Sequence record: MT446404.1
Length of the DNA: 51,754 bases
Direction: 5' to 3' (one strand)
From: Escherichia virus TH30
In this document: piece by piece, positions 1 to 51,754 of the stretch
How the letters are laid out: the number at the start of each line of letters is the position of its first letter
How positions within the stretch are numbered: position 1 is the stretch's first letter
Made by a program: the position numbers and the translations under genes
Notes under the pieces: generated by a model
What the model was told of the DNA's origin: nothing
What the model saw: only the letters and a program-made list of their open reading frames with translations
The model's database searches: none

Positions 1-427
1 TACGCGACTGGTTGCGTTAATCAAGTGGTTACATGTAGATATTTGTAATCGCGTGTATGCAATGGCGTTAGTTACATAAAATGGCTATCCGGAACAGCTA
101 TAGCTAGATGTAAATAGCGTGTATATCGTGTATATCATTTTTCTCGGAGGGTGCATTAGTGTATGCGTGATTAGATACTGTATAAATAACCATATTAGAA
201 ATTTATAAGAGGAACACTCTATAGAAGTAGTTACACGATATACACAGTAATATATATAATAATAATAATAAGAGTAAAAGGTTGATATATATAGATATTT
301 TAATGTAACTATCGCGTAACTAGGCGTAACAGCGCGTATATCATTTTCCGCGGATGAGATTGTATACATCGAGTTACATCGGTTACATGTATATCGTTGC
401 ATTTACTGCATTATGAGGATAAAATAA
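1..427. repeat. Left copy of exact 427-bp direct terminal repeat; AT-rich, dense in GTTAC/GTAAC and short direct repeats
   Basis: Window start matches 51328 onward; six-frame ORF 85..402 is identical in translation to ORF 51412..51729 (offset 51327). Confidence 0.9.
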
Positions 428-454
428 ACGCTCACTAACACTGGAGGATTCAAT

Positions 455-763
455 ATGTCTGGATTGCAAGCGTGGGATGCAAACGGGAACATCGTCGCAG
501 ACCTGGGAGATTACACGATTAAATTCATAGGACGATATTCGATGAGCATCGCCGACAACGCCTCGACCGCCTCAATATCCGTTGGCGGGATTGATGGCAA
601 TAACTCATTCGCCAATGTCATGAAAACAAATGGAACCACTGACGGGTCGATACGAACTGACATCGTGGCGAAGACTAAAAGCGGAGGTGTGGATCTGCTA
701 TACCTGCCAACTGGTAACTCCGGTGGCGTCACCGCAGATATTGAAGTTTACAAATTCATGTAA
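455..763 (+). CDS. hypothetical protein (102 aa)
   Basis: ORF with GGAG-type RBS just upstream; no recognisable motif. Confidence 0.4.
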   Translation: MSGLQAWDANGNIVADLGDYTIKFIGRYSMSIADNASTASISVGGIDGNNSFANVMKTNGTTDGSIRTDIVAKTKSGGVDLLYLPTGNSGGVTADIEVYKFM

Positions 764-772
764 GGGGGAATC

Positions 773-1423
773 ATGTCGGGATTTGAAGTCTTCAATAACG
801 CTGGCGTATCTGTGATTAACTCAGATCACAAACATTCGCTATTTGACTCAATATACAACCCAAGCGTTCCTTACGTCGGGGATTACGATCTTGGCACAAA
901 GTTCGGGAACCTTAGCGAGTTGGGATACATCAATACCATTGACAGGAGAAAGGACGGCTTTTTGTACTGGATACAGTTTACGCAGAATGACGCCTGGGCT
1001 TTCCCTGGATCTGATCTGTTCAAGGCTGGTAATTTCAGAGTAATAAGGACCAGCAGGACTAAGGAGATCACGTCTGGATACTGCGACGTGTTTGACTCTA
1101 ACGGTCAGTTGATTTGGAGTGCTGCGAGCGCTGGTACAATGCCACGCATCATGGGATTTCTTGATGTAGATCCTTCATTCGATCTCAACAATAACATAGC
1201 GTCAGTAACTCCAGGCTTTAATCCTTTCTTCTTGTGGGGCGCTTGCGCTGGCTCAATGAGTACGGATGGCGTAGTCGCTGGCTATTCCGGCAACCTCATG
1301 CGCTGGACCGGATCGCAACTACAAACGACGTGGATTAACCAGAACCAGAGAACATTCCAGGAGATTTATAACGGAAGGGGAAACATGAAAATCCCTTACG
1401 CAAAATTCCAGGGTTACAACTAA
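773..1423 (+). CDS. hypothetical protein (216 aa), possibly tail/adsorption-associated by position
   Basis: ORF 10 nt after the previous stop, convergent with the J-like fibre gene. Confidence 0.4.
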   Translation: MSGFEVFNNAGVSVINSDHKHSLFDSIYNPSVPYVGDYDLGTKFGNLSELGYINTIDRRKDGFLYWIQFTQNDAWAFPGSDLFKAGNFRVIRTSRTKEITSGYCDVFDSNGQLIWSAASAGTMPRIMGFLDVDPSFDLNNNIASVTPGFNPFFLWGACAGSMSTDGVVAGYSGNLMRWTGSQLQTTWINQNQRTFQEIYNGRGNMKIPYAKFQGYN

Positions 1424-1497
1424 CAGCACGAATAGCTAAAACAAATCCCAAGGAAGGGTATAGAATCACCTCATCCTAAACAAATGAGCAAACACCA

Positions 1498-1836
1498 ATG
1501 AAAAAATTAATCATCGTAGCGGCCCTCTTAGCGTCATTCAGTGCGAACGCTTTTAATGCAAATATCGGCTACTCAATTCCGGCAGCGCGCATCTCCCTGA
1601 CTGGTGAGGTGAGTTTCACTATTGACTGTGCCACGAAAGAAATTGAGATTCACGACTCAACTAACGAAATGTTCACTCGCCACATCAAAGCGAACAAAAG
1701 CGTGATGTGCTACAAGGACGATAATGTGTATAACGTAACATTCAAATATGAGCGCGGTAGCAAGGTAATCACTAACCTGCTCGCCACTCAGCCGAATAGA
1801 TTCCTTCCAAAACCTAACACCGTAGAAATGATGTAA
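1498..1836 (+). CDS. secreted protein with N-terminal signal peptide (112 aa)
   Basis: N-terminus MKKLIIVAALLASFSANA is a classic Sec signal with AXA cleavage site; no lipobox Cys. Confidence 0.5.
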   Translation: MKKLIIVAALLASFSANAFNANIGYSIPAARISLTGEVSFTIDCATKEIEIHDSTNEMFTRHIKANKSVMCYKDDNVYNVTFKYERGSKVITNLLATQPNRFLPKPNTVEMM

Positions 1837-1866
1837 AAAAAGGGGCCAATCGGCCCCTTAATTATT
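1834..1866. terminator. bidirectional rho-independent terminator between convergent genes
   Basis: A-run, GGGGCC-aatc-GGCCCC hairpin, T-rich tail. Confidence 0.7.
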
Positions 1867-4800
1867 ACCACAATCCCATCCTTACTCGTAACCTCCCGCT
1901 TGCGTCATAAACCTGAATGATGTTGTTGCTAATCACCATTCGACCAGTGCCAGCATTTCCGTTCAGTTCAAAGTTGCCATTCTTATCAATCGCCCACCCC
2001 TGACTTCCTTGAACGTAGTTGTTAGATTGTATCCTGTTACCAATCTTCGCGTTCGTGATTGAACCGTCCTGGATGAATGCGCTTTGCATAAACACTTGAT
2101 TATTTTCCACTACAAAAGGCAGTGACCACTGACCGGAACCACTACTAATCCCGTTACTGATCGCGAACCTTCCAGCGTCAAAAATCATCTGGCTGCGAAC
2201 ATTTCCACCGGAACCAACTAGCTCCATGCTCATTCCTGCCCCATACTCCATGCCGTTGTACTTAAGGCCAAGTTTAACGCCATACTGAACGCCAACCGAA
2301 CCTGCTGATGCGTATGACTCAAGTTTTTGCGTTAGCGCCGCCTCGTTATTACCAATCCTTGAGCTTAACGCTGTGTCAGCGGATGTTCTCGCATCAGTCT
2401 CCGTTGCTAGTGCTGTTTTAACTTCAGTGATAGAAGCCACAACCTCGTTATCGATCTGCGCCTTTAACTCAGTCATTGCCTCAACCCTTGCCTGCGTTTC
2501 ATCAGTGATAAGATTTACTGCCTGTGTGAATTGAGCCTTCCTATTTCCGCTCTCCTTCCTCATAATCTTAACATCAGCATCATTGGCAAGGGCATTCTCA
2601 AGTATTGATTCAGCCTGGTTCTGTATGCTAGACGCTGACTTATTCGCGTTTTCAAGTAAGTACTTGTAACCCTCAGATTGTTCTATATCAACCTTTATTT
2701 CACCAATAATTGCAGATACATCATCAGACGTCATACCTCTCACAAAGTCAGTCCACGGAGACTGATTACCTATTCTGTCTATCAATCTCGCCCTGTACCA
2801 AATTACCATTCCGGCTGGTAGCGTTGAGTGCCAGTATTCGTGCTGAGGATAAGGAATAAGTGTTAACAGTGATGCGTTGTCTGGATTGTATGTGCCGTCA
2901 CCGTTATCTTTAACTTGCTGCAATTCTATGTATGCCGTGTCGCCTGAATCGGCAGGGAATCCCCACTTAACCCTAATCCCAAAAACCTCGTCCGTACTGG
3001 CTGTCATGTTAATCGGCTTACTTGGTAGCCCGACCTTGCCAGTTAACCCAGCACTCACAACTCCAGACCATGGAGACGCATTATCGCCGCCTGAGATGCT
3101 CCTTACACGTACGTGATAATTGCCTGCATAAATCCCTTCAACCTCAACTTCCGAGTTTGCTGTGCGCGGTACGTTCATCCAGTTGCCGTTATCCTTGCGC
3201 CACTGCACATCGTACTTGCTCGCGTACTGAACCTTATCCCATCCGATGACCATCGTTTCAACGCTAAGCCCTTGGACAATTCTTGAATACGAGCTAACGC
3301 TGATATTCTTCGGAGGCTGCATATTGTCAGGGTCAACAATACTGGTTGGCCTGTCATCAATATTTACGCCGTAGTCGATTTCGTCGTACTTATTCGGATC
3401 GTATTCAACTGCCGTGATGCTGTATGTAAACTCATCATCTCCGTCGCCCTTCGTAATTGCCGTTACAACGTATTGCTGCAAAGCTATGTCAGTGCGGTCG
3501 ATTGCGAATACTGTGTTTGGTTGAACATCAAAGCCAAATCCAACGTTAAGCTCAATAGTTTTCCCGTCCGCAGACACCTTTGAAATTGTCCGGCGTACCG
3601 GATTTCCGTCAGCCTTGTTCACGATAATGAAATCACCAGCGCGCGCATCGACCTTAAAGTGTGTGAACACTTGCAGGCCAGACACTTCCATCACACGACC
3701 TGATAACGAAAGCGTCAGGTTACTTGACCAGAAGTTATCAGCGATTGCTACCACGTCGCCAATCATAGGAATCATACCCTCAAGTCCAGTTGCAAAACTC
3801 ACCGTCGTGCTGCGAAGGTTTGTCTTGAGAACCCAGCGGCCCCGTCGGTTCGCTTCACTGCGTCGAGTACATCCGATCGCTGTGATGCTTGTAGGGTTAT
3901 GCCCGAAGCGTAACGAAGCGTTAAGGTCGAACACCCCCTCGATGTCCTGGCTGTACATATTCTGCTCGTCGTCGAACGTGACGTTGCAGGTTGTGTACAT
4001 GCTTTTTTCACTTGCGAACGTATAGGCAAATGAGCCATCAACGACGTTATCGTTAGTGAAAATATACGACGCCTCTCTCGGTCGGTCGATGACAATTGAA
4101 AGGCTCTCGCCGTTCCAGAAGCTCATTCCACGGAATATTGAGCAAATGTCTCGCACAAGATTGTACGCTTCAACCTGAGATTGAATCACCACATCGCAAA
4201 GATAGCGCGGCTCTGTTCCGCCGTGACCGTCTGGTACTTTCTGATCGCAGTATTGACCAGCATCATAGAGTGACCACTTATCAACCGCGATCCCCAACTC
4301 ACGCTGGTCGAGTCCGTAGCGCTGATTGGTGATCAAATCATAAAGCACCCACGCTGGATTATTTGACCATGCTTTTTTAAAGCTCCCATCCCATGTGCCG
4401 CTATACTCTCGAAGCTCGGGATTGTAGTTACTCGGCACGTTAATGATTTTCCATTTCTTTTTCGTGCTAATGCTTGGGATCTGCGGGAATAGCTCGCTGT
4501 TAAACTCGACGTAAACAAGACCGGTCAGAGGGTAACGGAATTTAGCGTCAACCACTTCCGCGTAAGACTGAATGTTTATCGTGTCAACGACGCGCGCATC
4601 AGTTGAATCTGAAGTTACACGGCGGACTCGAAGCAATACCTGCTCATTAAACGCAGGAAGATCGATTCTCTTTGTCTTGTCATATCCGCTAATAGTCTTC
4701 CCGTCTATTGTGTCCAGCAACACCTCCTGATAGCTCCCGCCATCAACCGCCATGTCAACGGCCCACTTGACAACTACACCTACCATATCGCCGTTTTCTT

Positions 4801-5197
4801 TCGTGGTAACGCCTCGAGGCATCAGGATTTTTACGCGGACTGCCGATAGCTGCTTGTTAGTTACCGAGATCACGTAAGGCGTCGTTGTTTTCAATTCACG
4901 ACCTACAGTGAACTCAGCAGCCGTGTCGTTGAAGCCTTTGATGTAATCCTGCGTCTGCGTACCAGGTCGGAACTCAGCCGTTACGCCTTCATAGTTAACC
5001 TCACCGGAAGGTGCAATTACAGGAACATCATTAAGATACAAGTCCTTTAATGAGAAATTAGCATCAACCTCGCCATCACTAACAGCGAGCAAAACCTTAA
5101 TCTTGTTGATTGAGATCAGGTTATCTTCCATCTCCTGTGGGGTATGCGGCTTGCTGCTTCCACCCTTTCGGCCCGTCACTACACTATTTTTAATCAT
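1865..5197 (-). CDS. central tail fibre / host-specificity protein (lambda J-like, 1110 aa)
   Basis: Size and position downstream of I/K/L/M homologues; fibronectin-III-like internal segment. Confidence 0.75.
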   Translation of the reverse strand: MIKNSVVTGRKGGSSKPHTPQEMEDNLISINKIKVLLAVSDGEVDANFSLKDLYLNDVPVIAPSGEVNYEGVTAEFRPGTQTQDYIKGFNDTAAEFTVGRELKTTTPYVISVTNKQLSAVRVKILMPRGVTTKENGDMVGVVVKWAVDMAVDGGSYQEVLLDTIDGKTISGYDKTKRIDLPAFNEQVLLRVRRVTSDSTDARVVDTINIQSYAEVVDAKFRYPLTGLVYVEFNSELFPQIPSISTKKKWKIINVPSNYNPELREYSGTWDGSFKKAWSNNPAWVLYDLITNQRYGLDQRELGIAVDKWSLYDAGQYCDQKVPDGHGGTEPRYLCDVVIQSQVEAYNLVRDICSIFRGMSFWNGESLSIVIDRPREASYIFTNDNVVDGSFAYTFASEKSMYTTCNVTFDDEQNMYSQDIEGVFDLNASLRFGHNPTSITAIGCTRRSEANRRGRWVLKTNLRSTTVSFATGLEGMIPMIGDVVAIADNFWSSNLTLSLSGRVMEVSGLQVFTHFKVDARAGDFIIVNKADGNPVRRTISKVSADGKTIELNVGFGFDVQPNTVFAIDRTDIALQQYVVTAITKGDGDDEFTYSITAVEYDPNKYDEIDYGVNIDDRPTSIVDPDNMQPPKNISVSSYSRIVQGLSVETMVIGWDKVQYASKYDVQWRKDNGNWMNVPRTANSEVEVEGIYAGNYHVRVRSISGGDNASPWSGVVSAGLTGKVGLPSKPINMTASTDEVFGIRVKWGFPADSGDTAYIELQQVKDNGDGTYNPDNASLLTLIPYPQHEYWHSTLPAGMVIWYRARLIDRIGNQSPWTDFVRGMTSDDVSAIIGEIKVDIEQSEGYKYLLENANKSASSIQNQAESILENALANDADVKIMRKESGNRKAQFTQAVNLITDETQARVEAMTELKAQIDNEVVASITEVKTALATETDARTSADTALSSRIGNNEAALTQKLESYASAGSVGVQYGVKLGLKYNGMEYGAGMSMELVGSGGNVRSQMIFDAGRFAISNGISSGSGQWSLPFVVENNQVFMQSAFIQDGSITNAKIGNRIQSNNYVQGSQGWAIDKNGNFELNGNAGTGRMVISNNIIQVYDASGRLRVRMGLW

Positions 5198-5242
5198 GAT
5201 GTTTAGCCTTTCGTGCGATTTATCGAGGTTTCATTATACAGG

Positions 5243-5270
5243 CACAAAAAAACCCGCGCAAGGCGGGTTT
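5243..5270 (-). terminator. rho-independent terminator (minus strand) between I-like and J-like genes
   Basis: CCCGC-gcaag-GCGGG hairpin followed by U-run on the minus-strand transcript. Confidence 0.55.
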
Positions 5271-5273
5271 AAC

Positions 5274-5867
5274 TTAGGCCATATCTTCCGCAACGCTGTA
5301 GGCTGAGAACGTTGCTCCGCCTACCGTTCGATACCCATACGGCACAGGGATCGGGTTTCCTGCTGCGGTCGTGTTTACTGCGCCGCCGAAGGCGTATGAT
5401 GGTTTGTTCTTACTGCTTTGAACCTCCATCTTTGATCCGCCCTGCTGCGGTGAAATCATCTGCATTACGCCACCGAGAACCATTGCGCCGCCCATCATGA
5501 ACGCTGACGTTGCGAACGTACCCATAAGAGCCAGTGATGCGCCGCCAGTGTAGAATGCCGCCACCATCATCACCGCGCCGACAACAATCTGGAACATCCC
5601 TCCATTTTTTGAGCCTGTTGGAATAGGTATGATCCGAACTTCTTTCGCGCAACTGAATGCCGATTCATCATGTGGCCCAACGTTCTTACCATCAACGAAC
5701 ACAGCGAAGTGCATACGAGAGCCGATCTCGCTTTGCATGAACTCCTTGAATCCCGCAACCTGAGATGATAGCGCTCGGATAGCCTCGGGGTATGAGTCAA
5801 CATCATATTTGTGGAAAACGCCGAACCTGCGGCCCAGCGATCCTGACAGCTTGATTGTTTTTAACAT
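5274..5867 (-). CDS. tail assembly protein (lambda I-like, 197 aa)
   Basis: Gly/Ala-rich hydrophobic C-terminal half; synteny K-I-J. Confidence 0.55.
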   Translation of the reverse strand: MLKTIKLSGSLGRRFGVFHKYDVDSYPEAIRALSSQVAGFKEFMQSEIGSRMHFAVFVDGKNVGPHDESAFSCAKEVRIIPIPTGSKNGGMFQIVVGAVMMVAAFYTGGASLALMGTFATSAFMMGGAMVLGGVMQMISPQQGGSKMEVQSSKNKPSYAFGGAVNTTAAGNPIPVPYGYRTVGGATFSAYSVAEDMA

Positions 5868-6586
5868 TTATCTAACTCCTTATGCCTGCATATCATTACC
5901 GTGTGATCCTGGAACCATCCTGAGTAAATATCCGTCTTTGATAGCTTACCAAATGCGTGATGTAGGAGTTGATTATTGCCAAGGTAAATCCCTGCATGGT
6001 TCCATACATCAGATTGTAATTTCATGATAATCATGTCACCAGGCTCAGGATCCTTTCCGGTTTCAACAAAACCCTCTTTAATGTAGTTGTCCTGGTATAG
6101 ATTCTCACCATACTCAGGTTTCCACCACTCGTAAGGTTTTCTGAAGTCATTCAGGATTACGCCTTGCTCCTTGTGCCATGCCATAACCAGCCCCCAGCAA
6201 TCGAAAGAGCCAAGCGACCAGGGCCGACCAATCAGCGGCATGGCTTCTGGATGAACGATTCTCATGTCACCTTCCGGCAGGCTTACAATCACCCATGGCA
6301 CTTCCATCTCATTCAATACGCACAGGTCATGCGCGCTTGGTAAAGTGGTTGCCCCGTCGCCCGTATGGCTGTGCACGATGGCGATCGTGGTTAGGTCGGC
6401 GTCATCCTCAATGCAAGCGTACTGTACCGAATGAAGCTGAAAACCTTTTTCCGGTTCTGAGTGAACGTTGTCAACGGGCCAGTATTTCTGAACCCGCCCC
6501 TTTTGAGTCACCACGCCGCAACATTCATTGGGGTATACTGATTTCGCATGTTCGAAGATTGCCATCTTAATTTTGCCGTTAATCAT
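5861..6586 (-). CDS. tail assembly protein K-like with JAB/MPN and NlpC/P60-like parts
   Basis: HSHTGDG...SAHD resembles the JAMM HxH...D metal site; Cys-containing N-terminal part; synteny. Confidence 0.65.
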   Translation of the reverse strand: MINGKIKMAIFEHAKSVYPNECCGVVTQKGRVQKYWPVDNVHSEPEKGFQLHSVQYACIEDDADLTTIAIVHSHTGDGATTLPSAHDLCVLNEMEVPWVIVSLPEGDMRIVHPEAMPLIGRPWSLGSFDCWGLVMAWHKEQGVILNDFRKPYEWWKPEYGENLYQDNYIKEGFVETGKDPEPGDMIIMKLQSDVWNHAGIYLGNNQLLHHAFGKLSKTDIYSGWFQDHTVMICRHKELDKC

Positions 6587-7329
6587 TGGTTTTTCCTGTC
6601 AAGTGATGCGACCGCGCAGCCGCCGAAATCTAATTCATTTTTGTCGCCAAATCGTAATTTGCAGGCAGTTACCGTTCCTGCGCATACGTCCTGTGATGGA
6701 TCAGTTACTGGATTGTTGTCTTTGTCAAACATCCGACTTCCATTATAACCACACCCATTTCCGCTACGATACCATCCACGCTGCGCCCAAAAACAAACGC
6801 TCTGAGTGACTCGCGGTGGAATCATGATTCCGTCCATGTCGTATGGTGAGGTAAGGTCAAATCGCGCAACATTCTGATCCACGAAGTTAGGTCGCTCAAC
6901 GTAGTAAACGTATTTCCTGAAGTCACCAGGGGAAACGTCGCCGTTGCTGCCGAGCATTTCTCGTGATGTTATCCAGATGGTCACCTTGGCCTGCATCATG
7001 CCGTTGTAGGACCGAATAAGTGCCGATACTCGACTATCAAGGTTAGATAAGGTTAATTGTGGCTTTCCAGCCTTTCCGTTACCGTTTAGGTCAATTCCTG
7101 ATATGCCGAAAGGACGAGCGCCATATTCATTTCCCTGAAAGGTGATCGTTTTTGGCTGAAGGCTTCCGCCTGGCTGAGTTGCTGCGAGAATCTCCTCCGG
7201 CGTAAACTGGATGTTCTCGTTGTGGAATCGGTAGACCTGCGCGCCGAATTTCGTTCCGTCAACGTCAATTAGCGTCATGATCTCACCAGGGAACAGCCCC
7301 TGCAATACGTTTTCAAACTTAGGCGTCAT
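6583..7329 (-). CDS. minor tail protein (lambda L-like, 248 aa)
   Basis: Position between M-like and K-like genes; C-terminal Cys cluster. Confidence 0.6.
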   Translation of the reverse strand: MTPKFENVLQGLFPGEIMTLIDVDGTKFGAQVYRFHNENIQFTPEEILAATQPGGSLQPKTITFQGNEYGARPFGISGIDLNGNGKAGKPQLTLSNLDSRVSALIRSYNGMMQAKVTIWITSREMLGSNGDVSPGDFRKYVYYVERPNFVDQNVARFDLTSPYDMDGIMIPPRVTQSVCFWAQRGWYRSGNGCGYNGSRMFDKDNNPVTDPSQDVCAGTVTACKLRFGDKNELDFGGCAVASLDRKNQ

Positions 7330-7340
7330 GGTATTTCCTC

Positions 7341-7372
7341 CAATAAAAAAGCCCCCGTTAGGAGGCTTTATT
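7341..7372 (-). terminator. hairpin plus U-run between M-like and L-like genes
   Basis: GCCCCC-gtta-GGAGGC imperfect stem flanked by A/T runs. Confidence 0.4.
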
Positions 7373-7720
7373 CTACACTGCTGTGAATGCTTCTACAATG
7401 GTGCATTTTACTACGAGAAGTCCGCGACCGATTGGCTGAGTATTCAGCGTATCCGGCTTCAATAAGAATACGCCAATATTGTCCTCCGGCGGAGTGAAGG
7501 CAAAGGCTTTCAGTCGGTGAGATCGCAAAAATTCGCGTACTTCCTTCCAGTCTTTTCCAACGTAGCTGATTGCGTACTCTCTTCGCTCGGTGTTATAGCC
7601 AGACGATGCAACCTGACGGAACCCGTTTCCAAACTGCACCTGTCTGTCATTGTTGGTGACTGTCATTACACCGCCACCATCCTGAACCTGCACGCACCAC
7701 TTGAACACGTCTAGGGCCAT
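7373..7720 (-). CDS. minor tail protein (lambda M-like, 115 aa)
   Basis: Size and position immediately downstream of the tape measure gene. Confidence 0.55.
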   Translation of the reverse strand: MALDVFKWCVQVQDGGGVMTVTNNDRQVQFGNGFRQVASSGYNTERREYAISYVGKDWKEVREFLRSHRLKAFAFTPPEDNIGVFLLKPDTLNTQPIGRGLLVVKCTIVEAFTAV

Positions 7721-7723
7721 TTA

Positions 7724-10636
7724 TTACGCTCCTGCTTTTCCGTTGATGTAATTGTAAACTTCGCCACCCTGGGAACATGATTCCTGAATCATTTGCTTGA
7801 AAATCATTTTCACGCCCTGCTCCATGCCCTTCGGATCGCTACCGTTATTGATGCTAACAGGGATACTTCCGATTGTCACGCCGCCAGCCATGATTGCACT
7901 ACCGACGCCACCGCTTGAAGTTCCACCAACCACGCCGCCATTCGCATAACCTCGCATCATTCGATAAAGGTTATCGACGCCAATTCGCTTGGTAGCTTCC
8001 TTGGTCATGACAAACTCACCTTTATGAACCGTGCCCGCTGGCTCATACTTACCGCCATCTCCGGTATAGCCGCCAGTGGCGAACCAACCTGAGTTGGCGA
8101 AGGAGAACCCCTTGCCGCTGCCGCCGCCCATCATGCCTGACAGTGAGTTAAAGATTACCATCTGCGTGATCATCTTAATGATCTGGCTGATAATGCTCTT
8201 TGCAAAGTCAGCAAAGTTAGCCTGGCCCGTCATCAGGAACTCGGTCATCATGTCTGTCAAACCGTTAAGGGCGTTACTTGCAATATTTTCTACGTTTCCG
8301 TACATATCCATAGCACTTTCGCCGTAGTCCGCAAATGCTTTCTGCGCCCCAGCAAGCCAGTCGCCTCGTTTCTCATCCTCATTGGCGTAATACTCGTTCT
8401 GCTTGTCAATCATTTTCTTGAGAGCTTCATCATCCTGACCGCCTCCCTTAGCCATGTACTCCGCTCGGATCTTCTCAAGCTGAATCTGGCGCTCTGCCTC
8501 AATAGTACCCATTGCGCGCGTTGCGTTAAGGCTTTTACTCGCTGCGTCAATCTGCATGATGAACTTCATTGAGTCGTCATTCAGTTTGTTGATCTGCTCC
8601 TGCTTAACAATTTGATCGCCAAGCTCCGCTTTCTCCTTCGCTAACGAAAGCACCTTTTGCTGACTGGCGAGCAATGCCTTTTCCTCGTTGGTCAGTTTAC
8701 GCTTGCTTTGCGCGTCCTGTAGGATTGAGATTTGAGCCTCAGTAGCCCACAGCGCCCGACGCTGGCTTGAGATCTTGTCGTTAATAGACTTATGATCTTC
8801 CAAAACTTTAAGCTGCGCCTTGAGAACATAAAGTTCTTTATCAAGCTGCTCGGTCGCACCTTTTGTGATGGCTCCCTTCGTGCTCTTAGTTTTCTTTCTG
8901 TTCTGCTCTTCAATGGCTTTCGCTTCCTTTTCTACAGCCTCCTTTGTCTCCTTGCTGTATTGCTTCTCAAGATCGCGTCGGCCCTTAAGTGCATTGATGT
9001 AACCCATCTCGCCCTTTTCTACTCGCGCGTTAATCACGTCAAGATCTTTTGCAAGGCTATCGTAGGTGTCCTTGGAGTTCTTAACGATAGTTTGCTGCTC
9101 GTTGAGAATATCCTTACCGAAATCACTCATACCAGGAAGGCTTTGCGTTGCCTTGATTGCCGATGCAATAAAGTTAGAAATGTATTCGTCACCCTTGGCG
9201 AGAATCATTTTCACCTGAATCACCGTACCGCTAACCACATCAATGATGAGGTTTAGAGCGCCGAGTGTATGATCGCCAACCCAACCCCAGGCGTCGGATG
9301 ACCATTTCTTAATGTCAGTCCACATTTTCTCAAGCGGCGTTGCTGTGCCTGCGATCTTGCTCATGCGTTCTTCCATAGTGTCAGCAAACAGCTTGGTCGC
9401 CGCCGTCACGGCTTCTGTTTCACCCTTGGCTTTAACAATCCCGTTGATATAGGTCAGCTGGCCTTTCTCAAGGAAGTTGTATTGCTCGTTCAGTTTAGCC
9501 AGACCTTTAACCGGATTATCTGCAATCTTGTCGAAGTCTTTAATAATATCGCTTGATGCTCTGCCCGTTGCGGCTGACCATTCAGCGGTGGCGCGGGTAA
9601 TATTCCTGATTTGGTCTTGGGTATATTTCCCACTCTTAGCAAGCTCAGTAGCGATGTCGCGGACGGTTCCGATAGTCGCGTTTCCAGTATCCGCAATCTT
9701 TGTTGCGATCTGGTCAAGGTCTGCCGCGCTCGCTGCTGCAAATCCGCCAGTCTCAATCAAGGCATTTTTCATGTCAGTGATGGATCGGTAGGAGTCGTAA
9801 CCAGATTTAGCCAGGCCAGCCAGTGCAATACCCATAGCACCCATACCAACCGTTACCGGATTAAGGTACGAAAGCAAAACCTTAAACGTGTTACCAATGC
9901 CGCCGAATGAGTCCTTGATCTGTCCGCCCTGCTGGATTGCAACCAACCATACTGGCATTCCGGAAGCAAGGGAAGTAACTACGTCGGTAATCTGCATTGG
10001 AAGAATGCGCAATGCGTTCTTGTACTCGCCAGCGGAAAGACCAGCCGCATTTGTCGCTACAGTCTGCTTATTCATCGCTGCGATTAAAGGAGCGGCCTGA
10101 GCAGACACGCCAAGCTGCGCCGCCTTCAATTCCAAAAGCTCTGTTTTGGTCATTGTCGCGGCGTTAGCTTGTTCTTGCAGTGATTTAAGGAATCTGTCAG
10201 CGTCCTTTGTTGCCGCCTCTTTGGCCTTTGAGTTAGCCATAGCCGCGCGGCCTTCTTCGGTCAGTGCCATCTTGGATCGGTTAAGTGCATTGATCTGAGT
10301 TTCAATCATGCTTGACAGATTGAAGAACTCGGCGTCTGGAACTAGGCCTTTGCTCCAGAGGTTGTCCAGGTCAACGCTCGCCTTCTGCAATTGACGCATT
10401 TTTCCGATTGTAGGATCGATAGCTTTCTCTACGTCGGCAAATTCTTTCTTCTGGCGCTTAACCTCGTTGTTGAACTCTTTCATCTTCTGCTTTGCGACTT
10501 GCTCTGCATCAATGAAATTGTCAAAGCTCTTTCCGGCTGTGTTATTCGCCCTGGATAAGTCATCCAGAGATTTAACCGCCGCGTCAACCTGGGATACGTC
10601 AACCCCAAGCGATAGCCCTGCAAATTTATCTGTCAT
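7724..10636 (-). CDS. tail tape measure protein (970 aa)
   Basis: Very long Ala/Lys/Glu-rich coiled-coil protein with Gly-rich C-terminal region, downstream of G/GT. Confidence 0.85.
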
Positions 10637-10650
10637 AAAACCCCCATACG

Positions 10651-10672
10651 AAAAAAGCGCCCGTAGGCGCTA
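10651..10672. terminator. hairpin with flanking A/T runs between GT chaperone stop and tape measure start
   Basis: GCGCC-cgta-GGCGC stem. Confidence 0.45.
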
Positions 10673-11301
10673 TTATTTTTTGTGCATTTGCTTAAGCGCT
10701 TCCGCTTCCATCACACGCACATCATTTAAGGCCATTTCTTCACAATCTATTTTATAGATTCGAAATAGCATAGGCAAGACATTATAATCAAGCCCGTAAG
10801 CTCCGGCTCCGGCAGACCTCCATTGAGTTTGCATTGCGGTGAATACTTCCCATGACTGGTAAGTTTCCTCGTCAAATTGCAATATCTCCGGATCTTCGTT
10901 GTCGTAGTCCTCACGGGTTAATCCGTATGCCTCAAGTTCTGCGTCGGTGGGCGTTCGCCTGAATAGTAGCTCGACCGCCCGTTTTAGTTTTTTACTCGGT
11001 AGCCAGCCAGTGCTTGAGTGTAGGTTGAGATCAGGCCACCAACAACGGCAGGGTAACTATCAACCAGCTTGTTAATGTTTTCATCATTGAACTCATCCTC
11101 AAGCTCCCACCCGCTAGCCAGGGATTTTACAAACTGAGCACCAGTCTGATTGCTGGCTTCTTTCAGCGTGGCGTTAAGCTCAGATGACGTCAGCGCCTTG
11201 ACAGTGAATGCAAATGTAGCTTCAACTCCGTTAGGCAATACGAATTTAACCGGAAGCTGGAAGTCTGGCAGGCGTTCAGATAGGGTTACTTTAAAGCTCA
11301 T
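10673..11301 (-). CDS. tail assembly chaperone GT-like fusion made by -1 programmed frameshift
   Basis: mRNA reads GUA AAA AAC UAA at the G stop; the -1 frame is open from the slip site through ORF 10673..10882. Confidence 0.5.
10984..11301 (-). CDS. tail assembly chaperone (lambda G-like, 105 aa)
   Basis: Acidic small protein between major tail and tape measure genes; ends on slippery heptamer. Confidence 0.6.
   Translation of the reverse strand: MSFKVTLSERLPDFQLPVKFVLPNGVEATFAFTVKALTSSELNATLKEASNQTGAQFVKSLASGWELEDEFNDENINKLVDSYPAVVGGLISTYTQALAGYRVKN
10987..10993 (-). promoter_or_regulatory. slippery heptamer A_AAA_AAC for -1 ribosomal frameshift
   Basis: Plus-strand gtttttt = AAAAAAC on mRNA, directly before the G stop codon. 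Confidence 0.5.
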
Positions 11302-11345
11302 GGTGTTTTCCTCTTTGTTTGAATTGGTGATATTAAATCATAAAT

Positions 11346-11370
11346 AGAAAAAGGGGGCAATAGCCCCCTT
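11346..11370 (-). terminator. rho-independent terminator downstream of major tail protein gene
   Basis: GGGGGC-aata-GCCCCC hairpin then U-run on minus transcript. Confidence 0.65.
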
Positions 11371-11373
11371 GTA

Positions 11374-12045
11374 TTACGCAGATTCTTTCATGTGCGTGTA
11401 TTTGCCATCAAGTGAGATGGTCAGGATGGTCGTTTCATCTTCGTTCATCACCGTGTTAGGGATGTCATCGAAAGATGGCGTACCAGAGAAGGTGCGAATC
11501 GGATAGCTTGCCTTCGGTACGAACATTCGCATAGCGCGCGTCTTGCCGTCTTCGTCGTAACCAATCAGAAGCTGGGTGATTGGGTTAGAGTAGTCGAAGT
11601 CGAACGTATACGCGATGGACGTCGCAGATTTAAAGGTCGGGATCTGCTTCTCGCGGTCATCTGAAAGGCACTGCTTGGTATAGAACTGCTGCTCACCACC
11701 AGATTTTGCGATGTCGCTAACGCATGGAATTTCAATCCAGCTTTCGATCTTAACCAGTGTGGAAGCGCCGCCAGCGGGGAACTTGTTAAGGTCAGCCGTG
11801 GAAGTGTTCTTGTCACCTTCAAGCGTGATTGATGCGTCCAGGGTTACTTCTTTCACTCGCATTACGCGATTTTTAAATGCAGCCCACACGCTTTCCAGCA
11901 CCAAGACGTAATCGCCCTTCACAATGCCAGTGGTAGATGAAACAGTTGCTACCGGATTCTCCGCGTTGCTTACTGCGGTTGCTTCGATTTCGGTCGCTGA
12001 TCGGGTCTGCTCAATAAAGATTTGGGAACCGTTAGGAAGTGCCAT
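11374..12045 (-). CDS. major tail protein (223 aa)
   Basis: Position upstream of G/GT and followed by a strong terminator. Confidence 0.55.
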   Translation of the reverse strand: MALPNGSQIFIEQTRSATEIEATAVSNAENPVATVSSTTGIVKGDYVLVLESVWAAFKNRVMRVKEVTLDASITLEGDKNTSTADLNKFPAGGASTLVKIESWIEIPCVSDIAKSGGEQQFYTKQCLSDDREKQIPTFKSATSIAYTFDFDYSNPITQLLIGYDEDGKTRAMRMFVPKASYPIRTFSGTPSFDDIPNTVMNEDETTILTISLDGKYTHMKESA

Positions 12046-12058
12046 AGTTAATGCTCCT

Positions 12059-12478
12059 TTATTCGTCGTATTGTACTGTGAAGCGGATTGGAATTAACCA
12101 GCCTCGTTGTGATTTCTGCACGGGCTTTTGGCTCGCGCCTTCAAAAATAAAACCTACAGAAAGGATTTTACCATCTTCGAAGAAATTAGCAATTTCTTTT
12201 GCCAGTTTGCGCGCGTCGTCCATGCCAGTATCAGGAGAGAACACAATGCCAATCTGTACGAGGCCACGAATCCTGATACACTTCCTGCTCAAAGATTTAT
12301 ACGTCTTCTCTGCCGGAATGTAATCGAACTTCAACCACGCTGAGCCATCATCAGGCTCTTTGAATGGAACGTTCTCGCACATGATCGGGAATCGACTTCC
12401 GAACTCACCATGTAGCGCCTTACGCGCCGCGACCGCCAGGTCATAATCGTCATAAACCATTTTTATTCCTTGATTCAA
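12059..12478 (-). CDS. tail completion / terminator-like protein (139 aa)
   Basis: Synteny only. Confidence 0.35.
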   Translation of the reverse strand: MNQGIKMVYDDYDLAVAARKALHGEFGSRFPIMCENVPFKEPDDGSAWLKFDYIPAEKTYKSLSRKCIRIRGLVQIGIVFSPDTGMDDARKLAKEIANFFEDGKILSVGFIFEGASQKPVQKSQRGWLIPIRFTVQYDE

Positions 12479-12893
12479 TAATTGCTTCTGCCATGTAAGA
12501 TCTCAACCGGATAGCAACCAAGCCAAGCACGCCAGCGGGAGCTTGCTGTGAATGTCCGTACTCCAGAGCATTTGCATAGATCAGCATGTTAGAAAAATAG
12601 ATGGTAGTTACCGCCCCGCCACGACCTAACGGCAATGCGTTAGCTGTTCGTATACCTGCTGCGATGGTGGCGTTACCGGATTTGTCATACTCATTCAGCG
12701 CGTACATTGGGATGTGATTATAGGTTATCTGCCAGTTGGCTCTAAAGCGACCTGTATCAACTGGTGAGCCTTTAACTAAATCGGCGTGTACAGCCTTGAC
12801 GAACTCACGAATAACGTCATCAAGGCCAGATTTCACCTGTTTAATCCACTTCTCTATATCGCCCTGGAACTTCCTGACGATATAGTTAGCCAT
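12450..12893 (-). CDS. head-tail joining protein, hypothetical (start probably ATG at 12893, MANYIVRKF)
   Basis: ORF 12450..12992 trimmed to the internal ATG that overlaps the upstream stop. Confidence 0.3.
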   Translation of the reverse strand: MANYIVRKFQGDIEKWIKQVKSGLDDVIREFVKAVHADLVKGSPVDTGRFRANWQITYNHIPMYALNEYDKSGNATIAAGIRTANALPLGRGGAVTTIYFSNMLIYANALEYGHSQQAPAGVLGLVAIRLRSYMAEAIIESRNKNGL

Positions 12894-13266
12894 GCGCCGC
12901 CACCTTACGCAAGATCGGACGGTATGCGATAACGTGAGATTGAGTCGGGTTAACTGGTCGATTATCAACGACGCGCCAGTGCTGGCCCTCAAGGATGATA
13001 ATCATCCCATTCTCAATCGGTGTAACGTTAGAAAAGAACGCACGCTTGTCGCCCAGCTTGATAGATTCGCCATCAATCATGTGATAGCTGATCGCTCGTA
13101 CAGCGCCGAAAACTTTTCCGCGAACCTCCGGTACTTTCACCTCTTCACCGTCAACCATTTGGACGCCGCCACCAGAGATGATGATGTCGAATCCGACCTC
13201 ATCGTTTCCAGAGAAGGCATTAATCCCCTGATCGGTAAGCCTTTGGACTTCGTTATAATCAATCAT
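12886..13266 (-). CDS. head-tail joining protein, hypothetical (start probably 13266, MIDYNEV)
   Basis: ATGA overlap with upstream gene stop; synteny. Confidence 0.3.
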
Positions 13267-13676
13267 CGCACACACCCCCGCGCCCGAATACCAGAGATAA
13301 GGCCGAAGCCGCCGCCTTTCTTCTTGTTGAGAACGTCGTACATTTTGCCCCATGGGGTTTGTGTAATCTGACGCCCATCAGTGTTCTGAGTTACAGATCC
13401 GTAGCCAGTCGAAAATTCACCACTCAGGGAGAATGACGTTACTCGCCGTGAGTAGTTCTCCAGACTTTCATTCTCTCCCTTCATTGCACCATCCAGAAAC
13501 ATCAAGTGCATGGTGTACAGGGCCAGTGCTTTGTAATAGTCAGCACCGAATTTATTCTTGCACACGAATGACTCAGCCAGCATTATCCACGCTAGGAAGG
13601 TGACACTATCAACCTTTCGTAATGCTGGTGCCAACTGGCACATAAACTCGAACGCCTTAATCTGATCTTCATTCAT
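13263..13676 (-). CDS. head-tail connector / head completion protein, hypothetical (137 aa)
   Basis: Synteny only. Confidence 0.3.
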
Positions 13677-13692
13677 AGTAGCTTCCTCATGT

Positions 13693-13720
13693 TAAAAAAA
13701 AGGGACGCATCAGCGCCCCT
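13693..13720 (-). terminator. rho-independent terminator (minus strand)
   Basis: A8 run on plus strand then GGGACGC-atca-GCGCCCC hairpin. Confidence 0.5.
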
Positions 13721-13725
13721 ATAGG

Positions 13726-13998
13726 TTATTTGTATTCCTTGCCAGTTTCAAGATCTTCGATGTCTTTCACTTCTTTTTCCGGCTTAACCTTCGCGGCCTT
13801 TTTGATTTCGGCGATGTATTCACGCGTGCGCTTCGGATCGTCTTCAAATTCAATGTCTTTACGCAAGAACAGGTATTTCAACGCCTGGGATTTGATTTGT
13901 TCCTCTGTAACTTCCAGAGTGTCATCAGGTTTTATATCTTGCTTTTCGATACGAACCAGACAAGCGCCGATGTTCTTAATGACGTTTTTCTTAGCCAT
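13726..13998 (-). CDS. small Lys/Glu-rich protein (90 aa), bracketed by terminators
   Basis: ORF between two terminators next to capsid gene. Confidence 0.4.
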   Translation of the reverse strand: MAKKNVIKNIGACLVRIEKQDIKPDDTLEVTEEQIKSQALKYLFLRKDIEFEDDPKRTREYIAEIKKAAKVKPEKEVKDIEDLETGKEYK

Positions 13999-14074
13999 GT
14001 TTATTTCCTTTTGATTAGTTTAACGAGTGTATTGCCTAGGCGTTCAATGTAATCGTTTTGATGTTGCATGTCAA

Positions 14075-14105
14075 TAAAAAAAGCCCCTGACGTTAATCAG
14101 GAGCT
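14075..14105 (-). terminator. rho-independent terminator downstream of major capsid gene
   Basis: A-run then CCTGA-cgttaa-TCAGG hairpin on plus strand. Confidence 0.55.
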
Positions 14106-14110
14106 TTGTC

Positions 14111-15064
14111 TTACTTACCTACGCCAACCAGCATGATAATCGTCAGTGGACGATATACGATCAGGCCAGTGGTCTTGGAAGTGCACGGGACTTTAAAGTG
14201 CAAATCCTTCGCCTGCATCGGCAGCATATTGAAAGACTCAGGGATCTCGATGCTCATGTTCATCGGGTCTTTCTCATACGCCAGTACAGCTTTCGTGCCT
14301 GCGCCGTCGATGTCTTCCAGTTCGGAGATGGAAGAGATGGTGATGCCACCGTTCTGAGACTTGAACCAGTCCAGATAGCTCATCGTGGTTTCCGGCATAC
14401 GCTTAGCGAGCAATTTACGCTGGGACGGCGGGATGACGATGTCGGTGATCTTGTGCTGACCATTGGTCAGGGTTTCCATCTTCTCGATCAGGTCGGTCAG
14501 TTCTTCGCTTGCTTTCTCTGCGTCAGCCCATGCGCCAGTAGCGGAGGTTACGCGGGTGATGTTCGGATGGTCGAAAACAGAGATGATTTTGTGAGGCTTG
14601 GAGCCTTTGAAAACCAACTGGTTAACCAGAGTTTCGTGACCTTCGCGCGCCAGAGTAGCTTTACGATCCGACAGGCTTGAACCAAGCGCTGCACCAGTTT
14701 TGATCTCGTCGATAGAGATCAGCCACGCGTTACCGAGGCGGTGAACTCGACCAGATTCCAGGCTGTGAGTAGCGTCAACAGTCGGCAGGTCGTCGGTGTA
14801 GTCAGCGATAATCTTCGCCATGGTCACGCCGTCAAACTTGAGATATTCGAACAGGTTAGCGGTCGGGCTAATCTCAGTAGTGACAGGGAACAGAGCCAGC
14901 GCGGAGGTTTCAGGGTAAGCCGCTTCATACTGGCGCTTAAGTAACTGAGTCATCTGTTTGACAGTCCAGATGCCAAGCTGATCAGCTTTGTTGCCACTTA
15001 CGCCAAGCTGGCGCATACCGTTAGTAATCATGTTCTGTTCGAAAGCGTCGAGTTTCATAGTCAT
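14111..15064 (-). CDS. major capsid protein (317 aa)
   Basis: Size, position after scaffold gene, terminator on both sides. Confidence 0.65.
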   Translation of the reverse strand: MTMKLDAFEQNMITNGMRQLGVSGNKADQLGIWTVKQMTQLLKRQYEAAYPETSALALFPVTTEISPTANLFEYLKFDGVTMAKIIADYTDDLPTVDATHSLESGRVHRLGNAWLISIDEIKTGAALGSSLSDRKATLAREGHETLVNQLVFKGSKPHKIISVFDHPNITRVTSATGAWADAEKASEELTDLIEKMETLTNGQHKITDIVIPPSQRKLLAKRMPETTMSYLDWFKSQNGGITISSISELEDIDGAGTKAVLAYEKDPMNMSIEIPESFNMLPMQAKDLHFKVPCTSKTTGLIVYRPLTIIMLVGVGK

Positions 15065-15117
15065 AATTTGTTTTCCTTTGTTTGTTAGAAAGCCGTGATT
15101 AAGTTCACGGCTCTATA

Positions 15118-15134
15118 ATAGCACTTTTTGTTAA
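15118..15134 (+). promoter_or_regulatory. 17-bp conserved motif ATAGCACTTTTTGTTAA, inverted relative to the minus-strand genes here
   Basis: Sits 54 nt upstream of capsid start with an adjacent hairpin. Confidence 0.4.
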
Positions 15135-15181
15135 GCGTGCAACAGCTTTTTATGTTAAGCGCTTATGTCGTTCTCTGGAAA

Positions 15182-15205
15182 TAAAAAAGGAGCCTTTCGG
15201 CTCCC
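15182..15205 (-). terminator. rho-independent terminator (minus strand)
   Basis: GGAGCC-tttc-GGCTCC hairpin preceded by A-run on plus strand. Confidence 0.65.
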
Positions 15206-15221
15206 TATTATGGTTCAGCTA

Positions 15222-15734
15222 TTAAGCTGCCGGACTTGCCGGAAGCTGGAATTGAGCTTGAGTAACCTGGATTTTGATAATGTCGAAGTTCTCATCATCA
15301 GTCTTTAGCCACTCGCCGGTGGTGGTGTAAACAGTGCCAATGCCAGTTGCCGCCACAGTACCCGAAGCGGTCAAGAATACCTGCTTATTGAACTCTTTGT
15401 TCACTTCAGGCAGGTCTTTAGCACACAGTACCCATGCGCGACCGTTGGTCAGTACGTTGATTGCGGAACCTTCTTCATAAACACCCGCCGGAGAGTATGC
15501 GTGAGACATGATTGCTACGCCCACCAGGTTCGGAGTTTCTGCCGAGATGGTGTCAGTTACGACTTTGTGACCATCAACAACCTTTTCAGTAGGGTCGAGG
15601 GCGACTACCACGCCAACCTTAATTTCTTTAGCCGCCGCACAAGCTCCATCAACGTTGTAGAGAGAGGTGTCAGCCAGCAGGCCTGCATATGCTTTTGAAC
15701 GGTTAACCGTATAAGATGCTTTGATTAGTGCCAT
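15222..15734 (-). CDS. head structural / decoration protein (170 aa)
   Basis: Position between scaffold and capsid genes, followed by terminator. Confidence 0.35.
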   Translation of the reverse strand: MALIKASYTVNRSKAYAGLLADTSLYNVDGACAAAKEIKVGVVVALDPTEKVVDGHKVVTDTISAETPNLVGVAIMSHAYSPAGVYEEGSAINVLTNGRAWVLCAKDLPEVNKEFNKQVFLTASGTVAATGIGTVYTTTGEWLKTDDENFDIIKIQVTQAQFQLPASPAA

Positions 15735-15787
15735 GATATTTTTCCTTTTTCACTTAGAGATTAAGCGGCCTTTCGACCGCCATTTTA

Positions 15788-16918
15788 TTACTTACGGAAG
15801 CGCGCCTGAGGATCAGGAATCGCGTCATCATCTTTGTCGCCTTGAGCGCCGTCAGCTTTATCGCCGTGCACTTTGATGCGTTGAGCAGCCATCTTATCAG
15901 AATCGCGAGCGATTTCATAAGACTGATTGATGTATGCGTCGGATTTTTCTTTCGCGTCAATACCGAGAACTTCGTCAATTACTGCCAGTTTGATAGCCTT
16001 CTCATCCAGGCCGTCGCACTTGATACCAAGGCCGGAAGCGAAAGTGAGAACAGCTCCCAGCGCGTCAGCTTTTTCTTTTGCTTCCGCTAGAGCCGCTTCG
16101 ATCTGGGCAGGAATGCCGTCAACCTTTGCTTTCAGCGCATCGCGCTCAGCTTGCAGGCCGTCAACTTTAGCACCAGCTTGCTCTGCTGCGGTTTGCAGCT
16201 TGCCGATGTGGTCAGCTACGTCTTTGGACACTTCCACTTCTGCTGAATCAATTTTAATTTTTACGGTCATGTTACTTTCCTCATTGGTTAATTGAACATG
16301 CTCATCATATTTAATTTCTTCTGAGCCGTCAAGGTTTAATCTGGCAATACCTGCGCGCCCGTGCTTTACCTTGGCAACGTGGTTAGGGACGATGTTCGTT
16401 TGCAGCACGTCAAACTCTTCCCACTCGTCGGTCATGACGGTTCCGTTAGGGAATTGCGCCTCCATCCCTTCCGCATCATCCTTGAAAACATACTCACCAG
16501 TATTGACATTTCCCCACCCTTCGCGGTGGATGTCATTAGTCTTGTAACCAACGGACAATTCTGCGGCGTCGCCACGCTTGGCGGATTCAATGGATTCCTT
16601 GTCGTGAATTACGATCGGACACTTCAAGCCGATTCCATCACGACGACCAGCGCCGGATAGTGAGCCAACAACAATCTTTCGTGCGTTGCTTGTGCTTACT
16701 TCCTGGTGACCTTCTACGATCGGCATACCGCGAAATAGCTCCATGGCCTCAGCCTTGAACACTTCGTTGGCTGGTCGGAACTCACGCTGCATTGTTCCAT
16801 CGGCACGCATATATTCCTGAATGCCGATTCGTGCAATGATTGGCTCATCGTGCATGAATCCGTTCGAGTCAAAGCGTGCTTTCAGTTGCACGCTATCGTA
16901 TCGTTGCTTAGTGGTCAT
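15788..16918 (-). CDS. scaffolding protein (possibly with prohead protease function, 376 aa)
   Basis: Ala/Glu/Lys-rich coiled-coil segment; upstream of capsid gene. Confidence 0.45.
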   Translation of the reverse strand: MTTKQRYDSVQLKARFDSNGFMHDEPIIARIGIQEYMRADGTMQREFRPANEVFKAEAMELFRGMPIVEGHQEVSTSNARKIVVGSLSGAGRRDGIGLKCPIVIHDKESIESAKRGDAAELSVGYKTNDIHREGWGNVNTGEYVFKDDAEGMEAQFPNGTVMTDEWEEFDVLQTNIVPNHVAKVKHGRAGIARLNLDGSEEIKYDEHVQLTNEESNMTVKIKIDSAEVEVSKDVADHIGKLQTAAEQAGAKVDGLQAERDALKAKVDGIPAQIEAALAEAKEKADALGAVLTFASGLGIKCDGLDEKAIKLAVIDEVLGIDAKEKSDAYINQSYEIARDSDKMAAQRIKVHGDKADGAQGDKDDDAIPDPQARFRK

Positions 16919-17397
16919 TTTTTACTCCCGTGATTTTTATGAAATTTATATACAGACTCCGCAACCTTTCTTGCAGAGATTGCGTCATCTTTTCTATCGT
17001 ATCTACCAAGGAATTTCTCCTTTTTGTCCACCCTTATTGAAGCAATCCATTTACTGGTTCTCTTACACCAGCTAACTCCAACAACTCCGCTTTTGTTTGA
17101 CTTGCTCATGGATACGTTTTTGCAATTCTCTTGTCTAGTTACGAGCCTTAGGTTTTCTATCCTGTTATCATCCCTAATATGGTTTATATGGTCAATCTCC
17201 ATTCCTTCAGGTATTTTACCATGGTGCATCTCCCATATTACCCTATGAGCCGGAGTTAGCCTACCCATAATCCTAACGTAAATATATCCATCCTCATCCT
17301 TCCAGCCAGCCACATCGCCAACTTTAACCCTTTTCGATGTCGGATTTTTCCAGATGAGATCTTTCTCTATATGATAAAAATAATCATTGAAATTCAT
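16915..17397 (-). CDS. HNH homing endonuclease (160 aa)
   Basis: EIDHINHIRDDNRIENLRLVTRQEN His-Asn-His motif; wedged between head genes with 4-nt overlaps. Confidence 0.85.
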   Translation of the reverse strand: MNFNDYFYHIEKDLIWKNPTSKRVKVGDVAGWKDEDGYIYVRIMGRLTPAHRVIWEMHHGKIPEGMEIDHINHIRDDNRIENLRLVTRQENCKNVSMSKSNKSGVVGVSWCKRTSKWIASIRVDKKEKFLGRYDRKDDAISARKVAESVYKFHKNHGSKK

Positions 17398-18164
17398 AGT
17401 TGATTCCCACTGCTATCAAATGATGGCACGGCCCAGCATCGGCAGCCGTAAGGCTCACCAGGGAACGGATGGTCACTTGAGATCTCAATACGTTTCCCTT
17501 CCCATTTTACGTGCTGCAATCGCTCGCGTTCATCCAGCTTACCATGCCAGAAGTAGTGAGTTACTCCCGCATCATCCAGGCGCTGGCGCATCAGTACGCT
17601 GTTCCATGTGGACACGATTCCACGTGAGCGATTCACGGTCCAGCCAGTATACACCTTGTAGCGCTGCTTTAAAACTTCATCAATCTGCTGACTGGTTTTA
17701 TTGCGCACGTTTTCGACGCGTAGGTTTTGCGACCAGTCAGAGATGATGTCGTTCGATAGCTTTAGAATGCTTGCCTCAGCCGAGCCTCGCCATTGCGATG
17801 ACTTCTCGCGATACCATGACTCATTAGCATTCGCCCCAAGCGCGCCAAGCAAGATCACAGACTGATTCTTTCCGCCGCCAGCTTTCTTTGCCACGCTGAG
17901 GAATTGCCTTGAGTTGAACTTGTAGATGGTCAAGGCCAGCGCCGGAAGTGTGGCAACAATCGCCGCGATAAGTCCTGCTGCGTATTCCTCAAGCTCACTT
18001 TCTGCATCATTGATTTCTTCGTCCGAAGCGTCAAATCTCATGCCGCCAGTAAGCGATCTGGCTTTCTTTGCCATCTCGCCAGCGAAGGTTGACAATGAGC
18101 GGCTAAGCTGCCGCTCGCTTGCTTCGGGGTAACTCCATTGATTTACAATGCCGTTAACCTTCAT
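17394..18164 (-). CDS. head morphogenesis protein (SPP1 gp7-like, 256 aa)
   Basis: Position immediately downstream of portal. Confidence 0.5.
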   Translation of the reverse strand: MKVNGIVNQWSYPEASERQLSRSLSTFAGEMAKKARSLTGGMRFDASDEEINDAESELEEYAAGLIAAIVATLPALALTIYKFNSRQFLSVAKKAGGGKNQSVILLGALGANANESWYREKSSQWRGSAEASILKLSNDIISDWSQNLRVENVRNKTSQQIDEVLKQRYKVYTGWTVNRSRGIVSTWNSVLMRQRLDDAGVTHYFWHGKLDERERLQHVKWEGKRIEISSDHPFPGEPYGCRCWAVPSFDSSGNQL

Positions 18165-18166
18165 GA

Positions 18167-19429
18167 TTATTCCTCGTTGTTCACCTGCGGGTTAGTTGGT
18201 TCGATTTCTTCAAGCTCCGGCGCTGGGCCTTGAATCTTGATAAAGTCTGCGATTGCCTCAAGTGTATCACGCGCCTCGTCACGGTCAATGACCTGCTCAG
18301 CCAACAGCTTCGAAAGCGAATCAACGTTATTCTTCAACGTCTCAGATTGCTCTTTCTCGCTTGGCATTGATAACGGCTCAAAGCGGACCGACCATTCTTC
18401 TTCCTGCACAATCATCGGAATTAACCACTCCAGAAGCGGCCTGTAATACTCGTTACGCTTGCGGTCAATCATCTTGTAGAAAGTCTCAAGCGCTGTATTC
18501 TGGCTCGCTGACACGCCGCCTACGTTCTTATTCTTGAGGATAATCTCATGAATCTGCGAGTAGTTTACGATGCGGTCCATCTTCTTATCAAGGAATGTAT
18601 CGACGCCGCCAATGTCAGAGTTAAGAACGTCGTATTCTTCGTCGGTGGCATCAATGCCAATCGTACGGCCTACGCCGCTATTGTCATCAACCTGAGCTAA
18701 TCGAAGTCGTGCCGCGTAACGCCCTTCGTCATCGTCGCACAAATCCGCCAGACCTTTAGCTTTCCATACGCCTTGTTGCTTACGGCGCAATAGCTGAGTC
18801 GCCAGTTCCTCACAGTAGTTGTAGTCCAGAATGGCATCAATCAAGCCCTTACTCAGTACAGATGCTCCCCAATCGTTATTCTGCGCGCGAAGTGAGCCAG
18901 GGACACGCTCGCCTCCGTTAACATAGATTCGCGTGTAGTGGACGTCGTATTCCGGTACGCTGCCGCCAGGGTTAATGGTGTAAATCTTCGGCATACCATA
19001 GCGAGGATTTCGTGCGTTCTTCTCGCGGTCCTTGATGCGGATCTGCTCTTTCTCGTACACGCGGATTGATTCAAGCTGCGCACCTTCCTTGATTGGTGAT
19101 GTTAGCAGGCGATTATCACGGACGACGGCGACGATAGCCGATCCACCATAAAGCCGTTCCCATGAGAACGCCTCAACGATCTGCTTATTCAGCTTCATGC
19201 CATCCCACAAAGATTTGAATGCTTTCTCATCCTTCACACCGTCAAGGCCGAATCCAGGGAAAACCATTTCTTCTGGGATTACATCAACAATCTTTTTAGC
19301 CATAGGATCATCAATGTAAAACTGCGTCACATACATCTGATCATATAGCGATGCAAGCGCGCCGCCTGCCGTGCCTTCACCCTTAAACGTCTTGTTGTAA
19401 GAGTCGGTCTTTACGCTTTTTTTACTCAT
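18167..19429 (-). CDS. portal protein (420 aa)
   Basis: Size, acidic C-terminus, position downstream of large terminase. Confidence 0.7.
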   Translation of the reverse strand: MSKKSVKTDSYNKTFKGEGTAGGALASLYDQMYVTQFYIDDPMAKKIVDVIPEEMVFPGFGLDGVKDEKAFKSLWDGMKLNKQIVEAFSWERLYGGSAIVAVVRDNRLLTSPIKEGAQLESIRVYEKEQIRIKDREKNARNPRYGMPKIYTINPGGSVPEYDVHYTRIYVNGGERVPGSLRAQNNDWGASVLSKGLIDAILDYNYCEELATQLLRRKQQGVWKAKGLADLCDDDEGRYAARLRLAQVDDNSGVGRTIGIDATDEEYDVLNSDIGGVDTFLDKKMDRIVNYSQIHEIILKNKNVGGVSASQNTALETFYKMIDRKRNEYYRPLLEWLIPMIVQEEEWSVRFEPLSMPSEKEQSETLKNNVDSLSKLLAEQVIDRDEARDTLEAIADFIKIQGPAPELEEIEPTNPQVNNEE

Positions 19430-19480
19430 CTGCTTTTCTCCAAATAAAAATGGCTAGGTTGTTAGCCTAGCCATTATACA

Positions 19481-21064
19481 TTATTTGCGCATTCCCGCTA
19501 ATCGTTTCATTCGAGCTACCGGATCATCAAGCAAGTTCATTTCGAAGTTGCCAGCATCAACCACGTTATCCACGATGTCATCGTGAGGATGGCTATCGTC
19601 AAAGGTGAATCCGACCAGTTCCGCCTCCATTTCAGTAAGCATTGGGTGTGATTCAGGAAACACGATTCGACCTGCCTTCATGATTGGTGCTGCGTCCATT
19701 GCGCGCGTAACCTTGTCGGTATCTCGCTGCACTGGCGTGATGTCAATCGGAAGCTTCTTGTTGATTGACTGAATCAGGCCCGTACCGCTTGCCTTGTCTT
19801 CAATGTAAACCTTGCGTAGTGACGTCTTGTTCTCCTTCGCCCACTTGAAGCAGTTTCCGTAAAAGTTAAGAGCCATCTTTTCAAGGTCCGGCGCTTCCCA
19901 CTTGCCGCGAATGCCGTCTATGAAATATACGCGATCCTTATACTTGCCCCACAAAACAAATACGCTGTAGTCGTGTATTTCCTCTGCTTTCTGCGCTGTA
20001 TCCGCAGTGGTGAACAGGTATTCGAAGCGTTCCGGTTTTGGCATGTTGGCTTTTTCACCGTCGCCGTAATACTGGAACCAGTCCGATTTGAACGCGTTAC
20101 CACCAAGCGCGATGGGCTTCTGCTGATACTGCGATTCAAACGTGTACAGGTCAGCTTCGCGCAACGCCAGTAGGCTTTCTGCGCTTTCCTTCGCGGGCCA
20201 GAAAGAGAAGTGTTCAACGCCGTCAATCATTACCGATGGGGAGGATAGCACGTCTCTGTCAAATTCCTCTTTCAACCAGTCAGGAAGCGTGTCTCTGTAT
20301 TCCTCAGTTACCAGCGCCGGAATGATTACCTGCTCAAACTTCATGCCGCCCATTCCGCCATTCATCAGGAACCATGTCGCGTCATTAACATGCAGTCTCT
20401 GCTGCACAACAACGCATGGCGTCTTGTCGTTCATCCTTCGAGATCGAACGGTATTCTTTAATAGCGTGTGACCAGCCTTCCTTTTCACTGCTGAGTATAA
20501 ATCTTTCGGCTTCTCAGGGTCATCAAGCGTCAACATGCCAGTGAATCCATCGTCCATATACCCGCCACGCTTACCAGTTACCTGGCCACCTATGGCGCGC
20601 GATGTTAACGTCAGCCACGCCTTGTCATTACTGTTTAGCGCTGTAATGTCTCCTCCTGAAGCTTTCGCTAGCTTGCAAGGCCATAACTCCTGGAACTCAT
20701 CAGATCCCAATATCTCTCGCGTCCTGATCCCGTTATCCTTCACTAGGCTGTCAGAGAATGAAAGGTTTAGGTTTCTTATCTTGCTACTGTGGAACATTCC
20801 GTAAACTGGCATGTGTATAGAAAATATCTCAGTTTTACCGGAGCCTGGAGTGATGTTGAATATGATGTTCTGTATCTCACCCTTAATGATCTGCTCAACC
20901 TTCCAGCAAAGGTAAGTGAAGTGCCAGTTAGATCTAAACTTCTGAGCCTGTATCAGTGCGAACCATATACGCATAAAGTCACTAAACGACCTTTCGCTCA
21001 TCACCTTTATTACCGCCTTTTCCTTTGGTGTCAGATCTTCCCAAATCAATATCTTGTTAGACAT
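19481..21064 (-). CDS. terminase large subunit (527 aa)
   Basis: Walker A-like TPGSGKTE near N-terminus; C-terminal acidic nuclease-like region. Confidence 0.8.
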   Translation of the reverse strand: MSNKILIWEDLTPKEKAVIKVMSERSFSDFMRIWFALIQAQKFRSNWHFTYLCWKVEQIIKGEIQNIIFNITPGSGKTEIFSIHMPVYGMFHSSKIRNLNLSFSDSLVKDNGIRTREILGSDEFQELWPCKLAKASGGDITALNSNDKAWLTLTSRAIGGQVTGKRGGYMDDGFTGMLTLDDPEKPKDLYSAVKRKAGHTLLKNTVRSRRMNDKTPCVVVQQRLHVNDATWFLMNGGMGGMKFEQVIIPALVTEEYRDTLPDWLKEEFDRDVLSSPSVMIDGVEHFSFWPAKESAESLLALREADLYTFESQYQQKPIALGGNAFKSDWFQYYGDGEKANMPKPERFEYLFTTADTAQKAEEIHDYSVFVLWGKYKDRVYFIDGIRGKWEAPDLEKMALNFYGNCFKWAKENKTSLRKVYIEDKASGTGLIQSINKKLPIDITPVQRDTDKVTRAMDAAPIMKAGRIVFPESHPMLTEMEAELVGFTFDDSHPHDDIVDNVVDAGNFEMNLLDDPVARMKRLAGMRK

Positions 21065-21123
21065 AGCAAAAACCCCTAAACATTAATTGTCAGGGGTTAT
21101 TTTATCCACATAGTCAGATTTTA

Positions 21124-21642
21124 TCAAATCTTATCAAGTACGCTTTTCACGGCATCCTCTATGGTTTGCGTGTCATTCACAACATTGCTCACGTTAACTT
21201 CTGCTGCCTTGTCGATACCAATGTCTTTACCTACGAATCCAGCATTGATGAGGTTGGACGCGGCAAGCTGATATTTCTGTTCAATGATTACCGAGTCGAT
21301 GAACTCCATTACCTCAGAGAATCCAGGTGACGCTCGCCAGCTTTGGATCGCACCGGAGGTAACGCCGCAATAAAGCTGGAATCCGTTGAGCGTGAACACT
21401 CGCGGCTTGTGCACAAGGTTTTCAGTTACGACGCCCTGGAAGCTCGCCGTCTCAATGGCCTTGATTGCCTGGTCCTCGGCCCATGAGAAATATTTAACCG
21501 CAAGGTTGAATACAGTCTCAGGCGTCATTGGGTGACGATGGTTAAGGTTGGCAATGTCGCCATACTTTTTGTTGTATAGCTCTTTGAAGTTACCGATTCG
21601 AACCTTCTCGTTCGCGTGACTGGTGAAATTTTCGTCTTTCAT
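21124..21642 (-). CDS. terminase small subunit (172 aa)
   Basis: Position directly upstream of large terminase. Confidence 0.45.
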   Translation of the reverse strand: MKDENFTSHANEKVRIGNFKELYNKKYGDIANLNHRHPMTPETVFNLAVKYFSWAEDQAIKAIETASFQGVVTENLVHKPRVFTLNGFQLYCGVTSGAIQSWRASPGFSEVMEFIDSVIIEQKYQLAASNLINAGFVGKDIGIDKAAEVNVSNVVNDTQTIEDAVKSVLDKI

Positions 21643-21671
21643 AGTTGTTTCCCCTTGTTGAATAGGAATGA

Positions 21672-21680
21672 ATTATACCA
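21672..21680 (-). promoter_or_regulatory. extended -10 promoter TGGTATAAT upstream of small terminase gene
   Basis: Plus-strand attatacca, about 30 nt upstream of the ATG at 21642. Confidence 0.5.
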
Positions 21681-21691
21681 GATTGCAGGCA

Positions 21692-21716
21692 TAAAAAAAG
21701 CACCCCGAAGGATGCT
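21692..21716 (-). terminator. rho-independent terminator (minus strand, G-U containing stem)
   Basis: GCATCC-ttcg-GGGTGC on the minus transcript followed by U7. Confidence 0.55.
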
Positions 21717-21724
21717 TAAATGAA

Positions 21725-21946
21725 TCAGTCAACGTATTTGATGGCCCCAGGCTTCCGCCCCGATCGAATATCGTTAATCTCGTTAAACACTGAGATGAAC
21801 TTACCGGATACTCGCCACTGCTTTTTCTTCTCATCGTATCGCGCTTGTGCGAATTGTCCGCGCTTGATTAGCTTAGCTACCCAGGCGCAAGATAACGAAA
21901 TGATCAGGACGGAAGCGAACAGAAAACCATAAATAAACGTCAGCAT
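21725..21946 (-). CDS. small membrane protein (73 aa)
   Basis: N-terminal hydrophobic helix, basic C-terminus. Confidence 0.4.
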   Translation of the reverse strand: MLTFIYGFLFASVLIISLSCAWVAKLIKRGQFAQARYDEKKKQWRVSGKFISVFNEINDIRSGRKPGAIKYVD

Positions 21947-22137
21947 TGAATACCCCTTACATAATTAACTAAAAATTTATGAGTCGTTGTATCGACTCCG
22001 CTCATTTGCTTCACCTTTGAAACGGCTTCTTCGGCACTAATGGCCTCAACCTTTGCTTCAAAGTTTTGCTTACACGATGCGCATGTGCGCCCCATTAGCA
22101 AGATAGTTAGCTTGACCTCAAACATATCAAACCTCAT
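21940..22137 (-). CDS. hypothetical protein (65 aa) with CxxC pair
   Basis: ORF only. Confidence 0.3.
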   Translation of the reverse strand: MRFDMFEVKLTILLMGRTCASCKQNFEAKVEAISAEEAVSKVKQMSGVDTTTHKFLVNYVRGIQC

Positions 22138-22310
22138 TGTTAGGTCCGGTTACGGAGTCCGGAAGGCTTTCACAATGCCTCGATTGTATTGCGACTTACA
22201 CTTTGCTTTTGGCGATGCGCTATTTCAATTTGCGGCTTACGAACCGCTCGTTGCCACTTGGTGGCCTCGTCTGTTTACGAGATTAAAGATACCAGTCAGT
22301 GGGATTGCTG

Positions 22311-22505
22311 TCAATCAACTTTTTTAAAAGTTCCATACGTCGGGCAAACAGGGTAGTCGATCGCGACCTTGTTACCCTCGTCGCTGTAGACGTAAACGAA
22401 CCCCTGGGAATCAACCTTTTCCACTGTGTACTCGCATCCAGTAAAGAACTCATAACCGCGCGCACCTATACACTTGATCACGTCACCCTTTTTGATCTTA
22501 CTCAT
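22311..22505 (-). CDS. hypothetical protein (about 64 aa from ATG at 22505)
   Basis: ORF 22311..22568 trimmed to an ATG preceded by GGGGAAAG. Confidence 0.3.
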   Translation of the reverse strand: MSKIKKGDVIKCIGARGYEFFTGCEYTVEKVDSQGFVYVYSDEGNKVAIDYPVCPTYGTFKKVD

Positions 22506-22737
22506 AGATACTTTCCCCATTTTCACGCTTGCCAACCAGCCCCTTAAGATAACCAGCAATCCACACAAATTTGTCGCGAGATATGATGGTCGCTACGGCC
22601 TCATGGTGCTTGGTAATAATTGAGGCAACCAGCTTGTCATCTTTGCGCTCTTTCTTGCTCAGGTCGGAATACGCTGCGTTTAATTGCTTGGCCTTGGCCT
22701 TTACTGCGTTCATCTGCGGATCGGTTAATCCAAACAT
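22498..22737 (-). CDS. hypothetical basic protein (79 aa)
   Basis: ORF only. Confidence 0.35.
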   Translation of the reverse strand: MFGLTDPQMNAVKAKAKQLNAAYSDLSKKERKDDKLVASIITKHHEAVATIISRDKFVWIAGYLKGLVGKRENGESIYE

Positions 22738-23063
22738 TATTCGTAAACCTCATCAATGATTTCGCTGATCTTGTTCATGGTGTCAACCTTGGCGCAATCC
22801 CATTCCGGTGAGCCTGGTTCTTCCCATGGTCCGCCAGGGCCGTGACACGTCATGTTGTCGATAAGTTCCGACACTTCGCTTTCCAGCACATTGCGCATGT
22901 GCTCAATCTGCCAGCATTCAACCGAGTCTTCTGCGTCGCGGTAAGCCTTGAACTCACCGCCGAGAACTTTTTGTGCAGCTTCGGCTGATTCCTTCGTTTC
23001 GTGAACGGTCCGGCGAATCTCTTTGCCGAACTTGCCGACTCCGTATGTGTGAATGTAAATCAT
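22737..23063 (-). CDS. hypothetical acidic protein (108 aa)
   Basis: ORF only. Confidence 0.4.
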   Translation of the reverse strand: MIYIHTYGVGKFGKEIRRTVHETKESAEAAQKVLGGEFKAYRDAEDSVECWQIEHMRNVLESEVSELIDNMTCHGPGGPWEEPGSPEWDCAKVDTMNKISEIIDEVYE

Positions 23064-23272
23064 TCTTCGATCACCTTATATTCATTTTCGCTAATGCTGA
23101 TCTCATCGCCAACGATGACAAACTCGGTTTCACGGATGGTCCTGATTGAAAGGTCGCCATCAATGTAATGACCGGACGTCTCTACCACGTCACCAACTTT
23201 AAAGCCGCATTCTTCCAGAGTAAGTGCATCGTCATCGGTCACATAGTTAACGTCGATAATTTCAATTTTCAT
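23060..23272 (-). CDS. hypothetical acidic protein (70 aa)
   Basis: ORF preceded by conserved promoter cassette. Confidence 0.4.
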   Translation of the reverse strand: MKIEIIDVNYVTDDDALTLEECGFKVGDVVETSGHYIDGDLSIRTIRETEFVIVGDEISISENEYKVIEE

Positions 23273-23329
23273 TTCTGCTTCCTCGTTCGTTTCGATGGGG
23301 TAACTATACAGCTACCCCGATTATGAGTT

Positions 23330-23346
23330 TTAACAAAAAGTGCTAT
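23330..23346 (-). promoter_or_regulatory. conserved 17-bp motif (minus-strand ATAGCACTTTTTGTTAA); upstream stop TAG embedded
   Basis: Followed on the minus strand by a hairpin with TATAGT and CATCGAAACGA before the next ATG. Confidence 0.55.
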
Positions 23347-23741
23347 CGCTTGTGATTTCGTGCATTCTTTTTCATTGCCGCGAAGGCGATAAAGCAGAAC
23401 ATCCCAGGCTCGGTGAATCGAAGTTTTCCATACTGGCGGCACATGCGGCGGAACTTACGCTTATCATTAAGGACGCCAGTTACGCGCTTCTCAGTTACAA
23501 CAAGGCGGCGCGGACCTTTTACTACCACGAAAGTGACTGCTGGGCCGCTTGCGAGATTCAGGTTAAACTTACTGCCTTTCTGGATGGCGTACCAAGTAAG
23601 GCCGTTATCCACATCAATAACATCAGCCACGTTGAGGTGACGGTTTGGCCTGCGTTTAGCTTCGTACACATGACCAACCTGAAAGTGATCTTCGAACAGA
23701 GGCGCTAACCCTGGATGTATTTTAACGCAACGTAATTTCAT
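23343..23741 (-). CDS. hypothetical basic protein (132 aa)
   Basis: ORF only. Confidence 0.4.
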   Translation of the reverse strand: MKLRCVKIHPGLAPLFEDHFQVGHVYEAKRRPNRHLNVADVIDVDNGLTWYAIQKGSKFNLNLASGPAVTFVVVKGPRRLVVTEKRVTGVLNDKRKFRRMCRQYGKLRFTEPGMFCFIAFAAMKKNARNHKR

Positions 23742-23940
23742 GGTTATTCCCCTTCGTTTTCGTCGAATTGTTGATTATTGATCTGAGTGCGAACCTCTTT
23801 GACCATCTCGGAGAACTCATAGGCTGTGCACTGCATAGGCTGAGTAGCCAGGAGTTGCTTAAGAATGACGGCTTGCTTATCTGACAGGTTGATAGTAATC
23901 ATTTTGCTTTCCTCTCGTTTGGTGTGAACTAACTATAACA

Positions 23941-23957
23941 AAACCCGCCGGAGCGGG
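23941..23957 (-). terminator. hairpin CCCGC-cgga-GCGGG with U-run, adjacent to conserved motif
   Basis: Read on minus strand. Confidence 0.45.
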
Positions 23958-23958
23958 T

Positions 23959-23975
23959 TTAGCAATTCGTGCTAT
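23959..23975 (-). promoter_or_regulatory. conserved 17-bp motif (ATAGCACGAATTGCTAA), dyad TAGCA/TGCTA
   Basis: Immediately after stop of 23976..24608. Confidence 0.55.
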
Positions 23976-24608
23976 TTACCATGGTAATCCATCTTCCCAC
24001 TCGTAAACATCAACCTCTGGAACTTGTGAGCTAATACCGCAAGCCTCAGCAACCGCCAGGACGCCGCCATAAATATCACCATTGACGAGGTGAACGCTAT
24101 GCTCCTGATACTTTTTATAATCAGGGAAATGCGATTCCTTGATGCGAATGTAACCACGGCTATCGCCAGCGAAAGTCTTGCCATCCATGAACAGGCGGAC
24201 CAGGGTAACATCGTGACCATCTTCAACGAGTTGGATCACTTCATCGGGGAAGCCGCCATCAGTGCAAACAAAGCAGAAGCCCTCATCACACAGTCGGATA
24301 TGTTCGCTCATCAATTTGCCGAACTGCTGATTGCCAAAAAGCGGCTTGACCACTGTTTCGCTAATCCAGATCATGAACTCACGGCAGGTCTTGCCACCGA
24401 GAAAGCCCTGAGGCTGCTCTTTCTGATCGCGGTCGTCGTATGCTGTGATGAACTTTGAGAAAGACTTGGCACCAAGGATGGATGCTGCAATCTCAAACAT
24501 CGGACGCTTGAAGCTAGTCGGGATGCAATTGTAATCTGCTGCAAGCGCGTTGCCGATCGTGTCTTTACCAACCGAAGCTGGGCCGTTGAGGATGATAATT
24601 TTTGACAT
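23976..24608 (-). CDS. P-loop nucleotide kinase (dNMP-kinase-like, 210 aa)
   Basis: Walker A GPASVGKDT at N-terminus. Confidence 0.6.
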   Translation of the reverse strand: MSKIIILNGPASVGKDTIGNALAADYNCIPTSFKRPMFEIAASILGAKSFSKFITAYDDRDQKEQPQGFLGGKTCREFMIWISETVVKPLFGNQQFGKLMSEHIRLCDEGFCFVCTDGGFPDEVIQLVEDGHDVTLVRLFMDGKTFAGDSRGYIRIKESHFPDYKKYQEHSVHLVNGDIYGGVLAVAEACGISSQVPEVDVYEWEDGLPW

Positions 24609-24657
24609 TTTTATATTCCTGAGTAGTGGGCGCGATGTGCGCCCGTTAAGGTTAGTT

Positions 24658-25275
24658 TTATTTACCGCTTACGAGATTGCATTTTTTGCACTGGCGAACA
24701 CCATGCGGAGGTAGCGGCTCGCTAAATTCGTGCTCGCAAACTTTTTCTACGCCGTGAGACTTAAGGGCGGAGTGCACGTTATCGCCATAGTCGCACACCT
24801 GATAGGTAGTGATTCCGAGGCTTCGGAAGTGAGCGATAACATTCGGGCTATCATCCCACGCTGCGGTGATGCGGTGCAAGCCAATGTATCGTAAAAACTC
24901 TTCCTTGATGATCGTATCCTTTCGGTTATCATCAGCCTGGCGCATGACCAGAACGTTATATTTAGCGCCAGCATCATGCAGCCATTGCGTTGATTCCTCA
25001 ACAACATCATCAGATCGACCAGTGAGTACGATAATGAAAGCGCCGGAAGCGAATAGGCTATTCATTACGTCAATCGTTTCCTGGAATGGCTGATCGAACT
25101 TGCTCAATGAGTTAAATTCAAGCCATGACTCAGTGAGGTGCAAATCCTTGGTCGGTAGCTTGTGCAGGCGGTGCGATCCGTCCGACAGAGTACCATCGAA
25201 ATCAAATATGTAAACTTTCTTGTTTACCGCTTCCGTTTGAAGGTGATGCTTAATCATGGTGTAAAGCTGATTCAT
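24658..25275 (-). CDS. HAD-superfamily phosphatase (polynucleotide 3-phosphatase-like, 205 aa)
   Basis: HAD motif I IFDFDGTL; C-terminal Cys/His cluster. Confidence 0.55.
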   Translation of the reverse strand: MNQLYTMIKHHLQTEAVNKKVYIFDFDGTLSDGSHRLHKLPTKDLHLTESWLEFNSLSKFDQPFQETIDVMNSLFASGAFIIVLTGRSDDVVEESTQWLHDAGAKYNVLVMRQADDNRKDTIIKEEFLRYIGLHRITAAWDDSPNVIAHFRSLGITTYQVCDYGDNVHSALKSHGVEKVCEHEFSEPLPPHGVRQCKKCNLVSGK

Positions 25276-25306
25276 TTTAACTTCCTTTCGTGTGGTTTAT
25301 GTGGGG

Positions 25307-25315
25307 ATTATACCA
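25307..25315 (-). promoter_or_regulatory. extended -10 TGGTATAAT inside a hairpin, downstream of conserved motif
   Basis: Plus-strand attatacca; about 35 nt upstream of ATG at 25275. Confidence 0.45.
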
Positions 25316-25333
25316 GTCAGGATGAATCCCCTT

Positions 25334-25350
25334 TTAACAAAGCGTGCTAT
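25334..25350 (-). promoter_or_regulatory. conserved 17-bp motif (ATAGCACGCTTTGTTAA), upstream stop TAG embedded
   Basis: Stop of 25347..26150 is the TAG of the motif. Confidence 0.55.
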
Positions 25351-26150
25351 TTGATATAAAACTGAGCCACTACGCCGCCATCAGGATTTACTATTGCGTA
25401 TGCGTCACCGGGCATTGCCTTGGCATTCATAACCTTACCAATTCTCTTTGCTTCCCATCGGCAATCGCCTTTTAATCCAGATACGAAAGCATCCTGCGTG
25501 ATGTAAATAAGTCTCGGACTACCGACAAAACTCTCACTGATTTCATACTCATACTCGCAACCATTGATAAATTCGTTGCCGTTAACATGGTAGCAAACTG
25601 CCACCTTGCGATCGCGTGCAGATTCGCATTCACCCACCGCCCATACGTGACGATTGCCATAACCGTAACCGCCGCTGCGTGGTTCCATTTTCGCGGTTGA
25701 CATCGTGATGCCATGGCTACCGATGAAACTTTCGCCAAAAGTGAACTTTCCGTTCTTCGTCAATTCATCTTCGACGCTGTAGGTGTCATCCTTAACGGTT
25801 TTCCCTGGGCCAGTCGCAAGCTCGCTTACGAACGCATCGACCGTGTTGTGGCACGGATCGCCATTGTACTTAGGAAAATCCTTGAGCAATTGCTCGTACG
25901 CTTCGTGCACCAGATTACCTACAACTTCTTTGATAGCCTGCTCAATATGCTCAGCGAGAATCGAAGGTGCAGAAATTTGATGTTTTTGAGTCGATTCTAA
26001 CGCCTTTAAACGCGCTTGTAACGACTCAATTTCTTGCTTATGCATCGCGTAGGATACCCACGCTCCATCGTCGCAGGCTTGCATTCCGACACCGTGAATG
26101 TTGACGCTGGTTGCTACTGATACAGGGATATAACGTCTGATGCTTTTCAT
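25347..26150 (-). CDS. hypothetical protein (267 aa), largest uncharacterised early protein
   Basis: ORF only; N-terminal coiled-coil-like segment. Confidence 0.5.
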   Translation of the reverse strand: MKSIRRYIPVSVATSVNIHGVGMQACDDGAWVSYAMHKQEIESLQARLKALESTQKHQISAPSILAEHIEQAIKEVVGNLVHEAYEQLLKDFPKYNGDPCHNTVDAFVSELATGPGKTVKDDTYSVEDELTKNGKFTFGESFIGSHGITMSTAKMEPRSGGYGYGNRHVWAVGECESARDRKVAVCYHVNGNEFINGCEYEYEISESFVGSPRLIYITQDAFVSGLKGDCRWEAKRIGKVMNAKAMPGDAYAIVNPDGGVVAQFYIK

Positions 26151-26218
26151 ATTTAATTCCTCAGTTGGTTTGTGTTCACTTGACAGGAGACACTATAGCT
26201 AATGTCTCCGAGCAAGTT

Positions 26219-26235
26219 TTAACAAAAAGTGCTAT
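26219..26235 (-). promoter_or_regulatory. conserved 17-bp motif, upstream stop TAG embedded
   Basis: Adjacent hairpin GGAGACA...TGTCTCC. Confidence 0.55.
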
Positions 26236-26450
26236 TTAATGACTCCGGCGCGAATTGCCATCTCAAGCGTGATGTACTGCTTAGCCGTCAGCGTTGAGTG
26301 ATAGGTGACTACTCCAGCCTTAATTGCTTTTACCAACTGATCCTGTGTGATGCGTGAGATGTTAATAATGCCGTATCCGCCACCAGTACGCAGAACCACA
26401 TCGCCGACCGCACAAAACTCAACGCCCTTGCTGTTAGTGTAGACTTGCAT
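26232..26450 (-). CDS. hypothetical protein (72 aa)
   Basis: ORF only. Confidence 0.4.
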   Translation of the reverse strand: MQVYTNSKGVEFCAVGDVVLRTGGGYGIINISRITQDQLVKAIKAGVVTYHSTLTAKQYITLEMAIRAGVIK

Positions 26451-26640
26451 TTTTTAACCCCTTAACCTGATGCGCCGTTCCCGTGCGAATGGCTGTTACT
26501 AAGTGAGTGAATACTGACGCCTGGCTTAAAGCCTTAATCCATCGACCGTATTGTGGGTAGTATACGTATCCAGTGCCACATGCTACAGCAAACCACATGC
26601 CGTCACGCATAAAAACTATTGGCTTCAACGGAATCATGAT
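26434..26640 (-). CDS. hypothetical protein (trimmed start)
   Basis: Overlapping ORF chain; start uncertain. Confidence 0.25.
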   Translation of the reverse strand: MMIPLKPIVFMRDGMWFAVACGTGYVYYPQYGRWIKALSQASVFTHLVTAIRTGTAHQVKGLKNASLH

Positions 26641-26807
26641 TATTGTTCCTTCAAGTATAGGTAAATAACGTAAGATACAGTAAGTGGCCACAGTGCAGAA
26701 ACAAACAATAAATCGTACCATTTATTCTCGCTATTGCGCACATTGTGTGCGATGGCATAAACCGGAAGTGCGCCCAGGATGTAAAGCACGATGCATAAAA
26801 TAATCAT
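26640..26807 (-). CDS. small two-helix membrane protein (about 55 aa)
   Basis: MIILCIVLYILGALPVYAI... hydrophobic; start overlaps upstream stop. Confidence 0.3.
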   Translation of the reverse strand: MIILCIVLYILGALPVYAIAHNVRNSENKWYDLLFVSALWPLTVSYVIYLYLKEQ

Positions 26808-27232
26808 AAGTAACCCTTCCCTACAGTTTCGCCAACTTCGCGTGATGCCTTTAATTTGTTCCAGAAATCGAACGGGCCGACTGGCTCCCACGCTTTCGGT
26901 TTTCCTGGCTCATTCCACCAACCTAGAACGCAGTCGCTACCGTACGCCGTTCCCATTGGTTTACCGTCGCTGTAGTGGTCCTTGAACACGCGGTCAAGCT
27001 CATCCCCACCAACCTTGATTGATTTGATTTCAAAGCCATAACTCTTCTTCATCACCAAATCATGATCATAAAAGAACCCGTCTACAACGATAGGGTAAGA
27101 ACCAGGATCGCGCGGACTTGTATCTTTCTCATGCAGCTTGCGATAGTTTGGATCGGCATAGATGTTTGGGTTAAGTAAACGAACTCTCATTTGTAATTCC
27201 TCTGATTGGTTGTTTTGCTTCAATAAGGCCAC
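26804..27232 (-). CDS. hypothetical protein (142 aa)
   Basis: ORF only. Confidence 0.4.
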   Translation of the reverse strand: MALLKQNNQSEELQMRVRLLNPNIYADPNYRKLHEKDTSPRDPGSYPIVVDGFFYDHDLVMKKSYGFEIKSIKVGGDELDRVFKDHYSDGKPMGTAYGSDCVLGWWNEPGKPKAWEPVGPFDFWNKLKASREVGETVGKGYL

Positions 27233-27257
27233 TATATCAAATGGCCTTGCGGAAGGT

Positions 27258-27274
27258 TTAACAAAAAGTGCTAT
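27258..27274 (-). promoter_or_regulatory. conserved 17-bp motif, upstream stop TAG embedded
   Basis: Position inferred from stop of 27271..27459. Confidence 0.5.
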
Positions 27275-27459
27275 TCGAATTTTTCGTTATGGTGAATAAC
27301 CTCAGCCACGTAAATCTTTCTCAAGAACCACTCCTGCGTTCCGGTGGAAGTGATTTTGTGCATCTTCCACACCTGGTGCCAAGGCAGGTATTCCATATCC
27401 TCAGCCAGTGCCGTAAAAGCCTTGCCGCAGTGAGTGTAAATCGTGGTGTAAGTGGTCAT
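27271..27459 (-). CDS. hypothetical protein (62 aa)
   Basis: ORF; leader GTATACTTCTTTCATACCAAC shared with the leader of 41883..42116. Confidence 0.4.
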   Translation of the reverse strand: MTTYTTIYTHCGKAFTALAEDMEYLPWHQVWKMHKITSTGTQEWFLRKIYVAEVIHHNEKFE

Positions 27460-27514
27460 TTCGTATCTCCCTTGTTGGTATGAAAGAAGTATACCAGTCA
27501 GGGAGAATATCGTT

Positions 27515-27531
27515 TTAGCAATTCGTGCTAT
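27515..27531 (-). promoter_or_regulatory. conserved 17-bp motif (ATAGCACGAATTGCTAA)
   Basis: Followed by CTGACTGGTATACT extended -10-like element. Confidence 0.5.
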
Positions 27532-27626
27532 TCCACCACAACCAGGAAGATTATCACCAGAAACAAAAGCACCCAGGATAGCCCGACAAGAAGCAATTGC
27601 AGCACGTCAACTAATTTGAACTTCAT
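27528..27626 (-). CDS. 32-aa hydrophobic micro-protein (MKFKLVDVLQLLLVGLSWVLLFLVIIFLVVVE)
   Basis: Below the ORF-track size cut-off; ATGA overlap with upstream stop; stop TAG inside the motif. Confidence 0.35.
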   Translation of the reverse strand: MKFKLVDVLQLLLVGLSWVLLFLVIIFLVVVE

Positions 27627-27838
27627 AGCACCTCAACCTCATCCTCTGCAAATGGCCAGTCGCCAGGAGCCATTCCATTCCTGCTTAGCGCCGGAAGGAA
27701 GTCAGCGTCAACCATGTAAAGGGTTTCGAACTCACCTTCATACCTCCAGGCCGTCGCCACCACTGGCAGCTTGCTTGAGTCAACGCCTCGATAAGGTGAC
27801 TTGATGATGCGGATCTTAATCATTTCTTCATTGTTCAT
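27623..27838 (-). CDS. small acidic protein (about 71 aa from MNNEEM)
   Basis: ORF, trimmed start. Confidence 0.35.
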   Translation of the reverse strand: MNNEEMIKIRIIKSPYRGVDSSKLPVVATAWRYEGEFETLYMVDADFLPALSRNGMAPGDWPFAEDEVEVL

Positions 27839-28034
27839 TGCGGCGCTCCATGTAGTCAGCCATTTTGATAAGGTGCTCGCCCATTGCGCGGACGGTAGCC
27901 GGATCTTGCATCGGGAATGCTCCAGAGTCATCATCAATCACGATTTCGACAGTGACATTATCGACATTGGTCATCGTGTCAATCCAGCAATCGTCATCGT
28001 CCATATCCTGGAAGCGCTTGCGATCTGTGATCAT
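27828..28034 (-). CDS. small acidic protein (68 aa), distant relative of the tandem family
   Basis: C-terminal helix ATVRAMGEHLIKMADYMER resembles the family C-terminus. Confidence 0.35.
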   Translation of the reverse strand: MITDRKRFQDMDDDDCWIDTMTNVDNVTVEIVIDDDSGAFPMQDPATVRAMGEHLIKMADYMERRNEQ

Positions 28035-28255
28035 AAAACCCCCTTCTCAGCGCGGCGGGCCGCTTCCATCAGGTGACATGCCAGTTGGCGCGCCTGGTCA
28101 GGCGTGTAAAGCATGTAACTGCTTGGGTATGACTCATCATGAGGATTGAAGTCAAGTCGTACCTTGAAAGTCACACGATCATTATTGTGAATCTTCACAG
28201 CCTCAATCTCGGCCTGCTCGTTGTAGTCGTCTGCGATGCGTACCTTGGTACTCAT
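28031..28255 (-). CDS. small acidic protein, paralogue family member 4 (74 aa)
   Basis: C-terminus YTPDQARQLACHLMEAARRAEKGVL. Confidence 0.5.
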   Translation of the reverse strand: MSTKVRIADDYNEQAEIEAVKIHNNDRVTFKVRLDFNPHDESYPSSYMLYTPDQARQLACHLMEAARRAEKGVL

Positions 28256-28321
28256 AATTTACCCCTTGGTTGATTGTTTCACTTCAATGAGTGCACTATA
28301 GCAAATGCACTCACGTCAGTT

Positions 28322-28338
28322 TTAACAAAAAGTGCTAT
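28322..28338 (-). promoter_or_regulatory. conserved 17-bp motif, upstream stop TAG embedded
   Basis: Stop of 28335..28622 is the TAG of the motif. Confidence 0.55.
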
Positions 28339-28622
28339 CGCTCATCTTCCCTGGAGCATCCTTTGCCGCAACCATGGCGACCAACTTCCACGATGCCGAC
28401 TCCGCTTAAGCCGATGTATTCCTGACCAGTGTCCTTATCGGTGATGACGTATATCGCTCTGACGTTCTCGTATGCCAGGTCATCCCTGAACTCCTGAATC
28501 TTCACAACCTGGACGCGATCGTTTACGTTTACTGGCATCATCTGCCGAGCGTCGGAGCTAACCCTTGTATCTGAGTCACAACCAGCCAGCGCCAGGGCTG
28601 CTAATAAAATTAGTTTCTTCAT
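28335..28622 (-). CDS. lipoprotein (95 aa), candidate superinfection-exclusion protein
   Basis: Signal plus lipobox MKKLILLAALALAGC. Confidence 0.5.
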   Translation of the reverse strand: MKKLILLAALALAGCDSDTRVSSDARQMMPVNVNDRVQVVKIQEFRDDLAYENVRAIYVITDKDTGQEYIGLSGVGIVEVGRHGCGKGCSREDER

Positions 28623-28819
28623 TCGATAATCCTCAATAGTTTCTCTTTGCGATGCGGTTCGCCGGACTTATTCAGCCAGTAGCGCGCCTGGGAAAGCTGG
28701 CTGGCATGGGCCACTGTCACCCACCAGAATAATGCTACCCGCTTTTGGACTGCATACCACTTGACCGGATGACCTAAGGCGGTCGTCGTGTCAACCAATA
28801 CGATCCTGAATTTATTCAT
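28619..28819 (-). CDS. hypothetical basic protein (about 66 aa from MNKFRIV)
   Basis: ORF trimmed to the ATG overlapping the upstream stop. Confidence 0.3.
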   Translation of the reverse strand: MNKFRIVLVDTTTALGHPVKWYAVQKRVALFWWVTVAHASQLSQARYWLNKSGEPHRKEKLLRIIE

Positions 28820-29030
28820 CGACTTCTGCCTCCACTTCATCAGCCGCCTTGATGAGTGCCGCCGCCAGTTCACGCGCCTGCTCTGCTGTGTAGGTCATAC
28901 CTGTACCATCCGCCCGAGAATCCGGTAAAAGGTCCAGGTGCACGCGCTTACGCATCTTGCCAAACGGAACCTTGATTACTGAGATTTCTGTTTCCTGATT
29001 CCAGGATGAGTTAACTCGAATATCTCTCAT
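28812..29030 (-). CDS. small acidic protein, paralogue family member 3 (72 aa)
   Basis: C-terminus YTAEQARELAAALIKAADEVEAE. Confidence 0.5.
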   Translation of the reverse strand: MRDIRVNSSWNQETEISVIKVPFGKMRKRVHLDLLPDSRADGTGMTYTAEQARELAAALIKAADEVEAEVDE

Positions 29031-29224
29031 TGCTTTTCCGCCTCTTCCGCTACTTTAATGAGCGCCTCCGCCAACTTACGTGCTTGTTCCGGCGTGTAAT
29101 GAGCTATGGCAAAGCTATCCCCGTCGCTGTCTGTTTCAGTAAGACTTACCACGCCGTCATAATAGATTGAGGTTGACACCTCGGTGCTTACGCCTAAAAA
29201 ATCTTCGAAGATTACAATCTCCAT
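29027..29224 (-). CDS. small acidic protein, paralogue family member 2 (65 aa)
   Basis: C-terminus HYTPEQARKLAEALIKVAEEAEKQ. Confidence 0.5.
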   Translation of the reverse strand: MEIVIFEDFLGVSTEVSTSIYYDGVVSLTETDSDGDSFAIAHYTPEQARKLAEALIKVAEEAEKQ

Positions 29225-29226
29225 AA

Positions 29227-29439
29227 TTATTTCTTCTCCGCTTCATCTGCTGCCAGGATTAACGCTGCCGCTAATTTGCGCGCGTCATCAGGTGTATAGT
29301 GCATCATGCTTACATCGCAATCGTCAGGATCGAAGTCAATGGAGACTACAGCCTTGACTACTCCAGTCCGATTGGTTAGCACGCTAACCTCAGCGGCATC
29401 ACCAACCACATCCTCAATGCGTAAAATTTCCATAATCAT
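29227..29439 (-). CDS. small acidic protein, paralogue family member 1 (70 aa)
   Basis: C-terminus HYTPDDARKLAAALILAADEAEKK. Confidence 0.5.
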   Translation of the reverse strand: MIMEILRIEDVVGDAAEVSVLTNRTGVVKAVVSIDFDPDDCDVSMMHYTPDDARKLAAALILAADEAEKK

Positions 29440-29490
29440 TTCCTCTTTGTTGTCGATAGGGTAATCATAGCTGACTACCCGATTTATTGT

Positions 29491-29507
29491 TTAGCAATTC
29501 GTGCTAT
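29491..29507 (-). promoter_or_regulatory. conserved 17-bp motif, upstream stop TAG embedded
   Basis: Stop of 29504..30055 is the TAG of the motif. Confidence 0.55.
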
Positions 29508-30055
29508 TCACCGTTCAGGAGAGCTTTCGCTTTCCGGTAGAACTGGATGGCCTTCTCCACCTCATCGGCATCATAGCCATGGATTGTTGTCTGCGGTGGC
29601 ACGTAGTGAGAACGTCGCGCGTCGGATCGGTATTGGTTGCACCATCTGTACACGCCTCGTTCATCCATTCCCACCAGGGCCGGATGCACATAAATCTTAT
29701 CGCCAATGAGGCAAACAATTCCCGCCTCCTGTAGTGCTGGGATGATGTTATTTGTCAGGTCATGCATGATCCCTTCGCGACCGACGAATGGCTGGACCTT
29801 TCGGATTGCCTCGTATAGAGATCGAATGCCAGCAACTCCCTTCCCATTGCAGCACTGGCGGCTAATCCTGCTCACTACGACGCCGTATTTGTAGCTCAAC
29901 TTGACGCACAGCATCTCTTCGGCGCTGGGCCAGAACTTGAATGATTGACGGTATCCATTGGCATTGATTGCCACACGAAGTGGCGGCAGGTTATCTTGCC
30001 TGGCGACTTCCATCACCTTTTCATCGGTCAATTTATCTTCGTCGAAATTAAACAT
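29504..30055 (-). CDS. 183-aa protein sharing N- and C-terminal segments with the 527-aa P-loop protein at 35589..37172
   Basis: MFNFDEDKL...DNLPPLRVAINANGYRQS and GIRSLYEAIRKVQPF...CLIGDKIYVHP match both ends of the larger protein. Confidence 0.55.
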   Translation of the reverse strand: MFNFDEDKLTDEKVMEVARQDNLPPLRVAINANGYRQSFKFWPSAEEMLCVKLSYKYGVVVSRISRQCCNGKGVAGIRSLYEAIRKVQPFVGREGIMHDLTNNIIPALQEAGIVCLIGDKIYVHPALVGMDERGVYRWCNQYRSDARRSHYVPPQTTIHGYDADEVEKAIQFYRKAKALLNGE

Positions 30056-30591
30056 TAGTTAGTATCCTTAATCATTTCATGGTAACGGGCCAGGGCAATG
30101 AGAGCGCCTTCTTTCTGCTCTCCTTTCAGGTCGATGACGTTTGGTGTGATCTTGAGCAGACGAGCCTTGAACCTTTCAATAGCTGCCGCTTCTTTCTCAA
30201 CATCGGCAGTCTTTCGTTTGGTTGGCTTAAGTGCCCCAGGCTCAAGCTGGATTAACAGGTTCTTATCAGCGCCGTCGCCATCCGCCTTGCGTGCTACAGT
30301 TTCCTCTCCTGACGCCAGCCAGATAAAGCGATGCTTGACGTGCATATCAATATCCCGAAGCTCCTGCATTCTTGCTGCGGTGTTATAGATGTATGAACTT
30401 TTAAGCCCTGCGATCTCACGCCCAGGAGTCATGTACTCCCCCGTCACCTCGTCCAGTATTTCATCTGGATAATCATGACCATTGACCAGGTTGAATATCT
30501 TGCGAACCGGAACTACGCACAGCTTCTTGTCGGACTTAATTGCCTGGCGTACCATCTCGCGAATCACATCACCCAATGTTACCTTATCCAT
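30055..30591 (-). CDS. hypothetical protein (178 aa), first gene of the leftward early block
   Basis: ORF only. Confidence 0.45.
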   Translation of the reverse strand: MDKVTLGDVIREMVRQAIKSDKKLCVVPVRKIFNLVNGHDYPDEILDEVTGEYMTPGREIAGLKSSYIYNTAARMQELRDIDMHVKHRFIWLASGEETVARKADGDGADKNLLIQLEPGALKPTKRKTADVEKEAAAIERFKARLLKITPNVIDLKGEQKEGALIALARYHEMIKDTN

Positions 30592-31109
30592 ACTACCACC
30601 TCATTTGATTGTTGCGTTTAAGTGAGGTCATTATGATGAGAGTTAACGCGTAAGTCAACCGTAATCGCATGTAAAAATCAGGTCGGGAAACATTTCTGCC
30701 ATGTAGGCCTTGCCACACCTGATGTAAGTAGGCGGTATATCGTGTAACGCATCCTGAAAGGTGATTGCCTATATATGGCCTCATTACCCTGGCGGAATGG
30801 TCATCTTATATAGTAGTGGGAGATATTATCAAATTTGATGGAGGTTGCGCCTAGATAGTCGTTACACAGTATACATAGATATATATAATAATAATAATAT
30901 AGATAAATGGTTGTTATATATAGATATTTTATTGTAACTAATGCGTAAAACAGCGTATGCCGCGTATGCTCATGCCAAATCGTTACACGGCATACATTGG
31001 CTATACATGCGTTACGCACAATTACGCGTATGCGCTGGAAAACGTGTGGCGGGAAAATCCTACCAGGCGATCAGGGATCAGATCTCACCCCATCATTCCC
31101 CCCTCCAAT

Positions 31110-31215
31110 GAATCATTGCTCAATTCGCAACAATCGAAAACACCATTGCAAACGATGCAATATTGCTATATGTGCAATAGTGAAGTGAATCATTGCAATA
31201 GCTGCAACAATCCAT
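31110..31215. repeat. array of at least six ATTGC/GCAAT half-sites including palindromes GCAATATTGC and ATTGCAAT
   Basis: Read directly from sequence. Confidence 0.6.
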
Positions 31216-31226
31216 AAATCGAACGA

Positions 31227-31243
31227 ATAGCACTTTTTGCTAA
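31227..31243 (+). promoter_or_regulatory. conserved 17-bp motif ATAGCACTTTTTGCTAA upstream of first rightward gene
   Basis: Followed by ATGACCGATCAGGAGTGA, TATTAT and CATCGAAACGA (31277-31287). Confidence 0.55.
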
Positions 31244-31305
31244 TGACCGATCAGGAGTGATTCGCTATTATTACTTCATCGAAACGAGACATAGAGAGCA
31301 AGCAA

Positions 31306-31632
31306 ATGAAATACGAAAATCGCGGCCAGGACATCATCAAAATCGAAAACGGCGTTGAATATGTGATGGTAGCTTGCAAGGTTAACGGTATGGATTCATT
31401 CGTTTGGGAAGAAATCAAGCCGGAAGTTAAGAGCCTGACCTGTGTAGCCCAGCCTGACGCAGAACGCGATATTTTCACTCGCTACAGCGCTTATGAAATC
31501 GTTCGTGAAACTGCTTGCTTCTGGTGGATTAAGCCTAACGCTCAGTACCGTCACCCGCGCAAAATCAGCAAGCGCACCATGCGTGAAGCTGGTATCAAAG
31601 AAGCATACGCGGCAGAGTTCGACATCGCATAA
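31306..31632 (+). CDS. hypothetical protein (108 aa)
   Basis: ORF with RBS. Confidence 0.45.
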   Translation: MKYENRGQDIIKIENGVEYVMVACKVNGMDSFVWEEIKPEVKSLTCVAQPDAERDIFTRYSAYEIVRETACFWWIKPNAQYRHPRKISKRTMREAGIKEAYAAEFDIA

Positions 31633-31649
31633 ATAGCACGATTTGCTAA
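31633..31649 (+). promoter_or_regulatory. conserved 17-bp motif ATAGCACGATTTGCTAA
   Basis: Directly after stop TAA; followed by ATGACCAATCAGGAGTGA and CATCGAAACGA. Confidence 0.55.
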
Positions 31650-31706
31650 TGACCAATCAGGAGTGAGTTTGCTAAGATTCACCCCATCGAAACGAAGGAT
31701 ATAGAG

Positions 31707-31988
31707 ATGAAAAACGATATTCAGCAAATGGCCTACCGTATACAGGTCGAGGTTCAGGCCAAACAGAATGATGCGGTAATTCGTGCTGTTCAGCGATTTT
31801 ATGGATGCGCTGAAATAACTGAAAGCATCGCTGACAGAACTACTTGCGTCTTTGAGCATGGCGACGCGGTGCTTCGTGACAAGAAAACGGATAAGGTGAT
31901 CATCATCGTTCGTCCGCATACGACCATCGATCATGACTACGGCGTTACTTTTCAGGCTAACTATTTAACGTTCGACGGGAAGAAATGA
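31707..31988 (+). CDS. hypothetical protein (93 aa)
   Basis: ORF. Confidence 0.4.
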   Translation: MKNDIQQMAYRIQVEVQAKQNDAVIRAVQRFYGCAEITESIADRTTCVFEHGDAVLRDKKTDKVIIIVRPHTTIDHDYGVTFQANYLTFDGKK

Positions 31989-32170
31989 TTATGACCACCG
32001 CTAAAATGTATTGTTACGTTGTGATTGCTGAGCCACGCGAGCCGGAATATGACAGCGAGGTGCACTGCGTATGCCTAAGTGAGCAAATGGCAGAGCAGGT
32101 TTGCGAGAAGATGAACGCAAGCGATCGCTTCAATACCTACGACTACTACGAAACGGAGCTACAGAAATGA
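31985..32170 (+). CDS. hypothetical acidic protein (61 aa)
   Basis: ORF, ATGA overlap with upstream gene. Confidence 0.35.
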   Translation: MIMTTAKMYCYVVIAEPREPEYDSEVHCVCLSEQMAEQVCEKMNASDRFNTYDYYETELQK

Positions 32171-32376
32171 TGTTTGACATTGTGCAGTTTATCGGGAGCG
32201 GCAACGAGTATCTGATCAGTTGCGACAACTCACGGTCCGAAATCTTCCGCCTGTTGGATGGTCTGCCATCACAAACAGCCGCGATGGATGAGCACATCAT
32301 TGAATGCGCGTTGTTGTCTGGCGGTGCGCGGGTAATTGGTCAGGCGAAAATCACCATCGAAATTTCACTAATCTGA
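32167..32376 (+). CDS. hypothetical protein (start probably ATGATG at 32167)
   Basis: ORF 32101..32376 trimmed. Confidence 0.3.
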   Translation: MMFDIVQFIGSGNEYLISCDNSRSEIFRLLDGLPSQTAAMDEHIIECALLSGGARVIGQAKITIEISLI

Positions 32377-32380
32377 GGAA

Positions 32381-32809
32381 ATGCAAATGAGACACGGCAT
32401 CATTTTTAAGGCGACGGACGGCACCTCGCGATTCATCATGCCATCAGGCCGGATGTATATGTGGGCTTACGGAGCCTGGCGCTTCTACTATCAGTTCGTC
32501 GATTCAACCTATAAACTTATTCGCTCAGCAGTCGGCAAGAAAGGCAGTAAAGTATTCCTGGCCTCAAGCCGCAAGGTATTCATGGAAAAGCGTGTGGCGC
32601 TCGATCCGATTGACTACTTTGCCGTTGAGTTCATGGGGCATCGGTTCAGTAAAGGGCGATTGTTCCGCAAAGGTGAGATAGCAATGGCACAACAAAATGC
32701 GGCTGTTGATTTCGGTAAAGCGGCACACCAACGCCTGACTGGTTATCAGCCATGCTTTCCGCCAACGCCGTTTTATGCTCACTATAAACGACCACCAAAA
32801 AATCGTTAA
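32381..32809 (+). CDS. hypothetical protein (142 aa)
   Basis: ORF. Confidence 0.4.
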   Translation: MQMRHGIIFKATDGTSRFIMPSGRMYMWAYGAWRFYYQFVDSTYKLIRSAVGKKGSKVFLASSRKVFMEKRVALDPIDYFAVEFMGHRFSKGRLFRKGEIAMAQQNAAVDFGKAAHQRLTGYQPCFPPTPFYAHYKRPPKNR

Positions 32810-32826
32810 ATAGCACTTTTTGTTAA
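32810..32826 (+). promoter_or_regulatory. conserved 17-bp motif ATAGCACTTTTTGTTAA
   Basis: Directly after stop; followed by hairpin and CATCGAAACGA. Confidence 0.55.
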
Positions 32827-32827
32827 A

Positions 32828-32846
32828 AGCCCCTCGCGGGCTTTTG
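32828..32846 (+). terminator. hairpin AGCCC-ctcgc-GGGCT plus T-run
   Basis: Read from sequence. Confidence 0.5.
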
Positions 32847-32890
32847 CTATTATTACTCCATCGAAACGAAGCAATCACGGAGACACAAAA

Positions 32891-33196
32891 ATGATTAACA
32901 TGAACCTTTTCACTAAAGCTGACCACGAAAATATGCAAGCGCTGGCAGACCTTTTCGCCTCCGCCGAAATGGCTGAGATGTTCATGACTGAGAATGAGTT
33001 CCGTGATGGCATCAGTAACTCAATCGAAACTAATTTCGGTGATGCTCGTATCACTGGCGCGATGTTCGCAAACGTTGCTCGTAAATTCTTCCAGTCATTC
33101 CGCGACGCTCGCCACGCAAAAGGCGCTTTCCGCTCCTCGATGGATACTGCTGAAGAGATTAATGCATACATCGAACGCAATAGCACGAATTGCTAA
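32891..33196 (+). CDS. hypothetical acidic protein (101 aa)
   Basis: ORF; last codons NSTNC-stop lie inside the next motif. Confidence 0.4.
   Translation: MINMNLFTKADHENMQALADLFASAEMAEMFMTENEFRDGISNSIETNFGDARITGAMFANVARKFFQSFRDARHAKGAFRSSMDTAEEINAYIERNSTNC
33180..33196 (+). promoter_or_regulatory. conserved 17-bp motif ATAGCACGAATTGCTAA overlapping the 3-prime end of the upstream gene
   Basis: Followed by TATAGT and CATCGAAACGAAACGA. Confidence 0.55.
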
Positions 33197-33262
33197 ACCT
33201 CAATGCCAAGGATGGCGTATAGTTACTTCATCGAAACGAAACGAGCACACCGGAGATAAAAA

Positions 33263-33502
33263 ATGAGCATCCAGGCCACTAAAACAGAAAAGCGTCTCTT
33301 CACTAAGCCTGGTTCAAAAGGCGTTGAGATGATGTTGGTAAACGGTATCGTGTTTAATAACTGCGGCAATGTTCGCGTAGGAAACAAATATACCTGGCTG
33401 AGAACTCTCCTTACTGAAGATAGCCTCAATGCAATGATCATTAACGGTACATTAATTGAAGTCCAGGACGACTGGAAGTTTTACACAGCAAAGCAGCACT
33501 AA
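33263..33502 (+). CDS. hypothetical protein (79 aa)
   Basis: ORF with RBS GGAG. Confidence 0.4.
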   Translation: MSIQATKTEKRLFTKPGSKGVEMMLVNGIVFNNCGNVRVGNKYTWLRTLLTEDSLNAMIINGTLIEVQDDWKFYTAKQH

Positions 33503-33556
33503 TAAATTATATCGCCGCCGGACGACATCCGGCATAAATCAAATGAGGAAGTAAAA

Positions 33557-33781
33557 ATGTCAGTTAAAGCTCAGAACGTAGTAGCACACATCGAATCCAA
33601 AGGCCGCGCAATCATCAAGCTGGACCGTGCCGCAGGCGTTAGTCAAATCACCATCACGCGCCGAGAGTTCAACCGCTACGTTGTTGGCACTCATCCAGGA
33701 TCAATCATCCGCAGCCTTACCCGCGCCGAGATGGTCAACCTGTTAAACGACAACTCACTTTACATCAATTCCTGGAGCTAA
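33557..33781 (+). CDS. hypothetical protein (74 aa)
   Basis: ORF with RBS. Confidence 0.4.
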   Translation: MSVKAQNVVAHIESKGRAIIKLDRAAGVSQITITRREFNRYVVGTHPGSIIRSLTRAEMVNLLNDNSLYINSWS

Positions 33782-33783
33782 CA

Positions 33784-33999
33784 GTGCATCAAGATAATTT
33801 CTGGAGCCGCCACCGCGCGGCACTTGAAGCCGGACTCAATGAAGAGTGGGCGCTCAAGGTTGCTTACGGATGCATCGAACTCGATGACGCATTGGGCGTT
33901 ATGGATATGGATCTGGAAAGCGAAAGCAACCAGTCAGTAGACGGAATCGGGGATGATTTCGACTACCGCTTAAAATTTGATGACGGAATCCCGTTCTAA
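33784..33999 (+). CDS. hypothetical acidic protein (71 aa)
   Basis: ORF. Confidence 0.35.
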   Translation: MHQDNFWSRHRAALEAGLNEEWALKVAYGCIELDDALGVMDMDLESESNQSVDGIGDDFDYRLKFDDGIPF

Positions 34000-34008
34000 G
34001 GTGAGATC

Positions 34009-34248
34009 ATGAAAGTAAAATGCACTAACGTAATCACCAGCACCGACAAGAAAGTTTTGACACCGTTCGTAAAAGGCTCTGTATACTACGCTGAGCCGCT
34101 AATCATTAACGGCAAGGTAATCCCGAACGAATGGTTAATTAATGGCGCCGAGCGACCGCACAAGCACGATACGGGGTGGATTGCCATTGCTGCGTGGCCC
34201 AGCGGATTTACCATCATCGGCATCGCAACGTTTGACGAGGTGAAATAA
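34009..34248 (+). CDS. hypothetical protein (79 aa)
   Basis: ORF with RBS GGTGAGA. Confidence 0.4.
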   Translation: MKVKCTNVITSTDKKVLTPFVKGSVYYAEPLIINGKVIPNEWLINGAERPHKHDTGWIAIAAWPSGFTIIGIATFDEVK

Positions 34249-34406
34249 TGCTCAAGCCATCCGATTTGAATTACTACGACAACGACACGATCGCGAAACT
34301 CTCAGGTCAAGGATGGTATCCATGGAGCACCAGCGCTCAGGTTGAAGATTTGCAAAGCAGTTACGAAATCACACAGAAAGCAATTGAGAAGGCAAAGAAG
34401 AAATGA
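34248..34406 (+). CDS. possible 52-aa protein (MLKPSDLNYYDNDTIAKLSGQGWYPW...)
   Basis: Below ORF-track cut-off; fills gap with TAATG and ATGA overlaps. Confidence 0.3.
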   Translation: MLKPSDLNYYDNDTIAKLSGQGWYPWSTSAQVEDLQSSYEITQKAIEKAKKK

Positions 34407-35086
34407 AAAAGGTAATTTACTGCTTGTTCGACGGTTCCGGTATCGCTGGTCTACCATGGGCGGAAAATGGTCACACCGTCTACTGCTTCAACGCGGACTC
34501 TGGTAATCATGGAGAATATCACATCAAGATGCAGCATGAGAATATCCACTACGTCAACATGTGGATTGACAAGGATTTCATCACCAAGTGCGAATTGCTC
34601 GGCCTGCCTCCGGCGCAAATGGTTATCGGCTTCCCTGATTGCACGCTGTTCTCTCAGTCAGGATCGCAGCATGAGCGCGGGGAAGATGAACTGGCGTACG
34701 CCCTGGCAAATGCGAAGCTCGTCGAAGAAGTCGGTAATCACTTCCAGGCACCATGGATGGTTGAGAATCCGGTAGGTAAGCTGTCAAGCCTGTGGCGTAA
34801 GCCTGACTTCTACTTCAATCCGTATGAGTACGGCGGGCTAATGAAGGCTCACGATCTACCGTACCACGAAAAAATGCCTAAATACGACGGCTACACGAAG
34901 AAAACTTGCATCTGGCATGGCAACGGATTCGTTGAGCCGGTTAAGAAGCCTGGCCCGATTAACATTGGCTTCTTTTGGGGATGGAAATTCCTCGGAGGGA
35001 AGTCTGCTAAGACAAAGCAGTTGCGCTCACTGACTCCACGTGGATTTGCGCGCGCCGTATACCTGGCGAATCATTTAACCAAATAG
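34403..35086 (+). CDS. compact DNA cytosine-C5 methyltransferase-like protein (227 aa)
   Basis: LFDGSGIAG (motif I FxGxG-like), GFPDCTLFSQSG (motif IV PC-like with Cys), ENPVGKL (motif VI ENV-like). Confidence 0.5.
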   Translation: MKKVIYCLFDGSGIAGLPWAENGHTVYCFNADSGNHGEYHIKMQHENIHYVNMWIDKDFITKCELLGLPPAQMVIGFPDCTLFSQSGSQHERGEDELAYALANAKLVEEVGNHFQAPWMVENPVGKLSSLWRKPDFYFNPYEYGGLMKAHDLPYHEKMPKYDGYTKKTCIWHGNGFVEPVKKPGPINIGFFWGWKFLGGKSAKTKQLRSLTPRGFARAVYLANHLTK

Positions 35087-35099
35087 CACTAATTGCTAA
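35083..35099 (+). promoter_or_regulatory. conserved 17-bp motif ATAGCACTAATTGCTAA, upstream stop TAG embedded
   Basis: Followed by terminator-like hairpin and CATCTCATCGAAACGAAAC. Confidence 0.55.
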
Positions 35100-35100
35100 A

Positions 35101-35118
35101 GCCCTTCGGGGCTTTTCC
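35101..35118 (+). terminator. hairpin AGCCC-ttcg-GGGCT plus T-run
   Basis: Read from sequence. Confidence 0.5.
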
Positions 35119-35164
35119 TGTATATTCATCTCATCGAAACGAAACACACTAAAGGAAAATAATC

Positions 35165-35518
35165 ATGGCTACCACACTTACGAAAAACTTCGTCACCTCC
35201 GACAACCGCCTTCTGAAAGCTCGCGTGAAAGATGAAGTAGAGCAAATCAAGGTTGATGGCAAGTGGGTTAACCTTGACATCAAGGGCCGTTACATCAAGA
35301 CTAAAACCCTTTACGTGACTAAGATTAACCACAAGTCTTCCGTTAAAAAAGACTTCACGCAAGGTAAGCGCTATCAGGTTGACATGCACGCCGGACTCGG
35401 TAGTAACGCTGGTTACATCTTCGATAACGACGGCGTAGCATGGCAGTTGTACCGCTCGGATGACGTCGGATTCGAAACAGTATGCGGAACATACCGATTT
35501 GAGGCTGCGTATAAATAA
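35165..35518 (+). CDS. hypothetical protein (117 aa)
   Basis: ORF with RBS AAGGAAA. Confidence 0.45.
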   Translation: MATTLTKNFVTSDNRLLKARVKDEVEQIKVDGKWVNLDIKGRYIKTKTLYVTKINHKSSVKKDFTQGKRYQVDMHAGLGSNAGYIFDNDGVAWQLYRSDDVGFETVCGTYRFEAAYK

Positions 35519-35588
35519 GTAGCATTTTTTGGCAAGCGGTTTTACCATAGGTGCGTTAACATTAGCGCACCAACTAAGGAGTTTTTTA

Positions 35589-37172
35589 ATGTTTGATTTT
35601 AACGAAGATAAACTGTCAATCGATCAGGTAATGGCTGTAGCCGCTGCCGACAACCTGCCGCCTCTGCGCGTTGCCATTAATGCGAACGGGTACAGGCAGA
35701 GCCAGTCATTCTGGAAAGCCCCAACCGAAATTGACTCAGGCGGTGACAAATATCCGGTAATCTCACTTGGTAACGATTATGATGTCGTTGGTAAACTTTC
35801 AAGCAACGCCGCCCGTTCTGTTCAGTTCCCTGAGTCGTCCGCATACATGCATTTCCTAGGATGCATATCAGCCGCCATGCTGGGCCGATTTACGGTTGAG
35901 TATCACGGAACACAACAGCCTACCGCGCTGTACGTCGTAACCAGTCAGCCACCATCGACAGGTAAGTCAGCCATCAACTCACTTTCGCTGGCCCCGATGA
36001 TCGCAGAAACTGAGCGACTAAACGAAATCCGAAAGCGTGACCGCAAGAAGATTATGGCTAAGCTTTCCGCTCTATCCAAGGAGATGAAGCAGGAGAAATC
36101 ACCGTCCGACATGGCGGCGCTGTTTGAGGAAAAAGAAGAACTGGAGGAAAAACTGGAACGGCTTTGTGACATCGTGTTCCCCGTATCCGATACCACGCCG
36201 GAAGGTCTTGCGCGAATCAACAACCGACAGGGCAACTTCTCTGTGATCTCGGATGAAGCAACGAGCGTAAACTCACTGTTAGGCATGACCTATGGTGACG
36301 GCTCAAAGAAAACGAACAGCGAGCTTGTGCTTAAGGCATGGGATGCTGGTAACGTATCTATCGCGCGTGCGAACGCAGACAATAACATGAGCTTTATTGC
36401 GATGGGGTGCATATCTGTAATTGCACAGGATGAAACAATCAACGCGATCATGAACGCCGGCGCGCGCGGTATCGGTGTATCCGAGCGTTTCTTGCTTGTG
36501 CGAGAGAAGTCATTCCTTGGCGAGCGTGTATTCGTCGATGAGAAAGGTGAATCAACATACGAGCCGATTGATGGCGGACTCAAGGCGGACTACTTCCGTT
36601 TGGTTCATGAGATCATGAGCGAACACGAAGTAAACCTGACAGTAAGCACGTCGGCGATGAAATATCTCAACCGTGCTCGTCAGGATATGGAGCCTCACCT
36701 TGCTGACGGCGGGAAGTATTCACACACAATGCTGCGCGGCGCGCTTGGTAAGTTCGATAAGCAGGCAATCAGGATTGCTGCGGTTCTTCACACTGTGCGT
36801 AACTGGTTCAATCCAAACGGCGGCAGCCCGCAGAAGTCCAGAGAGATTGAACTTGATACAATGCAAGAAGCCGTGATCATGTTCCAGGAACTCAGTAAAA
36901 CTTATCTGTCATCTGCCAACGCTGCTGGTCACGCTGGCGACCATGCGGAGATGAACAAGCTGATTGACATACTGATCAAGCAAGGCAAGAACGGGAAAGG
37001 CGTTGTAGGTGTCCGATCCCTATATGAAGCGGCGCGTAAGGTTAAGCCATTTGAGGGCCAGGCTGGCGTAATGACTCGCATCAAAGACCACCTGATCCCT
37101 ATGCTGGATGAGAAAAACTATACGTGCCTTATTGGTGATAAAATTTACATTAATCCGCGGCTGCTGGGGTAA
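35589..37172 (+). CDS. P-loop NTPase of unknown function (527 aa from ATG at 35589), possibly replication-associated
   Basis: AGGAG RBS 8 nt before ATG 35589; Walker A-like QPPSTGKSA; termini shared with 29504..30055. Confidence 0.5.
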   Translation: MFDFNEDKLSIDQVMAVAAADNLPPLRVAINANGYRQSQSFWKAPTEIDSGGDKYPVISLGNDYDVVGKLSSNAARSVQFPESSAYMHFLGCISAAMLGRFTVEYHGTQQPTALYVVTSQPPSTGKSAINSLSLAPMIAETERLNEIRKRDRKKIMAKLSALSKEMKQEKSPSDMAALFEEKEELEEKLERLCDIVFPVSDTTPEGLARINNRQGNFSVISDEATSVNSLLGMTYGDGSKKTNSELVLKAWDAGNVSIARANADNNMSFIAMGCISVIAQDETINAIMNAGARGIGVSERFLLVREKSFLGERVFVDEKGESTYEPIDGGLKADYFRLVHEIMSEHEVNLTVSTSAMKYLNRARQDMEPHLADGGKYSHTMLRGALGKFDKQAIRIAAVLHTVRNWFNPNGGSPQKSREIELDTMQEAVIMFQELSKTYLSSANAAGHAGDHAEMNKLIDILIKQGKNGKGVVGVRSLYEAARKVKPFEGQAGVMTRIKDHLIPMLDEKNYTCLIGDKIYINPRLLG

Positions 37173-37175
37173 ATT

Positions 37176-37550
37176 ATGTTTCTTCTGGATCTGTACCGTT
37201 TTTGCGAAGGCTATGAAAAATTCAACCGTCAGCACCTGGCGGTATTCATATACAAGCACAGGGAGTGTGAGCGACTGGCTAAGGCCGCAGGCGTTACTCC
37301 TCGCTATTTCGCGTCATCAGCCTCAAAGGAGTTCATTGCAAGATGTATGGTCGAAGGATACATTAACGGGGTGAACAACTGGTACTGGTCCAATGGGGCG
37401 CAAAAGAGGCCATTTGAATTTCATTTCAAGTGCTATGGCGGTGAGAACGATCGCTATACATGGGAGATGATGAACATAGAGAAGATGAGCGATAATGAGT
37501 TATTCGGAAAGCCAGGTTGTAATCGACGCGATAATCAGATGCAGTTCTGA
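37176..37550 (+). CDS. hypothetical protein (124 aa)
   Basis: ORF. Confidence 0.4.
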   Translation: MFLLDLYRFCEGYEKFNRQHLAVFIYKHRECERLAKAAGVTPRYFASSASKEFIARCMVEGYINGVNNWYWSNGAQKRPFEFHFKCYGGENDRYTWEMMNIEKMSDNELFGKPGCNRRDNQMQF

Positions 37551-37687
37551 GAATGGGATTAGCGAGGACGGGCTTAACCAAGCCCTTCTTTCAATGCTTA
37601 ACTCATCCATGCGCGCCGGACGACGTGATGAGCATACTCTATGCAATAATGAAGGTGAATTATTGCTGCTGGTGCAAAGATTTGGAT

Positions 37688-37720
37688 AAAAAAGGGAGCC
37701 TTTCGGCTCCTTTTATTTTT
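37688..37720. terminator. bidirectional terminator between rightward early block and lysis cassette
   Basis: A-run, GGAGCC-tttc-GGCTCC, T-run. Confidence 0.65.
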
Positions 37721-38099
37721 TGCGTCGTTCCAGCCAGATTGAAAGAGCAATCATCACAATGCCGATGAACAGGAATACCAGTCCGGCAATCAGATTACCT
37801 TTCGAGTCATCGTTCCTGATCTCAATCTTATCAGCGATGATGGTGTCAGCCTTGATGCTTGAGGTGCTGACAGACTTCCCGTTTGACGTATCAACCTTTC
37901 CTACCTTTGAATCTTTTATAGTGGTGTCGTTGTCGTTTGACTTATCCACCTTTCCGGTAACGCCTACCGTTTGCTTCACGTTCTCGGCACCAGCCTGTGC
38001 GCTAATTTCTGGCTTACTGCCAATTAAACCAGTCAGCGCCGAAGTGGCTGAACAACCTGAAAGCATAATCACTGCCGCGATCACAATTCCCTTAAGCAT
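37713..38099 (-). CDS. unimolecular spanin-like protein (lipoprotein with C-terminal transmembrane helix, 128 aa)
   Basis: Lipobox LSGC at N-terminus and hydrophobic helix LIAGLVFLFIGIVMIALSIW then RRKK; last gene of lysis cassette. Confidence 0.6.
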   Translation of the reverse strand: MLKGIVIAAVIMLSGCSATSALTGLIGSKPEISAQAGAENVKQTVGVTGKVDKSNDNDTTIKDSKVGKVDTSNGKSVSTSSIKADTIIADKIEIRNDDSKGNLIAGLVFLFIGIVMIALSIWLERRKK

Positions 38100-38563
38100 A
38101 GTTCTATCTCCGCGTTGCGCCTGTTAACCAGGCCTTTGCTAACAACCTTCTTGCCATTTACCGTAATTTTATTCCACATAGAGAACGCCTCACAACCTCC
38201 GCGAATATCACCACGATTCATACGCCTGATAGTTGTTGAGTTCCTCATCGCGTTAGTGCCGATATTATAGCTAAGAGAGTATAGTGCGGCTCTGGTGCTC
38301 ACTGGAACATCAACTTTTAGGGCTTTATCAACAGCTGCCCTGTGAATAGATAGGTGCTTAATCAGAAGTGAGTCGCACTCACTCTGAGTGTACACCTTGC
38401 CGAGAATAACGTCAGGTCCAGTAATCCCCTGGCATACTGTCCACACCCCCGCAACATCCTTGTATGGCCTGTACTCAACACCTTCATGCTCATTTAGGAA
38501 TGGAACAGCTAGCGCTACAGCTCCCGCCACAGCGCCACCAATAATCTTGTTCTTTATACTCAT
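38081..38563 (-). CDS. SAR endolysin (phage lysozyme fold with N-terminal signal-anchor-release helix, 160 aa)
   Basis: N-terminal Gly/Ala-rich weakly hydrophobic helix KIIGGAVAGAVALAVPF followed by EGVEYRPYKDVAGVWTVCQGITG catalytic-type region. Confidence 0.75.
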   Translation of the reverse strand: MSIKNKIIGGAVAGAVALAVPFLNEHEGVEYRPYKDVAGVWTVCQGITGPDVILGKVYTQSECDSLLIKHLSIHRAAVDKALKVDVPVSTRAALYSLSYNIGTNAMRNSTTIRRMNRGDIRGGCEAFSMWNKITVNGKKVVSKGLVNRRNAEIELCLREL

Positions 38564-38565
38564 TA

Positions 38566-38781
38566 TTATTTACTCCTGATCCTCATTGCTTCACGGAGAT
38601 CACCATCCTCAAGGGCTTTATGTAGTGCCCTGCTATCACGCCAGCGAAGCCATGCCCCGAAGATACCAAAGCACACAGCTATTACTAAGCCGATAATGCC
38701 GATTATTGTATTGTCAGATAAGCCGCCACCCATAGCTACTCCGCTACCGGATAAGGCGGCTGCGTCATAGAAATGTTTCAT
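38566..38781 (-). CDS. holin, probably pinholin class (71 aa)
   Basis: Two hydrophobic helices and charged C-terminus; directly upstream of SAR endolysin. Confidence 0.6.
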   Translation of the reverse strand: MKHFYDAAALSGSGVAMGGGLSDNTIIGIIGLVIAVCFGIFGAWLRWRDSRALHKALEDGDLREAMRIRSK

Positions 38782-38811
38782 GTTGCGGCCTCGTTAAGTT
38801 GATTTGTTTAA

Positions 38812-38820
38812 ATAATACCA
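38812..38820 (-). promoter_or_regulatory. extended -10 promoter TGGTATTAT upstream of holin
   Basis: Plus-strand ataatacca about 30 nt upstream of holin ATG. Confidence 0.45.
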
Positions 38821-38895
38821 GATATTACTCCTTGACATAAACGAAAAAAGGCGACCTTAAAGGCCACCTCTTTGTAACTTCATGTTTTTTATAAT

Positions 38896-39069
38896 TTAGT
38901 CTTCTATAATGAATTCCACCAAAGCACCATCAATCGGCGCAAAAATCCACGTCATATCGTCACCATAAATCTTGTAGTATCCGTCACCCTGATACTCACC
39001 GCTGTATGGACTGTTGACAGTGAAAGGAAGTGTCTTAGATGTATTCTTAATGCAAAACAATTTAACCAT
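38896..39069 (-). CDS. possible 57-aa protein (MVKLFCIKNTSKTLPF...)
   Basis: Below ORF-track cut-off; AGAGGA RBS 7 nt upstream. Confidence 0.35.
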   Translation of the reverse strand: MVKLFCIKNTSKTLPFTVNSPYSGEYQGDGYYKIYGDDMTWIFAPIDGALVEFIIED

Positions 39070-39123
39070 GATTAAATCCTCTGATAGTGAGATGTAAATA
39101 TAGCGCCAATCGGCGCCACATGT

Positions 39124-39140
39124 TAGGCAAAAAGTGCTAT
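39124..39140 (-). promoter_or_regulatory. variant conserved motif (ATAGCACTTTTTGCCTA)
   Basis: Immediately after HNH gene stop. Confidence 0.4.
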
Positions 39141-39141
39141 T

Positions 39142-39618
39142 TCAAGATCCGTGACTTCGATGGAATCCATGAATCTTTTCAGCATCCTTTCTTGCTATCA
39201 AAGCGTCATCGAACGAATCTCCATAATAAAGGATCTTTGTTTTTCCATTTATTTTTATCTGCGCTATCCATTTATTTTTCATATTGTTCCAAGCAACACC
39301 AACAGTTCCGCTCGTGTTTGTTGATGGCTTACGCTTGTTCCTGTTGTTGATTAACCTTGTAACCATTCTTAGGTTTTCAATTCTATCATCACCAGGAACG
39401 TGATTTATATGATCTATCTCCATACCATCTGGTATAGTGCCGTTGTGCATCTCCCATACGATTCTATGTCTTGGCGTAATTGTGTCATATCTACGGATAT
39501 ACCAATAACCCCTATGATGCCTACTCCCAGCTTCATCACCAGGCTTCAATCTTGTGCAGTGAGGGTCCTTCCAAAATACCCGTCCATCTTTATAGTATAA
39601 GAAATCATTCCAATTCAT
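39142..39618 (-). CDS. HNH homing endonuclease (158 aa)
   Basis: EIDHINHVPGDDRIENLRMVTR motif; paralogue of 16915..17397 and 40836..41321. Confidence 0.85.
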   Translation of the reverse strand: MNWNDFLYYKDGRVFWKDPHCTRLKPGDEAGSRHHRGYWYIRRYDTITPRHRIVWEMHNGTIPDGMEIDHINHVPGDDRIENLRMVTRLINNRNKRKPSTNTSGTVGVAWNNMKNKWIAQIKINGKTKILYYGDSFDDALIARKDAEKIHGFHRSHGS

Positions 39619-39672
39619 CTAATCATCCTCTCGTTTCTATAAAACAATAATAGCGCCATATAGGCGCTATGT

Positions 39673-39689
39673 TTTAACAAAAAGTGCTA
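39673..39689 (-). promoter_or_regulatory. conserved 17-bp motif (ATAGCACTTTTTGTTAA)
   Basis: One nt after TGA stop of 39690..40832; followed by hairpin. Confidence 0.5.
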
Positions 39690-40832
39690 TCAAATATCAC
39701 TCATCTCTGGACGGTAAACGAATCGACCAACCTCACCGAACTCTTTTGAGTACACGATTACAGCTGCTTGGCGATACGATCTCCAACCACCACGGGCCGC
39801 ATATGCGTCTTTTGCTCCTAGTTGGCCGTGAACCTCATCAATCCCCAAAGTTCCTTCCGTGATCGTCTGATGGTGCCAATGGCCACTATGCGTGTAAATA
39901 TATTTGCTCGTACCAAACTCTTCGCGGAAGTCAGTAGCCATTGCCGCCAGTCGAGTATCTGCTTTCTTCATGGTGTGACCATGAGTGTACCCCAGCAATG
40001 TCTTACCCCACTTGGTACGGTGAAGAATCATAGGAGACGTATCAACCGTTACGCGCACCTCATCTTCAAAGTATGCCGCCATTGCAGCGCGGAGCCAAAT
40101 CATACCCGCCTGATCATGATTCCCTTCAATGATCTGGATTTCGACCTCTTCGTGCTTATCCAGCATTAGCGCCACCGCGCGGCGTACGGAACGGATTGCA
40201 ACGTGAACTAGCTTGGCGTATCGACTATCCTGATCCAGTACGTGACCGCTTGCAGGCGTCACTGCGTCCAGGCCATCAGAGTGAAGGAAGTCACCGCCGA
40301 TTAGCAGAACTGCTTTCTTAGCCTTCGGTGATACGCCTACGGAATAATCAAAGAAGTTTTTCAGCACTTTCTCTGAGATGTCGGTGCTGTAGTTCTCACC
40401 GCATTCATGCTTGTGGGCCATCGCGCCAATATGAAGATCGAATACAGGATAGAGCGCCAGGAGATTTTCATCATAGCTAGGCTCGCCAAGGATAGGCTGA
40501 GCCGCCGCGCGCGGGAGTTCGTCACAGAATGCTTCAATTGCAGCATCCATCATGGCGGCTAACTTTTCCTTGTCCTGATCGGTCTTAATCCAGCGGATTT
40601 TCTCGTTGCCTTCCGCGTCAATCATAGTTGATGTGGCCTTAACCATGAAGCCGTCAGGCACATATTTAGCAACTGCTTTATTGCCATGCCCGTGACCTTT
40701 ACGAGCAAGGTTACTTGAGCGCTGCTCAACTGTACGAATGTTCATCCCGTATTCTTGGGCGATTTGACGAAGTGTTTTACCAGCTTCGCGCTCAGCAATG
40801 AATTGTTCGTCACTAATCTTCTGCATAGCCAT
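39690..40832 (-). CDS. HTH-domain plus calcineurin-like metallophosphoesterase (380 aa)
   Basis: N-terminal HTH-like LRQIAQEYGMNIRTVEQR; GDFLHSD and GNHD metal-binding motifs. Confidence 0.55.
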   Translation of the reverse strand: MAMQKISDEQFIAEREAGKTLRQIAQEYGMNIRTVEQRSSNLARKGHGHGNKAVAKYVPDGFMVKATSTMIDAEGNEKIRWIKTDQDKEKLAAMMDAAIEAFCDELPRAAAQPILGEPSYDENLLALYPVFDLHIGAMAHKHECGENYSTDISEKVLKNFFDYSVGVSPKAKKAVLLIGGDFLHSDGLDAVTPASGHVLDQDSRYAKLVHVAIRSVRRAVALMLDKHEEVEIQIIEGNHDQAGMIWLRAAMAAYFEDEVRVTVDTSPMILHRTKWGKTLLGYTHGHTMKKADTRLAAMATDFREEFGTSKYIYTHSGHWHHQTITEGTLGIDEVHGQLGAKDAYAARGGWRSYRQAAVIVYSKEFGEVGRFVYRPEMSDI

Positions 40833-40835
40833 TTT

Positions 40836-41321
40836 TTATTCTCCGTGATTCTTGTGAAATTTAAATTTTCTTTGAAATTGCATTCTACACAATTTCGCTT
40901 CTTCTATCGAGTTAAAGTAACCAAGATGCATTAACTTTCCGTCAACCTTTATCCTTGCGCAATACTTTGATAGCGGCTTGTGCCACGACACGCCCGTAAC
41001 TCCGGTTGAATTATCAATTCGTATCGACTGGTTTCTTCCGTTTTCCTTTCTTGTGACAAGCCTGAGGTTAGATATGCTGTTATTGCTCCTGTCATGGTCT
41101 ATATGGTCTATCTCCATTCCATTAGGAATTTCACCGTTATGTATATACCATACAACAATATGAACCCTATAGTTTTTCTTGTTAAACATCATTTGCCAGT
41201 ATCCAGTCACTTTACTGGCGCAACCGCACTTGCTTCCAACCTTTATCTTTTTACTCTTTGATTTCTTCCATACTAAATGAAGTTCATCATCATACTCTAC
41301 AAAATCAATAAGCTCATTCAC
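40836..41321 (-). CDS. HNH homing endonuclease (161 aa)
   Basis: EIDHIDHDRSNNSISNLRLVTRKEN motif. Confidence 0.85.
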   Translation of the reverse strand: MNELIDFVEYDDELHLVWKKSKSKKIKVGSKCGCASKVTGYWQMMFNKKNYRVHIVVWYIHNGEIPNGMEIDHIDHDRSNNSISNLRLVTRKENGRNQSIRIDNSTGVTGVSWHKPLSKYCARIKVDGKLMHLGYFNSIEEAKLCRMQFQRKFKFHKNHGE

Positions 41322-41402
41322 ATTAAAATCCTTATCGTGTTAGTAAGTAGATGATAATAAAACCAATTAGCGGCGGTAATAATACAGGAATTAAGCAGCG
41401 CA

Positions 41403-41654
41403 TCAAATCTTTTTCAACCATGTTGTTAAAGTATCTGGCTCAACCGCTTCACCTGCACTCTCTGATTCGCTGGGAACCATCATACCAGTTGAAGGGCTAA
41501 AATACATCAGGCGATAGCCGCCACCGCGCGAACATGGCACATCTTCGAAGTCAGAAGGCAACCAGTCAGCGAAAGGGATGATCGCGAACGTCTCATTGTT
41601 GTTGCTGCAAGTCGGATATTTGTCAGCGTCAAAATCAAGGCCTGGTAAGTTCAT
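41403..41654 (-). CDS. hypothetical acidic protein (83 aa)
   Basis: ORF. Confidence 0.35.
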   Translation of the reverse strand: MNLPGLDFDADKYPTCSNNNETFAIIPFADWLPSDFEDVPCSRGGGYRLMYFSPSTGMMVPSESESAGEAVEPDTLTTWLKKI

Positions 41655-41896
41655 TTATATCTTCTCGCTGCGTCTTTCGTTGCTTGAATGCAGGCTTTGT
41701 AGTCAATCTTCACCGGAGTTGCCGGAACTCTGATCAGCTTACGTGGCCTTTCGTGTATATACGTCATTTTCCCGTTAAAGATGACGCATATGTCTTTAAT
41801 ATCGAAGTACTTGGCTATAAGCGCAATGTCATCACTTATTCCTGCTTCCTTGCAGTGATTCCAAACAGCCTGACGGCCTACATCAACAGTTACCAT
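41651..41896 (-). CDS. hypothetical protein (about 82 aa from MVTVDVG)
   Basis: ORF trimmed to ATG with GGGGAG RBS. Confidence 0.3.
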   Translation of the reverse strand: MVTVDVGRQAVWNHCKEAGISDDIALIAKYFDIKDICVIFNGKMTYIHERPRKLIRVPATPVKIDYKACIQATKDAARRYK

Positions 41897-42116
41897 AAAT
41901 ATCAAAGCTCCCCGACATGGCCTGATAATCTGCGATAGGCAAATGACCATAAGCGCCCTTGAGATAAGTAACAGCAATAACCTCATCCAGTCCGCCATCC
42001 TTGCCAAGCGCCAGCGCTTCACTTGCGCAATCATTAGCCAGGCGAAGCAGGTGCGGCAGTAAAATATTTTTACGGTATGCTTGCTGGTTGTAAGTGCTAA
42101 AAGGTTGCTTCTTCAT
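41883..42116 (-). CDS. hypothetical protein (77 aa)
   Basis: ORF; leader shares GTATACTTCTTTCATACCAAC with the leader of 27271..27459. Confidence 0.35.
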   Translation of the reverse strand: MKKQPFSTYNQQAYRKNILLPHLLRLANDCASEALALGKDGGLDEVIAVTYLKGAYGHLPIADYQAMSGSFDIYGNC

Positions 42117-42173
42117 GGTGATTCCTCGTCTCGTTGGTATGAAAGAAGTATACCCGCTCGGCGGCGGGTATGT

Positions 42174-42190
42174 TTAGCAATTAGTGCTAT
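42174..42190 (-). promoter_or_regulatory. conserved 17-bp motif (ATAGCACTAATTGCTAA), upstream stop TAG embedded
   Basis: Followed by hairpin TACCCGC...GCGGGTA with TATACT. Confidence 0.55.
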
Positions 42191-42426
42191 TGTGCGAAAT
42201 CTTCAGGGCACTCGCGCTTATAGTCTTCCATATCTTTTCGTATTGCTTTAACCCATGTATTGATCGGCTGATCCTGCACCTCTTCGAATGACATATCCAG
42301 ATCTGAGAACGCCCAGGCATCACCCTTAAAACCAGCTTTCGTTAACACCTCACAAACGACAGCGCGAAATAAAAGATACTTACCTTTGTCGGTTAAATTG
42401 ATTTGTACACTGCTCATTTTAAACAC
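42187..42426 (-). CDS. hypothetical acidic protein (79 aa)
   Basis: ORF. Confidence 0.4.
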   Translation of the reverse strand: MFKMSSVQINLTDKGKYLLFRAVVCEVLTKAGFKGDAWAFSDLDMSFEEVQDQPINTWVKAIRKDMEDYKRECPEDFAQ

Positions 42427-43147
42427 TCCGTTTACGTGGTTTTTTACGGCTTACGCCAGGGCAAATATCAGCGACGCTAACGTATGTCGTTTTCTGCGTC
42501 TCGCCTTCTTCAAGTTTTCGCATGACAAAAATCACGCTACCTTTATTGTTGCCATCGACAGGCTTTCCGGTCAGTCCAGAGATGAAGGCCAACCGCCCCG
42601 TCCGGCAATATTCCTGGCTATCAATCTCTGTGATGTCAGCCTCAATCCAGATGATTTCAGCCGCGTTGCGCCGGGCCTCGGCAAACCATGCCGTAGAGTT
42701 ATCACCAGGAAGCAACATATCAATCTGATTGTTGTGCTCCATTTGCTCAATCGCTTTCTTCACGAAAGGATCTGGATGTGAGTACGGCGGATTCAGCCAG
42801 ATATGCTTATTGCTACCCCACCAAATTTTGAGACAGTTCACATGTTCGCTGTAGAACTTTTCGCAAACAGCATTGTTAGCGCTGGCGGCGGCGTCAATGT
42901 CATACTTCCCGTAACGCGACTCCATCCATGAGATCACTTCTCTGTCAGTGGCCCAAAGGTCACGCACAGCGTCAGGCGTCTTGCTTCCGGCGTATCGGTT
43001 TCCAGTTACCTGATAGAAGGTGTCCGGCTTAACCGCTTGATAGTGACCGTTACCAGGAACAAGCGCATTGGTAACAAAGTTTTCACGTTCGATCTGCTCA
43101 AAGCTAACGAATGCGTCATGAGTATCTTTGTCGTTTGAGTCGATCAT
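42419..43147 (-). CDS. dam: DNA N6-adenine methyltransferase (Dam-like, 242 aa)
   Basis: Catalytic NPPY motif (WLNPPYSHP). Confidence 0.75.
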   Translation of the reverse strand: MIDSNDKDTHDAFVSFEQIERENFVTNALVPGNGHYQAVKPDTFYQVTGNRYAGSKTPDAVRDLWATDREVISWMESRYGKYDIDAAASANNAVCEKFYSEHVNCLKIWWGSNKHIWLNPPYSHPDPFVKKAIEQMEHNNQIDMLLPGDNSTAWFAEARRNAAEIIWIEADITEIDSQEYCRTGRLAFISGLTGKPVDGNNKGSVIFVMRKLEEGETQKTTYVSVADICPGVSRKKPRKRSV

Positions 43148-43148
43148 C

Positions 43149-43421
43149 TCATTTAACCTCGGTAACTTTGCAGTTATTCACAGCGACGAACCCGCCGACG
43201 CTAACTTTAACCTGACTTTCAGTCACGTTATAAACTGCCTTGCCTAAGAAAGTTTGCAGTTCATAGTGATCGCCTTCACGCTCAATAACAACGCCCTTAT
43301 CTGAAACAATCTGCGACTTGGTTACTGTGAATGATTCCTTGCCGCAATCGTAAAACTTGGTATCTTCTGCACAACCTGCCATTGCCACAACTGCCAGTAG
43401 GGCGATGATTGACTTTTTCAT
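43149..43421 (-). CDS. lipoprotein (90 aa)
   Basis: Signal plus lipobox MKKSIIALLAVVAMAGC. Confidence 0.5.
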   Translation of the reverse strand: MKKSIIALLAVVAMAGCAEDTKFYDCGKESFTVTKSQIVSDKGVVIEREGDHYELQTFLGKAVYNVTESQVKVSVGGFVAVNNCKVTEVK

Positions 43422-43487
43422 TTTGATTTCCTTGGTTGGTTACTTCGTTTCGATGAGGTGATAATACACCACCTCACCGATTCGTCT

Positions 43488-43504
43488 TTAGCAATTCGTG
43501 CTAT
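43488..43504 (-). promoter_or_regulatory. conserved 17-bp motif; upstream stop is the TAA of the motif
   Basis: Followed by hairpin with TATTAT loop and CATCGAAACGAAG. Confidence 0.55.
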
Positions 43505-43916
43505 TCAGCATATCTGCAACGGCTTTCTTATATTCCTCCTGGCCGTATGCCACCGCCGCGAACCCGCCACGCTCTCGGACACGACGAAGGAACTCTTTCT
43601 GCTCCTTGCTGACTGGTGATGCCTTGCCTTTCCCGCTTTTATTGACTCGCTTCAATTCTATGGCCCCGAAAGGATATTTACCGAACGGACCGAGAAGGAA
43701 CACAAAGTCACTAACCCCCTTCAACAATCCGCTCTGAGCATCAACCAGCGCCGAATGCATAGTTTTCTTACCCTCATTAACTGTGTGCCAGAACAGGAGG
43801 TAAGAGTGATTTACATTAGTCCAGGTCACGCAATCGACCTGGTGCTTGTTCTCTGTCCATGTATCCGATTTGTCTGGAGTGTAATATTCCAGGTAGTCGC
43901 CTTTATCTGTAATCAT
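43488..43916 (-). CDS. VRR-NUC-like nuclease (142 aa)
   Basis: SDFVFLL...GAIELKRVNKSGK...SKEQKEFL pattern resembles PD-(D/E)xK VRR-NUC core. Confidence 0.45.
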   Translation of the reverse strand: MITDKGDYLEYYTPDKSDTWTENKHQVDCVTWTNVNHSYLLFWHTVNEGKKTMHSALVDAQSGLLKGVSDFVFLLGPFGKYPFGAIELKRVNKSGKGKASPVSKEQKEFLRRVRERGGFAAVAYGQEEYKKAVADMLNSTNC

Positions 43917-46015
43917 AAGTTACCGTCCAATCCGAAATCCTTACGTGAAATGATGTCCTCACCTTTTGCATTCTTGCGGTGAGTTACCCGCACCGGATGT
44001 GCTATGTGGTGAGCGTTGTTTAAAATCATTTTAGCACTTCTGTAAGCCGCCATTAACTTTGCGATCTTACTGTCATGCACATGAGGTAACACCCCTTTCT
44101 GTTTCCATATCGTGTGACATACCTGCGCCGTTGACTGCGGGAAGAACTTTTCATACGCGATGAAATTAACTCCAACTGAATCTGTCAGATCGTAACGATA
44201 AAGAATACCAGTCTGATTGCGTGTCAGCGTTACTTCAAAACTATTCACTGTGCACCAGTCGTTTTTGGTGTAAGCCTTACCAGTCAGGTTATCGTTGGGA
44301 TCTTTCAGACTCACATCACAGCAACGGCATATTCTCGCCACTACGTCATTTTTAGCGCCACATCCCTTAACAATCACCTCGCCAGTGCGTTCATCAACCT
44401 GGTCTTCACATATGCGAGACTTCCAAAAATACTCGCACCGATTTCCGTTTTCATCTCTGTGAATGCAGCGGCGAGCGTAAAAACTGTTCTCGGTTCCGCA
44501 CAGTTCACATTTTTTCGGTTCTTTCTTACCATCAAAGCGGCGCTGATACTGAGCCTCTTCAAGAATCGGATCAAAGTAAAGCTGACCAAGCTCATCCATA
44601 GTGCCAGCGAAATCCCACACCAGGTGATCTTCTTTCACCATTCCCATTGCTTTTTGCCACGGTTTGAGCAATCGCATACCTCGACCAAGCAACTGTATTA
44701 ACAGAGTAAGCGATCCTATCTTGCGCAGGATTACCGAGAAATCCCAGAACGGAACGTTAACGCCAGTGGTTAGCGCCACTACCTGGAATATGTATTTAAT
44801 CTCGCCACGGTTCGCTGCTTCCAGTATCGCTTGTCGCTTTTTGGTGTTTGTCTTCTCCGTGATTATCTCATAGGTAGCGTCAGGTGGCAGATAGCTCGCC
44901 GCCTCTTTGCAATGGCGCTGGCCTGAGCACGTAATCAGTACACCATTTCGCTTCTTCGCCTCTTCGACTACCATTCCCATTATTCGCTTGGTCATGCTGG
45001 CGTTATCATGGATTTTCTTCTCCATCGCCTTCATTTCTTTCTGACCGAAGTCTGCCGTGCCATCCTGGCTGGACGCCTTGAACTCATCAAGATCATATCC
45101 AGCGTCTCCGACACTTCCGAAGATGGTTGGAACAACGGAACCGAACTCAATCAGGTAGCTGGTGTCGATGTTAGTAACCTGCTCACGCCAGAATCCAGGT
45201 AGCTTAGGGTTATCGACAACGATCGGGGCCGTACCTCGGAACTCAGAACCAGTCATGCCGAAGATGCGTAATTCCTTCCCGTTCTTCTCTTTGCATCGGC
45301 GCATTAATTCAGTGATGATTATCGTGTACTGGCTTCGCTTGGTGCCAAGAACAGGCTCGCCAGTCTTCCTGCTTATCAGTAATTGCTTATCCATCACCTG
45401 GACACCAACCTCTACGCCGTCAAGGTATCCATTGACATAACCTTCGCTGTTTTTCGGGTAGTCAACGAATACACGCTCATCTTTTTCAGCGAGCATCATC
45501 TCAATCGTTTCTTCATTGTCGATGGCGGCGGCAAGGTCTTCCCAATCCACCTGGTGACATTCATCAATCCCCAGCACCATAGGTGTAAAATCACCAAGCG
45601 CCTTAAACAGACCGTTCGCAACCGAGCCTTCCGATCCAACAACGATAGGAAAGTAAGCTGATTTTGTGTTCAGGCCAGCACAGTAAACTGAGTTAGGAAC
45701 GCCGAAGTTTGAGATTTCTTCACTATCCTGAGCAACAATGTCTCCCTGGCGCGCCAGTATCATCATCGAAAGGCCCATCTCTTTTACGCGAGATGCGATC
45801 ATAGCAAAGCCGATTGTTTTACCTGCCGATACCGACGCCTTGACAATGAATGGATGTCTGTAGCGAGCAATGCGCTTGCCGATCTCATCATACATTACGC
45901 ATTGATATTCATAAGGAACCATGTCACCGAGCGTGAATTTATCCTGAATCTCTTTAATCTTCTGCGGGCCAAGTTCTTCTATCTGTTTTTTAATGGATTT
46001 AATGCGCATAGCCAT
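43913..46015 (-). CDS. SF2 ATP-dependent DNA helicase with C-terminal zinc-ribbon (700 aa)
   Basis: Walker A SAGKT, motif II DECH, C-terminal CxxC...CxxC clusters. Confidence 0.75.
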   Translation of the reverse strand: MAMRIKSIKKQIEELGPQKIKEIQDKFTLGDMVPYEYQCVMYDEIGKRIARYRHPFIVKASVSAGKTIGFAMIASRVKEMGLSMMILARQGDIVAQDSEEISNFGVPNSVYCAGLNTKSAYFPIVVGSEGSVANGLFKALGDFTPMVLGIDECHQVDWEDLAAAIDNEETIEMMLAEKDERVFVDYPKNSEGYVNGYLDGVEVGVQVMDKQLLISRKTGEPVLGTKRSQYTIIITELMRRCKEKNGKELRIFGMTGSEFRGTAPIVVDNPKLPGFWREQVTNIDTSYLIEFGSVVPTIFGSVGDAGYDLDEFKASSQDGTADFGQKEMKAMEKKIHDNASMTKRIMGMVVEEAKKRNGVLITCSGQRHCKEAASYLPPDATYEIITEKTNTKKRQAILEAANRGEIKYIFQVVALTTGVNVPFWDFSVILRKIGSLTLLIQLLGRGMRLLKPWQKAMGMVKEDHLVWDFAGTMDELGQLYFDPILEEAQYQRRFDGKKEPKKCELCGTENSFYARRCIHRDENGNRCEYFWKSRICEDQVDERTGEVIVKGCGAKNDVVARICRCCDVSLKDPNDNLTGKAYTKNDWCTVNSFEVTLTRNQTGILYRYDLTDSVGVNFIAYEKFFPQSTAQVCHTIWKQKGVLPHVHDSKIAKLMAAYRSAKMILNNAHHIAHPVRVTHRKNAKGEDIISRKDFGLDGNL

Positions 46016-46078
46016 AGTATTAAATGCCTTTCATGTTCGTTCGATTGACGTTATAATAACAACCATCGAAACCAATGT

Positions 46079-46095
46079 TTAACAAAAAGTGCTAT
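46079..46095 (-). promoter_or_regulatory. conserved 17-bp motif upstream of helicase gene, in divergent region
   Basis: About 65 nt upstream of helicase ATG at 46015. Confidence 0.5.
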
Positions 46096-46107
46096 TGAGG
46101 TGATAAA

Positions 46108-46581
46108 ATGAATGCAACTGATAAGCGTGCTCTTAACGGCAATAACGGAACTATCCGCACAGAAGATAAGAAGCAGCGTAAGCGACCGTCAGGTTACTAT
46201 GTTCTCAAGGATGAAGTAAAGGCCGGATTAAGAGCGCGACTTGATATTGTGTTTGAGTTCTACGGCAGCAAGGCGAATATGGCGAAGCAATTAAAGGTTA
46301 CTCGCCAGGCCGTTGAAGAATGGTTTAAACGTGGAATGATGTCGGCCCGTGGCGCTCAACTGGCGCACAACCGATACAAGCGAACTGGCGAAGGGTTCCG
46401 CGCTACATTCTGCCGACCGGATCTGCAATTCGACGGGAACGGAAAACCTCTGACTCTGAGGTGTAAAAAACGTCACATGCTTCGCGTCGTAACCGAGGCT
46501 GAACTAGCCACCAAGCCAGAATGCCGCTCATGGCGAAAAATCAAAGCAGCAAATGAAGCAGCACGAAAAGCTAAAGAATGA
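46108..46581 (+). CDS. basic HTH-domain DNA-binding protein (157 aa), candidate regulator
   Basis: HTH-like segment MAKQLKVTRQAVEEWFKRG. Confidence 0.5.
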   Translation: MNATDKRALNGNNGTIRTEDKKQRKRPSGYYVLKDEVKAGLRARLDIVFEFYGSKANMAKQLKVTRQAVEEWFKRGMMSARGAQLAHNRYKRTGEGFRATFCRPDLQFDGNGKPLTLRCKKRHMLRVVTEAELATKPECRSWRKIKAANEAARKAKE

Positions 46582-47578
46582 AAATCAAGGTTGTGCCATA
46601 ATTGGTGCAACCTTTTTTATTGGAGTAAAAACAGTGAACGAGCCGAATTACCAGAAAGAAGAAGTCCTGCCATACATGAAAGGATTATGGCGTGAGGCAT
46701 TGCAATCAATCTGTGGGTTGCAGTCCGTCGTATTCAATAAGAAGCACCAGCCATGCCCTTACTGCGGCGGCAAGGACCGTTTCCGTTGGACTGATGAACT
46801 GGACTCTCCTGGTGACGGCGGAGCTATCTGTAACGGATGCGGGAACGACAAGGGCGTTGGCTGGATGATGAAGCTGACTGGTGAGCCTTACAGTGAAGTG
46901 ATTAATATTCTCGGTCGATTCCTTGGGAAAGTTCCGCAGGATTACAAAGCCAAGGCTTACCGCAGGGCGTCACGCGTACCGGAAAAGGGATTAGGAAAGA
47001 TGGCAGATCATGAGTCATGTGTAGCTGTAATGGATCGCACGGAGAAGCGCGAGAACACCGATTTAAGCATGTATGAATGCTTAACCGAAGATTCATATGA
47101 CGTTGGCGTAAAAGTGCGTCAGAATGGTTCTGAAGAGCTAATACACGCACTACCTTGCTACATGGTTCATCCTGACGGGATTGATGAGGATATGTGTAAC
47201 GTCATGTTTGCTTATGATAATGGAGAATACACTTTCCTTGCGCGCGATTATTCTCGCGGCTCAGTTGTTAAGCTGGGGAGTGGCGAAGCGGATGCAGCCA
47301 TATATATGACAAGCGATCTTATTGATGGCTACAGAGTGAAGATGGCTACCAGTCAGGAAGTATGGGTGACTTTCTCCCCTGAGAATCTTGAGATCGTTGC
47401 TTATCGGTATCGTGGCGAAAGGGAATTGCGTGTAGCGTGTCCGGCAGATGATTTGAGAACGCTTTACATGGCTGACGAGCGAGATTTAAAAGTGGTTGTG
47501 CCGAACGGCGGAAACTTCAAAATGGGGCTTGAGCGAAAGCTATATACACCGCAGGATCTGATAGATAAGTATTCATAA
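46553..47578 (+). CDS. DNA primase with zinc-binding domain (341 aa; true start may be GTG 46634)
   Basis: CPYCGGKDRFRW...CNGCGN zinc motif; adjacent to helicase. Confidence 0.6.
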   Translation: MKQHEKLKNENQGCAIIGATFFIGVKTVNEPNYQKEEVLPYMKGLWREALQSICGLQSVVFNKKHQPCPYCGGKDRFRWTDELDSPGDGGAICNGCGNDKGVGWMMKLTGEPYSEVINILGRFLGKVPQDYKAKAYRRASRVPEKGLGKMADHESCVAVMDRTEKRENTDLSMYECLTEDSYDVGVKVRQNGSEELIHALPCYMVHPDGIDEDMCNVMFAYDNGEYTFLARDYSRGSVVKLGSGEADAAIYMTSDLIDGYRVKMATSQEVWVTFSPENLEIVAYRYRGERELRVACPADDLRTLYMADERDLKVVVPNGGNFKMGLERKLYTPQDLIDKYS

Positions 47579-47583
47579 CAATT

Positions 47584-47606
47584 ACCCGCTACGGCGGGTT
47601 TTTTTA
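47584..47606 (+). terminator. rho-independent terminator
   Basis: ACCCGC-tacg-GCGGGT hairpin plus T7. Confidence 0.7.
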
Positions 47607-47632
47607 TGCCTGACGTAATGCTACAATGTGCT

Positions 47633-47649
47633 TTAGCAATTAGTGCTAT
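47633..47649. promoter_or_regulatory. conserved 17-bp motif in flipped orientation upstream of a plus-strand gene
   Basis: TTAGCAATTAGTGCTAT, 25 nt upstream of ATG 47674. Confidence 0.45.
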
Positions 47650-47673
47650 CAACCAAATAAAGGGTTTACAATT

Positions 47674-48993
47674 ATGGCAACTTATGATGAAGGAACCGCA
47701 TCACTAGCTGCGGACGGTACTGTAACTGGTGTTGGTACGTCATGGAGAAAGCCGCTTACACTTATTCGTGTTGGCGCGACCATGATATTCAATACATCCC
47801 CAATAAGTATCGTCACGATAGCTGAGGTTTTAAGTGATACAAGTATTAGGGCTTTCAATGAAAAAGGGTTTACTGCTCCGGCTGGAACGCAGTACTTCAT
47901 CCTGGCTCACGATGGAATTACCGTGGAGGGGCTAGCGCAAAACGTCGCTGAAACTCTTAGGTATTATCAATCTCAAAATTGGGTTCTTGCCGATGAGAAT
48001 GGAAATGTAAGGATAGAAGATGGCGGTACTGGTGCAAGCGACGCGGCTGGCGCGCGCAGTAAGTTAGGTTTAGGCTCGGTGGCAACGATGAGCAATGTAC
48101 CATTAGCAAATGGTGGTACAGGTGCTACGGATGCTGCTGGTGCACGTAATAACCTGGAGCTTGGTCAGCTTGCAACGGAAGATGTTGCTAGCATAAACAA
48201 CGGTGGGACTGGTGCAACCAGCGCAGAAGGTGCACGTAATAACCTGGAGCTTGGATCTGCTTCCACATTGAATGTCGGGGGTAACAGTGGAAACGCTATG
48301 AGGGTTGGTGATTTCGGATTAGGAAGGCCAGACGGTGCTATGGTTTTTAATACCACATCTCAAGATGTGCTTCTTGCTGGTTTGGATCAATATGGATTAA
48401 CTGTATTCAGGAACAACCAACAAATTGCAGCGCCGTGGGATATCTGGAACTATTCATCAAACCTATTCTTTAGGGCTGGCGATACTTACAGTATGTTGAG
48501 CATCCCCTTTGAACAATCAGGTAAGGTTAAGGTTTTCGGCGGGGCTGCTGGATCTGGATGGAAGACAGGTCGCACACTACTCGATAGCACAATCACAACT
48601 GTTGACTCGAACGGATTTATCAAACAAGCGTCACCGATTGTCAAGGTTTTTGGTGATGGTAAGTATGAGGTGAACGAAGAATCAGAAGGGGCTATAGTTG
48701 AACGAGTTTCTGTAGGTGTTTACAGGATTTCAGGCGTACTAGGCCTTAATTCAGATGCAGCGTGGGGGGGTGTTAACGGCGGATTTGAGATACCACTTGA
48801 TATTAACAAGCAAGCAAGGGTGTGGATTGACTACAAGGTTGAGCCTGAGGGATCTATAATCCTTAAAACGTATCACCGAACTTACGAATCATCTCCTTCA
48901 TTTGCAACAAACAAGATTGATGGTTTTAATAATGGAGATCCGATAGATATACCATCTGACGCATTCATTTCTGTTCGTGTCAATATGCCATAA
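47674..48993 (+). CDS. tail fibre-like protein with three GGTGA(S/T)..AGAR..L(G/E)LG repeats (439 aa)
   Basis: Repeats between about 48018 and 48290 including an exact 26-bp duplication. Confidence 0.55.
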   Translation: MATYDEGTASLAADGTVTGVGTSWRKPLTLIRVGATMIFNTSPISIVTIAEVLSDTSIRAFNEKGFTAPAGTQYFILAHDGITVEGLAQNVAETLRYYQSQNWVLADENGNVRIEDGGTGASDAAGARSKLGLGSVATMSNVPLANGGTGATDAAGARNNLELGQLATEDVASINNGGTGATSAEGARNNLELGSASTLNVGGNSGNAMRVGDFGLGRPDGAMVFNTTSQDVLLAGLDQYGLTVFRNNQQIAAPWDIWNYSSNLFFRAGDTYSMLSIPFEQSGKVKVFGGAAGSGWKTGRTLLDSTITTVDSNGFIKQASPIVKVFGDGKYEVNEESEGAIVERVSVGVYRISGVLGLNSDAAWGGVNGGFEIPLDINKQARVWIDYKVEPEGSIILKTYHRTYESSPSFATNKIDGFNNGDPIDIPSDAFISVRVNMP

Positions 48994-49020
48994 AAAAAGC
49001 CCCGAAAGGGGCTTTATCTT
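48992..49020. terminator. bidirectional terminator
   Basis: A7, GCCCC-gaaa-GGGGC, T-run. Confidence 0.7.
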
Positions 49021-49025
49021 TTACA

Positions 49026-49478
49026 TCAGAACGGGATGTCATCATCGAACTGCATAGACTGATTAGGTTGCTGCTTAGGCTGCTGGTGCTTTTGCTGAGG
49101 CTGCTGCCGTTGTTGTTGCTGGCCTTGGCCCTGCTGTGCTGGCTCACGCTGACTGAATTGCAACTGAGGTCGGATCATTTCGGCGGTCACATACACAGTG
49201 CCGTCATTTCCCTGGCGCGACGCTAAGTGAAGCGTGTCGGCGGAAATTGATACAACCTTACCTTCCTGGAACGCCTCATCATACCACTGCATGACGTTTT
49301 CTTTTGCAAAGAACGTAGCGCGGTAGTTACTGTAAACCGTTTCATCCTCGCCCTGCTGATTGCGAATCTTCATACGTTCTGACAGTTCGACGGCGTACAT
49401 TTTCCAGCGACCATTATTGTTACTGCCTTCTTTGGTGAATGGTGCTTTACGGATCTGACCAGTGATTACGTGTGGCAT
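49026..49478 (-). CDS. ssb: single-stranded DNA-binding protein (150 aa)
   Basis: Gln/Pro-rich linker and acidic C-terminal tail DDDIPF. Confidence 0.85.
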   Translation of the reverse strand: MPHVITGQIRKAPFTKEGSNNNGRWKMYAVELSERMKIRNQQGEDETVYSNYRATFFAKENVMQWYDEAFQEGKVVSISADTLHLASRQGNDGTVYVTAEMIRPQLQFSQREPAQQGQGQQQQRQQPQQKHQQPKQQPNQSMQFDDDIPF

Positions 49479-49516
49479 TTTATTTTCCTTGTTGGATGGG
49501 GCCGAAGCCCCGTTAA

Positions 49517-50173
49517 TTAGAATTGCTCGATGGATTCAGATTGTACAGGCTCGGACGGTGCATTTGCAACCTTGTCTTCAACCTTTTGCACATCTGCCTT
49601 TTTCGCTGGCTGGAATCCGCGAGCGCTACCGATACTCAATTCAGCCTTACGCTTCTGCAAGTGGTCTTCTGCAATCTTCCATTCCGCCGCGCTGAGTGAA
49701 CCTTTCGCGCTCTTATAGATCACCTGGAGGGCTTCCAGTTTTTCGCAGTTGGTGATCAGTTTTTTGTAGTCTGCCGCCGTGCGCTTCGCGATTTCTGCGT
49801 CGTCATCGCTCTGAGTGATTCCAAGCGCTGCGCATAATGCATAACGGCGACCGTATGAGGTTGTAGAGCCGTAAGCCTGAGCGCTAATCTTCTCGATCGG
49901 CATGTTGTACTGGAACGCAAGCCACTCGCCGGAACTATGAAGGATGAGTGTTTCAATGTGCATTACCTTCTCGGTTGACGTGTCCAGGTTTGACTGGATA
50001 ACCATAAGGTCATGCTCTTTTAGCGCTGGCTCTACGGCCTCCAGAACGTCCGTCAGGTTTGAATAATGGCTTTTCAGGTGAGTGTTGAAGCCTGATTTTT
50101 TTGCGATGGCAAACTGCTTTTTAGCTGCAATTAGAGCGGCTGAAACATTCGAAAACTTCTCTGATGTACGCAT
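49517..50173 (-). CDS. erf: Erf-family single-strand annealing protein (218 aa)
   Basis: N-terminal pattern LKSHYSNLTDVLEAVEPALKEHDL resembles Erf core. Confidence 0.55.
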   Translation of the reverse strand: MRTSEKFSNVSAALIAAKKQFAIAKKSGFNTHLKSHYSNLTDVLEAVEPALKEHDLMVIQSNLDTSTEKVMHIETLILHSSGEWLAFQYNMPIEKISAQAYGSTTSYGRRYALCAALGITQSDDDAEIAKRTAADYKKLITNCEKLEALQVIYKSAKGSLSAAEWKIAEDHLQKRKAELSIGSARGFQPAKKADVQKVEDKVANAPSEPVQSESIEQF

Positions 50174-50236
50174 TATATATACCTTTGTTTACTTCGTTTG
50201 ATTTACGGTGATTATAGCAAATCACCGCATTCTTGT

Positions 50237-50253
50237 TTAGCAAAAAGTGCTAC
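50237..50253 (-). promoter_or_regulatory. conserved 17-bp motif (variant GTAGCAC...), upstream stop TAG embedded
   Basis: Stop of exonuclease gene is the TAG of the motif. Confidence 0.5.
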
Positions 50254-51290
50254 GCTTCCAGGATGTGCTTGAACTGCTTCATGATCCAGTCAGGAGTTTC
50301 AAGCTCTACTTCCGGCTCGCCGTTATTGTATGAAGGCCAGACGTCGTTGGCTTCGCACATTGAGAAGGTGTGGATCACGCTCATGTACTGCGCGCGCCCA
50401 ATCTTAAGCTGATCGCCGCTCATCCTGTACGCCATCGGCAAGTAAGGCTCCTTCTTCTCCTGGGCCAGCAAGCGGACAACTACAGGTCGCGTTTCTTCAA
50501 AGCATTTAACGAACAAGTCACGCTGCAATGCCATCTTGAGGTAGTAGCCAAGGTTGAACGCCAGGCGCGGAAACTCAGTCGGGTTAGCGCTCATTGTCGT
50601 CTTGTAATCAGTGATGACGACAATTTCAGGATGAATTTCAGGATCGTAACCCATTCGCCGGATCGCTTCTGGATCTTTAACAATATCAACATGGTCAAGC
50701 CGCACCTTTACTTTTACTCCGCAAATTACGCCGAACAACGAATACTCACGGAATGCCGTTTCGCTGTTCATGCAAGCGTTATGCTCAGGAATCATTTCAA
50801 GAACCTGACGCATACTGACGCAAGCGTCGTAGTCTTCCGCCTTAACCAGTTCCACACCATCTGCCCACGCCTGACACTGTGCGATCATATCAATCAGCCA
50901 CATGACGTTGAGTTCTTCGCCACAATCAATCATCATTTTGATCAGTTCTGGATATTGCTTTCCGCTTGTACCAGTCAGGCCAAATGATTTTAATTTCGTT
51001 GCCAATGCTGCCTGGCTTGTGATTACGTTTTCAATCTCGCTATCTTTCGGTGCGCGGCGATACTGGCGTTCAAACAGTGCCTTACTCTCGAAATTGGTAT
51101 GCGACTGCGTACCGAATACCAGTGCCTTAGTCGTCGAGTTCATTTCAAACTTCCACGCCGCAGGGCAAGTACTGTGGATCTTGCTGAGTGACGAGCCTGA
51201 TACATAATCGGCGGTCCACTCATCTTTGCTGTGGTAAAAGTCGTTACTCATTTCTTCTGACGTGAAGTATTGAAAAAGTGGCTTGGTCAT
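50250..51290 (-). CDS. PD-(D/E)xK recombination exonuclease (YqaJ/lambda-Exo-like, 346 aa)
   Basis: Motif VVITDYKTT; adjacent to Erf and SSB. Confidence 0.55.
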   Translation of the reverse strand: MTKPLFQYFTSEEMSNDFYHSKDEWTADYVSGSSLSKIHSTCPAAWKFEMNSTTKALVFGTQSHTNFESKALFERQYRRAPKDSEIENVITSQAALATKLKSFGLTGTSGKQYPELIKMMIDCGEELNVMWLIDMIAQCQAWADGVELVKAEDYDACVSMRQVLEMIPEHNACMNSETAFREYSLFGVICGVKVKVRLDHVDIVKDPEAIRRMGYDPEIHPEIVVITDYKTTMSANPTEFPRLAFNLGYYLKMALQRDLFVKCFEETRPVVVRLLAQEKKEPYLPMAYRMSGDQLKIGRAQYMSVIHTFSMCEANDVWPSYNNGEPEVELETPDWIMKQFKHILEA

Positions 51291-51327
51291 CTCTTTAATC
51301 CTCGTTCGTTGTTGATGTGGCTAACTA

Positions 51328-51754
51328 TACGCGACTGGTTGCGTTAATCAAGTGGTTACATGTAGATATTTGTAATCGCGTGTATGCAATGGCGTTAGTT
51401 ACATAAAATGGCTATCCGGAACAGCTATAGCTAGATGTAAATAGCGTGTATATCGTGTATATCATTTTTCTCGGAGGGTGCATTAGTGTATGCGTGATTA
51501 GATACTGTATAAATAACCATATTAGAAATTTATAAGAGGAACACTCTATAGAAGTAGTTACACGATATACACAGTAATATATATAATAATAATAATAAGA
51601 GTAAAAGGTTGATATATATAGATATTTTAATGTAACTATCGCGTAACTAGGCGTAACAGCGCGTATATCATTTTCCGCGGATGAGATTGTATACATCGAG
51701 TTACATCGGTTACATGTATATCGTTGCATTTACTGCATTATGAGGATAAAATAA
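51328..51754. repeat. Right copy of exact 427-bp direct terminal repeat
   Basis: Same sequence as 1-427 running to the last base of the window. Confidence 0.9.

Follow-up and report, generated by a model that had tools for sequence, protein, structure and literature searches.

The exact repeat at both ends of the window, i.e., of the whole 51,754-nt stretch of Escherichia virus TH30 DNA (MT446404.1) analyzed here, is very probably an ordinary assembly artifact, an overlap left on closing a circular read graph, and not a pair of physical virion ends. In full agreement with the preliminary description, bases 1-427 and 51328-51754 are identical without a single mismatch, and the pair was also detected by the repeat finder (family D1). 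When prefixes and suffixes were compared over the whole window, 427 nt was the sole and longest length at which both coincided, and an exact match of this size cannot have originated by chance. Since both copies touch the contig ends, the repeat stops on its outer side where the contig stops, independently of any sequence feature. Subtraction of one copy gives a unit length of 51,754 - 427 = 51,327 bp.

1-427, no strand: left repeat copy, 33% GC, identical to 51328-51754
51328-51754, no strand: right repeat copy, redundant with 1-427

The initial reading had left undecided whether the ends represent a true short direct terminal repeat (DTR) or an overlap from a circular or permuted assembly. 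An independent 51,327-bp circle, the end overlaps of sibling records and a terminase of the T1 type speak for the overlap and against the DTR. As is typical of untrimmed circular-contig overlaps, exact identity is confined to the two contig ends, removal of one copy leaves an independently closed unit, and sibling records behave likewise with other overlap lengths and positions. Unlike such overlaps, the repeat exceeds the k-mer-sized overlaps that de Bruijn assemblers commonly leave, and it has a non-random position, coinciding with the AT-rich minimum of the genome.

In practice, the contig represents a genome that is complete at 51,327 bp. Ahead of annotation, genome-length statistics and taxonomic assignment, one of the repeat copies should be trimmed, and the duplicated open reading frame 85-402/51412-51729 should be counted once. 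Completeness tools of the CheckV type take the end-overlap signature termed "DTR" as indicating a complete viral genome; a "DTR" on a database contig is not a readable packaging mechanism.

Closure in an independent assembly and end overlaps in related records

The same phage is contained in Logan contig SRR11772968_2123 (run SRR11772968), which comprises 51,357 bp, i.e., 51,327 + 30, the self-overlap of 30 nt being deduced from the lengths and not read directly as sequence. Three pieces of this contig, 15,908 bp in all, matched the circularized unit with 100% identity and a single constant offset. One of them spans the junction (unit 47250-51327 followed by 1-2963) and has the element once, flanked by the exonuclease gene and gene 455-763. 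The contig ends map to 20467-20496, inside terL. A closed circle of unit length with one repeat copy was consequently recovered in an assembly independent of the deposited record. A literature search retrieved no paper citing SRR11772968.

In related assemblies, end overlaps differ in length and their positions bear no relation to each other. The TH21 record has an exact end overlap of 872 bp that maps to window positions ~2274-3130, inside tail gene J, and the TH27 record has one of 402 bp at window positions ~30885-31287, in another intergenic region, yielding a TH27 unit of 52,344 - 402 = 51,942 bp. Four of nine whole metagenome contigs carrying the element end in or beside it, at relative positions 145, 255, 278 and ~432, such that the site is not fixed. 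An apparent shared start in the Rtp-like metagenome locus L026 (OERO01000045.1, 44 kb), within ~7 nt of the homologue of window base 1, was rejected because the locus (contig range 38211-44077) starts at a storage boundary internal to the contig; P0001 and P0002, cluster relatives of L026 protein P0052, provided only contig breaks in a downstream Rha-like gene. A search of IMG/VR with the exonuclease protein and an invariant 32-mer of the element yielded isolate genomes only, the window not being among them, and nothing on ends.

Base composition of the intergenic region

According to the map of open reading frames, the repeat lies in a divergent intergenic region of 37 + 427 + 27 = 491 bp with the following parts, internal elements and partial paralogue:

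51291-51327, no strand: intergenic remainder left of the repeat, 37 bp, upstream of the exonuclease VIII start codon
428-454, no strand: intergenic remainder right of the repeat, 27 bp, upstream of gene 455-763
241-328, no strand: AT-rich conserved core, ~20% GC over 100 bp, with an 81% identical copy at 30870-30957 (repeat family D3)
110-148 and 316-354, no strand: internal 39-nt direct repeat, 72% identical (family D4), with a weaker third copy at 30724-30762
30724-30957: partial paralogue of the element, within the second divergent intergenic region, which by gene order is the counterpart of the T1 left end, where the terminal redundancy starts

Bases 1-427 are effectively the most AT-rich stretch of this length in the genome (rank 25 of 51,327; the global GC minimum starts at base 16). 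Among 100-bp windows, the two richest in AT, at 213 and 30853, are the sites of the overlap in the window and of that in TH27, respectively. The two copies of the 39-nt repeat flank the AT-rich core, the 32-mer AAGGTTGATATATATAGATATTTTAATGTAAC is invariant among Nouzillyvirus, Rtp and metagenome contigs, and the motifs GTATATC and GTTACA are strongly enriched in the element. A scan of bases 1-900 for sigma-70 promoters and terminators returned four promoter-like sites vs. 3.1 expected, and bases 1-700 gave no match in Rfam.

The following origin of the repeat appears most probable. Reads of the phage would form a 51,327-bp circle because pac-type headful packagers have virion DNA with terminal redundancy and partial permutation, and because DNA forms concatemers during replication. 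After one passage around this circle, the assembler would have left both contig ends overlapping, with neither copy trimmed. A break in this intergenic region would be due to its AT content, the highest in the genome, and to the short repeats that it has in common with the paralogous region, both of which may render it the weakest link for an assembler. Packaging that starts at pac and proceeds by headful cutting would by itself be expected to produce redundancy on the kilobase scale and of variable length.

The following points speak against a closure overlap. The 427 bp lie wholly inside one intergenic region of 491 bp, for which the chance under random placement is ~64/51,327 or ~0.1%, 427 is not a usual k-mer overlap, and a record that was rotated and padded after a PhageTerm call of "DTR (short)" would look the same.

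Packaging type and alternative readings

The assignment of the phage as T1-like was confirmed, its nearest records belonging to the family Drexlerviridae, genus Nouzillyvirus. Window positions 428-20000 share 87-92% identity over 75-90% of their length with TH21, XT34, TH27, ESCO41 and p111, all listed under Nouzillyvirus in the GenBank taxonomy, and this high similarity to ESCO41, the type phage, and to other members of the genus places the phage in it. Compared with ESCO41, TH21, TH27, P817, PH1062 and ETEP102, its nucleotide identity is 87-92% for most of the structural module and 86-95% for the 427-bp element. The element is single-copy and internal, more than 1.2 kb away from the record ends, in all 13 Nouzillyvirus records listed and is also internal in Rtp-like records. 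At the left boundary, 51327/51328, the listed Nouzillyvirus relatives are colinear and similarity continues unbroken. A homologous terminus position was found neither among these 13 Nouzillyvirus nor among the Rtp-like records, and the overlaps of TH21 and TH27 lie elsewhere.

The features relevant for packaging are:

19481-21064, minus strand: large terminase subunit with Terminase_6C domain, orthologous to T1 TerL (61% identity, full-length)
21124-21642, minus strand: small terminase subunit, P22 gp3 family (Pfam GP3_package), 55% identical to its orthologue T1 TerS
~30.8-31.0 kb: region equivalent to the T1 left end, by T1 gene order and shared core

Phage T1 (Tunavirus) is a pac-site headful packager with limited permutation. 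The combination of a small terminase subunit of the P22 gp3 type with a large subunit of the T1 type is that of pac-type phages, and neither protein belongs to a terminase lineage known to make fixed DTR ends. Judged from the terminase genes, initiation at a pac site followed by headful cutting is the most likely mode of packaging for this phage, and the initial reservation about a fixed short repeat in a T1-like phage is supported. We know of no pac consensus for the family. In addition to the terminase orthologues, both phages share the overall gene order and two AT-rich divergent intergenic regions with a short common core, which in T1 comprises ~78 nt. The T1 arrangement cor - intergenic region - recE, homologous to the site of the element, is located at T1 29623-31442. 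In contrast to the window, the T1 record is annotated with a terminal redundancy of 2,800 bp (1-2800) that begins in the other of the two divergent regions, which corresponds to window ~30.9 kb. Headful/pac packaging has been described for TLS (PMC11447400), SU57 (PMC7718038) and, by PhageTermVirome, for phages of the genera Hanrivervirus and Warwickvirus (PMC13507304). A terminal redundancy of several percent with partial circular permutation is known for T1, TLS and SU57, and all terminus determinations for Drexlerviridae retrieved by the literature searches are headful (PMC11447400, PMC7718038, PMC13507304, PMC4070988). A literature search for termini of Nouzillyvirus phages found none, and none are given in PMC10269720 and PMC11267873.

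Against this background, a true short DTR, i.e., fixed virion ends with 427 bp at both that would arise from site-specific terminase cuts in concatemers with duplication of the repeat, in the manner of T7- or N4-like phages, is considered very improbable. Genuine short DTRs in such phages are typically non-coding. The element resembles them in comprising a few hundred non-coding, AT-rich bases that fit within a single intergenic region, its iterated GTTACA and GTATATC motifs are candidate protein-binding sites, and the Logan result is compatible with a real DTR, which de Bruijn assembly would turn into a circle. The length is within the known range of short DTRs, for which 296 and 410 bp have been reported in Pantoea podophages (PMC9915841). 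Unlike in T7- and N4-like phages, TerL and TerS are orthologous to the T1 headful enzymes and TerS is P22 gp3-like, relatives lack a conserved terminus position, none of the related records listed starts or ends in the element, and the end overlaps of TH21 and TH27 are located elsewhere, one of them inside a gene; the unbroken conservation at the left boundary and the uniformly headful determinations within the family point in the same direction. A physical DTR is not supported, as its sole positive support, the location of the overlap wholly in non-coding DNA, is explained by local base composition. It is very improbable that a T1/P22-type terminase has switched from headful cutting to site-specific ends and produces a genuine fixed repeat by using the conserved, iteron-bearing AT-rich element as the site of cutting and duplication. 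A true physical DTR would signify an unusual change of packaging strategy in a well-studied headful lineage.

Even less credence is given to a deliberate representation, in which the genome was rotated and the repeat appended after a spurious terminus call such as PhageTerm "DTR (short)" on a transposase-made library. Tagmentation or PCR bias is strongest in AT-rich sequence, and AT-rich hotspots mimic termini in transposase-made libraries; the coincidence of the repeat with the most AT-rich sequence and its tidy-looking intergenic placement would fit, but the data give no sign of such a step, and the overlaps of TH21 and TH27 resemble untrimmed assembler output and not curated ends. In practice, this possibility is a sub-case of a repeat that is not physical. 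Least probable of all is headful packaging from a pac site at or near base 1 with a terminal redundancy of ~0.8%, the contig approximating the first-headful molecule. While its 51,754 bp come close to the packaged length of T1 (48,836 + 2,800 = 51,636 bp) and the element has a paralogue in the counterpart of the T1 left end, just as T1 shares its core between the equivalent regions, imprecise headful cuts would not yield a sharp exact repeat, the T1-equivalent left end is situated near 30.9 kb and not at base 1, and in headful phages a redundancy below 1% would leave little margin for circularization by recombination. An interpretation of 51,754 bp as a T1-sized headful was rejected; the headful size of T1 is not transferable because the TH27 unit already exceeds the packaged length of T1.

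Neighborhood of the element in related phages

The closure overlap, as the preferred explanation, is flanked by the following genes:

50250-51290, minus strand: RecE-like exonuclease VIII gene at the left flank, PDDEXK, DUF3799 (Pfam), annotated as exonuclease VIII in relatives
455-1836, plus strand: three genes (455-763, 773-1423 and 1498-1836), cargo between the repeat and tail gene J, unlike that of the closest relatives

In contrast to the structural module and the element itself, the cargo between the element and tail gene J sets the window apart from other Nouzillyvirus members. Similarity to the closest relatives ends at repeat position ~393-404, where the window carries genes of the NBD2/LF82 type. 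For the 70-aa protein encoded at 29227-29439, a look-up returned no record. The 216-aa product encoded within the cargo contains DUF8377. The stretch 455-1836 is matched only by phages of the NBD2, LF82, Henu7 and HazelMika types, in which the same arrangement occurs beside exonuclease VIII, and the adjacency of exonuclease VIII, the element and genes 455-1423 is retained in more distant phages.

Genome organization and the terminal repeat

The window is the complete genome of a T1-like siphovirus. An assignment to the T1-like phages had already been made in the preliminary description and agrees with the closest records, namely TH21, XT34, TH27, ESCO41, p111, PH1062 and P817 (Drexlerviridae, genus Nouzillyvirus), to which identity is 87-92% over 75-90% of the structural region. 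Gene order was taken from an ORF map of the window, in which the morphogenesis module runs from tail J to TerS on the minus strand.

Features of the window according to the ORF map
1865-5197, minus strand, tail J
7724-10636, minus strand, tape measure
14111-15064, minus strand, major capsid
18167-19429, minus strand, portal
19481-21064, minus strand, TerL
21124-21642, minus strand, TerS
after TerS to ~30.8 kb, minus strand, small early genes
~30785-30956, (second) divergent intergenic region
from the second divergent region to 37.7 kb, plus strand, gene block
after the 37.7-kb block, lysis, helicase and primase genes
49026-51290, minus strand, recombination genes ssb, erf and exonuclease VIII

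Three segments of ~113 nt (17135-17247, 39356-39468 and 41050-41162) are 73% alike; the first lies within gene 16915-17397, the product of which has an HNH_3 domain, and the segments therefore probably represent scattered paralogous HNH homing-endonuclease genes. The plus-strand tail fibre gene 47674-48993 contains a periodic Gly-rich coding repeat of three tandem 90-nt units at 48019-48254.

The exact 427-bp direct repeat noticed earlier at both ends was confirmed by prefix-suffix comparison and a repeat finder: bases 51328-51754 equal 1-427 without mismatch, and 427 bp is the sole and longest prefix of the window equal to a suffix, so that the unit length is 51,327 bp. With a GC content of 33% vs. 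47% for the genome, the repeat occupies most of the 491-bp divergent intergenic region (37 bp, the repeat and 27 bp) between exonuclease VIII, whose start codon is located at 51290 on the minus strand, and the plus-strand gene 455-763. A minus-strand ORF of 105 aa (85-402 and 51412-51729) is counted twice in the ORF list because it lies wholly inside the repeat; given its AT-rich non-coding context it is probably spurious, although short hypothetical genes are annotated at this place in relatives.

Origin of the repeat

The repeat is very probably a closure overlap left by the assembly of a circular or permuted genome. This was one of two options raised in the preliminary description and is the best explanation, while the other, a physical direct terminal repeat (DTR), is unsupported as an interpretation of the 427 bp. 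The end-to-start junction is genuine sequence. With a similarity query spanning it, close relatives align without interruption from the exonuclease gene across the left boundary to repeat position ~393-404, and the more distant phages NBD2, HazelMika, LF82-10, IsaakIselin and Henu7 show similarity to the genes right of the repeat as well, with gene order preserved. In all 13 Nouzillyvirus records listed, the AT-rich intergenic sequence making up the repeat (the element) is internal, >1.2 kb from either record end. A mosaic breakpoint is located at repeat position ~393-404, followed by differing cargo (window ~393-1836); between element and tail gene J the closest Nouzillyvirus phages carry Rha-like, lipoprotein or DUF6453 genes and the window three genes common to NBD2-, LF82-, Henu7- and HazelMika-type phages.

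The exact exonuclease protein is also encoded on an independently assembled Logan contig (SRR11772968_2123, 51,357 bp), three pieces of which (15,908 bp in total) match the circularised 51,327-bp unit at 100% identity and at one and the same offset. One piece runs from unit position 47250 through 51327 into 1-2963 with a single copy of the element. The contig is 30 nt longer than the unit, presumably through a k-1 overlap left by a k = 31 assembler, and both contig ends lie within terL, at 20467-20496. Since a real DTR would also be collapsed in a de Bruijn assembly, the contig establishes closure and unit length but not by itself the absence of a DTR.

Among sibling records of the genus, TH21 (MT446395, 52,087 bp) has an exact end overlap of 872 bp that maps to window ~2274-3130 within tail gene J, and TH27 (MT446401, 52,344 bp) one of 402 bp that maps to ~30885-31287. 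Within one genus, exact end overlaps thus come in three lengths (402, 427 and 872 bp) and at three sites, including one mid-gene, as is typical of untrimmed assembler output and not of a conserved terminus. Both siblings are public 'complete genome' records with untrimmed overlaps, and their unit lengths are therefore 51,215 bp (TH21) and 51,942 bp (TH27).

T1 is a classical pac/headful phage. TerL is 61% identical to T1 TerL over the full length and has a Terminase_6C domain, while TerS is 55% identical to its T1 counterpart and matches Pfam GP3_package (P22 gp3 family). Headful packaging has been reported for TLS on the basis of restriction analysis (PMC11447400), and for SU57 (PMC7718038). 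PhageTermVirome assigned the same mode to Hanrivervirus and Warwickvirus phages (PMC13507304), and four Rtp-like phages are reported to be circularly permuted (PMC4070988). For Nouzillyvirus, no terminus data were found in the literature, including PMC10269720 and PMC11267873. In T1, the place equivalent to the repeat is the cor-recE intergenic region (29851-30377); the T1 record begins in the other divergent region, ST1/ST77, equivalent to window ~30.9 kb, and its 2,800-bp terminal redundancy is annotated from there and not from the cor-recE region.

The chance that a random 427-bp overlap falls wholly within the 491-bp intergenic region is ~0.1%, and its position is therefore not random. A true short DTR is unlikely, and an assembly weak spot would account for the placement without a physical end. 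Among all 427-bp stretches of the genome, the repeat is practically the richest in AT (rank 25 of 51,327, with the minimum beginning at base 16). The 100-bp windows with the two highest AT contents, at 213 and 30853, coincide exactly with the overlaps of the window and TH27, respectively, and both regions have a ~100-nt core in common (81% identical). Furthermore, four of nine whole metagenome contigs containing an invariant 32-mer of the element end in or beside it, at differing positions relative to the repeat (145, 255, 278 and ~432), none at the repeat boundaries. Low or uneven coverage together with local repeats may have made this spot the weakest link in assembly. A curated or spurious terminus call is very unlikely as a source of the repeat, and a headful end with small redundancy is the least probable reading. 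A locus of a 44-kb Rtp-like contig apparently starting within ~7 nt of the homologue of window base 1 was rejected as a lead because its start is an internal boundary (contig range 38211-44077), not a contig end.

Nature of the AT-rich element

Judging from sequence comparison, the repeat sequence is a conserved non-coding module. The element (window 1-454 with 51291-51327) is 85% identical to that of Rtp, which is placed in another subfamily, while no nucleotide-level alignment is obtained for the neighbouring exonuclease gene; conservation of the element exceeds that of the genes on either side, and the 32-mer is invariant across genera. The two copies of a 39-nt direct repeat (110-148 and 316-354) enclose the AT-rich core of the element. 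A partial paralogue is located in the other divergent intergenic region (30724-30957), and T1 likewise has a ~78-nt core common to its two equivalent regions (29851-30377 and 48675-48836 plus 1-538). GTTACA (30 in the genome, six in the element, four in the paralogous region) and GTATATC (five of ten in the element) are strongly enriched. Rfam yielded no match for the element, and a sigma-70 scan around it performed no better than chance. Our best guess is that the element may serve as a divergent early promoter/operator or origin-like region used at two places of the genome.

The 18-nt motif TTTARCAANNNGTGCTAT occurs at 20 sites vs. 0 expected from shuffles (e.g., 23329-23346, 23958-23975, 29490-29507, 33180-33197 and 46078-46095). 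In relatives a copy is present just right of the element, where the window has none. The sites examined are intergenic, upstream of genes and oriented with transcription, and the motif appears to match an intergenic repeat family described for TLS (PMC11447400).

Follow-up and report, generated by a model that had tools for sequence, protein, structure and literature searches.

The genome of Escherichia virus TH30 carries two intergenic copies of an AT-rich, repeat-bearing module, which we read, with about even confidence, as paired cis-acting origin-like sites, each combining an unwinding element with initiator-binding repeats. T1-like phages have no known origin (PMC11447400, PMC7718038), and the module pair, conserved in 11 of the 11 genomes examined, offers a candidate for the replication origins of T1-type phages that can be put to the test. 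What was observed comprises the anatomy, the conservation and pairing of the copies, their co-conservation with two proteins, and the fold similarities.

Anatomy and genomic setting of the modules

The window, by which we mean the whole 51,754-nt stretch analyzed (MT446404.1), is a T1-like (Drexlerviridae) genome that was assembled as a circle, and its two ends share an overlap of exactly 427 nt. The genome unit is 51,327 nt and holds two module copies; a third, at 51568-51655, is copy A read twice via the overlap. An earlier note had placed one copy in a terminal repeat. That label falls away: 1-427 and 51328-51754 are an assembly overlap, which sits within the recE promoter and gap A. T1-type terminal redundancy was rejected as its explanation, the physical end of T1 mapping to window position ~31161. 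Neither copy is at an assembly-independent terminus; the T1-type end lies beside the internal copy. The principal features were as follows:

1..427: assembly end overlap, exactly identical to 51328-51754
1..454, continuing from 51291-51327: gap A, a 491-nt divergent intergenic region (ORF map)
30592..31305: gap B, a 714-nt divergent intergenic region (ORF map, T1 annotation)
229..392, plus strand: module copy A, holding the genome's best-conserved 100-nt bin; GTTACA at 230-235, the AT core, TGTAAC at 304-309, GTATATC at 336, GTTACA at 373 and 382
314, 324, 334: GCGTA words of copy A, with 10-nt phasing
248..304 (about 241-304): AT core A, at least 88% A+T
30861..31015, plus strand: module copy B; GTTACA at 30861-30866, the AT core, TGTAAC at 30933-30938, GTTAC at 30982 and 31011
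30943, 30953, 30962: GCGTA words of copy B
30870..30937: AT core B, least stable 60-bp duplex of the genome
110..148, plus strand: sub-repeat, CGTGTATATC twice, then ATTTTTCTCGGA
51324..51351, minus strand: predicted sigma70-type recE promoter, TTGATT-16-TATAGT, firing away from module A
30630..30658, minus strand: predicted sigma70-type promoter of the leftward early operon, TTGACT-17-CATAAT, firing away from module B
31100..31215, minus strand: TTGCA/TGCAA array, candidate pac/terminus element, in gap B only and outside the duplicated module

Gap A separates recE (minus strand, start 51290) from a plus-strand gene at 455 and is syntenic with the T1 cor/recE gap (29851-30377, T1 annotation); its flanking genes were named by Pfam/PHROG matches (RecE-like, Erf, neighbours). 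Gap B is syntenic with T1 48675-48836 plus 1-538, a stretch that includes the physical left end of T1. Copy A is found upstream of the recE-erf operon, and copy B ~225 nt from the point homologous to that left end.

The stretch 229-345 is repeated at 30861-30975. Identity is 81% over an ungapped 88 nt (241-328 and 30870-30957), and the best local alignment has 86 of 95 aligned positions identical (z = 23-26 against shuffles in which composition and AT-core position were both held constant). The similarity was also seen in a MAFFT alignment of 200-400 with 30830-31030. The earlier claim of a duplication of ~100 bp at ~80% identity is borne out (81% over 88 nt, z ~23), the similarity being significant against shuffles, and collinearity reaches beyond the stretch first named. 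Measured from the centre of the AT core, GTTAC lies at -42 in both copies and again at +101 and +110 (A) or +79 and +108 (B), GTAAC at +33 (A) or +31 (B), and GCGTA at +42, +52 and +62 (A) or +40, +50 and +59 (B). The description of both regions as packed with GTTAC and GTAAC stands for gap A (8 copies against 1.16 expected, Poisson P = 3e-5) and holds weakly for gap B (5 against 1.74, P = 0.03). GTATATC occurs five times and once in the two gaps and four times in the rest of the genome, and the sub-repeat at 110..148 is related to 316-354 and 30724-30762. The idea of a duplicated platform is supported: an AT-rich core ringed by short repeats resembling protein sites, and under very strong constraint.

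Among all 60-bp duplexes of the genome, the two cores have the lowest stability, at -55.5 kcal/mol (B, lowest) and -56.1 kcal/mol (A, second lowest) against a genome-wide mean of -83.4 +/- 5.0 kcal/mol; the next-lowest value is -66.2. Stretches of at least 88% A+T over 50 nt number exactly two per genome, in the same two syntenic gaps, in 11 of 11 genomes from five lineages (this window, T1, TLS, KP36, ESCO41, TH21, TH27, 12397V, T145P1, A110b and SU57). The predicted core promoters are not overlapped by the module sites, which are placed 200-300 nt upstream of them. At the recE promoter site, T1 has TTGACT...TATAAT and TLS has P51; the leftward early operon consists of a DUF7174 gene, a mini-helicase gene and those following. 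The TLS authors reported only three sigma70 promoters, among them P01 and P51, each of which is 235-250 nt from an AT core.

Conservation and co-conserved proteins

Compared with Braunvirinae, to which only ~25% of the genome can be aligned, at ~73%, no 100-nt bin of the genome is better conserved than 201-300 (identity 0.94). Recent horizontal exchange, rather than purifying selection, could account for part of this high identity across subfamilies. Within single genomes, local alignments of A and B are 84-91% identical (z = 23, 7.9, 12.6, 38 and 23), while the same gap compared across genera barely aligns (z = 1.0-6.5); judged by these alignments, A and B of one genome evolve in concert. (AAT)n length differs between module copies.

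The repeated words around the cores are common to A and B of one genome and differ by clade. T1 has TGTTACA (4 + 2 copies in the gaps, none elsewhere; P = 6e-15), and KP36 has ATCTTAC (10 + 3 against 6 elsewhere; P = 4e-21). The TLS word, TGTTCAC, is modestly enriched (2 + 2 against 4 elsewhere) and matches the P4 type-1 iteron, TGTTCACC, over its first seven bases. In L061, TGGGACA occurs nine times, in the order two forward sites, core, two reverse sites. Three phased (G/T)CGTA words are invariant across 13 aligned copies. Of 59 cores, 41 are flanked by an inverted pair that contains GC and is at least 7 nt long, against 21 of 59 in the direct-repeat control; the pair is not universal, being absent in T1_B and in copy B of Braunvirinae, and in copy B of the window it is only 6 nt (P = 0.48).

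The proteins that bear on the argument are:

35589..37172, plus strand: DUF3987 helicase, 527 aa, candidate trans-factor
46108..46581, plus strand: Cro/YdaS-like HTH protein, 157 aa, overlapping the primase gene start; candidate site-specific binder
46553..47578, plus strand: primase with Zn-ribbon, related to the N-terminal part of P4 alpha (blastp E = 4e-12)
29504..30055, minus strand: mini-helicase, the helicase N-terminal 45 aa plus C-terminal lid/winged helix, without the ATPase
50250..51290, minus strand: RecE-like exonuclease, first gene of the recE-erf(-ssb) operon

Proteins are ~50% identical to those of Braunvirinae relatives. Against 12397V, median protein identity is 53% (TerS 57, TerL 49, RecE 51, primase 46), compared with 96% for module A, 92-93% for the DUF3987 helicase and 91% for the HTH protein. 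The same co-conservation of helicase, HTH protein and module was seen in T145P1, A110b, SU57, IME542, IME253 and loci L029-L033. In module-sharing phages the helicase is 90-93% identical (57-71% in others) and the HTH protein 87-92% (52-62% in others); in T1, TLS and KP36, which have different modules, both are down to background. Because the three conserved islands are 10-36 kb apart, a single recombination tract cannot explain the pattern. The primase is not co-conserved with the module (43-48% identity), and covariation did not discriminate between winged helix and HTH as the reader of the sites.

The helicase model resembles MCM-type AAA+ helicases, albeit at low TM-scores (~0.33), with a C-terminal lid and a predicted winged-helix domain; the P4 alpha origin-binding domain was absent among the top structural matches listed. 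A winged-helix fold is generic, which counts against the origin reading. The mini-helicase, encoded by the second gene downstream of module B, is accessory; its gene is absent from T1, TLS, KP36 and A110b. The distance (~240-300 nt) and orientation of module A relative to recE are kept in every genus, and in KP36 module A is inverted along with recE as a whole block.

Proposed action and alternative readings

The ~60-70 nt AT core of each module would serve as the DNA-unwinding element, and in this clade the binding sites would be the GTTACA/TGTAAC inverted pair at about -42/+32 and the three helically phased GCGTA words to the right. The Cro-like HTH protein and/or the C-terminal winged helix of the DUF3987 (MCM/Orc-like AAA+) helicase are candidates for binding them; core melting would then lead to helicase loading and to priming by the P4-alpha-like primase. 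A host-type early promoter 200-300 nt from each module is directed away from it, and early transcription would add negative supercoiling that aids melting. Both copies could fire, or one could be auxiliary or fork-arresting, as proposed for SPP1 oriR and P4 crr; copy A stands directly before the RecE-Erf-SSB recombination operon. Protein binding, melting, initiation and a division of labour between the copies are what we infer from the observations above. GC skew follows the coding strand and was uninformative for an origin. The AT-core sequence is kept more strictly than a passive unwinding element needs, which counts against the origin reading.

The earlier note had offered packaging site, origin and regulator array unranked. 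The last two both remain, and we favour an origin for these reasons: not only the HTH protein but also the helicase is co-conserved with the module, no duplexes of the genome are less stable than the two cores, and the sites stand behind the core promoters instead of covering them. The main rival is a regulatory hub or enhancer without a role in replication initiation, a serious possibility that we nonetheless lean against. The Cro-like HTH protein would use the repeats as operators or activator sites, with host nucleoid proteins possibly on the AT core, and the repeats would coordinate two of the few host-type early promoters, those of the recE operon and the early small-ORF arm. The HTH protein could be purely a transcription factor. 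It is co-conserved with the module, and in L037, where its identity is down to 70% while the helicase stays at 85%, the module can no longer be aligned. Both copies in every genus have the same polarity and ~240-300 nt from core to first gene of the leftward operon, which fits a regulatory element equally well, and two of the three TLS sigma70 promoters adjoin AT cores. A perfect IHF core, TATCAACCTTTTA, lies within this clade's module; it is not kept in T1, TLS or KP36. Against a hub, the predicted -35/-10 elements are 200-300 nt downstream of the sites and not under them, no conserved promoter lies within the module (promoter-like matches in gap A number 3 against 2.7 in shuffles), and (AAT)n length varies among copies. 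A hub also leaves unexplained why, in every genome, no other site melts as easily as the two cores, and why the helicase is co-conserved when the primase that the HTH gene overlaps is not.

It is unlikely that the modules are chiefly recombination linkers, conserved non-coding blocks at module boundaries that supply homologous sequence when co-infecting T1-like phages exchange DNA, with A and B undergoing gene conversion and with high identity reflecting frequent transfer rather than biochemical function. Homology to relatives does stop at the module edges, ~393-405 in gap A and ~30872 and ~31040 in gap B, the flanking genes show strong mosaicism, RecE and Erf are phage-encoded, and A and B evolve in concert; yet any conserved element could show exchange at its edges as a by-product, and a linker accounts neither for exactly two extreme AT cores at fixed positions in 11 of 11 genomes and five lineages, with sequence differing between genera, nor for the clade-specific words, nor for co-conservation with two unlinked genes. 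Far less room is left for a packaging signal, in which the module would be a TerS platform (pac), with the initiating cut at B and a secondary or cryptic pac at A. Copy B does lie near the homologue of the T1 left end, and the T1-like pac site has been placed in the gap B UTR (PMC7718038, PMC11447400), which favours this view. The T1-type terminus, however, maps to a separate candidate element, the TTGCA array (7 copies in the 136 nt of 31090-31225 against 0.36 expected), which runs collinear with the left end of T1 (~31161 is where T1 nt 1 aligns, and the record of ESCO41 begins at the position matching 31207) and can be aligned between T1 and this phage, whereas the module cannot. Some pac sites, such as that of SPP1, extend over 200-300 bp and have distinct parts for binding and for cutting, in favour of packaging; classical T1 work, by contrast, described a single pac-initiated packaging series. 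TerS (55-57%) and TerL (47-49%) are divergent in phages whose module A is 90-96% identical, TerS at 55% identity to T1 is ordinary background, and copy A lacks the array and accompanies recE, not a genome end. That the module specifies a product, either a small structured RNA or a Tyr-rich peptide, is hardly credible. The ORFs 85-402 and 30801-31019 (both minus strand) stay open, hypothetical proteins are annotated across the region in some GenBank records, and copy A folds slightly better than shuffles (z = -2.2 and -2.5). Copy B folds no better (z = -0.3 and +0.7), the inverted repeat behind the copy A fold is not kept in other copies, and the module has no Rfam match. The predicted peptides (...YSYYYYYIYY...) are of low complexity, since they translate (TA)n and (AAT)n, and the frame is shifted by 1-4 nt TA/AAT indels in the orthologous T145P1_A and A110b_A, in agreement with the earlier view of non-coding DNA with Tyr-rich, low-complexity ORFs.

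Comparison with known systems

A pac site and 21-nt ATAGCAC...TTG.TAAAA repeats have been described in the T1-like UTR (PMC11447400, PMC7718038), and the TLS paper found neither iteron-like repeats nor an origin. The T1/TLS pac region and these "DR" elements share with the module a place in the same large UTR of T1-like genomes. Identity with either was rejected: DR elements lie upstream of many genes, and the pac/terminus TTGCA array is separate and single-copy.

SPP1, a pac-type (headful-packaging) siphovirus, has two origins ~13 kb apart, oriL and oriR, each combining direct repeats with an AT-rich DUE and both bound by gp38 (PMC6316719). As here, the two sites share a similar organization, and in composition the AT-rich islands deviate more strongly than any other part of the genome. 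The second SPP1 site has been proposed to arrest forks and lead to concatemeric replication via exonuclease, SSAP and SSB (PMC6316719, PMC3485210), which recalls the position of copy A just before the RecE-Erf-SSB operon. The modules have no sequence homology to the SPP1 sites, however, and the gp38 initiator, gp39 loader and DnaB-type gp40 are unrelated to the DUF3987/MCM-like helicase and HTH protein. Moreover, oriL lies inside gene 38 whereas both modules are intergenic, and binding and initiation are demonstrated in SPP1, whereas the modules are known from sequence.

P4 carries the same short iteron, TGTTCACC, in two separated cis regions, ori and crr, and at ori the iterons flank an AT-rich stretch (NC_001609). 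The window primase is homologous to the alpha N-terminus, and TLS has TGTTCAC in each of the gaps, with two CGTGAACA copies side by side in gap B. Unlike P4, where alpha is one polypeptide, primase and helicase here are separate genes ~10 kb apart and the helicase has no sequence similarity to alpha; the window words GTTACA and GCGTA differ from the P4 iteron, and crr is made up of two 120-bp repeats and lacks an extreme AT core.

The origins of PICI/SaPI elements (pri-rep-ori), whose function is demonstrated, are single-copy beside pri-rep, in contrast to two copies far from the helicase gene here, and the protein families differ. Their geometry nevertheless matches both the L061 arrangement of two forward sites, core and two reverse sites and the GTTACA...TGTAAC pair of the window.

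The AT cores and their intergenic gaps

By BLAST, the nearest relatives of the window were the Nouzillyvirus phages TH21, TH27, and ESCO41 (Drexlerviridae), among the T1-like coliphages, and its gene order was collinear with that of T1, a classical T phage and a notorious laboratory and industrial contaminant. The last 427 nt of the window repeat the first 427 nt exactly; the genome unit is thus 51327 nt. An apparent third copy of the duplicated module at 51568-51655 (family D3) is copy A counted twice. Copies A (about 229-392) and B (about 30861-31015) lie in two intergenic gaps:

51291-51327 plus 1-454: gap A, divergent, between recE (minus strand) and variable genes at 455-1836; the T1 cor/recE gap
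30592-31305: gap B, divergent, between two arms of small early ORFs; T1 48675-48836 plus 1-538

The T1 counterpart of gap B includes the annotated physical left end of T1 (repeat_region 1-2800). The label of terminal repeat, attached to copy A in an earlier note, was not sustained: in a comparison of sequence records, the 427-nt overlap, as a candidate virion-DNA DTR, fell within the recE promoter region and gap A, whereas T1-type ends, including those of T1 and TLS (PMC11447400), fall in gap B.

A whole-genome scan without prior assumptions (50-nt segments, at least 88% A+T) was applied to 11 genomes: the window; T1 (Tunavirinae); TLS (Tempevirinae); KP36 (Webervirus); ESCO41, TH21, and TH27 (Nouzillyvirus); and 12397V, T145P1, A110b, and SU57 (Braunvirinae). 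Exactly two such stretches were found in each of the 11, one per syntenic gap. The cores of the window (248-304 and 30870-30937) were its two least stable 60-bp duplexes, at -56.1 and -55.5 kcal/mol, respectively, about 5.5 SD from the mean of -83.4 ± 5.0 kcal/mol; the next lowest value was -66.2 kcal/mol. Cores of this kind match the discrete AT-rich DNA-unwinding element of an iteron/DUE-type origin. Their placement was also regular: recE always lay about 240-300 nt downstream of core A, core A was inverted along with the recE block in KP36, and the T1-type left end lay 100-370 nt from core B. Among IMG/VR loci, 44 had one AT core each (threshold 86% A+T), mostly 1.5-5.6 kb upstream of the gene for a DUF3987 helicase; seven others, whose upstream flank was a complete 10 kb, had none. 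An IMG/VR scan for the pattern recovered mostly the same isolates.

Repeats, constraint, and concerted evolution of the module

The earlier note had described the module as a non-coding duplication of about 80% identity, packed with GTTAC and GTAAC; this description was borne out, though unevenly for the words. Positions 241-328 and 30870-30957 align without gaps at 81% identity, and the best local alignment of A and B gave 86 identities in 95 aligned positions (z = 23-26; the shuffles left base composition unchanged and the AT core in place). Enrichment of GTTAC/GTAAC was clear in gap A (8 observed, 1.16 expected, P = 3e-5) and weak in gap B (5 observed, 1.74 expected, P = 0.03). In the ORFs across the module, (TA)n and (AAT)n are read as Tyr/Ile-rich strings; orthologous copies do not keep the frame, which indels of 1-4 nt break in copy A of T145P1 and of A110b. 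The layout of the two copies is collinear over about 160 nt.

Positions of short words relative to the core centre (nt)
GTTAC, left of centre: A -42; B -42
GTAAC, right of centre: A +33; B +31
GCGTA: A +42, +52, +62; B +40, +50, +59
Two further GTTAC: A +101, +110; B +79, +108

The three GCGTA words are spaced by 9-10 nt in both copies, and the phased words are invariant in the 13 aligned copies of this clade, which share ...GTTG.TATATA...TGTA... with three phased (G/T)CGTA words after it. A partial resemblance of TGTAACTA to Tus/Ter we take to be a chance match. Unbiased 7-mer enrichment was used to find words that are gap-specific and common to A and B of one genome; each lineage had its own, and other IMG/VR clades likewise had distinct words.

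Words enriched in the gaps (gap A + gap B; elsewhere; P)
Window, GTATATC: 5 + 1; 4; 2e-9
Window, AGTTACA: 4 + 1; 7; 1.4e-6
T1, TGTTACA: 4 + 2; 0; 6e-15
KP36, ATCTTAC: 10 + 3; 6; 4e-21
TLS, TGTTCAC: 2 + 2; 4; 5.6e-6
L061, TGGGACA: gap B only, 9; 1 elsewhere in the locus

The geometry was clearest in L061 (IMG/VR 3300048919_000084, a distant relative), where the AT core lies between two forward and two reverse sites with more doublets outside. The nine TGGGACA of this locus form inverted tandem doublets around the core at 6412-6461, in the roughly 260 nt to either side of it. Of 59 cores, 41 were flanked by an inverted pair (GC-containing, 7 nt or longer), as compared with 21 for a direct-repeat control; the pair was better than 95% of shuffles in 21 of the 59, many of these loci being mutually related, and was missing from several, for example T1 copy B and Braunvirinae copy B. 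Repeats of the kind that accompany an iteron/DUE-type origin were thus found as phased GCGTA, gap-enriched words, and inverted pairs at many, not all, cores.

When three Braunvirinae genomes were compared with the window, only about 25% was alignable, at about 73% identity. Bin 201-300 was the most conserved 100 nt genome-wide (0.94 against Braunvirinae), exceeding the best coding bins, and the A-type module was at least 90% identical in 98 of the 105 phage records with a match; plasmids and E. coli genomes, searched for the module, gave none. Copies A and B within each genome were 84-91% identical over 79-127 nt (z = 7.9-38), and the same gap compared between genera was barely alignable (z = 1.0-6.5). 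T1 carries its own A/B pair, though it has no BLAST match to the module of the window. Homology to relatives was seen to stop at the module edges (about 393-405, 30872, and 31040), and the genes beside the modules (455-1836; 30592-30870) to be swapped between phages, which places the modules at mosaic junctions.

The window contains other repeats. Three related stretches (17116-17251, 39337-39472, and 41031-41166; 67-71% identity) lie in ORFs of about 160 aa (16915-17397, 39142-39618, and 40836-41321, respectively), which, judging from where they lie in T1 and ESCO41, probably encode HNH/AP2-type endonuclease paralogues. A 439-aa tail-fibre-like gene (47674-48993) contains three 90-nt repeats in tandem (66-80% identity) at 48019-48254.

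Proteins co-conserved with the module

We consider the co-conservation of proteins with the module, as read from sequence comparison, to be the most discriminating result of the analysis. Phage 12397V, with a module A 96% identical to that of the window, has 72 ORFs with homologues in the window, at a median identity of 53% (TerS 57%, TerL 49%, portal 57%, RecE 51%, Erf 44%, primase 46%). Only two of its proteins reach at least 85% identity, the DUF3987 helicase (92-93%) and a Cro/YdaS-like HTH protein (91%). The window positions of these two genes, and of a mini-helicase gene related to the first, are:

35589-37172, plus strand: DUF3987 helicase
46108-46581, plus strand: Cro/YdaS-like HTH protein
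29504-30055, minus strand: mini-helicase, 183 aa, the N-terminal 45 aa of the helicase plus its C-terminal lid/winged helix, without the ATPase

This pattern was repeated in T145P1, A110b, SU57, IME542, IME253, and IMG/VR loci L029-L033. In T1, TLS, and KP36, which have different modules, identity was near background for both the helicase (57, 71, and 65%) and the HTH protein (53, 52, and 62%), and at IMG/VR locus L037 it was 85% and 70%, respectively, with a module no longer alignable. A single recombination tract is ruled out as the source of the joint conservation because module A and the two genes lie 10-36 kb apart. The pattern therefore disfavours TerS or RecE as the specificity partner and favours the helicase and/or the HTH protein, which we propose as candidate initiators for the module repeats. 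Reading helices of the winged helix and the HTH protein, compared with motif class in 4 genera and 18 IMG/VR loci, both varied, with no clean swap. Two small ORFs, at 34009-34248 (plus strand, phrog_4448) and 38896-39069 (minus strand, DUF7244), were the only other proteins co-conserved across subfamilies (78-86% identity, and about 80-84% in the comparison with 12397V, where the background is near 50%). That three unlinked islands (the module, the helicase, and the HTH protein) are conserved together amid protein identity of about 50% suggests selection for matched sets, which bears on phage mosaicism and on the engineering or disabling of T1-like phages.

DUF3987 was the sole Pfam match of the helicase, and no sequence match was found to the PDB or to P4 alpha. 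The top 50 Foldseek matches to its AlphaFold model (pLDDT 89) were all MCM2-7 or archaeal MCM chains (E down to 4e-5, TM only about 0.33); as modelled, the protein is of the MCM-like AAA+ type and carries a winged helix at its C-terminus. The mechanical start of its ORF (TTG at 35529) is 20 codons too early. A match to the N-terminal part of P4 alpha (E = 4e-12) was found for the primase (46553-47578, plus strand). The predicted fold of the mini-helicase is nearest to the lid and winged-helix part of ORC/Cdc6, and the protein could be a competitor or regulator of the helicase. In Nouzillyvirus and Braunvirinae its gene is the second one downstream of module B. T1, TLS, KP36, and A110b lack it, and the mini-helicase was therefore rejected as a partner that copy B has universally.

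Origin, regulation, or packaging

The best-fitting reading of the modules is as paired origin-like sites, to which we give an even chance of being correct. It fits because an extreme AT core is flanked by phased, partly inverted repeats, the sites are paired and evolve in concert, and they lie behind early promoters and are co-conserved with an MCM/Orc-like winged-helix helicase and an HTH protein. GC skew was uninformative for mapping an origin because it tracks the coding strand, its extremes falling on coding-strand switches (30602, 46073, and 1392).

The main rival, that the modules are a regulatory hub to which the HTH protein binds, is a good deal less probable. It accounts for the constant polarity and distance of the modules relative to the operons and for co-conservation of the HTH protein; it leaves unexplained the co-conservation of the helicase and the extreme meltability. 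The predicted promoters nearest the modules are:

51351-51324, minus strand: recE proximal sigma70-like promoter
30658-30630, minus strand: promoter of the gap B leftward operon, TTGACT-17-CATAAT

The authors of the TLS genome found only three sigma70 promoters, P01, P51, which precedes recE, and P57, which precedes the HTH-primase operon (PMC11447400 Table S1), and the AT cores of TLS lie 235-250 nt behind P01 and P51. By these promoter positions in the window and TLS, the modules are located behind early promoters whose transcription is directed away from the modules. Such an arrangement is not that of a Cro/CI-type operator array, the predicted promoters of recE and the early arm being 200-300 nt from the module; given its co-conservation, the HTH protein could still act at a distance. 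A sigma70 scan of gap A gave 3 sites (2.7 expected from shuffles), with no conserved -35/-10 pair within the module. A sigma70 promoter or UP element inside the module was rejected as not above chance, the candidate spacers holding variable-length (AAT)n and better promoters lying 200-300 nt away. An IHF site was rejected as a general feature: the core is perfect in this clade only, absent from T1, TLS, and KP36, and mismatched in copy B of the window.

A separate 21-nt T1-like element (ATAGCACnnnTTGnTAAAA, the TLS 'DR') occurs in many copies upstream of genes, in some cases with a TGCTATTAT-type extended -10 and CATCGAAACGA after it (D13 family: 31261, 32843, 33213, and 35116); in sequence these look like a phage-specific promoter class:

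23958-23982, 27514-27538, 29490-29514, 42173-42197, 43487-43511, 47632-47656: 21-nt element
23326-23350, 26215-26239, 28318-28342, 39670-39694, 46075-46099, 31228-31246: further copies

T1 nt 1 aligns to about 31161, within an array of TTGCA/TGCAA words (7 over the 136 nt at 31090-31225, 0.36 expected) followed by a G-run. The stretch is collinear in T1 and the window, the records of ESCO41 and XT34 start at the equivalent of 31207, and the array lies about 225 nt right of core B, with no counterpart in gap A. The array and G-run at 31100-31215 are probably the pac/terminus region, an element distinct from the duplicated module. Several GenBank records of relatives begin here. A pac role for the module itself is very improbable: there are two copies instead of one, copy A lies upstream of recE some 20-30 kb from the T1-type end, and a module A of 90-96% identity is accompanied by a TerS of 55-57%, so that covariation of specificity fails. 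Slimmer still is the prospect of an RNA or peptide product; Rfam 15 gave no relevant match on either gap at E <= 1, and as an RNA element the fold of copy A was marginal and that of copy B indistinguishable from shuffles. That the modules act as recombination linkers is improbable, and such a role may be a side effect of conservation.

Under the paired-origin reading, T1-like phages gain two family-wide candidate origin sites of about 160 nt each and two candidate trans-factors. An extended form for the Drexlerviridae can be proposed, and with all its parts together it is unlikely to be entirely right. Replication throughout the family would proceed from two matched modules that evolve in concert, each made of an AT core and flanking sites; the sites would be recognised by the dedicated HTH protein and an MCM/Orc-like AAA+ initiator-helicase, loaded via its C-terminal winged helix. 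One copy would adjoin the packaging end, the copy before the RecE-Erf-SSB operon would be an SPP1-oriR-like switch to recombination-dependent concatemer synthesis, and in some lineages origin firing would be modulated by the mini-helicase beside copy B. Should this hold, bacteriophages would have an initiation system made of archaeal/eukaryotic-type parts, which would explain how module, helicase, and HTH move between subfamilies as an unlinked, co-selected set.

In the accessible literature, which leaves out the Rtp and 2004 T1 (Roberts et al.) genome papers, we found no prior description of the module; an earlier remark on AT-rich regions is possible. Recent genome papers on T1-like phages state that these have yielded no replication origin, and report neither an origin nor iterons for TLS or SU57 (PMC11447400, PMC7718038). 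In Sfin-2 an origin was placed by GenSkew, from skew alone, at about 201 nt (PMC10716491), which would match the place of core B, assuming that the record starts at a T1-type left end. Paired sites have precedents. SPP1 has oriL and oriR, each composed of repeats and an AT-rich DUE and each bound by gp38, and oriR has been proposed as the switch to recombination-dependent replication (PMC6316719); in P4, ori and crr are two regions carrying the same iteron. The architecture belongs to a known class, to which this element family and the protein partners proposed for it add new members.

What the first reader, a model, noticed from the sequence alone, without database searches (positions are those of the whole stretch)
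10673..11301. Canonical -1 programmed frameshift in the tail assembly chaperone
The G-like ORF ends ...GUA AAA AAC UAA; the heptamer A_AAA_AAC is a classical slippery site and the -1 frame stays open for about 100 more codons to 10673, giving a GT-like fusion.
Basis: partly seen in the sequence, partly recalled or inferred. Interest (0 to 1): 0.45.

Follow-up and report, generated by a model that had tools for sequence, protein, structure and literature searches.

The report
Tail chaperone G/GT programmed frameshift
This T1-like E. coli phage very probably makes a short and a long tail-assembly chaperone from one gene by letting a few ribosomes slip back one base at AAAAAAC, an ordinary and already known phage feature.

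Summary
On the minus strand a 105-codon ORF (11301..10984) ends GUA AAA AAC UAA. A_AAA_AAC (10993..10987) is its only in-frame slippery heptamer. The -1 frame runs 104 codons from 10987 to a stop at 10675..10673.

- The ORF is a Pfam tail assembly chaperone (Phage_TAC_4) and the -1 part is DUF1799. They lie between the major tail and tape measure genes.
- 133 related loci (101 unique) were examined. [quoted passage not shown] The second domain is in the -1 frame everywhere except three loci with A5, probably sequencing errors.
- The -1 frame is under purifying selection from the first codon after the slip site, upstream of any start codon. Possible start codons are not conserved.

No Shine-Dalgarno stimulator is present. 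A hairpin 6 nt downstream is common in T1-like relatives but weak here.

The window is a Nouzillyvirus (Drexlerviridae). None of the four annotated records of that genus that I opened has the fusion. A T1-like relative (OzMSK) carries a joined "frameshifted product" CDS at the same GUAAAAAACUAA, and a paper on phage Solomon reports the frameshift. Verdict: real, ordinary, already known; its value is in correcting annotation.

The parts
10984..11301 (-). G-like tail assembly chaperone ORF, 105 aa plus stop UAA at 10986..10984. This is the zero-frame product, about 11.5 kDa.
   Evidence: Pfam PF08748 Phage_TAC_4 E=1.8e-23, 83.5 bits against a cut-off of 21.1. PHROG 569 and 17368. Mass.
11309..11314 (-). 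Shine-Dalgarno AGAGGA, 7 nt upstream of the G start codon.
   Evidence: Read directly from the sequence.
10987..10993 (-). Slippery heptamer A_AAA_AAC in the zero-frame register, directly followed by the stop codon. It is the proposed site of the -1 ribosomal slip.
   Evidence: it is the only in-frame heptamer in the ORF. A canonical heptamer occupies the same position in 84 of 101 unique related sequences.
10673..10987 (-). T-like segment in the -1 frame: 104 codons from CUA at 10987 plus stop UAA at 10675..10673. It is translated only as the C-terminal half of the GT fusion, complement(join(10673..10987,10987..11301)), 209 aa.
   Evidence: Pfam PF08809 DUF1799 E=6e-14. PHROG 680 and 17368. 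Third-codon-position excess in the first 35 codons, with column entropy 18.2/13.8/43.4. No conserved start codon.
10949..10980 (-). Possible weak hairpin 6 nt 3' of the heptamer: GGGCG-G-UCG ... CGA-A-CGCCC. A stimulatory role is unproven.
   Evidence: In the window the fold is -12.9 kcal/mol with z=-0.29. In 48 unique A6C relatives the mean z is -2.4 and the stem starts 7 nt after the heptamer. 72.8% of cells are paired and some changes are compensatory. RNAalifold finds no consensus structure over 67 sequences.
11341..11370 (-). Intrinsic-terminator-like hairpin plus U-run between the major tail gene and G.
   Evidence: The T1 record annotates a terminator at the equivalent place.
10646..10671 (-). 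Intrinsic-terminator-like hairpin plus U-run between the T stop and the tape measure start (ATG 10636).
   Evidence: The T1 record annotates a terminator at the equivalent place.
11374..12045 (-). Major tail protein gene, the upstream neighbour. It is the presumed binding partner of the T domain.
   Evidence: The homologous CDS is annotated as major tail protein in PH1062, ESCO41 and T1. The binding role is inferred from the lambda model (PMC5009743).
7724..10636 (-). Tape measure protein gene, 970 aa, the downstream neighbour. It is the presumed binding partner of the G domain.
   Evidence: The homologous CDS is annotated as tape measure protein. The binding role is inferred from the lambda model.

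Best explanation
This is the tail assembly chaperone cassette of a T1-like siphovirus (Drexlerviridae, genus Nouzillyvirus).

Proposed mechanism:
- Most ribosomes translate the 105-codon G-like ORF and terminate at UAA directly after A_AAA_AAC. This gives an 11.5-kDa chaperone.
- A small fraction slip back one nucleotide on the heptamer. tRNA-Lys moves from AAA to AAA and tRNA-Asn from AAC to AAA.
- Those ribosomes miss the stop and read 104 further codons in the -1 frame. This gives a 209-aa GT fusion with the junction ...RVKN|LKRAVE...

By analogy with lambda gpG/gpGT, the shared G part coats the tape measure protein. The rare T domain (DUF1799) recruits the major tail protein, so that the tube polymerises around the tape measure. 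Neither protein stays in the virion.

Shown here: the sequence anatomy, the family assignments, the conservation of the signal, and purifying selection on the -1 frame from the slip site.

Inferred: that the slip happens, that its efficiency is low, which tRNAs move, and the binding partners.
For: - The anatomy is exact.
- G is Phage_TAC_4 and T is DUF1799. The fusion matches the 213-position PHROG 17368 over positions 4-211, E=1e-82.
- The gene order is major tail, G, T, tape measure.
- 133 related loci (101 unique junctions) were examined. The 7 nt before the G stop are A_AAA_AAC in 58 unique junctions, G_GGA_AAC or G_GGA_AAG in 20 and U_UUA_AAC in 5, that is 83 by name; the summary's 84 is an unreconciled total. 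T is in the -1 frame and is 100-113 codons long. Replacing one canonical heptamer by another at a fixed register is the signature of selection for tandem slippage.
- T-frame protein conservation starts at the first codon after the slip (consensus LKRAVYL.YQKPPTD). Column entropy by codon position is 18.2/13.8/43.4 over the first 35 codons.
- The first possible start codon in that frame wanders from codon -61 to +41 among relatives. In the window it is a UUG at codon 36, inside the conserved domain.
- The GenBank record PQ659294 (OzMSK) has the same GUAAAAAACUAA and annotates a joined 'frameshifted product' CDS.
- PMC8407766 reports the chaperone frameshift in the T1-like phage Solomon.
- PMC5313236 describes AAAAAAC adjacent to the chaperone stop in phage Loki.
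Against: - No protein or ribosome-profiling data exist for this phage. The fusion is predicted, not observed.
- In E. coli, A_AAA_AAC is reported to be far less shifty than A_AAA_AAG (PMC5009743).
- The window has no Shine-Dalgarno-like stimulator. The anti-SD duplex energy is -3.3 kcal/mol, and 9% of both observed and background segments reach -6 kcal/mol.
- The window has only a weak downstream hairpin (z=-0.29). Efficiency may therefore be very low.
- G and T show no detectable sequence similarity to lambda G and T. The functional roles therefore rest on analogy.
Confidence: 0.9

Rival explanations
1. T is a separate gene, translated by independent initiation inside the -1 ORF. Candidates are UUG at 10882 (69 aa) or a later AUG (53 aa), as several GenBank records of relatives annotate it.
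For: Gene callers list such ORFs: 10673..10882, a 53-aa CDS in PH1062, a 69-aa CDS in P817 and gp39 in T1. The window has GGAG 3 nt upstream of the UUG. The OzMSK note says the frameshifted product 'also has independent RBS'.
Against: The position and identity of the first start codon are not conserved; it ranges from codon -61 to +41 relative to the slip site. The GGAG is absent in the 98%-identical ESCO41 version, which reads CCUGAAAUA UUG. The 35 codons upstream of the UUG are conserved as protein with a strong third-position bias. DUF1799 and PHROG 680 matches begin at T residues 22 and 11, upstream of any start. A conserved slippery heptamer at the G stop would have no explanation.
Confidence: 0.03
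2. The fusion arises mainly by transcriptional slippage. RNA polymerase adds one extra A in the A6 run, giving an mRNA in which G and T are in one frame, with the junction ...RVKK|LKRAVE.
For: The slip site is a homopolymer of six A (10993..10988). One added A gives the same reading frame as a -1 ribosomal slip. Three database relatives differ in run length (A5), which shows that the run is error-prone for some polymerase or for the sequencer.
Against: Efficient slippage by bacterial RNA polymerase is described for runs of 9 A or T, and shorter runs need special context (PMC5009743). About a quarter of unique relatives use G_GGA_AAC or U_UUA_AAC, which have no long homopolymer but are perfect tandem-slippage heptamers in the correct register. 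That pattern fits ribosomal slippage, not polymerase slippage.
Confidence: 0.04
3. This is a variant of the ribosomal mechanism, nested within the best explanation. The shift is a single-tRNA P-site slip. Either tRNA-Asn on AAC slips while the A site holds the slowly decoded UAA ('shifty stop'), or tRNA-Lys slips before AAC is decoded. It is not a simultaneous two-tRNA slip.
For: The stop codon abuts the heptamer in 84 of 101 unique relatives. Webervirus (GCA_AAA_GUY_UAA) and the L119 group (GCA_AAG_GUC_UAA) lack a heptamer and can only use a one-tRNA Lys slip, yet keep T in the -1 frame.
Against: Preservation of the full X_XXY_YYZ pattern, through three different heptamers, is not required for a P-site-only slip. 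tRNA-Asn would re-pair on AAA with a third-position mismatch.
Confidence: 0.15
4. The apparent frameshift is an artefact. A sequencing error in the A-run, or a pseudogenising indel, splits what is really one continuous G-T gene.
For: Homopolymer errors do occur in this very run in database records: L053, L090 and L130 have A5.
Against: The same two-frame arrangement with a stop right after the heptamer is found in 130 of 133 independently sequenced relatives, including heptamers that are not homopolymers.
Confidence: 0.01

Closest known systems
Phage lambda gpG / gpGT (Levin, Hendrix & Casjens 1993; Xu, Hendrix & Duda 2004, 2013, 2014; as summarised in PMC5009743)
   Same: Two ORFs lie between the major tail gene and the tape measure gene. 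A slippery heptamer sits at the 3' end of the first ORF. The second ORF is in the -1 frame and is expressed only as a fusion. No elaborate stimulator is present. The expected product ratio is many G to few GT.
   Different: Lambda uses G_GGA_AAG five sense codons before the G stop. Here A_AAA_AAC directly abuts the stop. The protein families differ: lambda has Phage_TAC_2 and Phage_tail_T, the window has Phage_TAC_4 and DUF1799. hhalign finds no similarity.
T1-like (Drexlerviridae) tape measure chaperone frameshift: T1 gp40/gp39; OzMSK PQ659294 joined CDS; Solomon (PMC8407766)
   Same: The G and T parts are homologous (45-60% identity). The sequence GUAAAAAACUAA is identical in OzMSK, and T1 has GCAAAAAACUAA. 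The neighbours and flanking terminators are the same.
   Different: Nothing differs in kind. The window is a different genus (Nouzillyvirus). The four annotated records of that genus that I opened (PH1062, CJ19, ESCO41, P817) do not annotate the fusion. The downstream hairpin common in Tunavirinae and Tempevirinae is degenerate here.
Acinetobacter phage Loki gp12/gp13 (PMC5313236)
   Same: [quoted passage not shown]
   Different: The phage is unrelated and infects a different host. I did not test homology between the proteins.
Haloarchaeal virus HCTV-1/-2/-5 g-t frameshift sites (PMC5009743)
   Same: [quoted passage not shown]
   Different: These are archaeal viruses. The proteins were not compared.
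IS1 insA-insB' -1 frameshift (A6C motif; the motif is from my own knowledge, and the review only states that IS1 uses frameshifting)
   Same: It is a low-efficiency -1 slip on A_AAA_AAC in E. coli, without a strong stimulator, producing a fusion protein.
   Different: It is a transposase, not a phage chaperone, with a different gene context.
E. coli dnaX A_AAA_AAG cassette
   Same: It is a -1 slip on a Lys-codon heptamer in E. coli.
   Different: dnaX has an upstream Shine-Dalgarno stimulator and a strong downstream hairpin, which give about 50% shifting. Here no SD is present, the hairpin is weak, and AAC replaces AAG.

Membership tests
G/GT-type tail assembly chaperone -1 frameshift cassette (Xu, Hendrix & Duda 2004 class) | Two ORFs located between the major tail protein gene and the tape measure protein gene | tested here: met
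   Major tail 12045..11374, G 11301..10984, T 10987..10673, tape measure 10636..7724, all on the minus strand. The neighbours are annotated as such in relatives.
G/GT-type tail assembly chaperone -1 frameshift cassette (Xu, Hendrix & Duda 2004 class) | [quoted passage not shown] | tested here: met
   A_AAA_AAC at 10993..10987, the last two codons of G. It is the only in-frame heptamer.
G/GT-type tail assembly chaperone -1 frameshift cassette (Xu, Hendrix & Duda 2004 class) | Downstream ORF open in the -1 frame across the slip site, with no start site of its own that covers the conserved domain | tested here: met
   The -1 frame is open from 11056 to 10676. The first start codon is UUG at T codon 36, inside the DUF1799 and PHROG 680 match. 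Start positions are not conserved.
G/GT-type tail assembly chaperone -1 frameshift cassette (Xu, Hendrix & Duda 2004 class) | Arrangement conserved among relatives despite sequence divergence | tested here: met
   130 of 133 loci keep T in the -1 frame. 84 of 101 unique junctions have a canonical heptamer at the stop, and 15 have A_AAA or A_AAG. The coding substitution pattern starts at the slip site.
G/GT-type tail assembly chaperone -1 frameshift cassette (Xu, Hendrix & Duda 2004 class) | Fusion protein actually made, at a low ratio to G, and required for tail assembly | not testable with these tools
   This needs a western blot, mass spectrometry or genetics. No proteomic data for this genus were found in the literature searches.
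Pfam PF08748 Phage_TAC_4 | Whole-protein score above the gathering threshold | tested here: met
   83.5 bits against a cut-off of 21.1, covering residues 1-105 and profile positions 1-124 of 124.
Pfam PF08809 DUF1799 | Whole-protein score above the gathering threshold | tested here: met
   52.4 bits against a cut-off of 26, covering T residues 22-101 and profile positions 2-80 of 80.
Lambda gpG (PF06894) / gpT (PF06223) protein families | Detectable sequence homology to lambda G and T | tested here: not met
   Lambda G and T hit PF06894 and PF06223, and the window proteins do not. hhalign probability is below 1% for both. The window cassette works like lambda G/GT but is not a member of those protein families at the sequence level.
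Tail assembly chaperone fold (Pell et al. 2013 spiral structure) | Structural similarity of the G part to solved chaperone structures | tested here: inconclusive
dnaX-type stimulated -1 frameshift | Shine-Dalgarno-like element about 10 nt upstream of the heptamer | tested here: not met
   The anti-SD duplex energy is -3.3 kcal/mol in the window. The fraction of strong sites (-6 kcal/mol or lower) is 0.09 for both observed and background segments across 78 unique relatives.
dnaX-type stimulated -1 frameshift | Stable hairpin or pseudoknot 5-9 nt downstream | tested here: inconclusive
   In the window the fold is -12.9 kcal/mol with z=-0.29. In A6C relatives the mean z is -2.4 with a 6-nt spacer. 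72.8% of cells are paired and some changes are compensatory, but RNAalifold finds no consensus.
Programmed transcriptional slippage | Long homopolymeric run (about 9 A or T), or a shorter run with a nascent-RNA hairpin directly upstream | tested here: not met
   The run is A6. Relatives use G_GGA_AAC and U_UUA_AAC. The run-length criterion is from PMC5009743.

The most novel reading that the evidence does not exclude
In the PF08748/DUF1799 chaperone lineage the zero-frame stop codon is kept immediately 3' of the slip site, and the A-site codon is almost always AAC rather than the AAG that E. coli shifts on best. The most novel reading not excluded is this: the cassette is a 'shifty-stop' device. 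Competition between release factor and a P-site slip of tRNA-Asn, or of tRNA-Lys in Webervirus-type A_AAA_G sites, would set the G:GT ratio, with a variable downstream hairpin as modulator. Tail assembly stoichiometry would then respond to the host's termination capacity.
Probability: 0.12. Interest if true: 0.35.

Novelty: already known. Interest (0 to 1): 0.15.

Why it matters
The main value is for annotation.
- The 209-aa GT fusion, complement(join(10673..10987,10987..11301)), should be annotated.
- Short stand-alone "T" ORFs (69 or 53 aa) should not be called.
- The 315-nt T segment should not be left unannotated, as it is in the genus exemplar ESCO41.
- The name "tail length tape measure protein" that PHROG-based pipelines give to G and T is misleading.

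Biologically the finding adds nothing new in kind. The G/GT frameshift is one of the most conserved features of long-tailed phages and is already annotated in T1-like relatives.

The family-wide survey gives a small resource for recoding specialists. It covers three interchangeable heptamers always abutting the stop, lineages with only A_AAA or A_AAG, and a lineage-specific hairpin.

Tried and rejected
- The search for homologous proteins with the fusion returned only 3 T-only proteins and no full-length fusion. It was uninformative about prior annotation.
- hhalign of the G and T alignments against lambda G and T found no similarity.
- Rfam and tRNA scans of the window found nothing.
- An upstream Shine-Dalgarno stimulator was rejected.
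- A downstream hairpin acting as a conserved stimulator across the family was not supported by RNAalifold on 67 sequences. It is left as 'possible, lineage-specific'.
- Three literature searches (T1-like, Tunavirinae and Drexlerviridae, each with frameshift terms) found no dedicated study.
- Eleven GenBank records of relatives other than OzMSK were inspected for joined CDSs, and none had one.

Full report
**1. What is in the sequence**

All features are on the minus strand.
- An ORF starts with ATG at 11301..11299. An AGAGGA Shine-Dalgarno lies 7 nt upstream. The ORF runs 105 codons and ends ...GCU GGC UAC CGA GUA AAA AAC UAA.
- The heptamer A_AAA_AAC occupies 10993..10987 in the X_XXY_YYZ register of the zero frame. 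The stop codon (10986..10984) follows directly.
- It is the only in-frame slippery heptamer in the ORF.
- The -1 frame has a stop at 11059..11057. From there it is open across the slip site and for 104 sense codons from CUA (10987) to UAA (10675..10673).
- The +1 frame closes after 18 codons.

There is none.

**2. Is it more than chance?**

- A 104-codon open stretch of this base composition appears in 30 of 20,000 shuffles. The analytic probability is about 0.002.
- In-frame heptamers occur at about 0.002 per codon in this window's long ORFs.
- The comparative evidence in section 4 is far stronger than either figure.

**3. What the two parts are**

- The zero-frame protein matches Pfam Phage_TAC_4, a tail assembly chaperone family, over its whole length (E=1.8e-23).
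- The -1 frame segment matches DUF1799 (E=6e-14).
- The fused sequence matches PHROG 17368, a 213-position profile, from position 4 to 211 (E=1e-82). Fusion-length proteins of this family are therefore already in phage databases.
- The neighbours are the major tail protein gene (12045..11374) upstream and a 970-codon tape measure gene (10636..7724) downstream.
- Two terminator-like hairpins bracket the cassette, at 11370..11351 and 10671..10656. The T1 record annotates terminators at the equivalent places.
- The window is a Drexlerviridae phage of the genus Nouzillyvirus. This stretch is 97.8% identical to phage TH21 and 93-97% identical to other members.

**4. Comparative test**

I collected 133 related loci from GenBank phages and IMG/VR. 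They gave 101 unique junction sequences, with G identity ranging from 98% down to about 28%.

The 7 nt immediately before the G stop, counted over unique junctions, are:

| Sequence before the stop | Unique junctions |
|---|---|
| A_AAA_AAC | 58 |
| G_GGA_AAC or G_GGA_AAG | 20 |
| U_UUA_AAC | 5 |
| GCA_AAA_GUY (Webervirus) | 11 |
| GCA_AAG_GUC (L119 group) | 4 |
| A5 instead of A6 | 3 |

- The first three rows are canonical heptamers.
- The Webervirus and L119-group sequences offer only a one-tRNA Lys slip (A_AAA or A_AAG), one codon before the stop.
- The three A5 loci put T in the +1 frame. They are most simply homopolymer sequencing errors.
- In every other locus the T homologue lies in the -1 frame and is 100-113 codons long.

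Exchange of one canonical heptamer for another at a fixed register is what selection for tandem ribosomal slippage predicts. This holds across proteins that have diverged to about 30% identity.

**5. Is the -1 frame translated from the slip site?**

- The T-frame protein is conserved from its first codon. The consensus is LKRAVYL.YQKPPTD.EL.AVGL.
- Over the first 35 codons after the slip, summed column entropy by codon position is 18.2/13.8/43.4 in 59 unique sequences. Mismatches to the window are 666/496/1159. This is the third-position excess expected of coding sequence.
- The first possible start codon in that frame ranges from codon -61 to +41 among relatives. It has no conserved ribosome binding site.
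- In the window the first start is a UUG at codon 36. That is downstream of where the DUF1799 match (residue 22) and the PHROG 680 match (residue 11) begin.

This rules out the short stand-alone "T" ORFs that several GenBank records annotate.

**6. Mechanistic details**

- The canonical tandem slip keeps both zero-frame amino acids. The product is therefore G(1-105) followed by LKRAVE..., with the junction RVKN|LKRAVE, 209 aa and about 23.7 kDa.
- A slip of tRNA-Lys before AAC is decoded, or a transcript with one extra A, would instead give RVKK|LKRAVE.
- My database searches used the Lys version. The one-residue difference does not affect the hits.
- There is no Shine-Dalgarno-like stimulator upstream.
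- In the A6C relatives a hairpin (GGGCGGUUU...AAACCGCCC) starts 7 nt after the heptamer. Their 50-nt downstream segments fold better than shuffles (mean z=-2.4, n=48).
- On 67 aligned sequences 72.8% of cells pair, more than in any slid control, and some changes are compensatory. The window's own UCG/CGA replaces UUU/AAA.
- Against this, the helix is broken in Rtp-like and other lineages, and RNAalifold returns no consensus. The window's version is weak (-12.9 kcal/mol, z=-0.29).
- I therefore regard a stimulator as unproven here. That matches lambda, where low-level shifting needs essentially only the heptamer (PMC5009743).
- The review also states that in E. coli A_AAA_AAC is much less shift-prone than A_AAA_AAG. 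This fits a system that needs much more G than GT.

**7. Rivals**

- Independent initiation of T is contradicted by section 5.
- Transcriptional slippage on A6 is unlikely. Efficient slippage by bacterial RNA polymerase is described for runs of about 9. Many relatives also use non-homopolymeric heptamers.
- A sequencing artefact is excluded by the recurrence in 130 independent genomes.
- A single-tRNA or shifty-stop variant of the ribosomal slip cannot be excluded. It is favoured by the conserved adjacent stop and by the Webervirus-type sites. It is nested within the main explanation.

**8. Comparison with what is known**

- The cassette works like lambda gpG/gpGT, with the same position, logic and frame.
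- Lambda's G_GGA_AAG lies five codons before the stop. Lambda's proteins belong to other Pfam families and show no detectable similarity. This is the same class but not the same protein family.
- Within its own family the feature is already recognised. OzMSK (PQ659294) carries a joined CDS noted as "frameshifted product of tail assembly chaperone", with the identical GUAAAAAACUAA.
- The Loki paper describes AAAAAAC adjacent to the chaperone stop (PMC5313236).
- Most records do not annotate it, including T1 itself and the four annotated Nouzillyvirus records I opened.

**9. Verdict**

It is an ordinary, already known feature. Interest is low and lies mainly in correct annotation.

The fusion protein has not been observed for this phage. 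Section 6 and the next-steps field state which junction peptide would settle the tRNA-level mechanism.

Noticed in passing
window 11370..11341 and 10671..10646 (minus strand): The G/T cassette is bracketed by two intrinsic-terminator-like hairpins with U-runs, one after the major tail gene and one between the T stop and the tape measure start. The T1 record annotates terminators at both equivalent places. This suggests stepwise transcriptional attenuation from major tail to chaperones to tape measure.
   Followed up: partly
L005, L007, L013-L018, L120, L121, L127 (Webervirus) around the G stop; L119, L122-L124: These relatives lack an X_XXY_YYZ heptamer. G ends GCA_AAA_GUY_UAA or GCA_AAG_GUC_UAA, and T is still in the -1 frame. 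Only a one-tRNA Lys slip (A_AAA or A_AAG), one codon before the stop, could make the fusion.
   Followed up: partly
L053 near 1295, L090 near 1290-1343, L130 near 1280-1337 (L130 = Shigella phage 2019SD1, NC_049820): The A-run at the slip site is A5 instead of A6, which puts T in the +1 frame relative to G. L053 also has a second 1-nt deletion just upstream. These are most likely homopolymer sequencing or assembly errors, but this was not verified.
   Followed up: no
GenBank records of relatives: L001 6100..6417 and 6567..6728; L010 (T1) 18872..19189 and 19339..19506; L137 (ESCO41) 305..622: The chaperone G and truncated T ORFs are widely named 'tail length tape measure protein', the label of PHROGs 569, 680 and 17368. 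The Nouzillyvirus exemplar ESCO41 leaves the 347 nt between G and the tape measure gene unannotated. The name and the gene models are misleading.
   Followed up: yes
tblastn hit list (ON843697 Pseudomonas phage Motto, OR786094 Streptococcus phage MBBL140, MG065688 Campylobacter phage A110b): These records encode Drexlerviridae-type G/T proteins at 49-60% identity to the window, but are labelled as phages of Pseudomonas, Streptococcus and Campylobacter. The host assignments look doubtful and may reflect contamination by coliphages.
   Followed up: no
all related loci, the codon before the G stop: The A-site codon of the heptamer is AAC in all but one of the unique heptamer-bearing junctions; the single exception is AAG. 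The stop codon always follows directly. AAC is reported to be the less shift-prone choice in E. coli (PMC5009743). The pattern therefore looks selected, perhaps for low efficiency or for a role of the adjacent stop.
   Followed up: partly
window 1..51754: The window contains no tRNA genes and no Rfam family at gathering threshold. Its length (51.7 kb) and gene order match a whole Nouzillyvirus genome, with the structural module on the minus strand.
   Followed up: partly

What the first reader, a model, noticed from the sequence alone, without database searches (positions are those of the whole stretch)
15118..50253. A 17-bp partially palindromic motif at about 20 gene boundaries, usually containing the upstream stop codon
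ATAGCAC-n3-TTG(C/T)TAA (half-sites TAGCA and TGCTA) occurs at 23330, 23959, 25334, 26219, 27258, 27515, 28322, 29491, 39124, 39673, 42174, 43488, 46079, 50237 on the minus strand and 31227, 31633, 32810, 33180, 35083 on the plus strand. It almost always sits on the coding strand of the local block, and the TAG or TAA of the preceding gene is frequently part of it. Such regular punctuation suggests a phage-specific promoter element, a regulator operator or an RNA processing or termination signal.
Basis: seen in the sequence. Interest (0 to 1): 0.85.

Follow-up and report, generated by a model that had tools for sequence, protein, structure and literature searches.

The report
Marbox promoters of a T1-like phage
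The repeated 17-bp motif is the upstream half of about twenty promoters of a T1-like phage, and it is letter-for-letter the binding site ("marbox") of the host's MarA/SoxS/Rob stress regulators, which suggests that the phage borrows host stress activators to switch on its early and DNA-metabolism genes.

Summary
TAGCAC-N3-TTGYTA occurs 20 times where 0.01 is expected, almost always on the local coding strand, and its TAG or TAA often serves as the upstream gene's stop codon. The window is a T1-like phage (Drexlerviridae). The repeat is already published as a 21-nt "direct repeat" of unknown function (phage TLS, 2024).

What is new here is the anatomy. The motif is one part of a fixed ~75-bp module:
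- a 20-bp box;
- an 18-bp spacer, usually a hairpin or terminator;
- a sigma70-type -10 hexamer, with G at -14;
- a C/A start site and an A-rich leader, then SD and ATG.

There is no -35 hexamer. The box matches the enterobacterial marbox at every specified position. Three window copies equal the published consensus gcactaattgctaaa. Orientation and the 18-bp distance to -10 match the E. coli micF class II promoter. The phage encodes no AraC/MarA-like protein. Its Cro-like regulator has a hypervariable recognition helix, whereas the box is invariant across subfamilies.

Best reading: these are class II marbox promoters activated by host MarA/SoxS/Rob/RamA. The promoter-module part is close to certain. 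Which protein reads the box is inferred. The main caveat is that the same module occurs in T1-like phages reported on Pseudomonas and Vibrio.

The parts
1423..1473 (+). Promoter module. Box ACAGCACGAATAGCTAAAAC (1423-1442), 18 bp, -10 TAGAAT (1461-1466), predicted +1 at 1473. Upstream of ORF 1498..1836.
   Evidence: (PWM 82nd percentile of ChIP sites)
23296..23346 (-). Promoter module. Box ATAGCACTTTTTGTTAAAAC (23327-23346), 18 bp containing a hairpin that encloses -10, -10 TATAGT (23303-23308), +1 at 23296 (cA-TCGAAACGAA). The box TAG is the stop of ORF 23343..23741.
23925..23975 (-). Promoter module. Box ATAGCACGAATTGCTAAACC, a terminator-like hairpin CCCGCtccgGCGGG plus T-run in the spacer, -10 TATAGT (23932-23937), +1 at 23925.
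   Evidence: (97th percentile)
25300..25350 (-). Promoter module. Box ATAGCACGCTTTGTTAAAAG, TGg-TATAAT extended -10 (25307-25312), +1 at 25300. The box TAG is the stop of ORF 25347..26150.
26185..26235 (-). Promoter module. Box ATAGCACTTTTTGTTAAAAC, hairpin GGAGACA/TGTCTCC around -10 TATAGT (26192-26197). The box TAG is the stop of ORF 26232..26450.
27224..27274 (-). Promoter module. Box ATAGCACTTTTTGTTAAACC, hairpin AAGGCCA/TGGCCTT around TGa-TATAGT (27231-27236), +1 at 27224. Nearly identical modules occur in T1 (3535), TLS (5136) and KP36 (7253).
27481..27531 (-). Promoter module. Box ATAGCACGAATTGCTAAAAC, TGg-TATACT (27488-27493), +1 at 27481.
   Evidence: (97th percentile)
28288..28338 (-). 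Promoter module. Box ATAGCACTTTTTGTTAAAAC, hairpin GAGTGCA/TGCACTC around TGc-TATAGT (28295-28300), +1 at 28288. The box TAG is the stop of ORF 28335..28622.
29457..29507 (-). Promoter module. Box ATAGCACGAATTGCTAAACA, hairpin GGGTA/TACCC around -10 TATGAT (29464-29469), +1 at 29457. The box TAG is the stop of ORF 29504..30055.
31227..31278 (+). Promoter module, first of the plus-strand block. Box ATAGCACTTTTTGCTAATGA with a weak 3' element (AAT), 19-bp gap, -10 TATTAT (31266-31271), +1 at 31278 (cA-TCGAAACGAG).
   Evidence: (39th percentile)
31633..31685 (+). Promoter module. Box ATAGCACGATTTGCTAATGA with a weak 3' element, 20-bp gap, TGc-TAAGAT (31673-31678).
   Evidence: (32nd percentile)
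32810..32860 (+). Promoter module. Box ATAGCACTTTTTGTTAAAAG, terminator-like hairpin AGCCC..GGGCT plus TTTTG in the spacer, TGc-TATTAT (32848-32853), +1 at 32860.
33180..33230 (+). Promoter module. Box ATAGCACGAATTGCTAAACC, -10 TATAGT (33218-33223), +1 at 33230. The TAA at the end of the box is the stop of ORF 32891..33196.
   Evidence: (97th percentile)
35083..35133 (+). Promoter module. Box ATAGCACTAATTGCTAAAGC, whose 15-mer equals the published consensus marbox. Terminator-like hairpin AGCCCttcgGGGCT plus TTT, -10 TATATT (35121-35126), +1 at 35133. The box TAG is the stop of ORF 34403..35086.
   Evidence: (maximum PWM score)
39090..39140 (-). Promoter module with a degenerate box, ATAGCACTTTTTGCCTAACA (3' AAA element damaged). 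-10 TATATT (39097-39102). It serves a small gene and the lysis cassette. The same variant is conserved in T1 (42510) and Rtp (40395).
   Evidence: (33rd percentile)
39640..39690 (-). Promoter module. Box ATAGCACTTTTTGTTAAAAC, hairpin ATAGCGCC/GGCGCTAT ending in the -10 TATTAT (39647-39652), followed by T-rich sequence (terminator-like). +1 at 39640.
42140..42190 (-). Promoter module. Box ATAGCACTAATTGCTAAACA (15-mer equals the consensus marbox), hairpin TACCCGC/GCGGGTA ending in the -10 TATACT (42147-42152), +1 at 42140. The box TAG is the stop of ORF 42187..42426.
43454..43504 (-). Promoter module. Box ATAGCACGAATTGCTAAAGA, long hairpin around -10 TATTAT (43461-43466; MFE -21 kcal/mol), +1 at 43454. 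The TAA of the box is the stop of ORF 43488..43916.
46046..46095 (-). Promoter module for the 700-aa helicase gene. Box ATAGCACTTTTTGTTAAACA, 17-bp gap, TGt-TATTAT (46053-46058), +1 at 46046. It is divergent from, and overlaps at -10, the likely promoter of regulator gene 46108..46581.
50204..50253 (-). Promoter module. Box GTAGCACTTTTTGCTAAACA, 17-bp gap, TGc-TATAAT (50211-50216), +1 at 50204. The box TAG is the stop of ORF 50250..51290.
   Evidence: (98th percentile)
15118..15137 (+). Orphan box ATAGCACTTTTTGTTAAGCG, antisense to the capsid-region genes, with no -10 at 18 bp. It has TTGTTA-17 bp-TATGTT instead. Its position is conserved in T1, TLS, Vc1 and Motto.
47630..47649 (-). Orphan box ATAGCACTAATTGCTAAAGC (perfect consensus marbox) with no -10. 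It is antisense, between genes 46553..47578 and 47674..48993, next to a plus-strand terminator. It is conserved in T1 (34902) and Rtp (33762).
5200..5219 (-). Box-like sequence ATCGCACGAAAGGCTAAACA overlapping the RBS and ATG of the 1110-aa tail gene 1865..5197, with no -10. It is conserved in T1, TLS and Rtp. Whether it belongs to the system is uncertain.

Best explanation
The 17-bp motif is the core of a 20-bp marbox, ATAGCAC-(T/G)WW-TTGYTAAA(A/C)n. This box forms the upstream element of about 20 class II activator-dependent sigma70 promoters that drive the early and DNA-metabolism genes of this T1-like phage.

Each promoter has this layout:
- the box spans -50 to -31, in forward orientation;
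- there is no -35 hexamer;
- an 18-bp spacer follows;
- the -10 hexamer is TATAGT, TATTAT or TATAAT, with G at -14;
- transcription is predicted to start at a conserved C(-1)/A(+1);
- an A-rich leader follows, about 25-30 nt before the start codon.

The box is most likely bound by a monomeric two-HTH activator of the host MarA/SoxS/Rob/RamA family. That protein would replace the missing -35 contact and recruit RNA polymerase, as at E. coli micF.

Shown here: the sequence, its geometry, its conservation across subfamilies, the absence of a phage AraC-type protein, and the identity with experimentally bound host sites.

Inferred: The stop codons inside the box are a by-product of tight packing. 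Genes run up to a box that offers TAG and TAA in two frames.
For: 1. Enrichment. There are 20 exact copies against 0.01 expected.

2. Fixed geometry. A -10-like hexamer lies 22 bp after TTGYTA, which is 18 bp after the 20-bp box, in 19 of 21 window sites. In five T1-like genomes the gap is 17-18 bp in 65 of 92 sites, and CATAAT sits at that position in many of the rest.

3. Profile of 69 sites. G at -14 in 54. T-12, A-11, T-10 and T-7 are conserved. C at -1 in 46 and A at +1 in 60. No -35.

4. Marbox identity.
- The box matches gcannwwntgnnaaa (PMC12052159) at all specified positions.
- Its degenerate positions vary within the same classes as the consensus: position 10 is W (33 A, 36 T) and position 14 is Y (42 C, 27 T).
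- The published E. coli consensus marbox gcactaattgctaaa (PMC5684230) equals the boxes at 35084, 42175 and 47634.
- A PWM built only from 87 Salmonella MarA/SoxS/Rob/RamA ChIP-seq sites has that same consensus. It scores 16 of 22 window boxes above the 75th percentile of real sites.
- Boxes in T1 and Rtp equal the strongest ChIP site, GCACAAATTGCTAAA.

5. Geometry matches micF. E. coli micF reads ACAGCACTGAATGTCAAAAC, then 18 bp, then TAGAAT, then 7 nt to the TSS. The RamA class II site at micF is centred near -41 and reads CACT-7X-AAA. Class II is defined as a forward box overlapping -35, and such promoters lack a -35 hexamer.

6. Specificity. Exact marbox hits number 14-20 in T1, TLS, Rtp, KP36 and the window, against about 1 expected. 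Lambda has 1 and T7 has 0.

7. No phage AraC/MarA protein. tblastn gives only noise. Pfam finds nothing in 20 ORFs.

8. Positions -44/-40, -50/-34 and -51/-33 are conserved but not palindromic.

9. The phage Cro-like regulator is only 47-62% identical between lineages, and its recognition helix is its most variable segment, while the box is invariant.
Against: - No transcript ends have been mapped for any Drexlerviridae, so the start sites are predictions.
- No binding or genetic data link MarA, SoxS or Rob to T1-like phages.
- MarA and SoxS are scarce without stress, and Rob is largely sequestered under standard growth conditions. Yet T1-like phages grow fast in plain broth.
- The same module is present in Pseudomonas phage Motto and Vibrio phage Vc1. 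Motto's growth on P. aeruginosa is experimentally reported. MarA/SoxS/Rob are described as enterobacterial regulators. This argues either for a phage-encoded reader or for boxes that are dispensable in some hosts.
- The phage boxes are far more uniform than host marboxes. Positions 3 and 11 are invariant although the consensus leaves them free, which could point to a more specific reader.
- Three boxes (15118, 47630, 5200) have no promoter attached.
Confidence: 0.6

Rival explanations
1. The box is read by a phage-encoded protein, not a host one. One candidate is the conserved Cro/YdaS-like regulator (46108..46581), which in TLS is transcribed from one of that genome's few canonical sigma70 promoters. 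Another candidate is an unrecognised small early protein. Bound at about -42, it would activate the roughly 20 promoters as a delayed-early class, like lambda cI at OR2/PRM or Mu Mor. Alternatively it would shut them off, acting as an operator or 'stoperator'.
For: - The regulator is conserved in all T1-like phages.
- In TLS its gene has one of only three consensus sigma70 promoters.
- The box is partly palindromic, TAGCA/TGCTA, with 88-93% complementarity at four position pairs.
- Its centre near -42 is also the position of dimeric class II activators.
- The module persists in phages reported on Pseudomonas and Vibrio.
- The phage boxes are more uniform than host marboxes.
Against: - Three highly conserved position pairs are non-palindromic, and half the sites carry TTGTTA, which breaks the dyad.
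- The regulator's putative recognition helix is hypervariable (3.5, 3.0 and 2.7 bits at residues 66, 70 and 73), yet the box is identical across lineages whose regulators are only 47-62% identical.
- The HTH match is below the Pfam threshold.
- An unrelated protein would have to share the exact 15-bp optimum of the MarA family by coincidence.
- No AraC-type protein is encoded.
Confidence: 0.22
2. No dedicated factor is involved. The box is an UP-element-like or surrogate -35 sequence contacted directly by RNA polymerase (alpha-CTD or sigma). It boosts extended -10 promoters in any gamma-proteobacterial host. This is the 'UP enhancer' idea of the TLS paper.
For: - The flanks are A/T-rich (AAATA..TTTTTGTTAAAA) and lie at -51 to -31.
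- G at -14 in 78% of sites suggests that the core promoter can work with weak upstream help.
- This would explain function in Pseudomonas and Vibrio hosts.
- It was proposed in PMC11447400.
Against: - G-47, C-46, C-44 and G-38 are invariant. That is not what minor-groove A-tract recognition by alpha-CTD would select (Estrem/Gourse UP consensus, from memory).
- TTGYTA lies 22 bp from -10, which is 5 bp out of register for sigma region 4.
- This reading does not explain the exact identity with the marbox consensus.
Confidence: 0.08
3. The signal acts in RNA. On read-through transcripts the box folds as a small hairpin (UAGCA/UGCUA, with G-U when Y is T). Together with the downstream hairpin it marks processing, termination or translational-stop sites at gene ends.
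For: - The box lies on the coding strand and contains the upstream stop codon.
- The C/T alternation keeps G-U pairing.
- Strong hairpins, some annotated as terminators in the T1 record, lie immediately downstream.
Against: - A 5-bp stem with a 5-nt loop is marginal.
- The conserved A at box position 1 and the conserved 3' AAA lie outside any such stem.
- The fixed 18-bp distance to a -10 hexamer and a C/A start is a DNA-level promoter feature.
- No Rfam family matches.
- The downstream hairpins differ in sequence and register and do not pair with the box.
Confidence: 0.05

Closest known systems
Class II marbox promoters of the E. coli/Salmonella mar-sox-rob regulon (e.g. micF, lpxC P2, lpxL P1, rfaY P1)
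   Same: - The same 15-20 bp asymmetric box; some copies are identical to the published consensus and to ChIP-bound sites.
- Forward orientation, overlapping the -35 position, centred near -41.
- 18 bp from the box to the -10 hexamer, as at micF.
- A sigma70-type -10 and no -35 hexamer.

   Different: - They are located in a virulent phage genome.
- About 20 near-consensus copies occur in 30 kb, whereas host sites are scattered and degenerate.
- The spacer is occupied by a hairpin or terminator.
- The box abuts or contains the upstream stop codon.
- Binding and activation by MarA, SoxS or Rob have not been tested.
21-nt 'direct repeats' (DR1-DR18) of phage TLS, also noted in T1, Rtp and Rogue1 (PMC11447400)
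   Same: It is the same element: aaATAGCACnnnTTGnTAAAA, in the direction of transcription, about 76 nt upstream of start codons, with TTT and GAA sub-types.
   Different: That paper left the function open (stoperator, enhancer site or UP element). It did not report the fixed -10 hexamer, the start-site consensus, the hairpin-filled spacer or the identity with the marbox.
Phage promoters that depend on a phage-coded activator bound near -42 (lambda PRM with cI at OR2; Mu middle and late promoters with Mor or C) - from memory
   Same: A -10 hexamer with a poor or absent -35, and a protein site centred near -42 that overlaps the -35 position.
   Different: Those sites are dyad-symmetric and read by phage dimers. 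Here the site is asymmetric and matches a host monomer's site, and the only phage HTH candidate varies where it should be constant.
Mycobacteriophage L5 stoperators
   Same: Many copies of an asymmetric site, oriented with transcription, in short intergenic gaps (comparison made).
   Different: Stoperators are bound by the prophage repressor of a temperate phage and block elongation. This phage is of a virulent type with no such repressor, and the sites sit at a fixed promoter position rather than anywhere within transcripts.

Membership tests
Class II marbox (MarA/SoxS/Rob/RamA-dependent) promoter | A 15-20 bp asymmetric marbox sequence (gcannwwntgnnaaa / AYnGCACnnWnnRYYAAAYn) | tested here: met
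   - 16 exact matches to gcannwwntgnnaaa in the window against about 1 expected.
- Three boxes equal the published consensus gcactaattgctaaa.
- A PWM built from 87 ChIP sites places 16 of 22 boxes above the 75th percentile.
Class II marbox (MarA/SoxS/Rob/RamA-dependent) promoter | Box in forward orientation relative to the transcribed gene | tested here: met
   20 of 22 boxes read GCA..AAA on the coding strand of the downstream gene.
Class II marbox (MarA/SoxS/Rob/RamA-dependent) promoter | Box overlaps the -35 position (centre -36 to -55), at the same distance from -10 as in verified examples | tested here: met
   - The box spans -50 to -31 relative to the predicted start.
- The gap to the -10 hexamer is 18 bp in 58 of 92 sites and 17 bp in 7.
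- micF has 18 bp.
- Caveat: the start sites are predicted, not mapped.
Class II marbox (MarA/SoxS/Rob/RamA-dependent) promoter | A sigma70-type -10 element and no recognisable -35 hexamer | tested here: met
   The TAnnnT hexamer, G at -14 and the C/A start are conserved, and there is no information at -35 to -30 beyond the box. The same property is reported for Salmonella class II promoters.
Class II marbox (MarA/SoxS/Rob/RamA-dependent) promoter | Bound by MarA, SoxS, Rob or RamA, with transcription increased by them | not testable with these tools
   This needs EMSA or footprinting, reporter fusions, and infection of marA/soxS/rob mutants.
Operator of a dimeric phage HTH regulator (Cro/cI type) | Dyad-symmetric site whose conserved positions are mirrored | tested here: not met
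   Pairs -44/-40 (C/T), -50/-34 (A/A) and -51/-33 (A/A) are conserved with 0-7% complementarity. Pair -47/-37 is complementary in only 59% of sites.
Operator of a dimeric phage HTH regulator (Cro/cI type) | Recognition helix and operator conserved together across relatives | tested here: not met
   The box is invariant across five lineages, while residues 66, 70 and 73 of the regulator's HTH are its most variable positions.
UP element | A/T-rich tract at -38 to -59 with no requirement for specific G/C bases | tested here: not met
   G-47, C-46, C-44 and G-38 are invariant. The UP consensus is recalled from memory.
Sigma54 (-24/-12) promoter | TGGCAC-N5-TTGCW with an invariant GG and fixed spacing | tested here: not met
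   The box has AG instead of GG and 3 nt instead of 5 between the halves. A sigma70 -10 hexamer follows at a fixed distance. The sigma54 consensus is recalled from memory.
Intrinsic terminator | G+C-rich hairpin followed directly by a U-tract | tested here: inconclusive
   - The box itself does not meet the definition.
- In 22 of 69 modules a GC hairpin in the spacer ends at -11 and is followed by the T-rich -10 region.
- Several of these are annotated as terminators in the T1 record.
- 41 of 69 hairpins have no U-tract.

The most novel reading that the evidence does not exclude
T1-like phages have wired their whole early and middle transcription programme into the host mar/sox/rob stress regulon. 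About 20 consensus marboxes per genome would make phage gene expression depend on, and be boosted by, MarA, SoxS, Rob or RamA activity.

Two consequences would follow. Antibiotic, oxidative or bile stress would make cells better hosts. So would the mar or ramA up-mutations common in multidrug-resistant clinical isolates. In addition, hundreds of replicating phage genomes could act as a sink that titrates these regulators away from host defence genes.
Probability: 0.4. Interest if true: 0.85.

Novelty: new member of a known kind. Interest (0 to 1): 0.68.

Why it matters
T1-like phages are classic, abundant phages and are widely used in therapy. Yet their promoters are essentially unknown. The TLS re-annotation found only three sigma70 promoters and left this repeat unexplained.

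Reading the repeat as a class II marbox promoter supplies the missing promoter set and names a concrete host factor. It also gives cheap tests: reporter fusions, infection of marA/soxS/rob mutants, and induction with salicylate, paraquat, dipyridyl or bile.

If it holds, a virulent phage family would be coupled to the same regulators that drive intrinsic multidrug resistance (AcrAB-TolC up, OmpF down). That bears directly on phage-antibiotic synergy. It also bears on whether mar or ramA-overexpressing resistant strains are more permissive to these phages. TLS even uses the mar-regulated TolC as its receptor.

The modules are also compact, well-defined, activator-responsive promoter-plus-terminator parts that could be useful in engineering.

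Tried and rejected
- **TTGYTA as a normal -35.** Rejected, because the spacer to the -10 hexamer is 22 bp rather than 17±1.
- **Sigma54 promoter.** The resemblance TGGCAC-N5-TTGC is superficial. The box has AG instead of GG and the wrong spacing.
- **A phage-encoded MarA/AraC-like activator.** tblastn with MarA, SoxS and Rob sequences (recalled from memory) gave only noise, best E = 1. Pfam scans of 20 ORFs found no HTH_18 or AraC domain.
- **39690..40832 as a sigma-like protein.** Only a sub-threshold HTH_23 match, E = 0.047.
- **Known RNA families.** No Rfam hits in the window.
- **Transcript-end mapping for Drexlerviridae.** None found in the library.
- **Any paper linking marboxes to phage promoters, or other reports of ATAGCAC in T1-like phages.** Only the TLS paper.
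- **A host-range natural experiment (Vc1, Motto).** It did not separate the hypotheses. The module is retained, but whether those hosts have a marbox-reading protein could not be established.
- **A single fixed hairpin register.** It fits only about a third of sites. The hairpins are real but heterogeneous.
- **Orphan antisense boxes as class I (reverse-orientation) marboxes for the opposite-strand genes.** Rejected by inspection, because there is no room for a core promoter before the start codons.

Full report
**1. The observation**

The pattern TAGCACNNNTTGYTA has 20 exact matches in the 51,754-bp window. Dinucleotide-preserving shuffles give 0.01. Relaxed searches add a variant at 39125(-) and one at 1424(+).

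Twenty of 22 copies point in the direction of the downstream gene. The stop-codon claim also holds:
- In 10-11 sites the TAG of the motif is the stop codon of the upstream ORF.
- In two sites the stop is the TAA at motif positions 14-16.
- In six more sites a stop lies 3-5 nt upstream.
- The next start codon follows 70-84 nt after the motif.

**2. What genome this is, and what is already known**

The window is a T1-like siphovirus (Drexlerviridae). It is about 85% identical at the DNA level to several Escherichia phages, and its regulator gene is 89% identical to that of phage Rtp.

The repeat is not new as an observation. The 2024 re-annotation of phage TLS (PMC11447400) describes a 21-nt direct repeat, aaATAGCACnnnTTGnTAAAA. 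According to that paper:
- it has 21 copies;
- it is oriented with transcription;
- it lies about 76 nt upstream of start codons;
- it has TTT, GAA and AAA sub-types;
- it is also seen in T1, Rtp and Rogue1.

The authors found only three consensus sigma70 promoters in TLS. They left the repeat's function open, as stoperator-like, enhancer-binding or UP-element-like. I found no transcript-end mapping for any Drexlerviridae and no other paper that mentions the box.

**3. Anatomy: the motif is one part of a fixed module**

Extending each site shows a -10-like hexamer (TATAGT, TATTAT, TATAAT, TATACT and similar) 22 bp after TTGYTA in 19 of 21 window sites. That spacing is 5 bp too long for TTGYTA to serve as a -35 hexamer.

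I fetched T1, TLS, Rtp and Klebsiella phage KP36, which represent four Drexlerviridae lineages. I found 92 boxes in the five genomes. The hexamer lies exactly 18 bp after the 20-bp box in 58 of them and 17 bp in 7. Many of the remainder have CATAAT at that position.

A position profile of 69 sites shows:
- near-invariant AATAGCAC at -51 to -44;
- W at -42 and -41;
- TTG at -40 to -38;
- Y at -37, and TAAA at -36 to -33;
- G at -14 in 54 of 69 sites (the key base of an extended -10);
- T-12, A-11, T-10 and T-7;
- C at -1 in 46 sites and A at +1 in 60 sites;
- an A-rich leader, often ATCGAAACGAA;
- no information at the -35 hexamer position beyond the box itself.

This is the signature of a sigma70 promoter that lacks a -35 and carries a protein site centred near -41.

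**4. Identity of the box**

The box matches the enterobacterial marbox, the asymmetric site of the monomeric two-HTH activators MarA, SoxS, Rob and RamA. I first recalled the consensus from memory and then checked it four ways.

(a) PMC12052159 defines the marbox as 5'-gcannwwntgnnaaa-3', non-palindromic and oriented. It defines class II promoters as those with a forward box overlapping the -35 hexamer, centred between -36 and -55. The phage box satisfies every specified position.

(b) In E. coli MG1655, the micF class II promoter reads ACAGCACTGAATGTCAAAAC, then 18 bp, then TAGAAT, then 7 nt to the annotated first base of MicF. The marRAB marbox is ATGCCACGTTTTGCTAAATC. The phage module has the same box, the same orientation and the same 18-bp gap. 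The RamA cryo-EM study places the class II micF site at about -41, reading CACT-7X-AAA.

(c) The E. coli MarA ChIP-seq paper states the consensus marbox as gcactaattgctaaa (PMC5684230). This is letter-for-letter the box at 35084, 42175 and 47634.

- Its consensus is again GCACTAATTGCTAAA.
- Sixteen of 22 window boxes score above the 75th percentile of genuine bound sites.
- Each T1-like genome has 6-10 sites above the 90th percentile, against 0-0.3 in shuffles.
- Lambda and T7 have none.

Exact hits to the published pattern number 14-20 per T1-like genome against about 1 expected. Lambda has 1 and T7 has 0. Where the phage box is degenerate, it varies within the same IUPAC class as the consensus: position 10 is A or T and never G or C, and position 14 is C or T and never a purine. 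The Salmonella study also reports that class II promoters have a sigma70 -10 but no recognisable -35, as seen here.

**5. Who reads the box?**

The phage encodes no recognisable AraC/MarA-type protein:
- tblastn with MarA, SoxS and Rob gives only noise.
- Pfam finds no HTH_18 or AraC domain in 20 ORFs.

The one conserved phage regulator (46108..46581, the counterpart of T1 gp23) has a sub-threshold Cro/YdaS-type HTH.

The first test is symmetry. The box is not a true dyad. Four position pairs are 88-93% complementary and one is 59%. But the pairs -44/-40 (C/T), -50/-34 (A/A) and -51/-33 (A/A) are strongly conserved with 0-7% complementarity.

The second test is co-conservation. Across 100 homologues, the putative recognition-helix positions are the most variable in the protein, at 3.5, 3.0 and 2.7 bits for residues 66, 70 and 73. 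The framework residues are fixed. Meanwhile the box is identical in lineages whose regulators are only 47-62% identical.

A host protein with a conserved DNA-binding domain fits better. Rob binds marboxes with the highest affinity of the family and needs no upstream inducer, although much of it is sequestered under standard conditions. MarA and SoxS act in complex with RNA polymerase.

**6. The main caveat**

The regulator search turned up two T1-like phages with non-enterobacterial host labels: Vibrio phage Vc1 and Pseudomonas phage Motto. Both carry the same boxes and the same full module, with 9 and 16 sites within one mismatch of the 20-bp marbox consensus, and both are 45% G+C.

Motto's growth on P. 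aeruginosa clinical isolates is experimentally reported in one paper. [quoted passage not shown]

If those hosts lack a marbox-reading protein, one of two things must be true. Either a phage-encoded reader exists, or the extended -10 core suffices there. I could not resolve this. It is the main reason the host-factor step carries only moderate confidence.

**7. Other parts of the module**

The 18-bp spacer and the start region are rich in secondary structure:
- Mean MFE for -30 to +11 is -10.9 kcal/mol, against -4.9 for shuffles.
- 47 of 69 sites have z < -2.
- In 41 modules the stem encloses the -10 hexamer and the 3' arm ends at about -1.
- In 22 modules a GC-rich hairpin ends at -11, so the T-rich -10 region doubles as a U-tract.

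Several hairpins of the second kind are annotated as rho-independent terminators in the T1 record. Stem sequences differ between sites while pairing is kept, for example AAGGCCA/TGGCCTT, GAGTGCA/TGCACTC and GGAGACA/TGTCTCC. A single fixed register fits only about a third of sites: 21 of 68 have at least 7 of 9 pairs, against 7.5 expected and a maximum of 14 in 500 shuffles.

The simplest reading is a compact terminator or insulator nested inside the next promoter, but this was not tested. No Rfam family matches the window. The stop codons inside the box are best explained by packing. The box offers TAG and TAA in two frames, and upstream ORFs run up to it.

**8. Distribution and exceptions**

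The modules serve three groups of genes:
- the small early genes at 23-30 kb on the minus strand;
- the early genes at 31-35 kb on the plus strand;
- the DNA-metabolism genes at 39-50 kb.

The structural genes at 2-22 kb have none. The box ahead of the lysis cassette (39121-39140) has a damaged 3' AAA element, and the same variant is conserved in T1 and Rtp, which suggests tuned strength.

Three copies have no -10 hexamer: 15118(+), 47630(-) and a box-like sequence over the RBS of the tail gene at 5200-5219(-). All three are conserved in relatives and remain unexplained.

**9. Verdict**

The best-supported mechanism is a set of class II marbox promoters that recruit sigma70 RNA polymerase through a host MarA/SoxS/Rob/RamA-type activator. 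My confidence by step is:
- about 0.9 that the motif is the upstream element of this promoter module;
- about 0.9 that it is sequence- and geometry-identical to a class II marbox;
- about 0.6 that a host MarA-family protein is the functional reader.

I found no publication making this connection.

Noticed in passing
window 23296-50253 (spacers of the modules), e.g. 27237-27254, 28301-28318, 42153-42170; also T1 (L004) 38973-39001, 39998-40024, 41980-42007: The 18-bp spacer between the box and -10 almost always forms a hairpin. There are two forms. One is a stem enclosing the -10 whose 3' arm ends at -1. The other is a GC hairpin ending at -11, so that the T-rich -10 doubles as a terminator U-tract. 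Stems covary between sites. The T1 record annotates some as rho-independent terminators. Their function is untested; they could act as insulators, stabilise 3' ends or act at the DNA level.
   Followed up: partly
window, predicted +1 positions (e.g. 23296, 32860, 33230, 35133, 43454): A conserved leader begins exactly at the predicted start: A-TCGAAACGAA in about half of the modules, and ATTGAAG...CAATCAGAGG in the hairpin-type modules. It is conserved across T1, TLS, Rtp, KP36, Vc1 and Motto. Its role is unknown; it might affect initial transcription, translation or stability.
   Followed up: partly
window 15118-15137 (+) and 47630-47649 (-): Two orphan boxes lie antisense to the local genes and have no -10 at 18 bp. 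The first has TTGTTA-17 bp-TATGTT and sits between two minus-strand terminators in the capsid region. The second is a perfect consensus marbox next to a plus-strand terminator. Both positions are conserved in T1, TLS or Rtp, and in Vc1 and Motto.
   Followed up: no
window 5200-5219 (-): A box-like sequence, ATCGCACGAAAGGCTAAACA, overlaps the Shine-Dalgarno sequence and ATG of the 1110-aa tail (J-like) gene. The same arrangement is conserved in T1 (25021), TLS (24908) and Rtp (23313). It may be a regulatory site on a late gene, or a coincidence of a conserved RBS.
   Followed up: no
window 39121-39140 (-): The box ahead of the small gene and the lysis cassette has a damaged 3' element (TTGCCTAAC instead of TTGCTAAA; PWM 33rd percentile). 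The same variant occurs at the equivalent place in T1 (42510) and Rtp (40395), which suggests deliberately weaker or later expression.
   Followed up: partly
window 46016-46107: The -10 of the helicase marbox promoter (TATTAT, 46053-46058, minus strand) overlaps a TATAAT on the plus strand. That TATAAT is the likely -10 of the promoter for the divergent regulator gene 46108..46581. In TLS the equivalent regulator promoter (P57) is one of only three consensus sigma70 promoters. The two promoters should compete for RNA polymerase.
   Followed up: partly
window 46108-46581 (+): The conserved 'transcriptional regulator' has invariant N-terminal (DKRxxNGNNGxxR) and C-terminal (GFRAxFCRPDLxFDxNGK..RC) segments, but its HTH recognition helix is hypervariable. 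Its real target and role are unknown.
   Followed up: partly
L130 (Vibrio phage Vc1), L131 (Pseudomonas phage Motto); 20 'Campylobacter phage' records: T1-like phages with about 45% G+C, enteric-type Shine-Dalgarno sequences and the full marbox module are deposited with Vibrio, Pseudomonas and Campylobacter host labels. Either the host ranges are unexpectedly broad or some labels are wrong.
   Followed up: partly
L063-L065 (IMGVR_UViG_2974611538_000001, 41.8 kb): A 41.8-kb viral contig, shorter than typical T1-like genomes, carries 7 exact boxes. I did not check whether it is a T1-like fragment or a different phage type.
   Followed up: no
window 39142-39618 (-) and 40836-41321 (-): Two paralogous HNH_3 endonucleases with a weak AP2-like DNA-binding domain flank the 380-aa gene 39690..40832. 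They are probably homing endonucleases.
   Followed up: no
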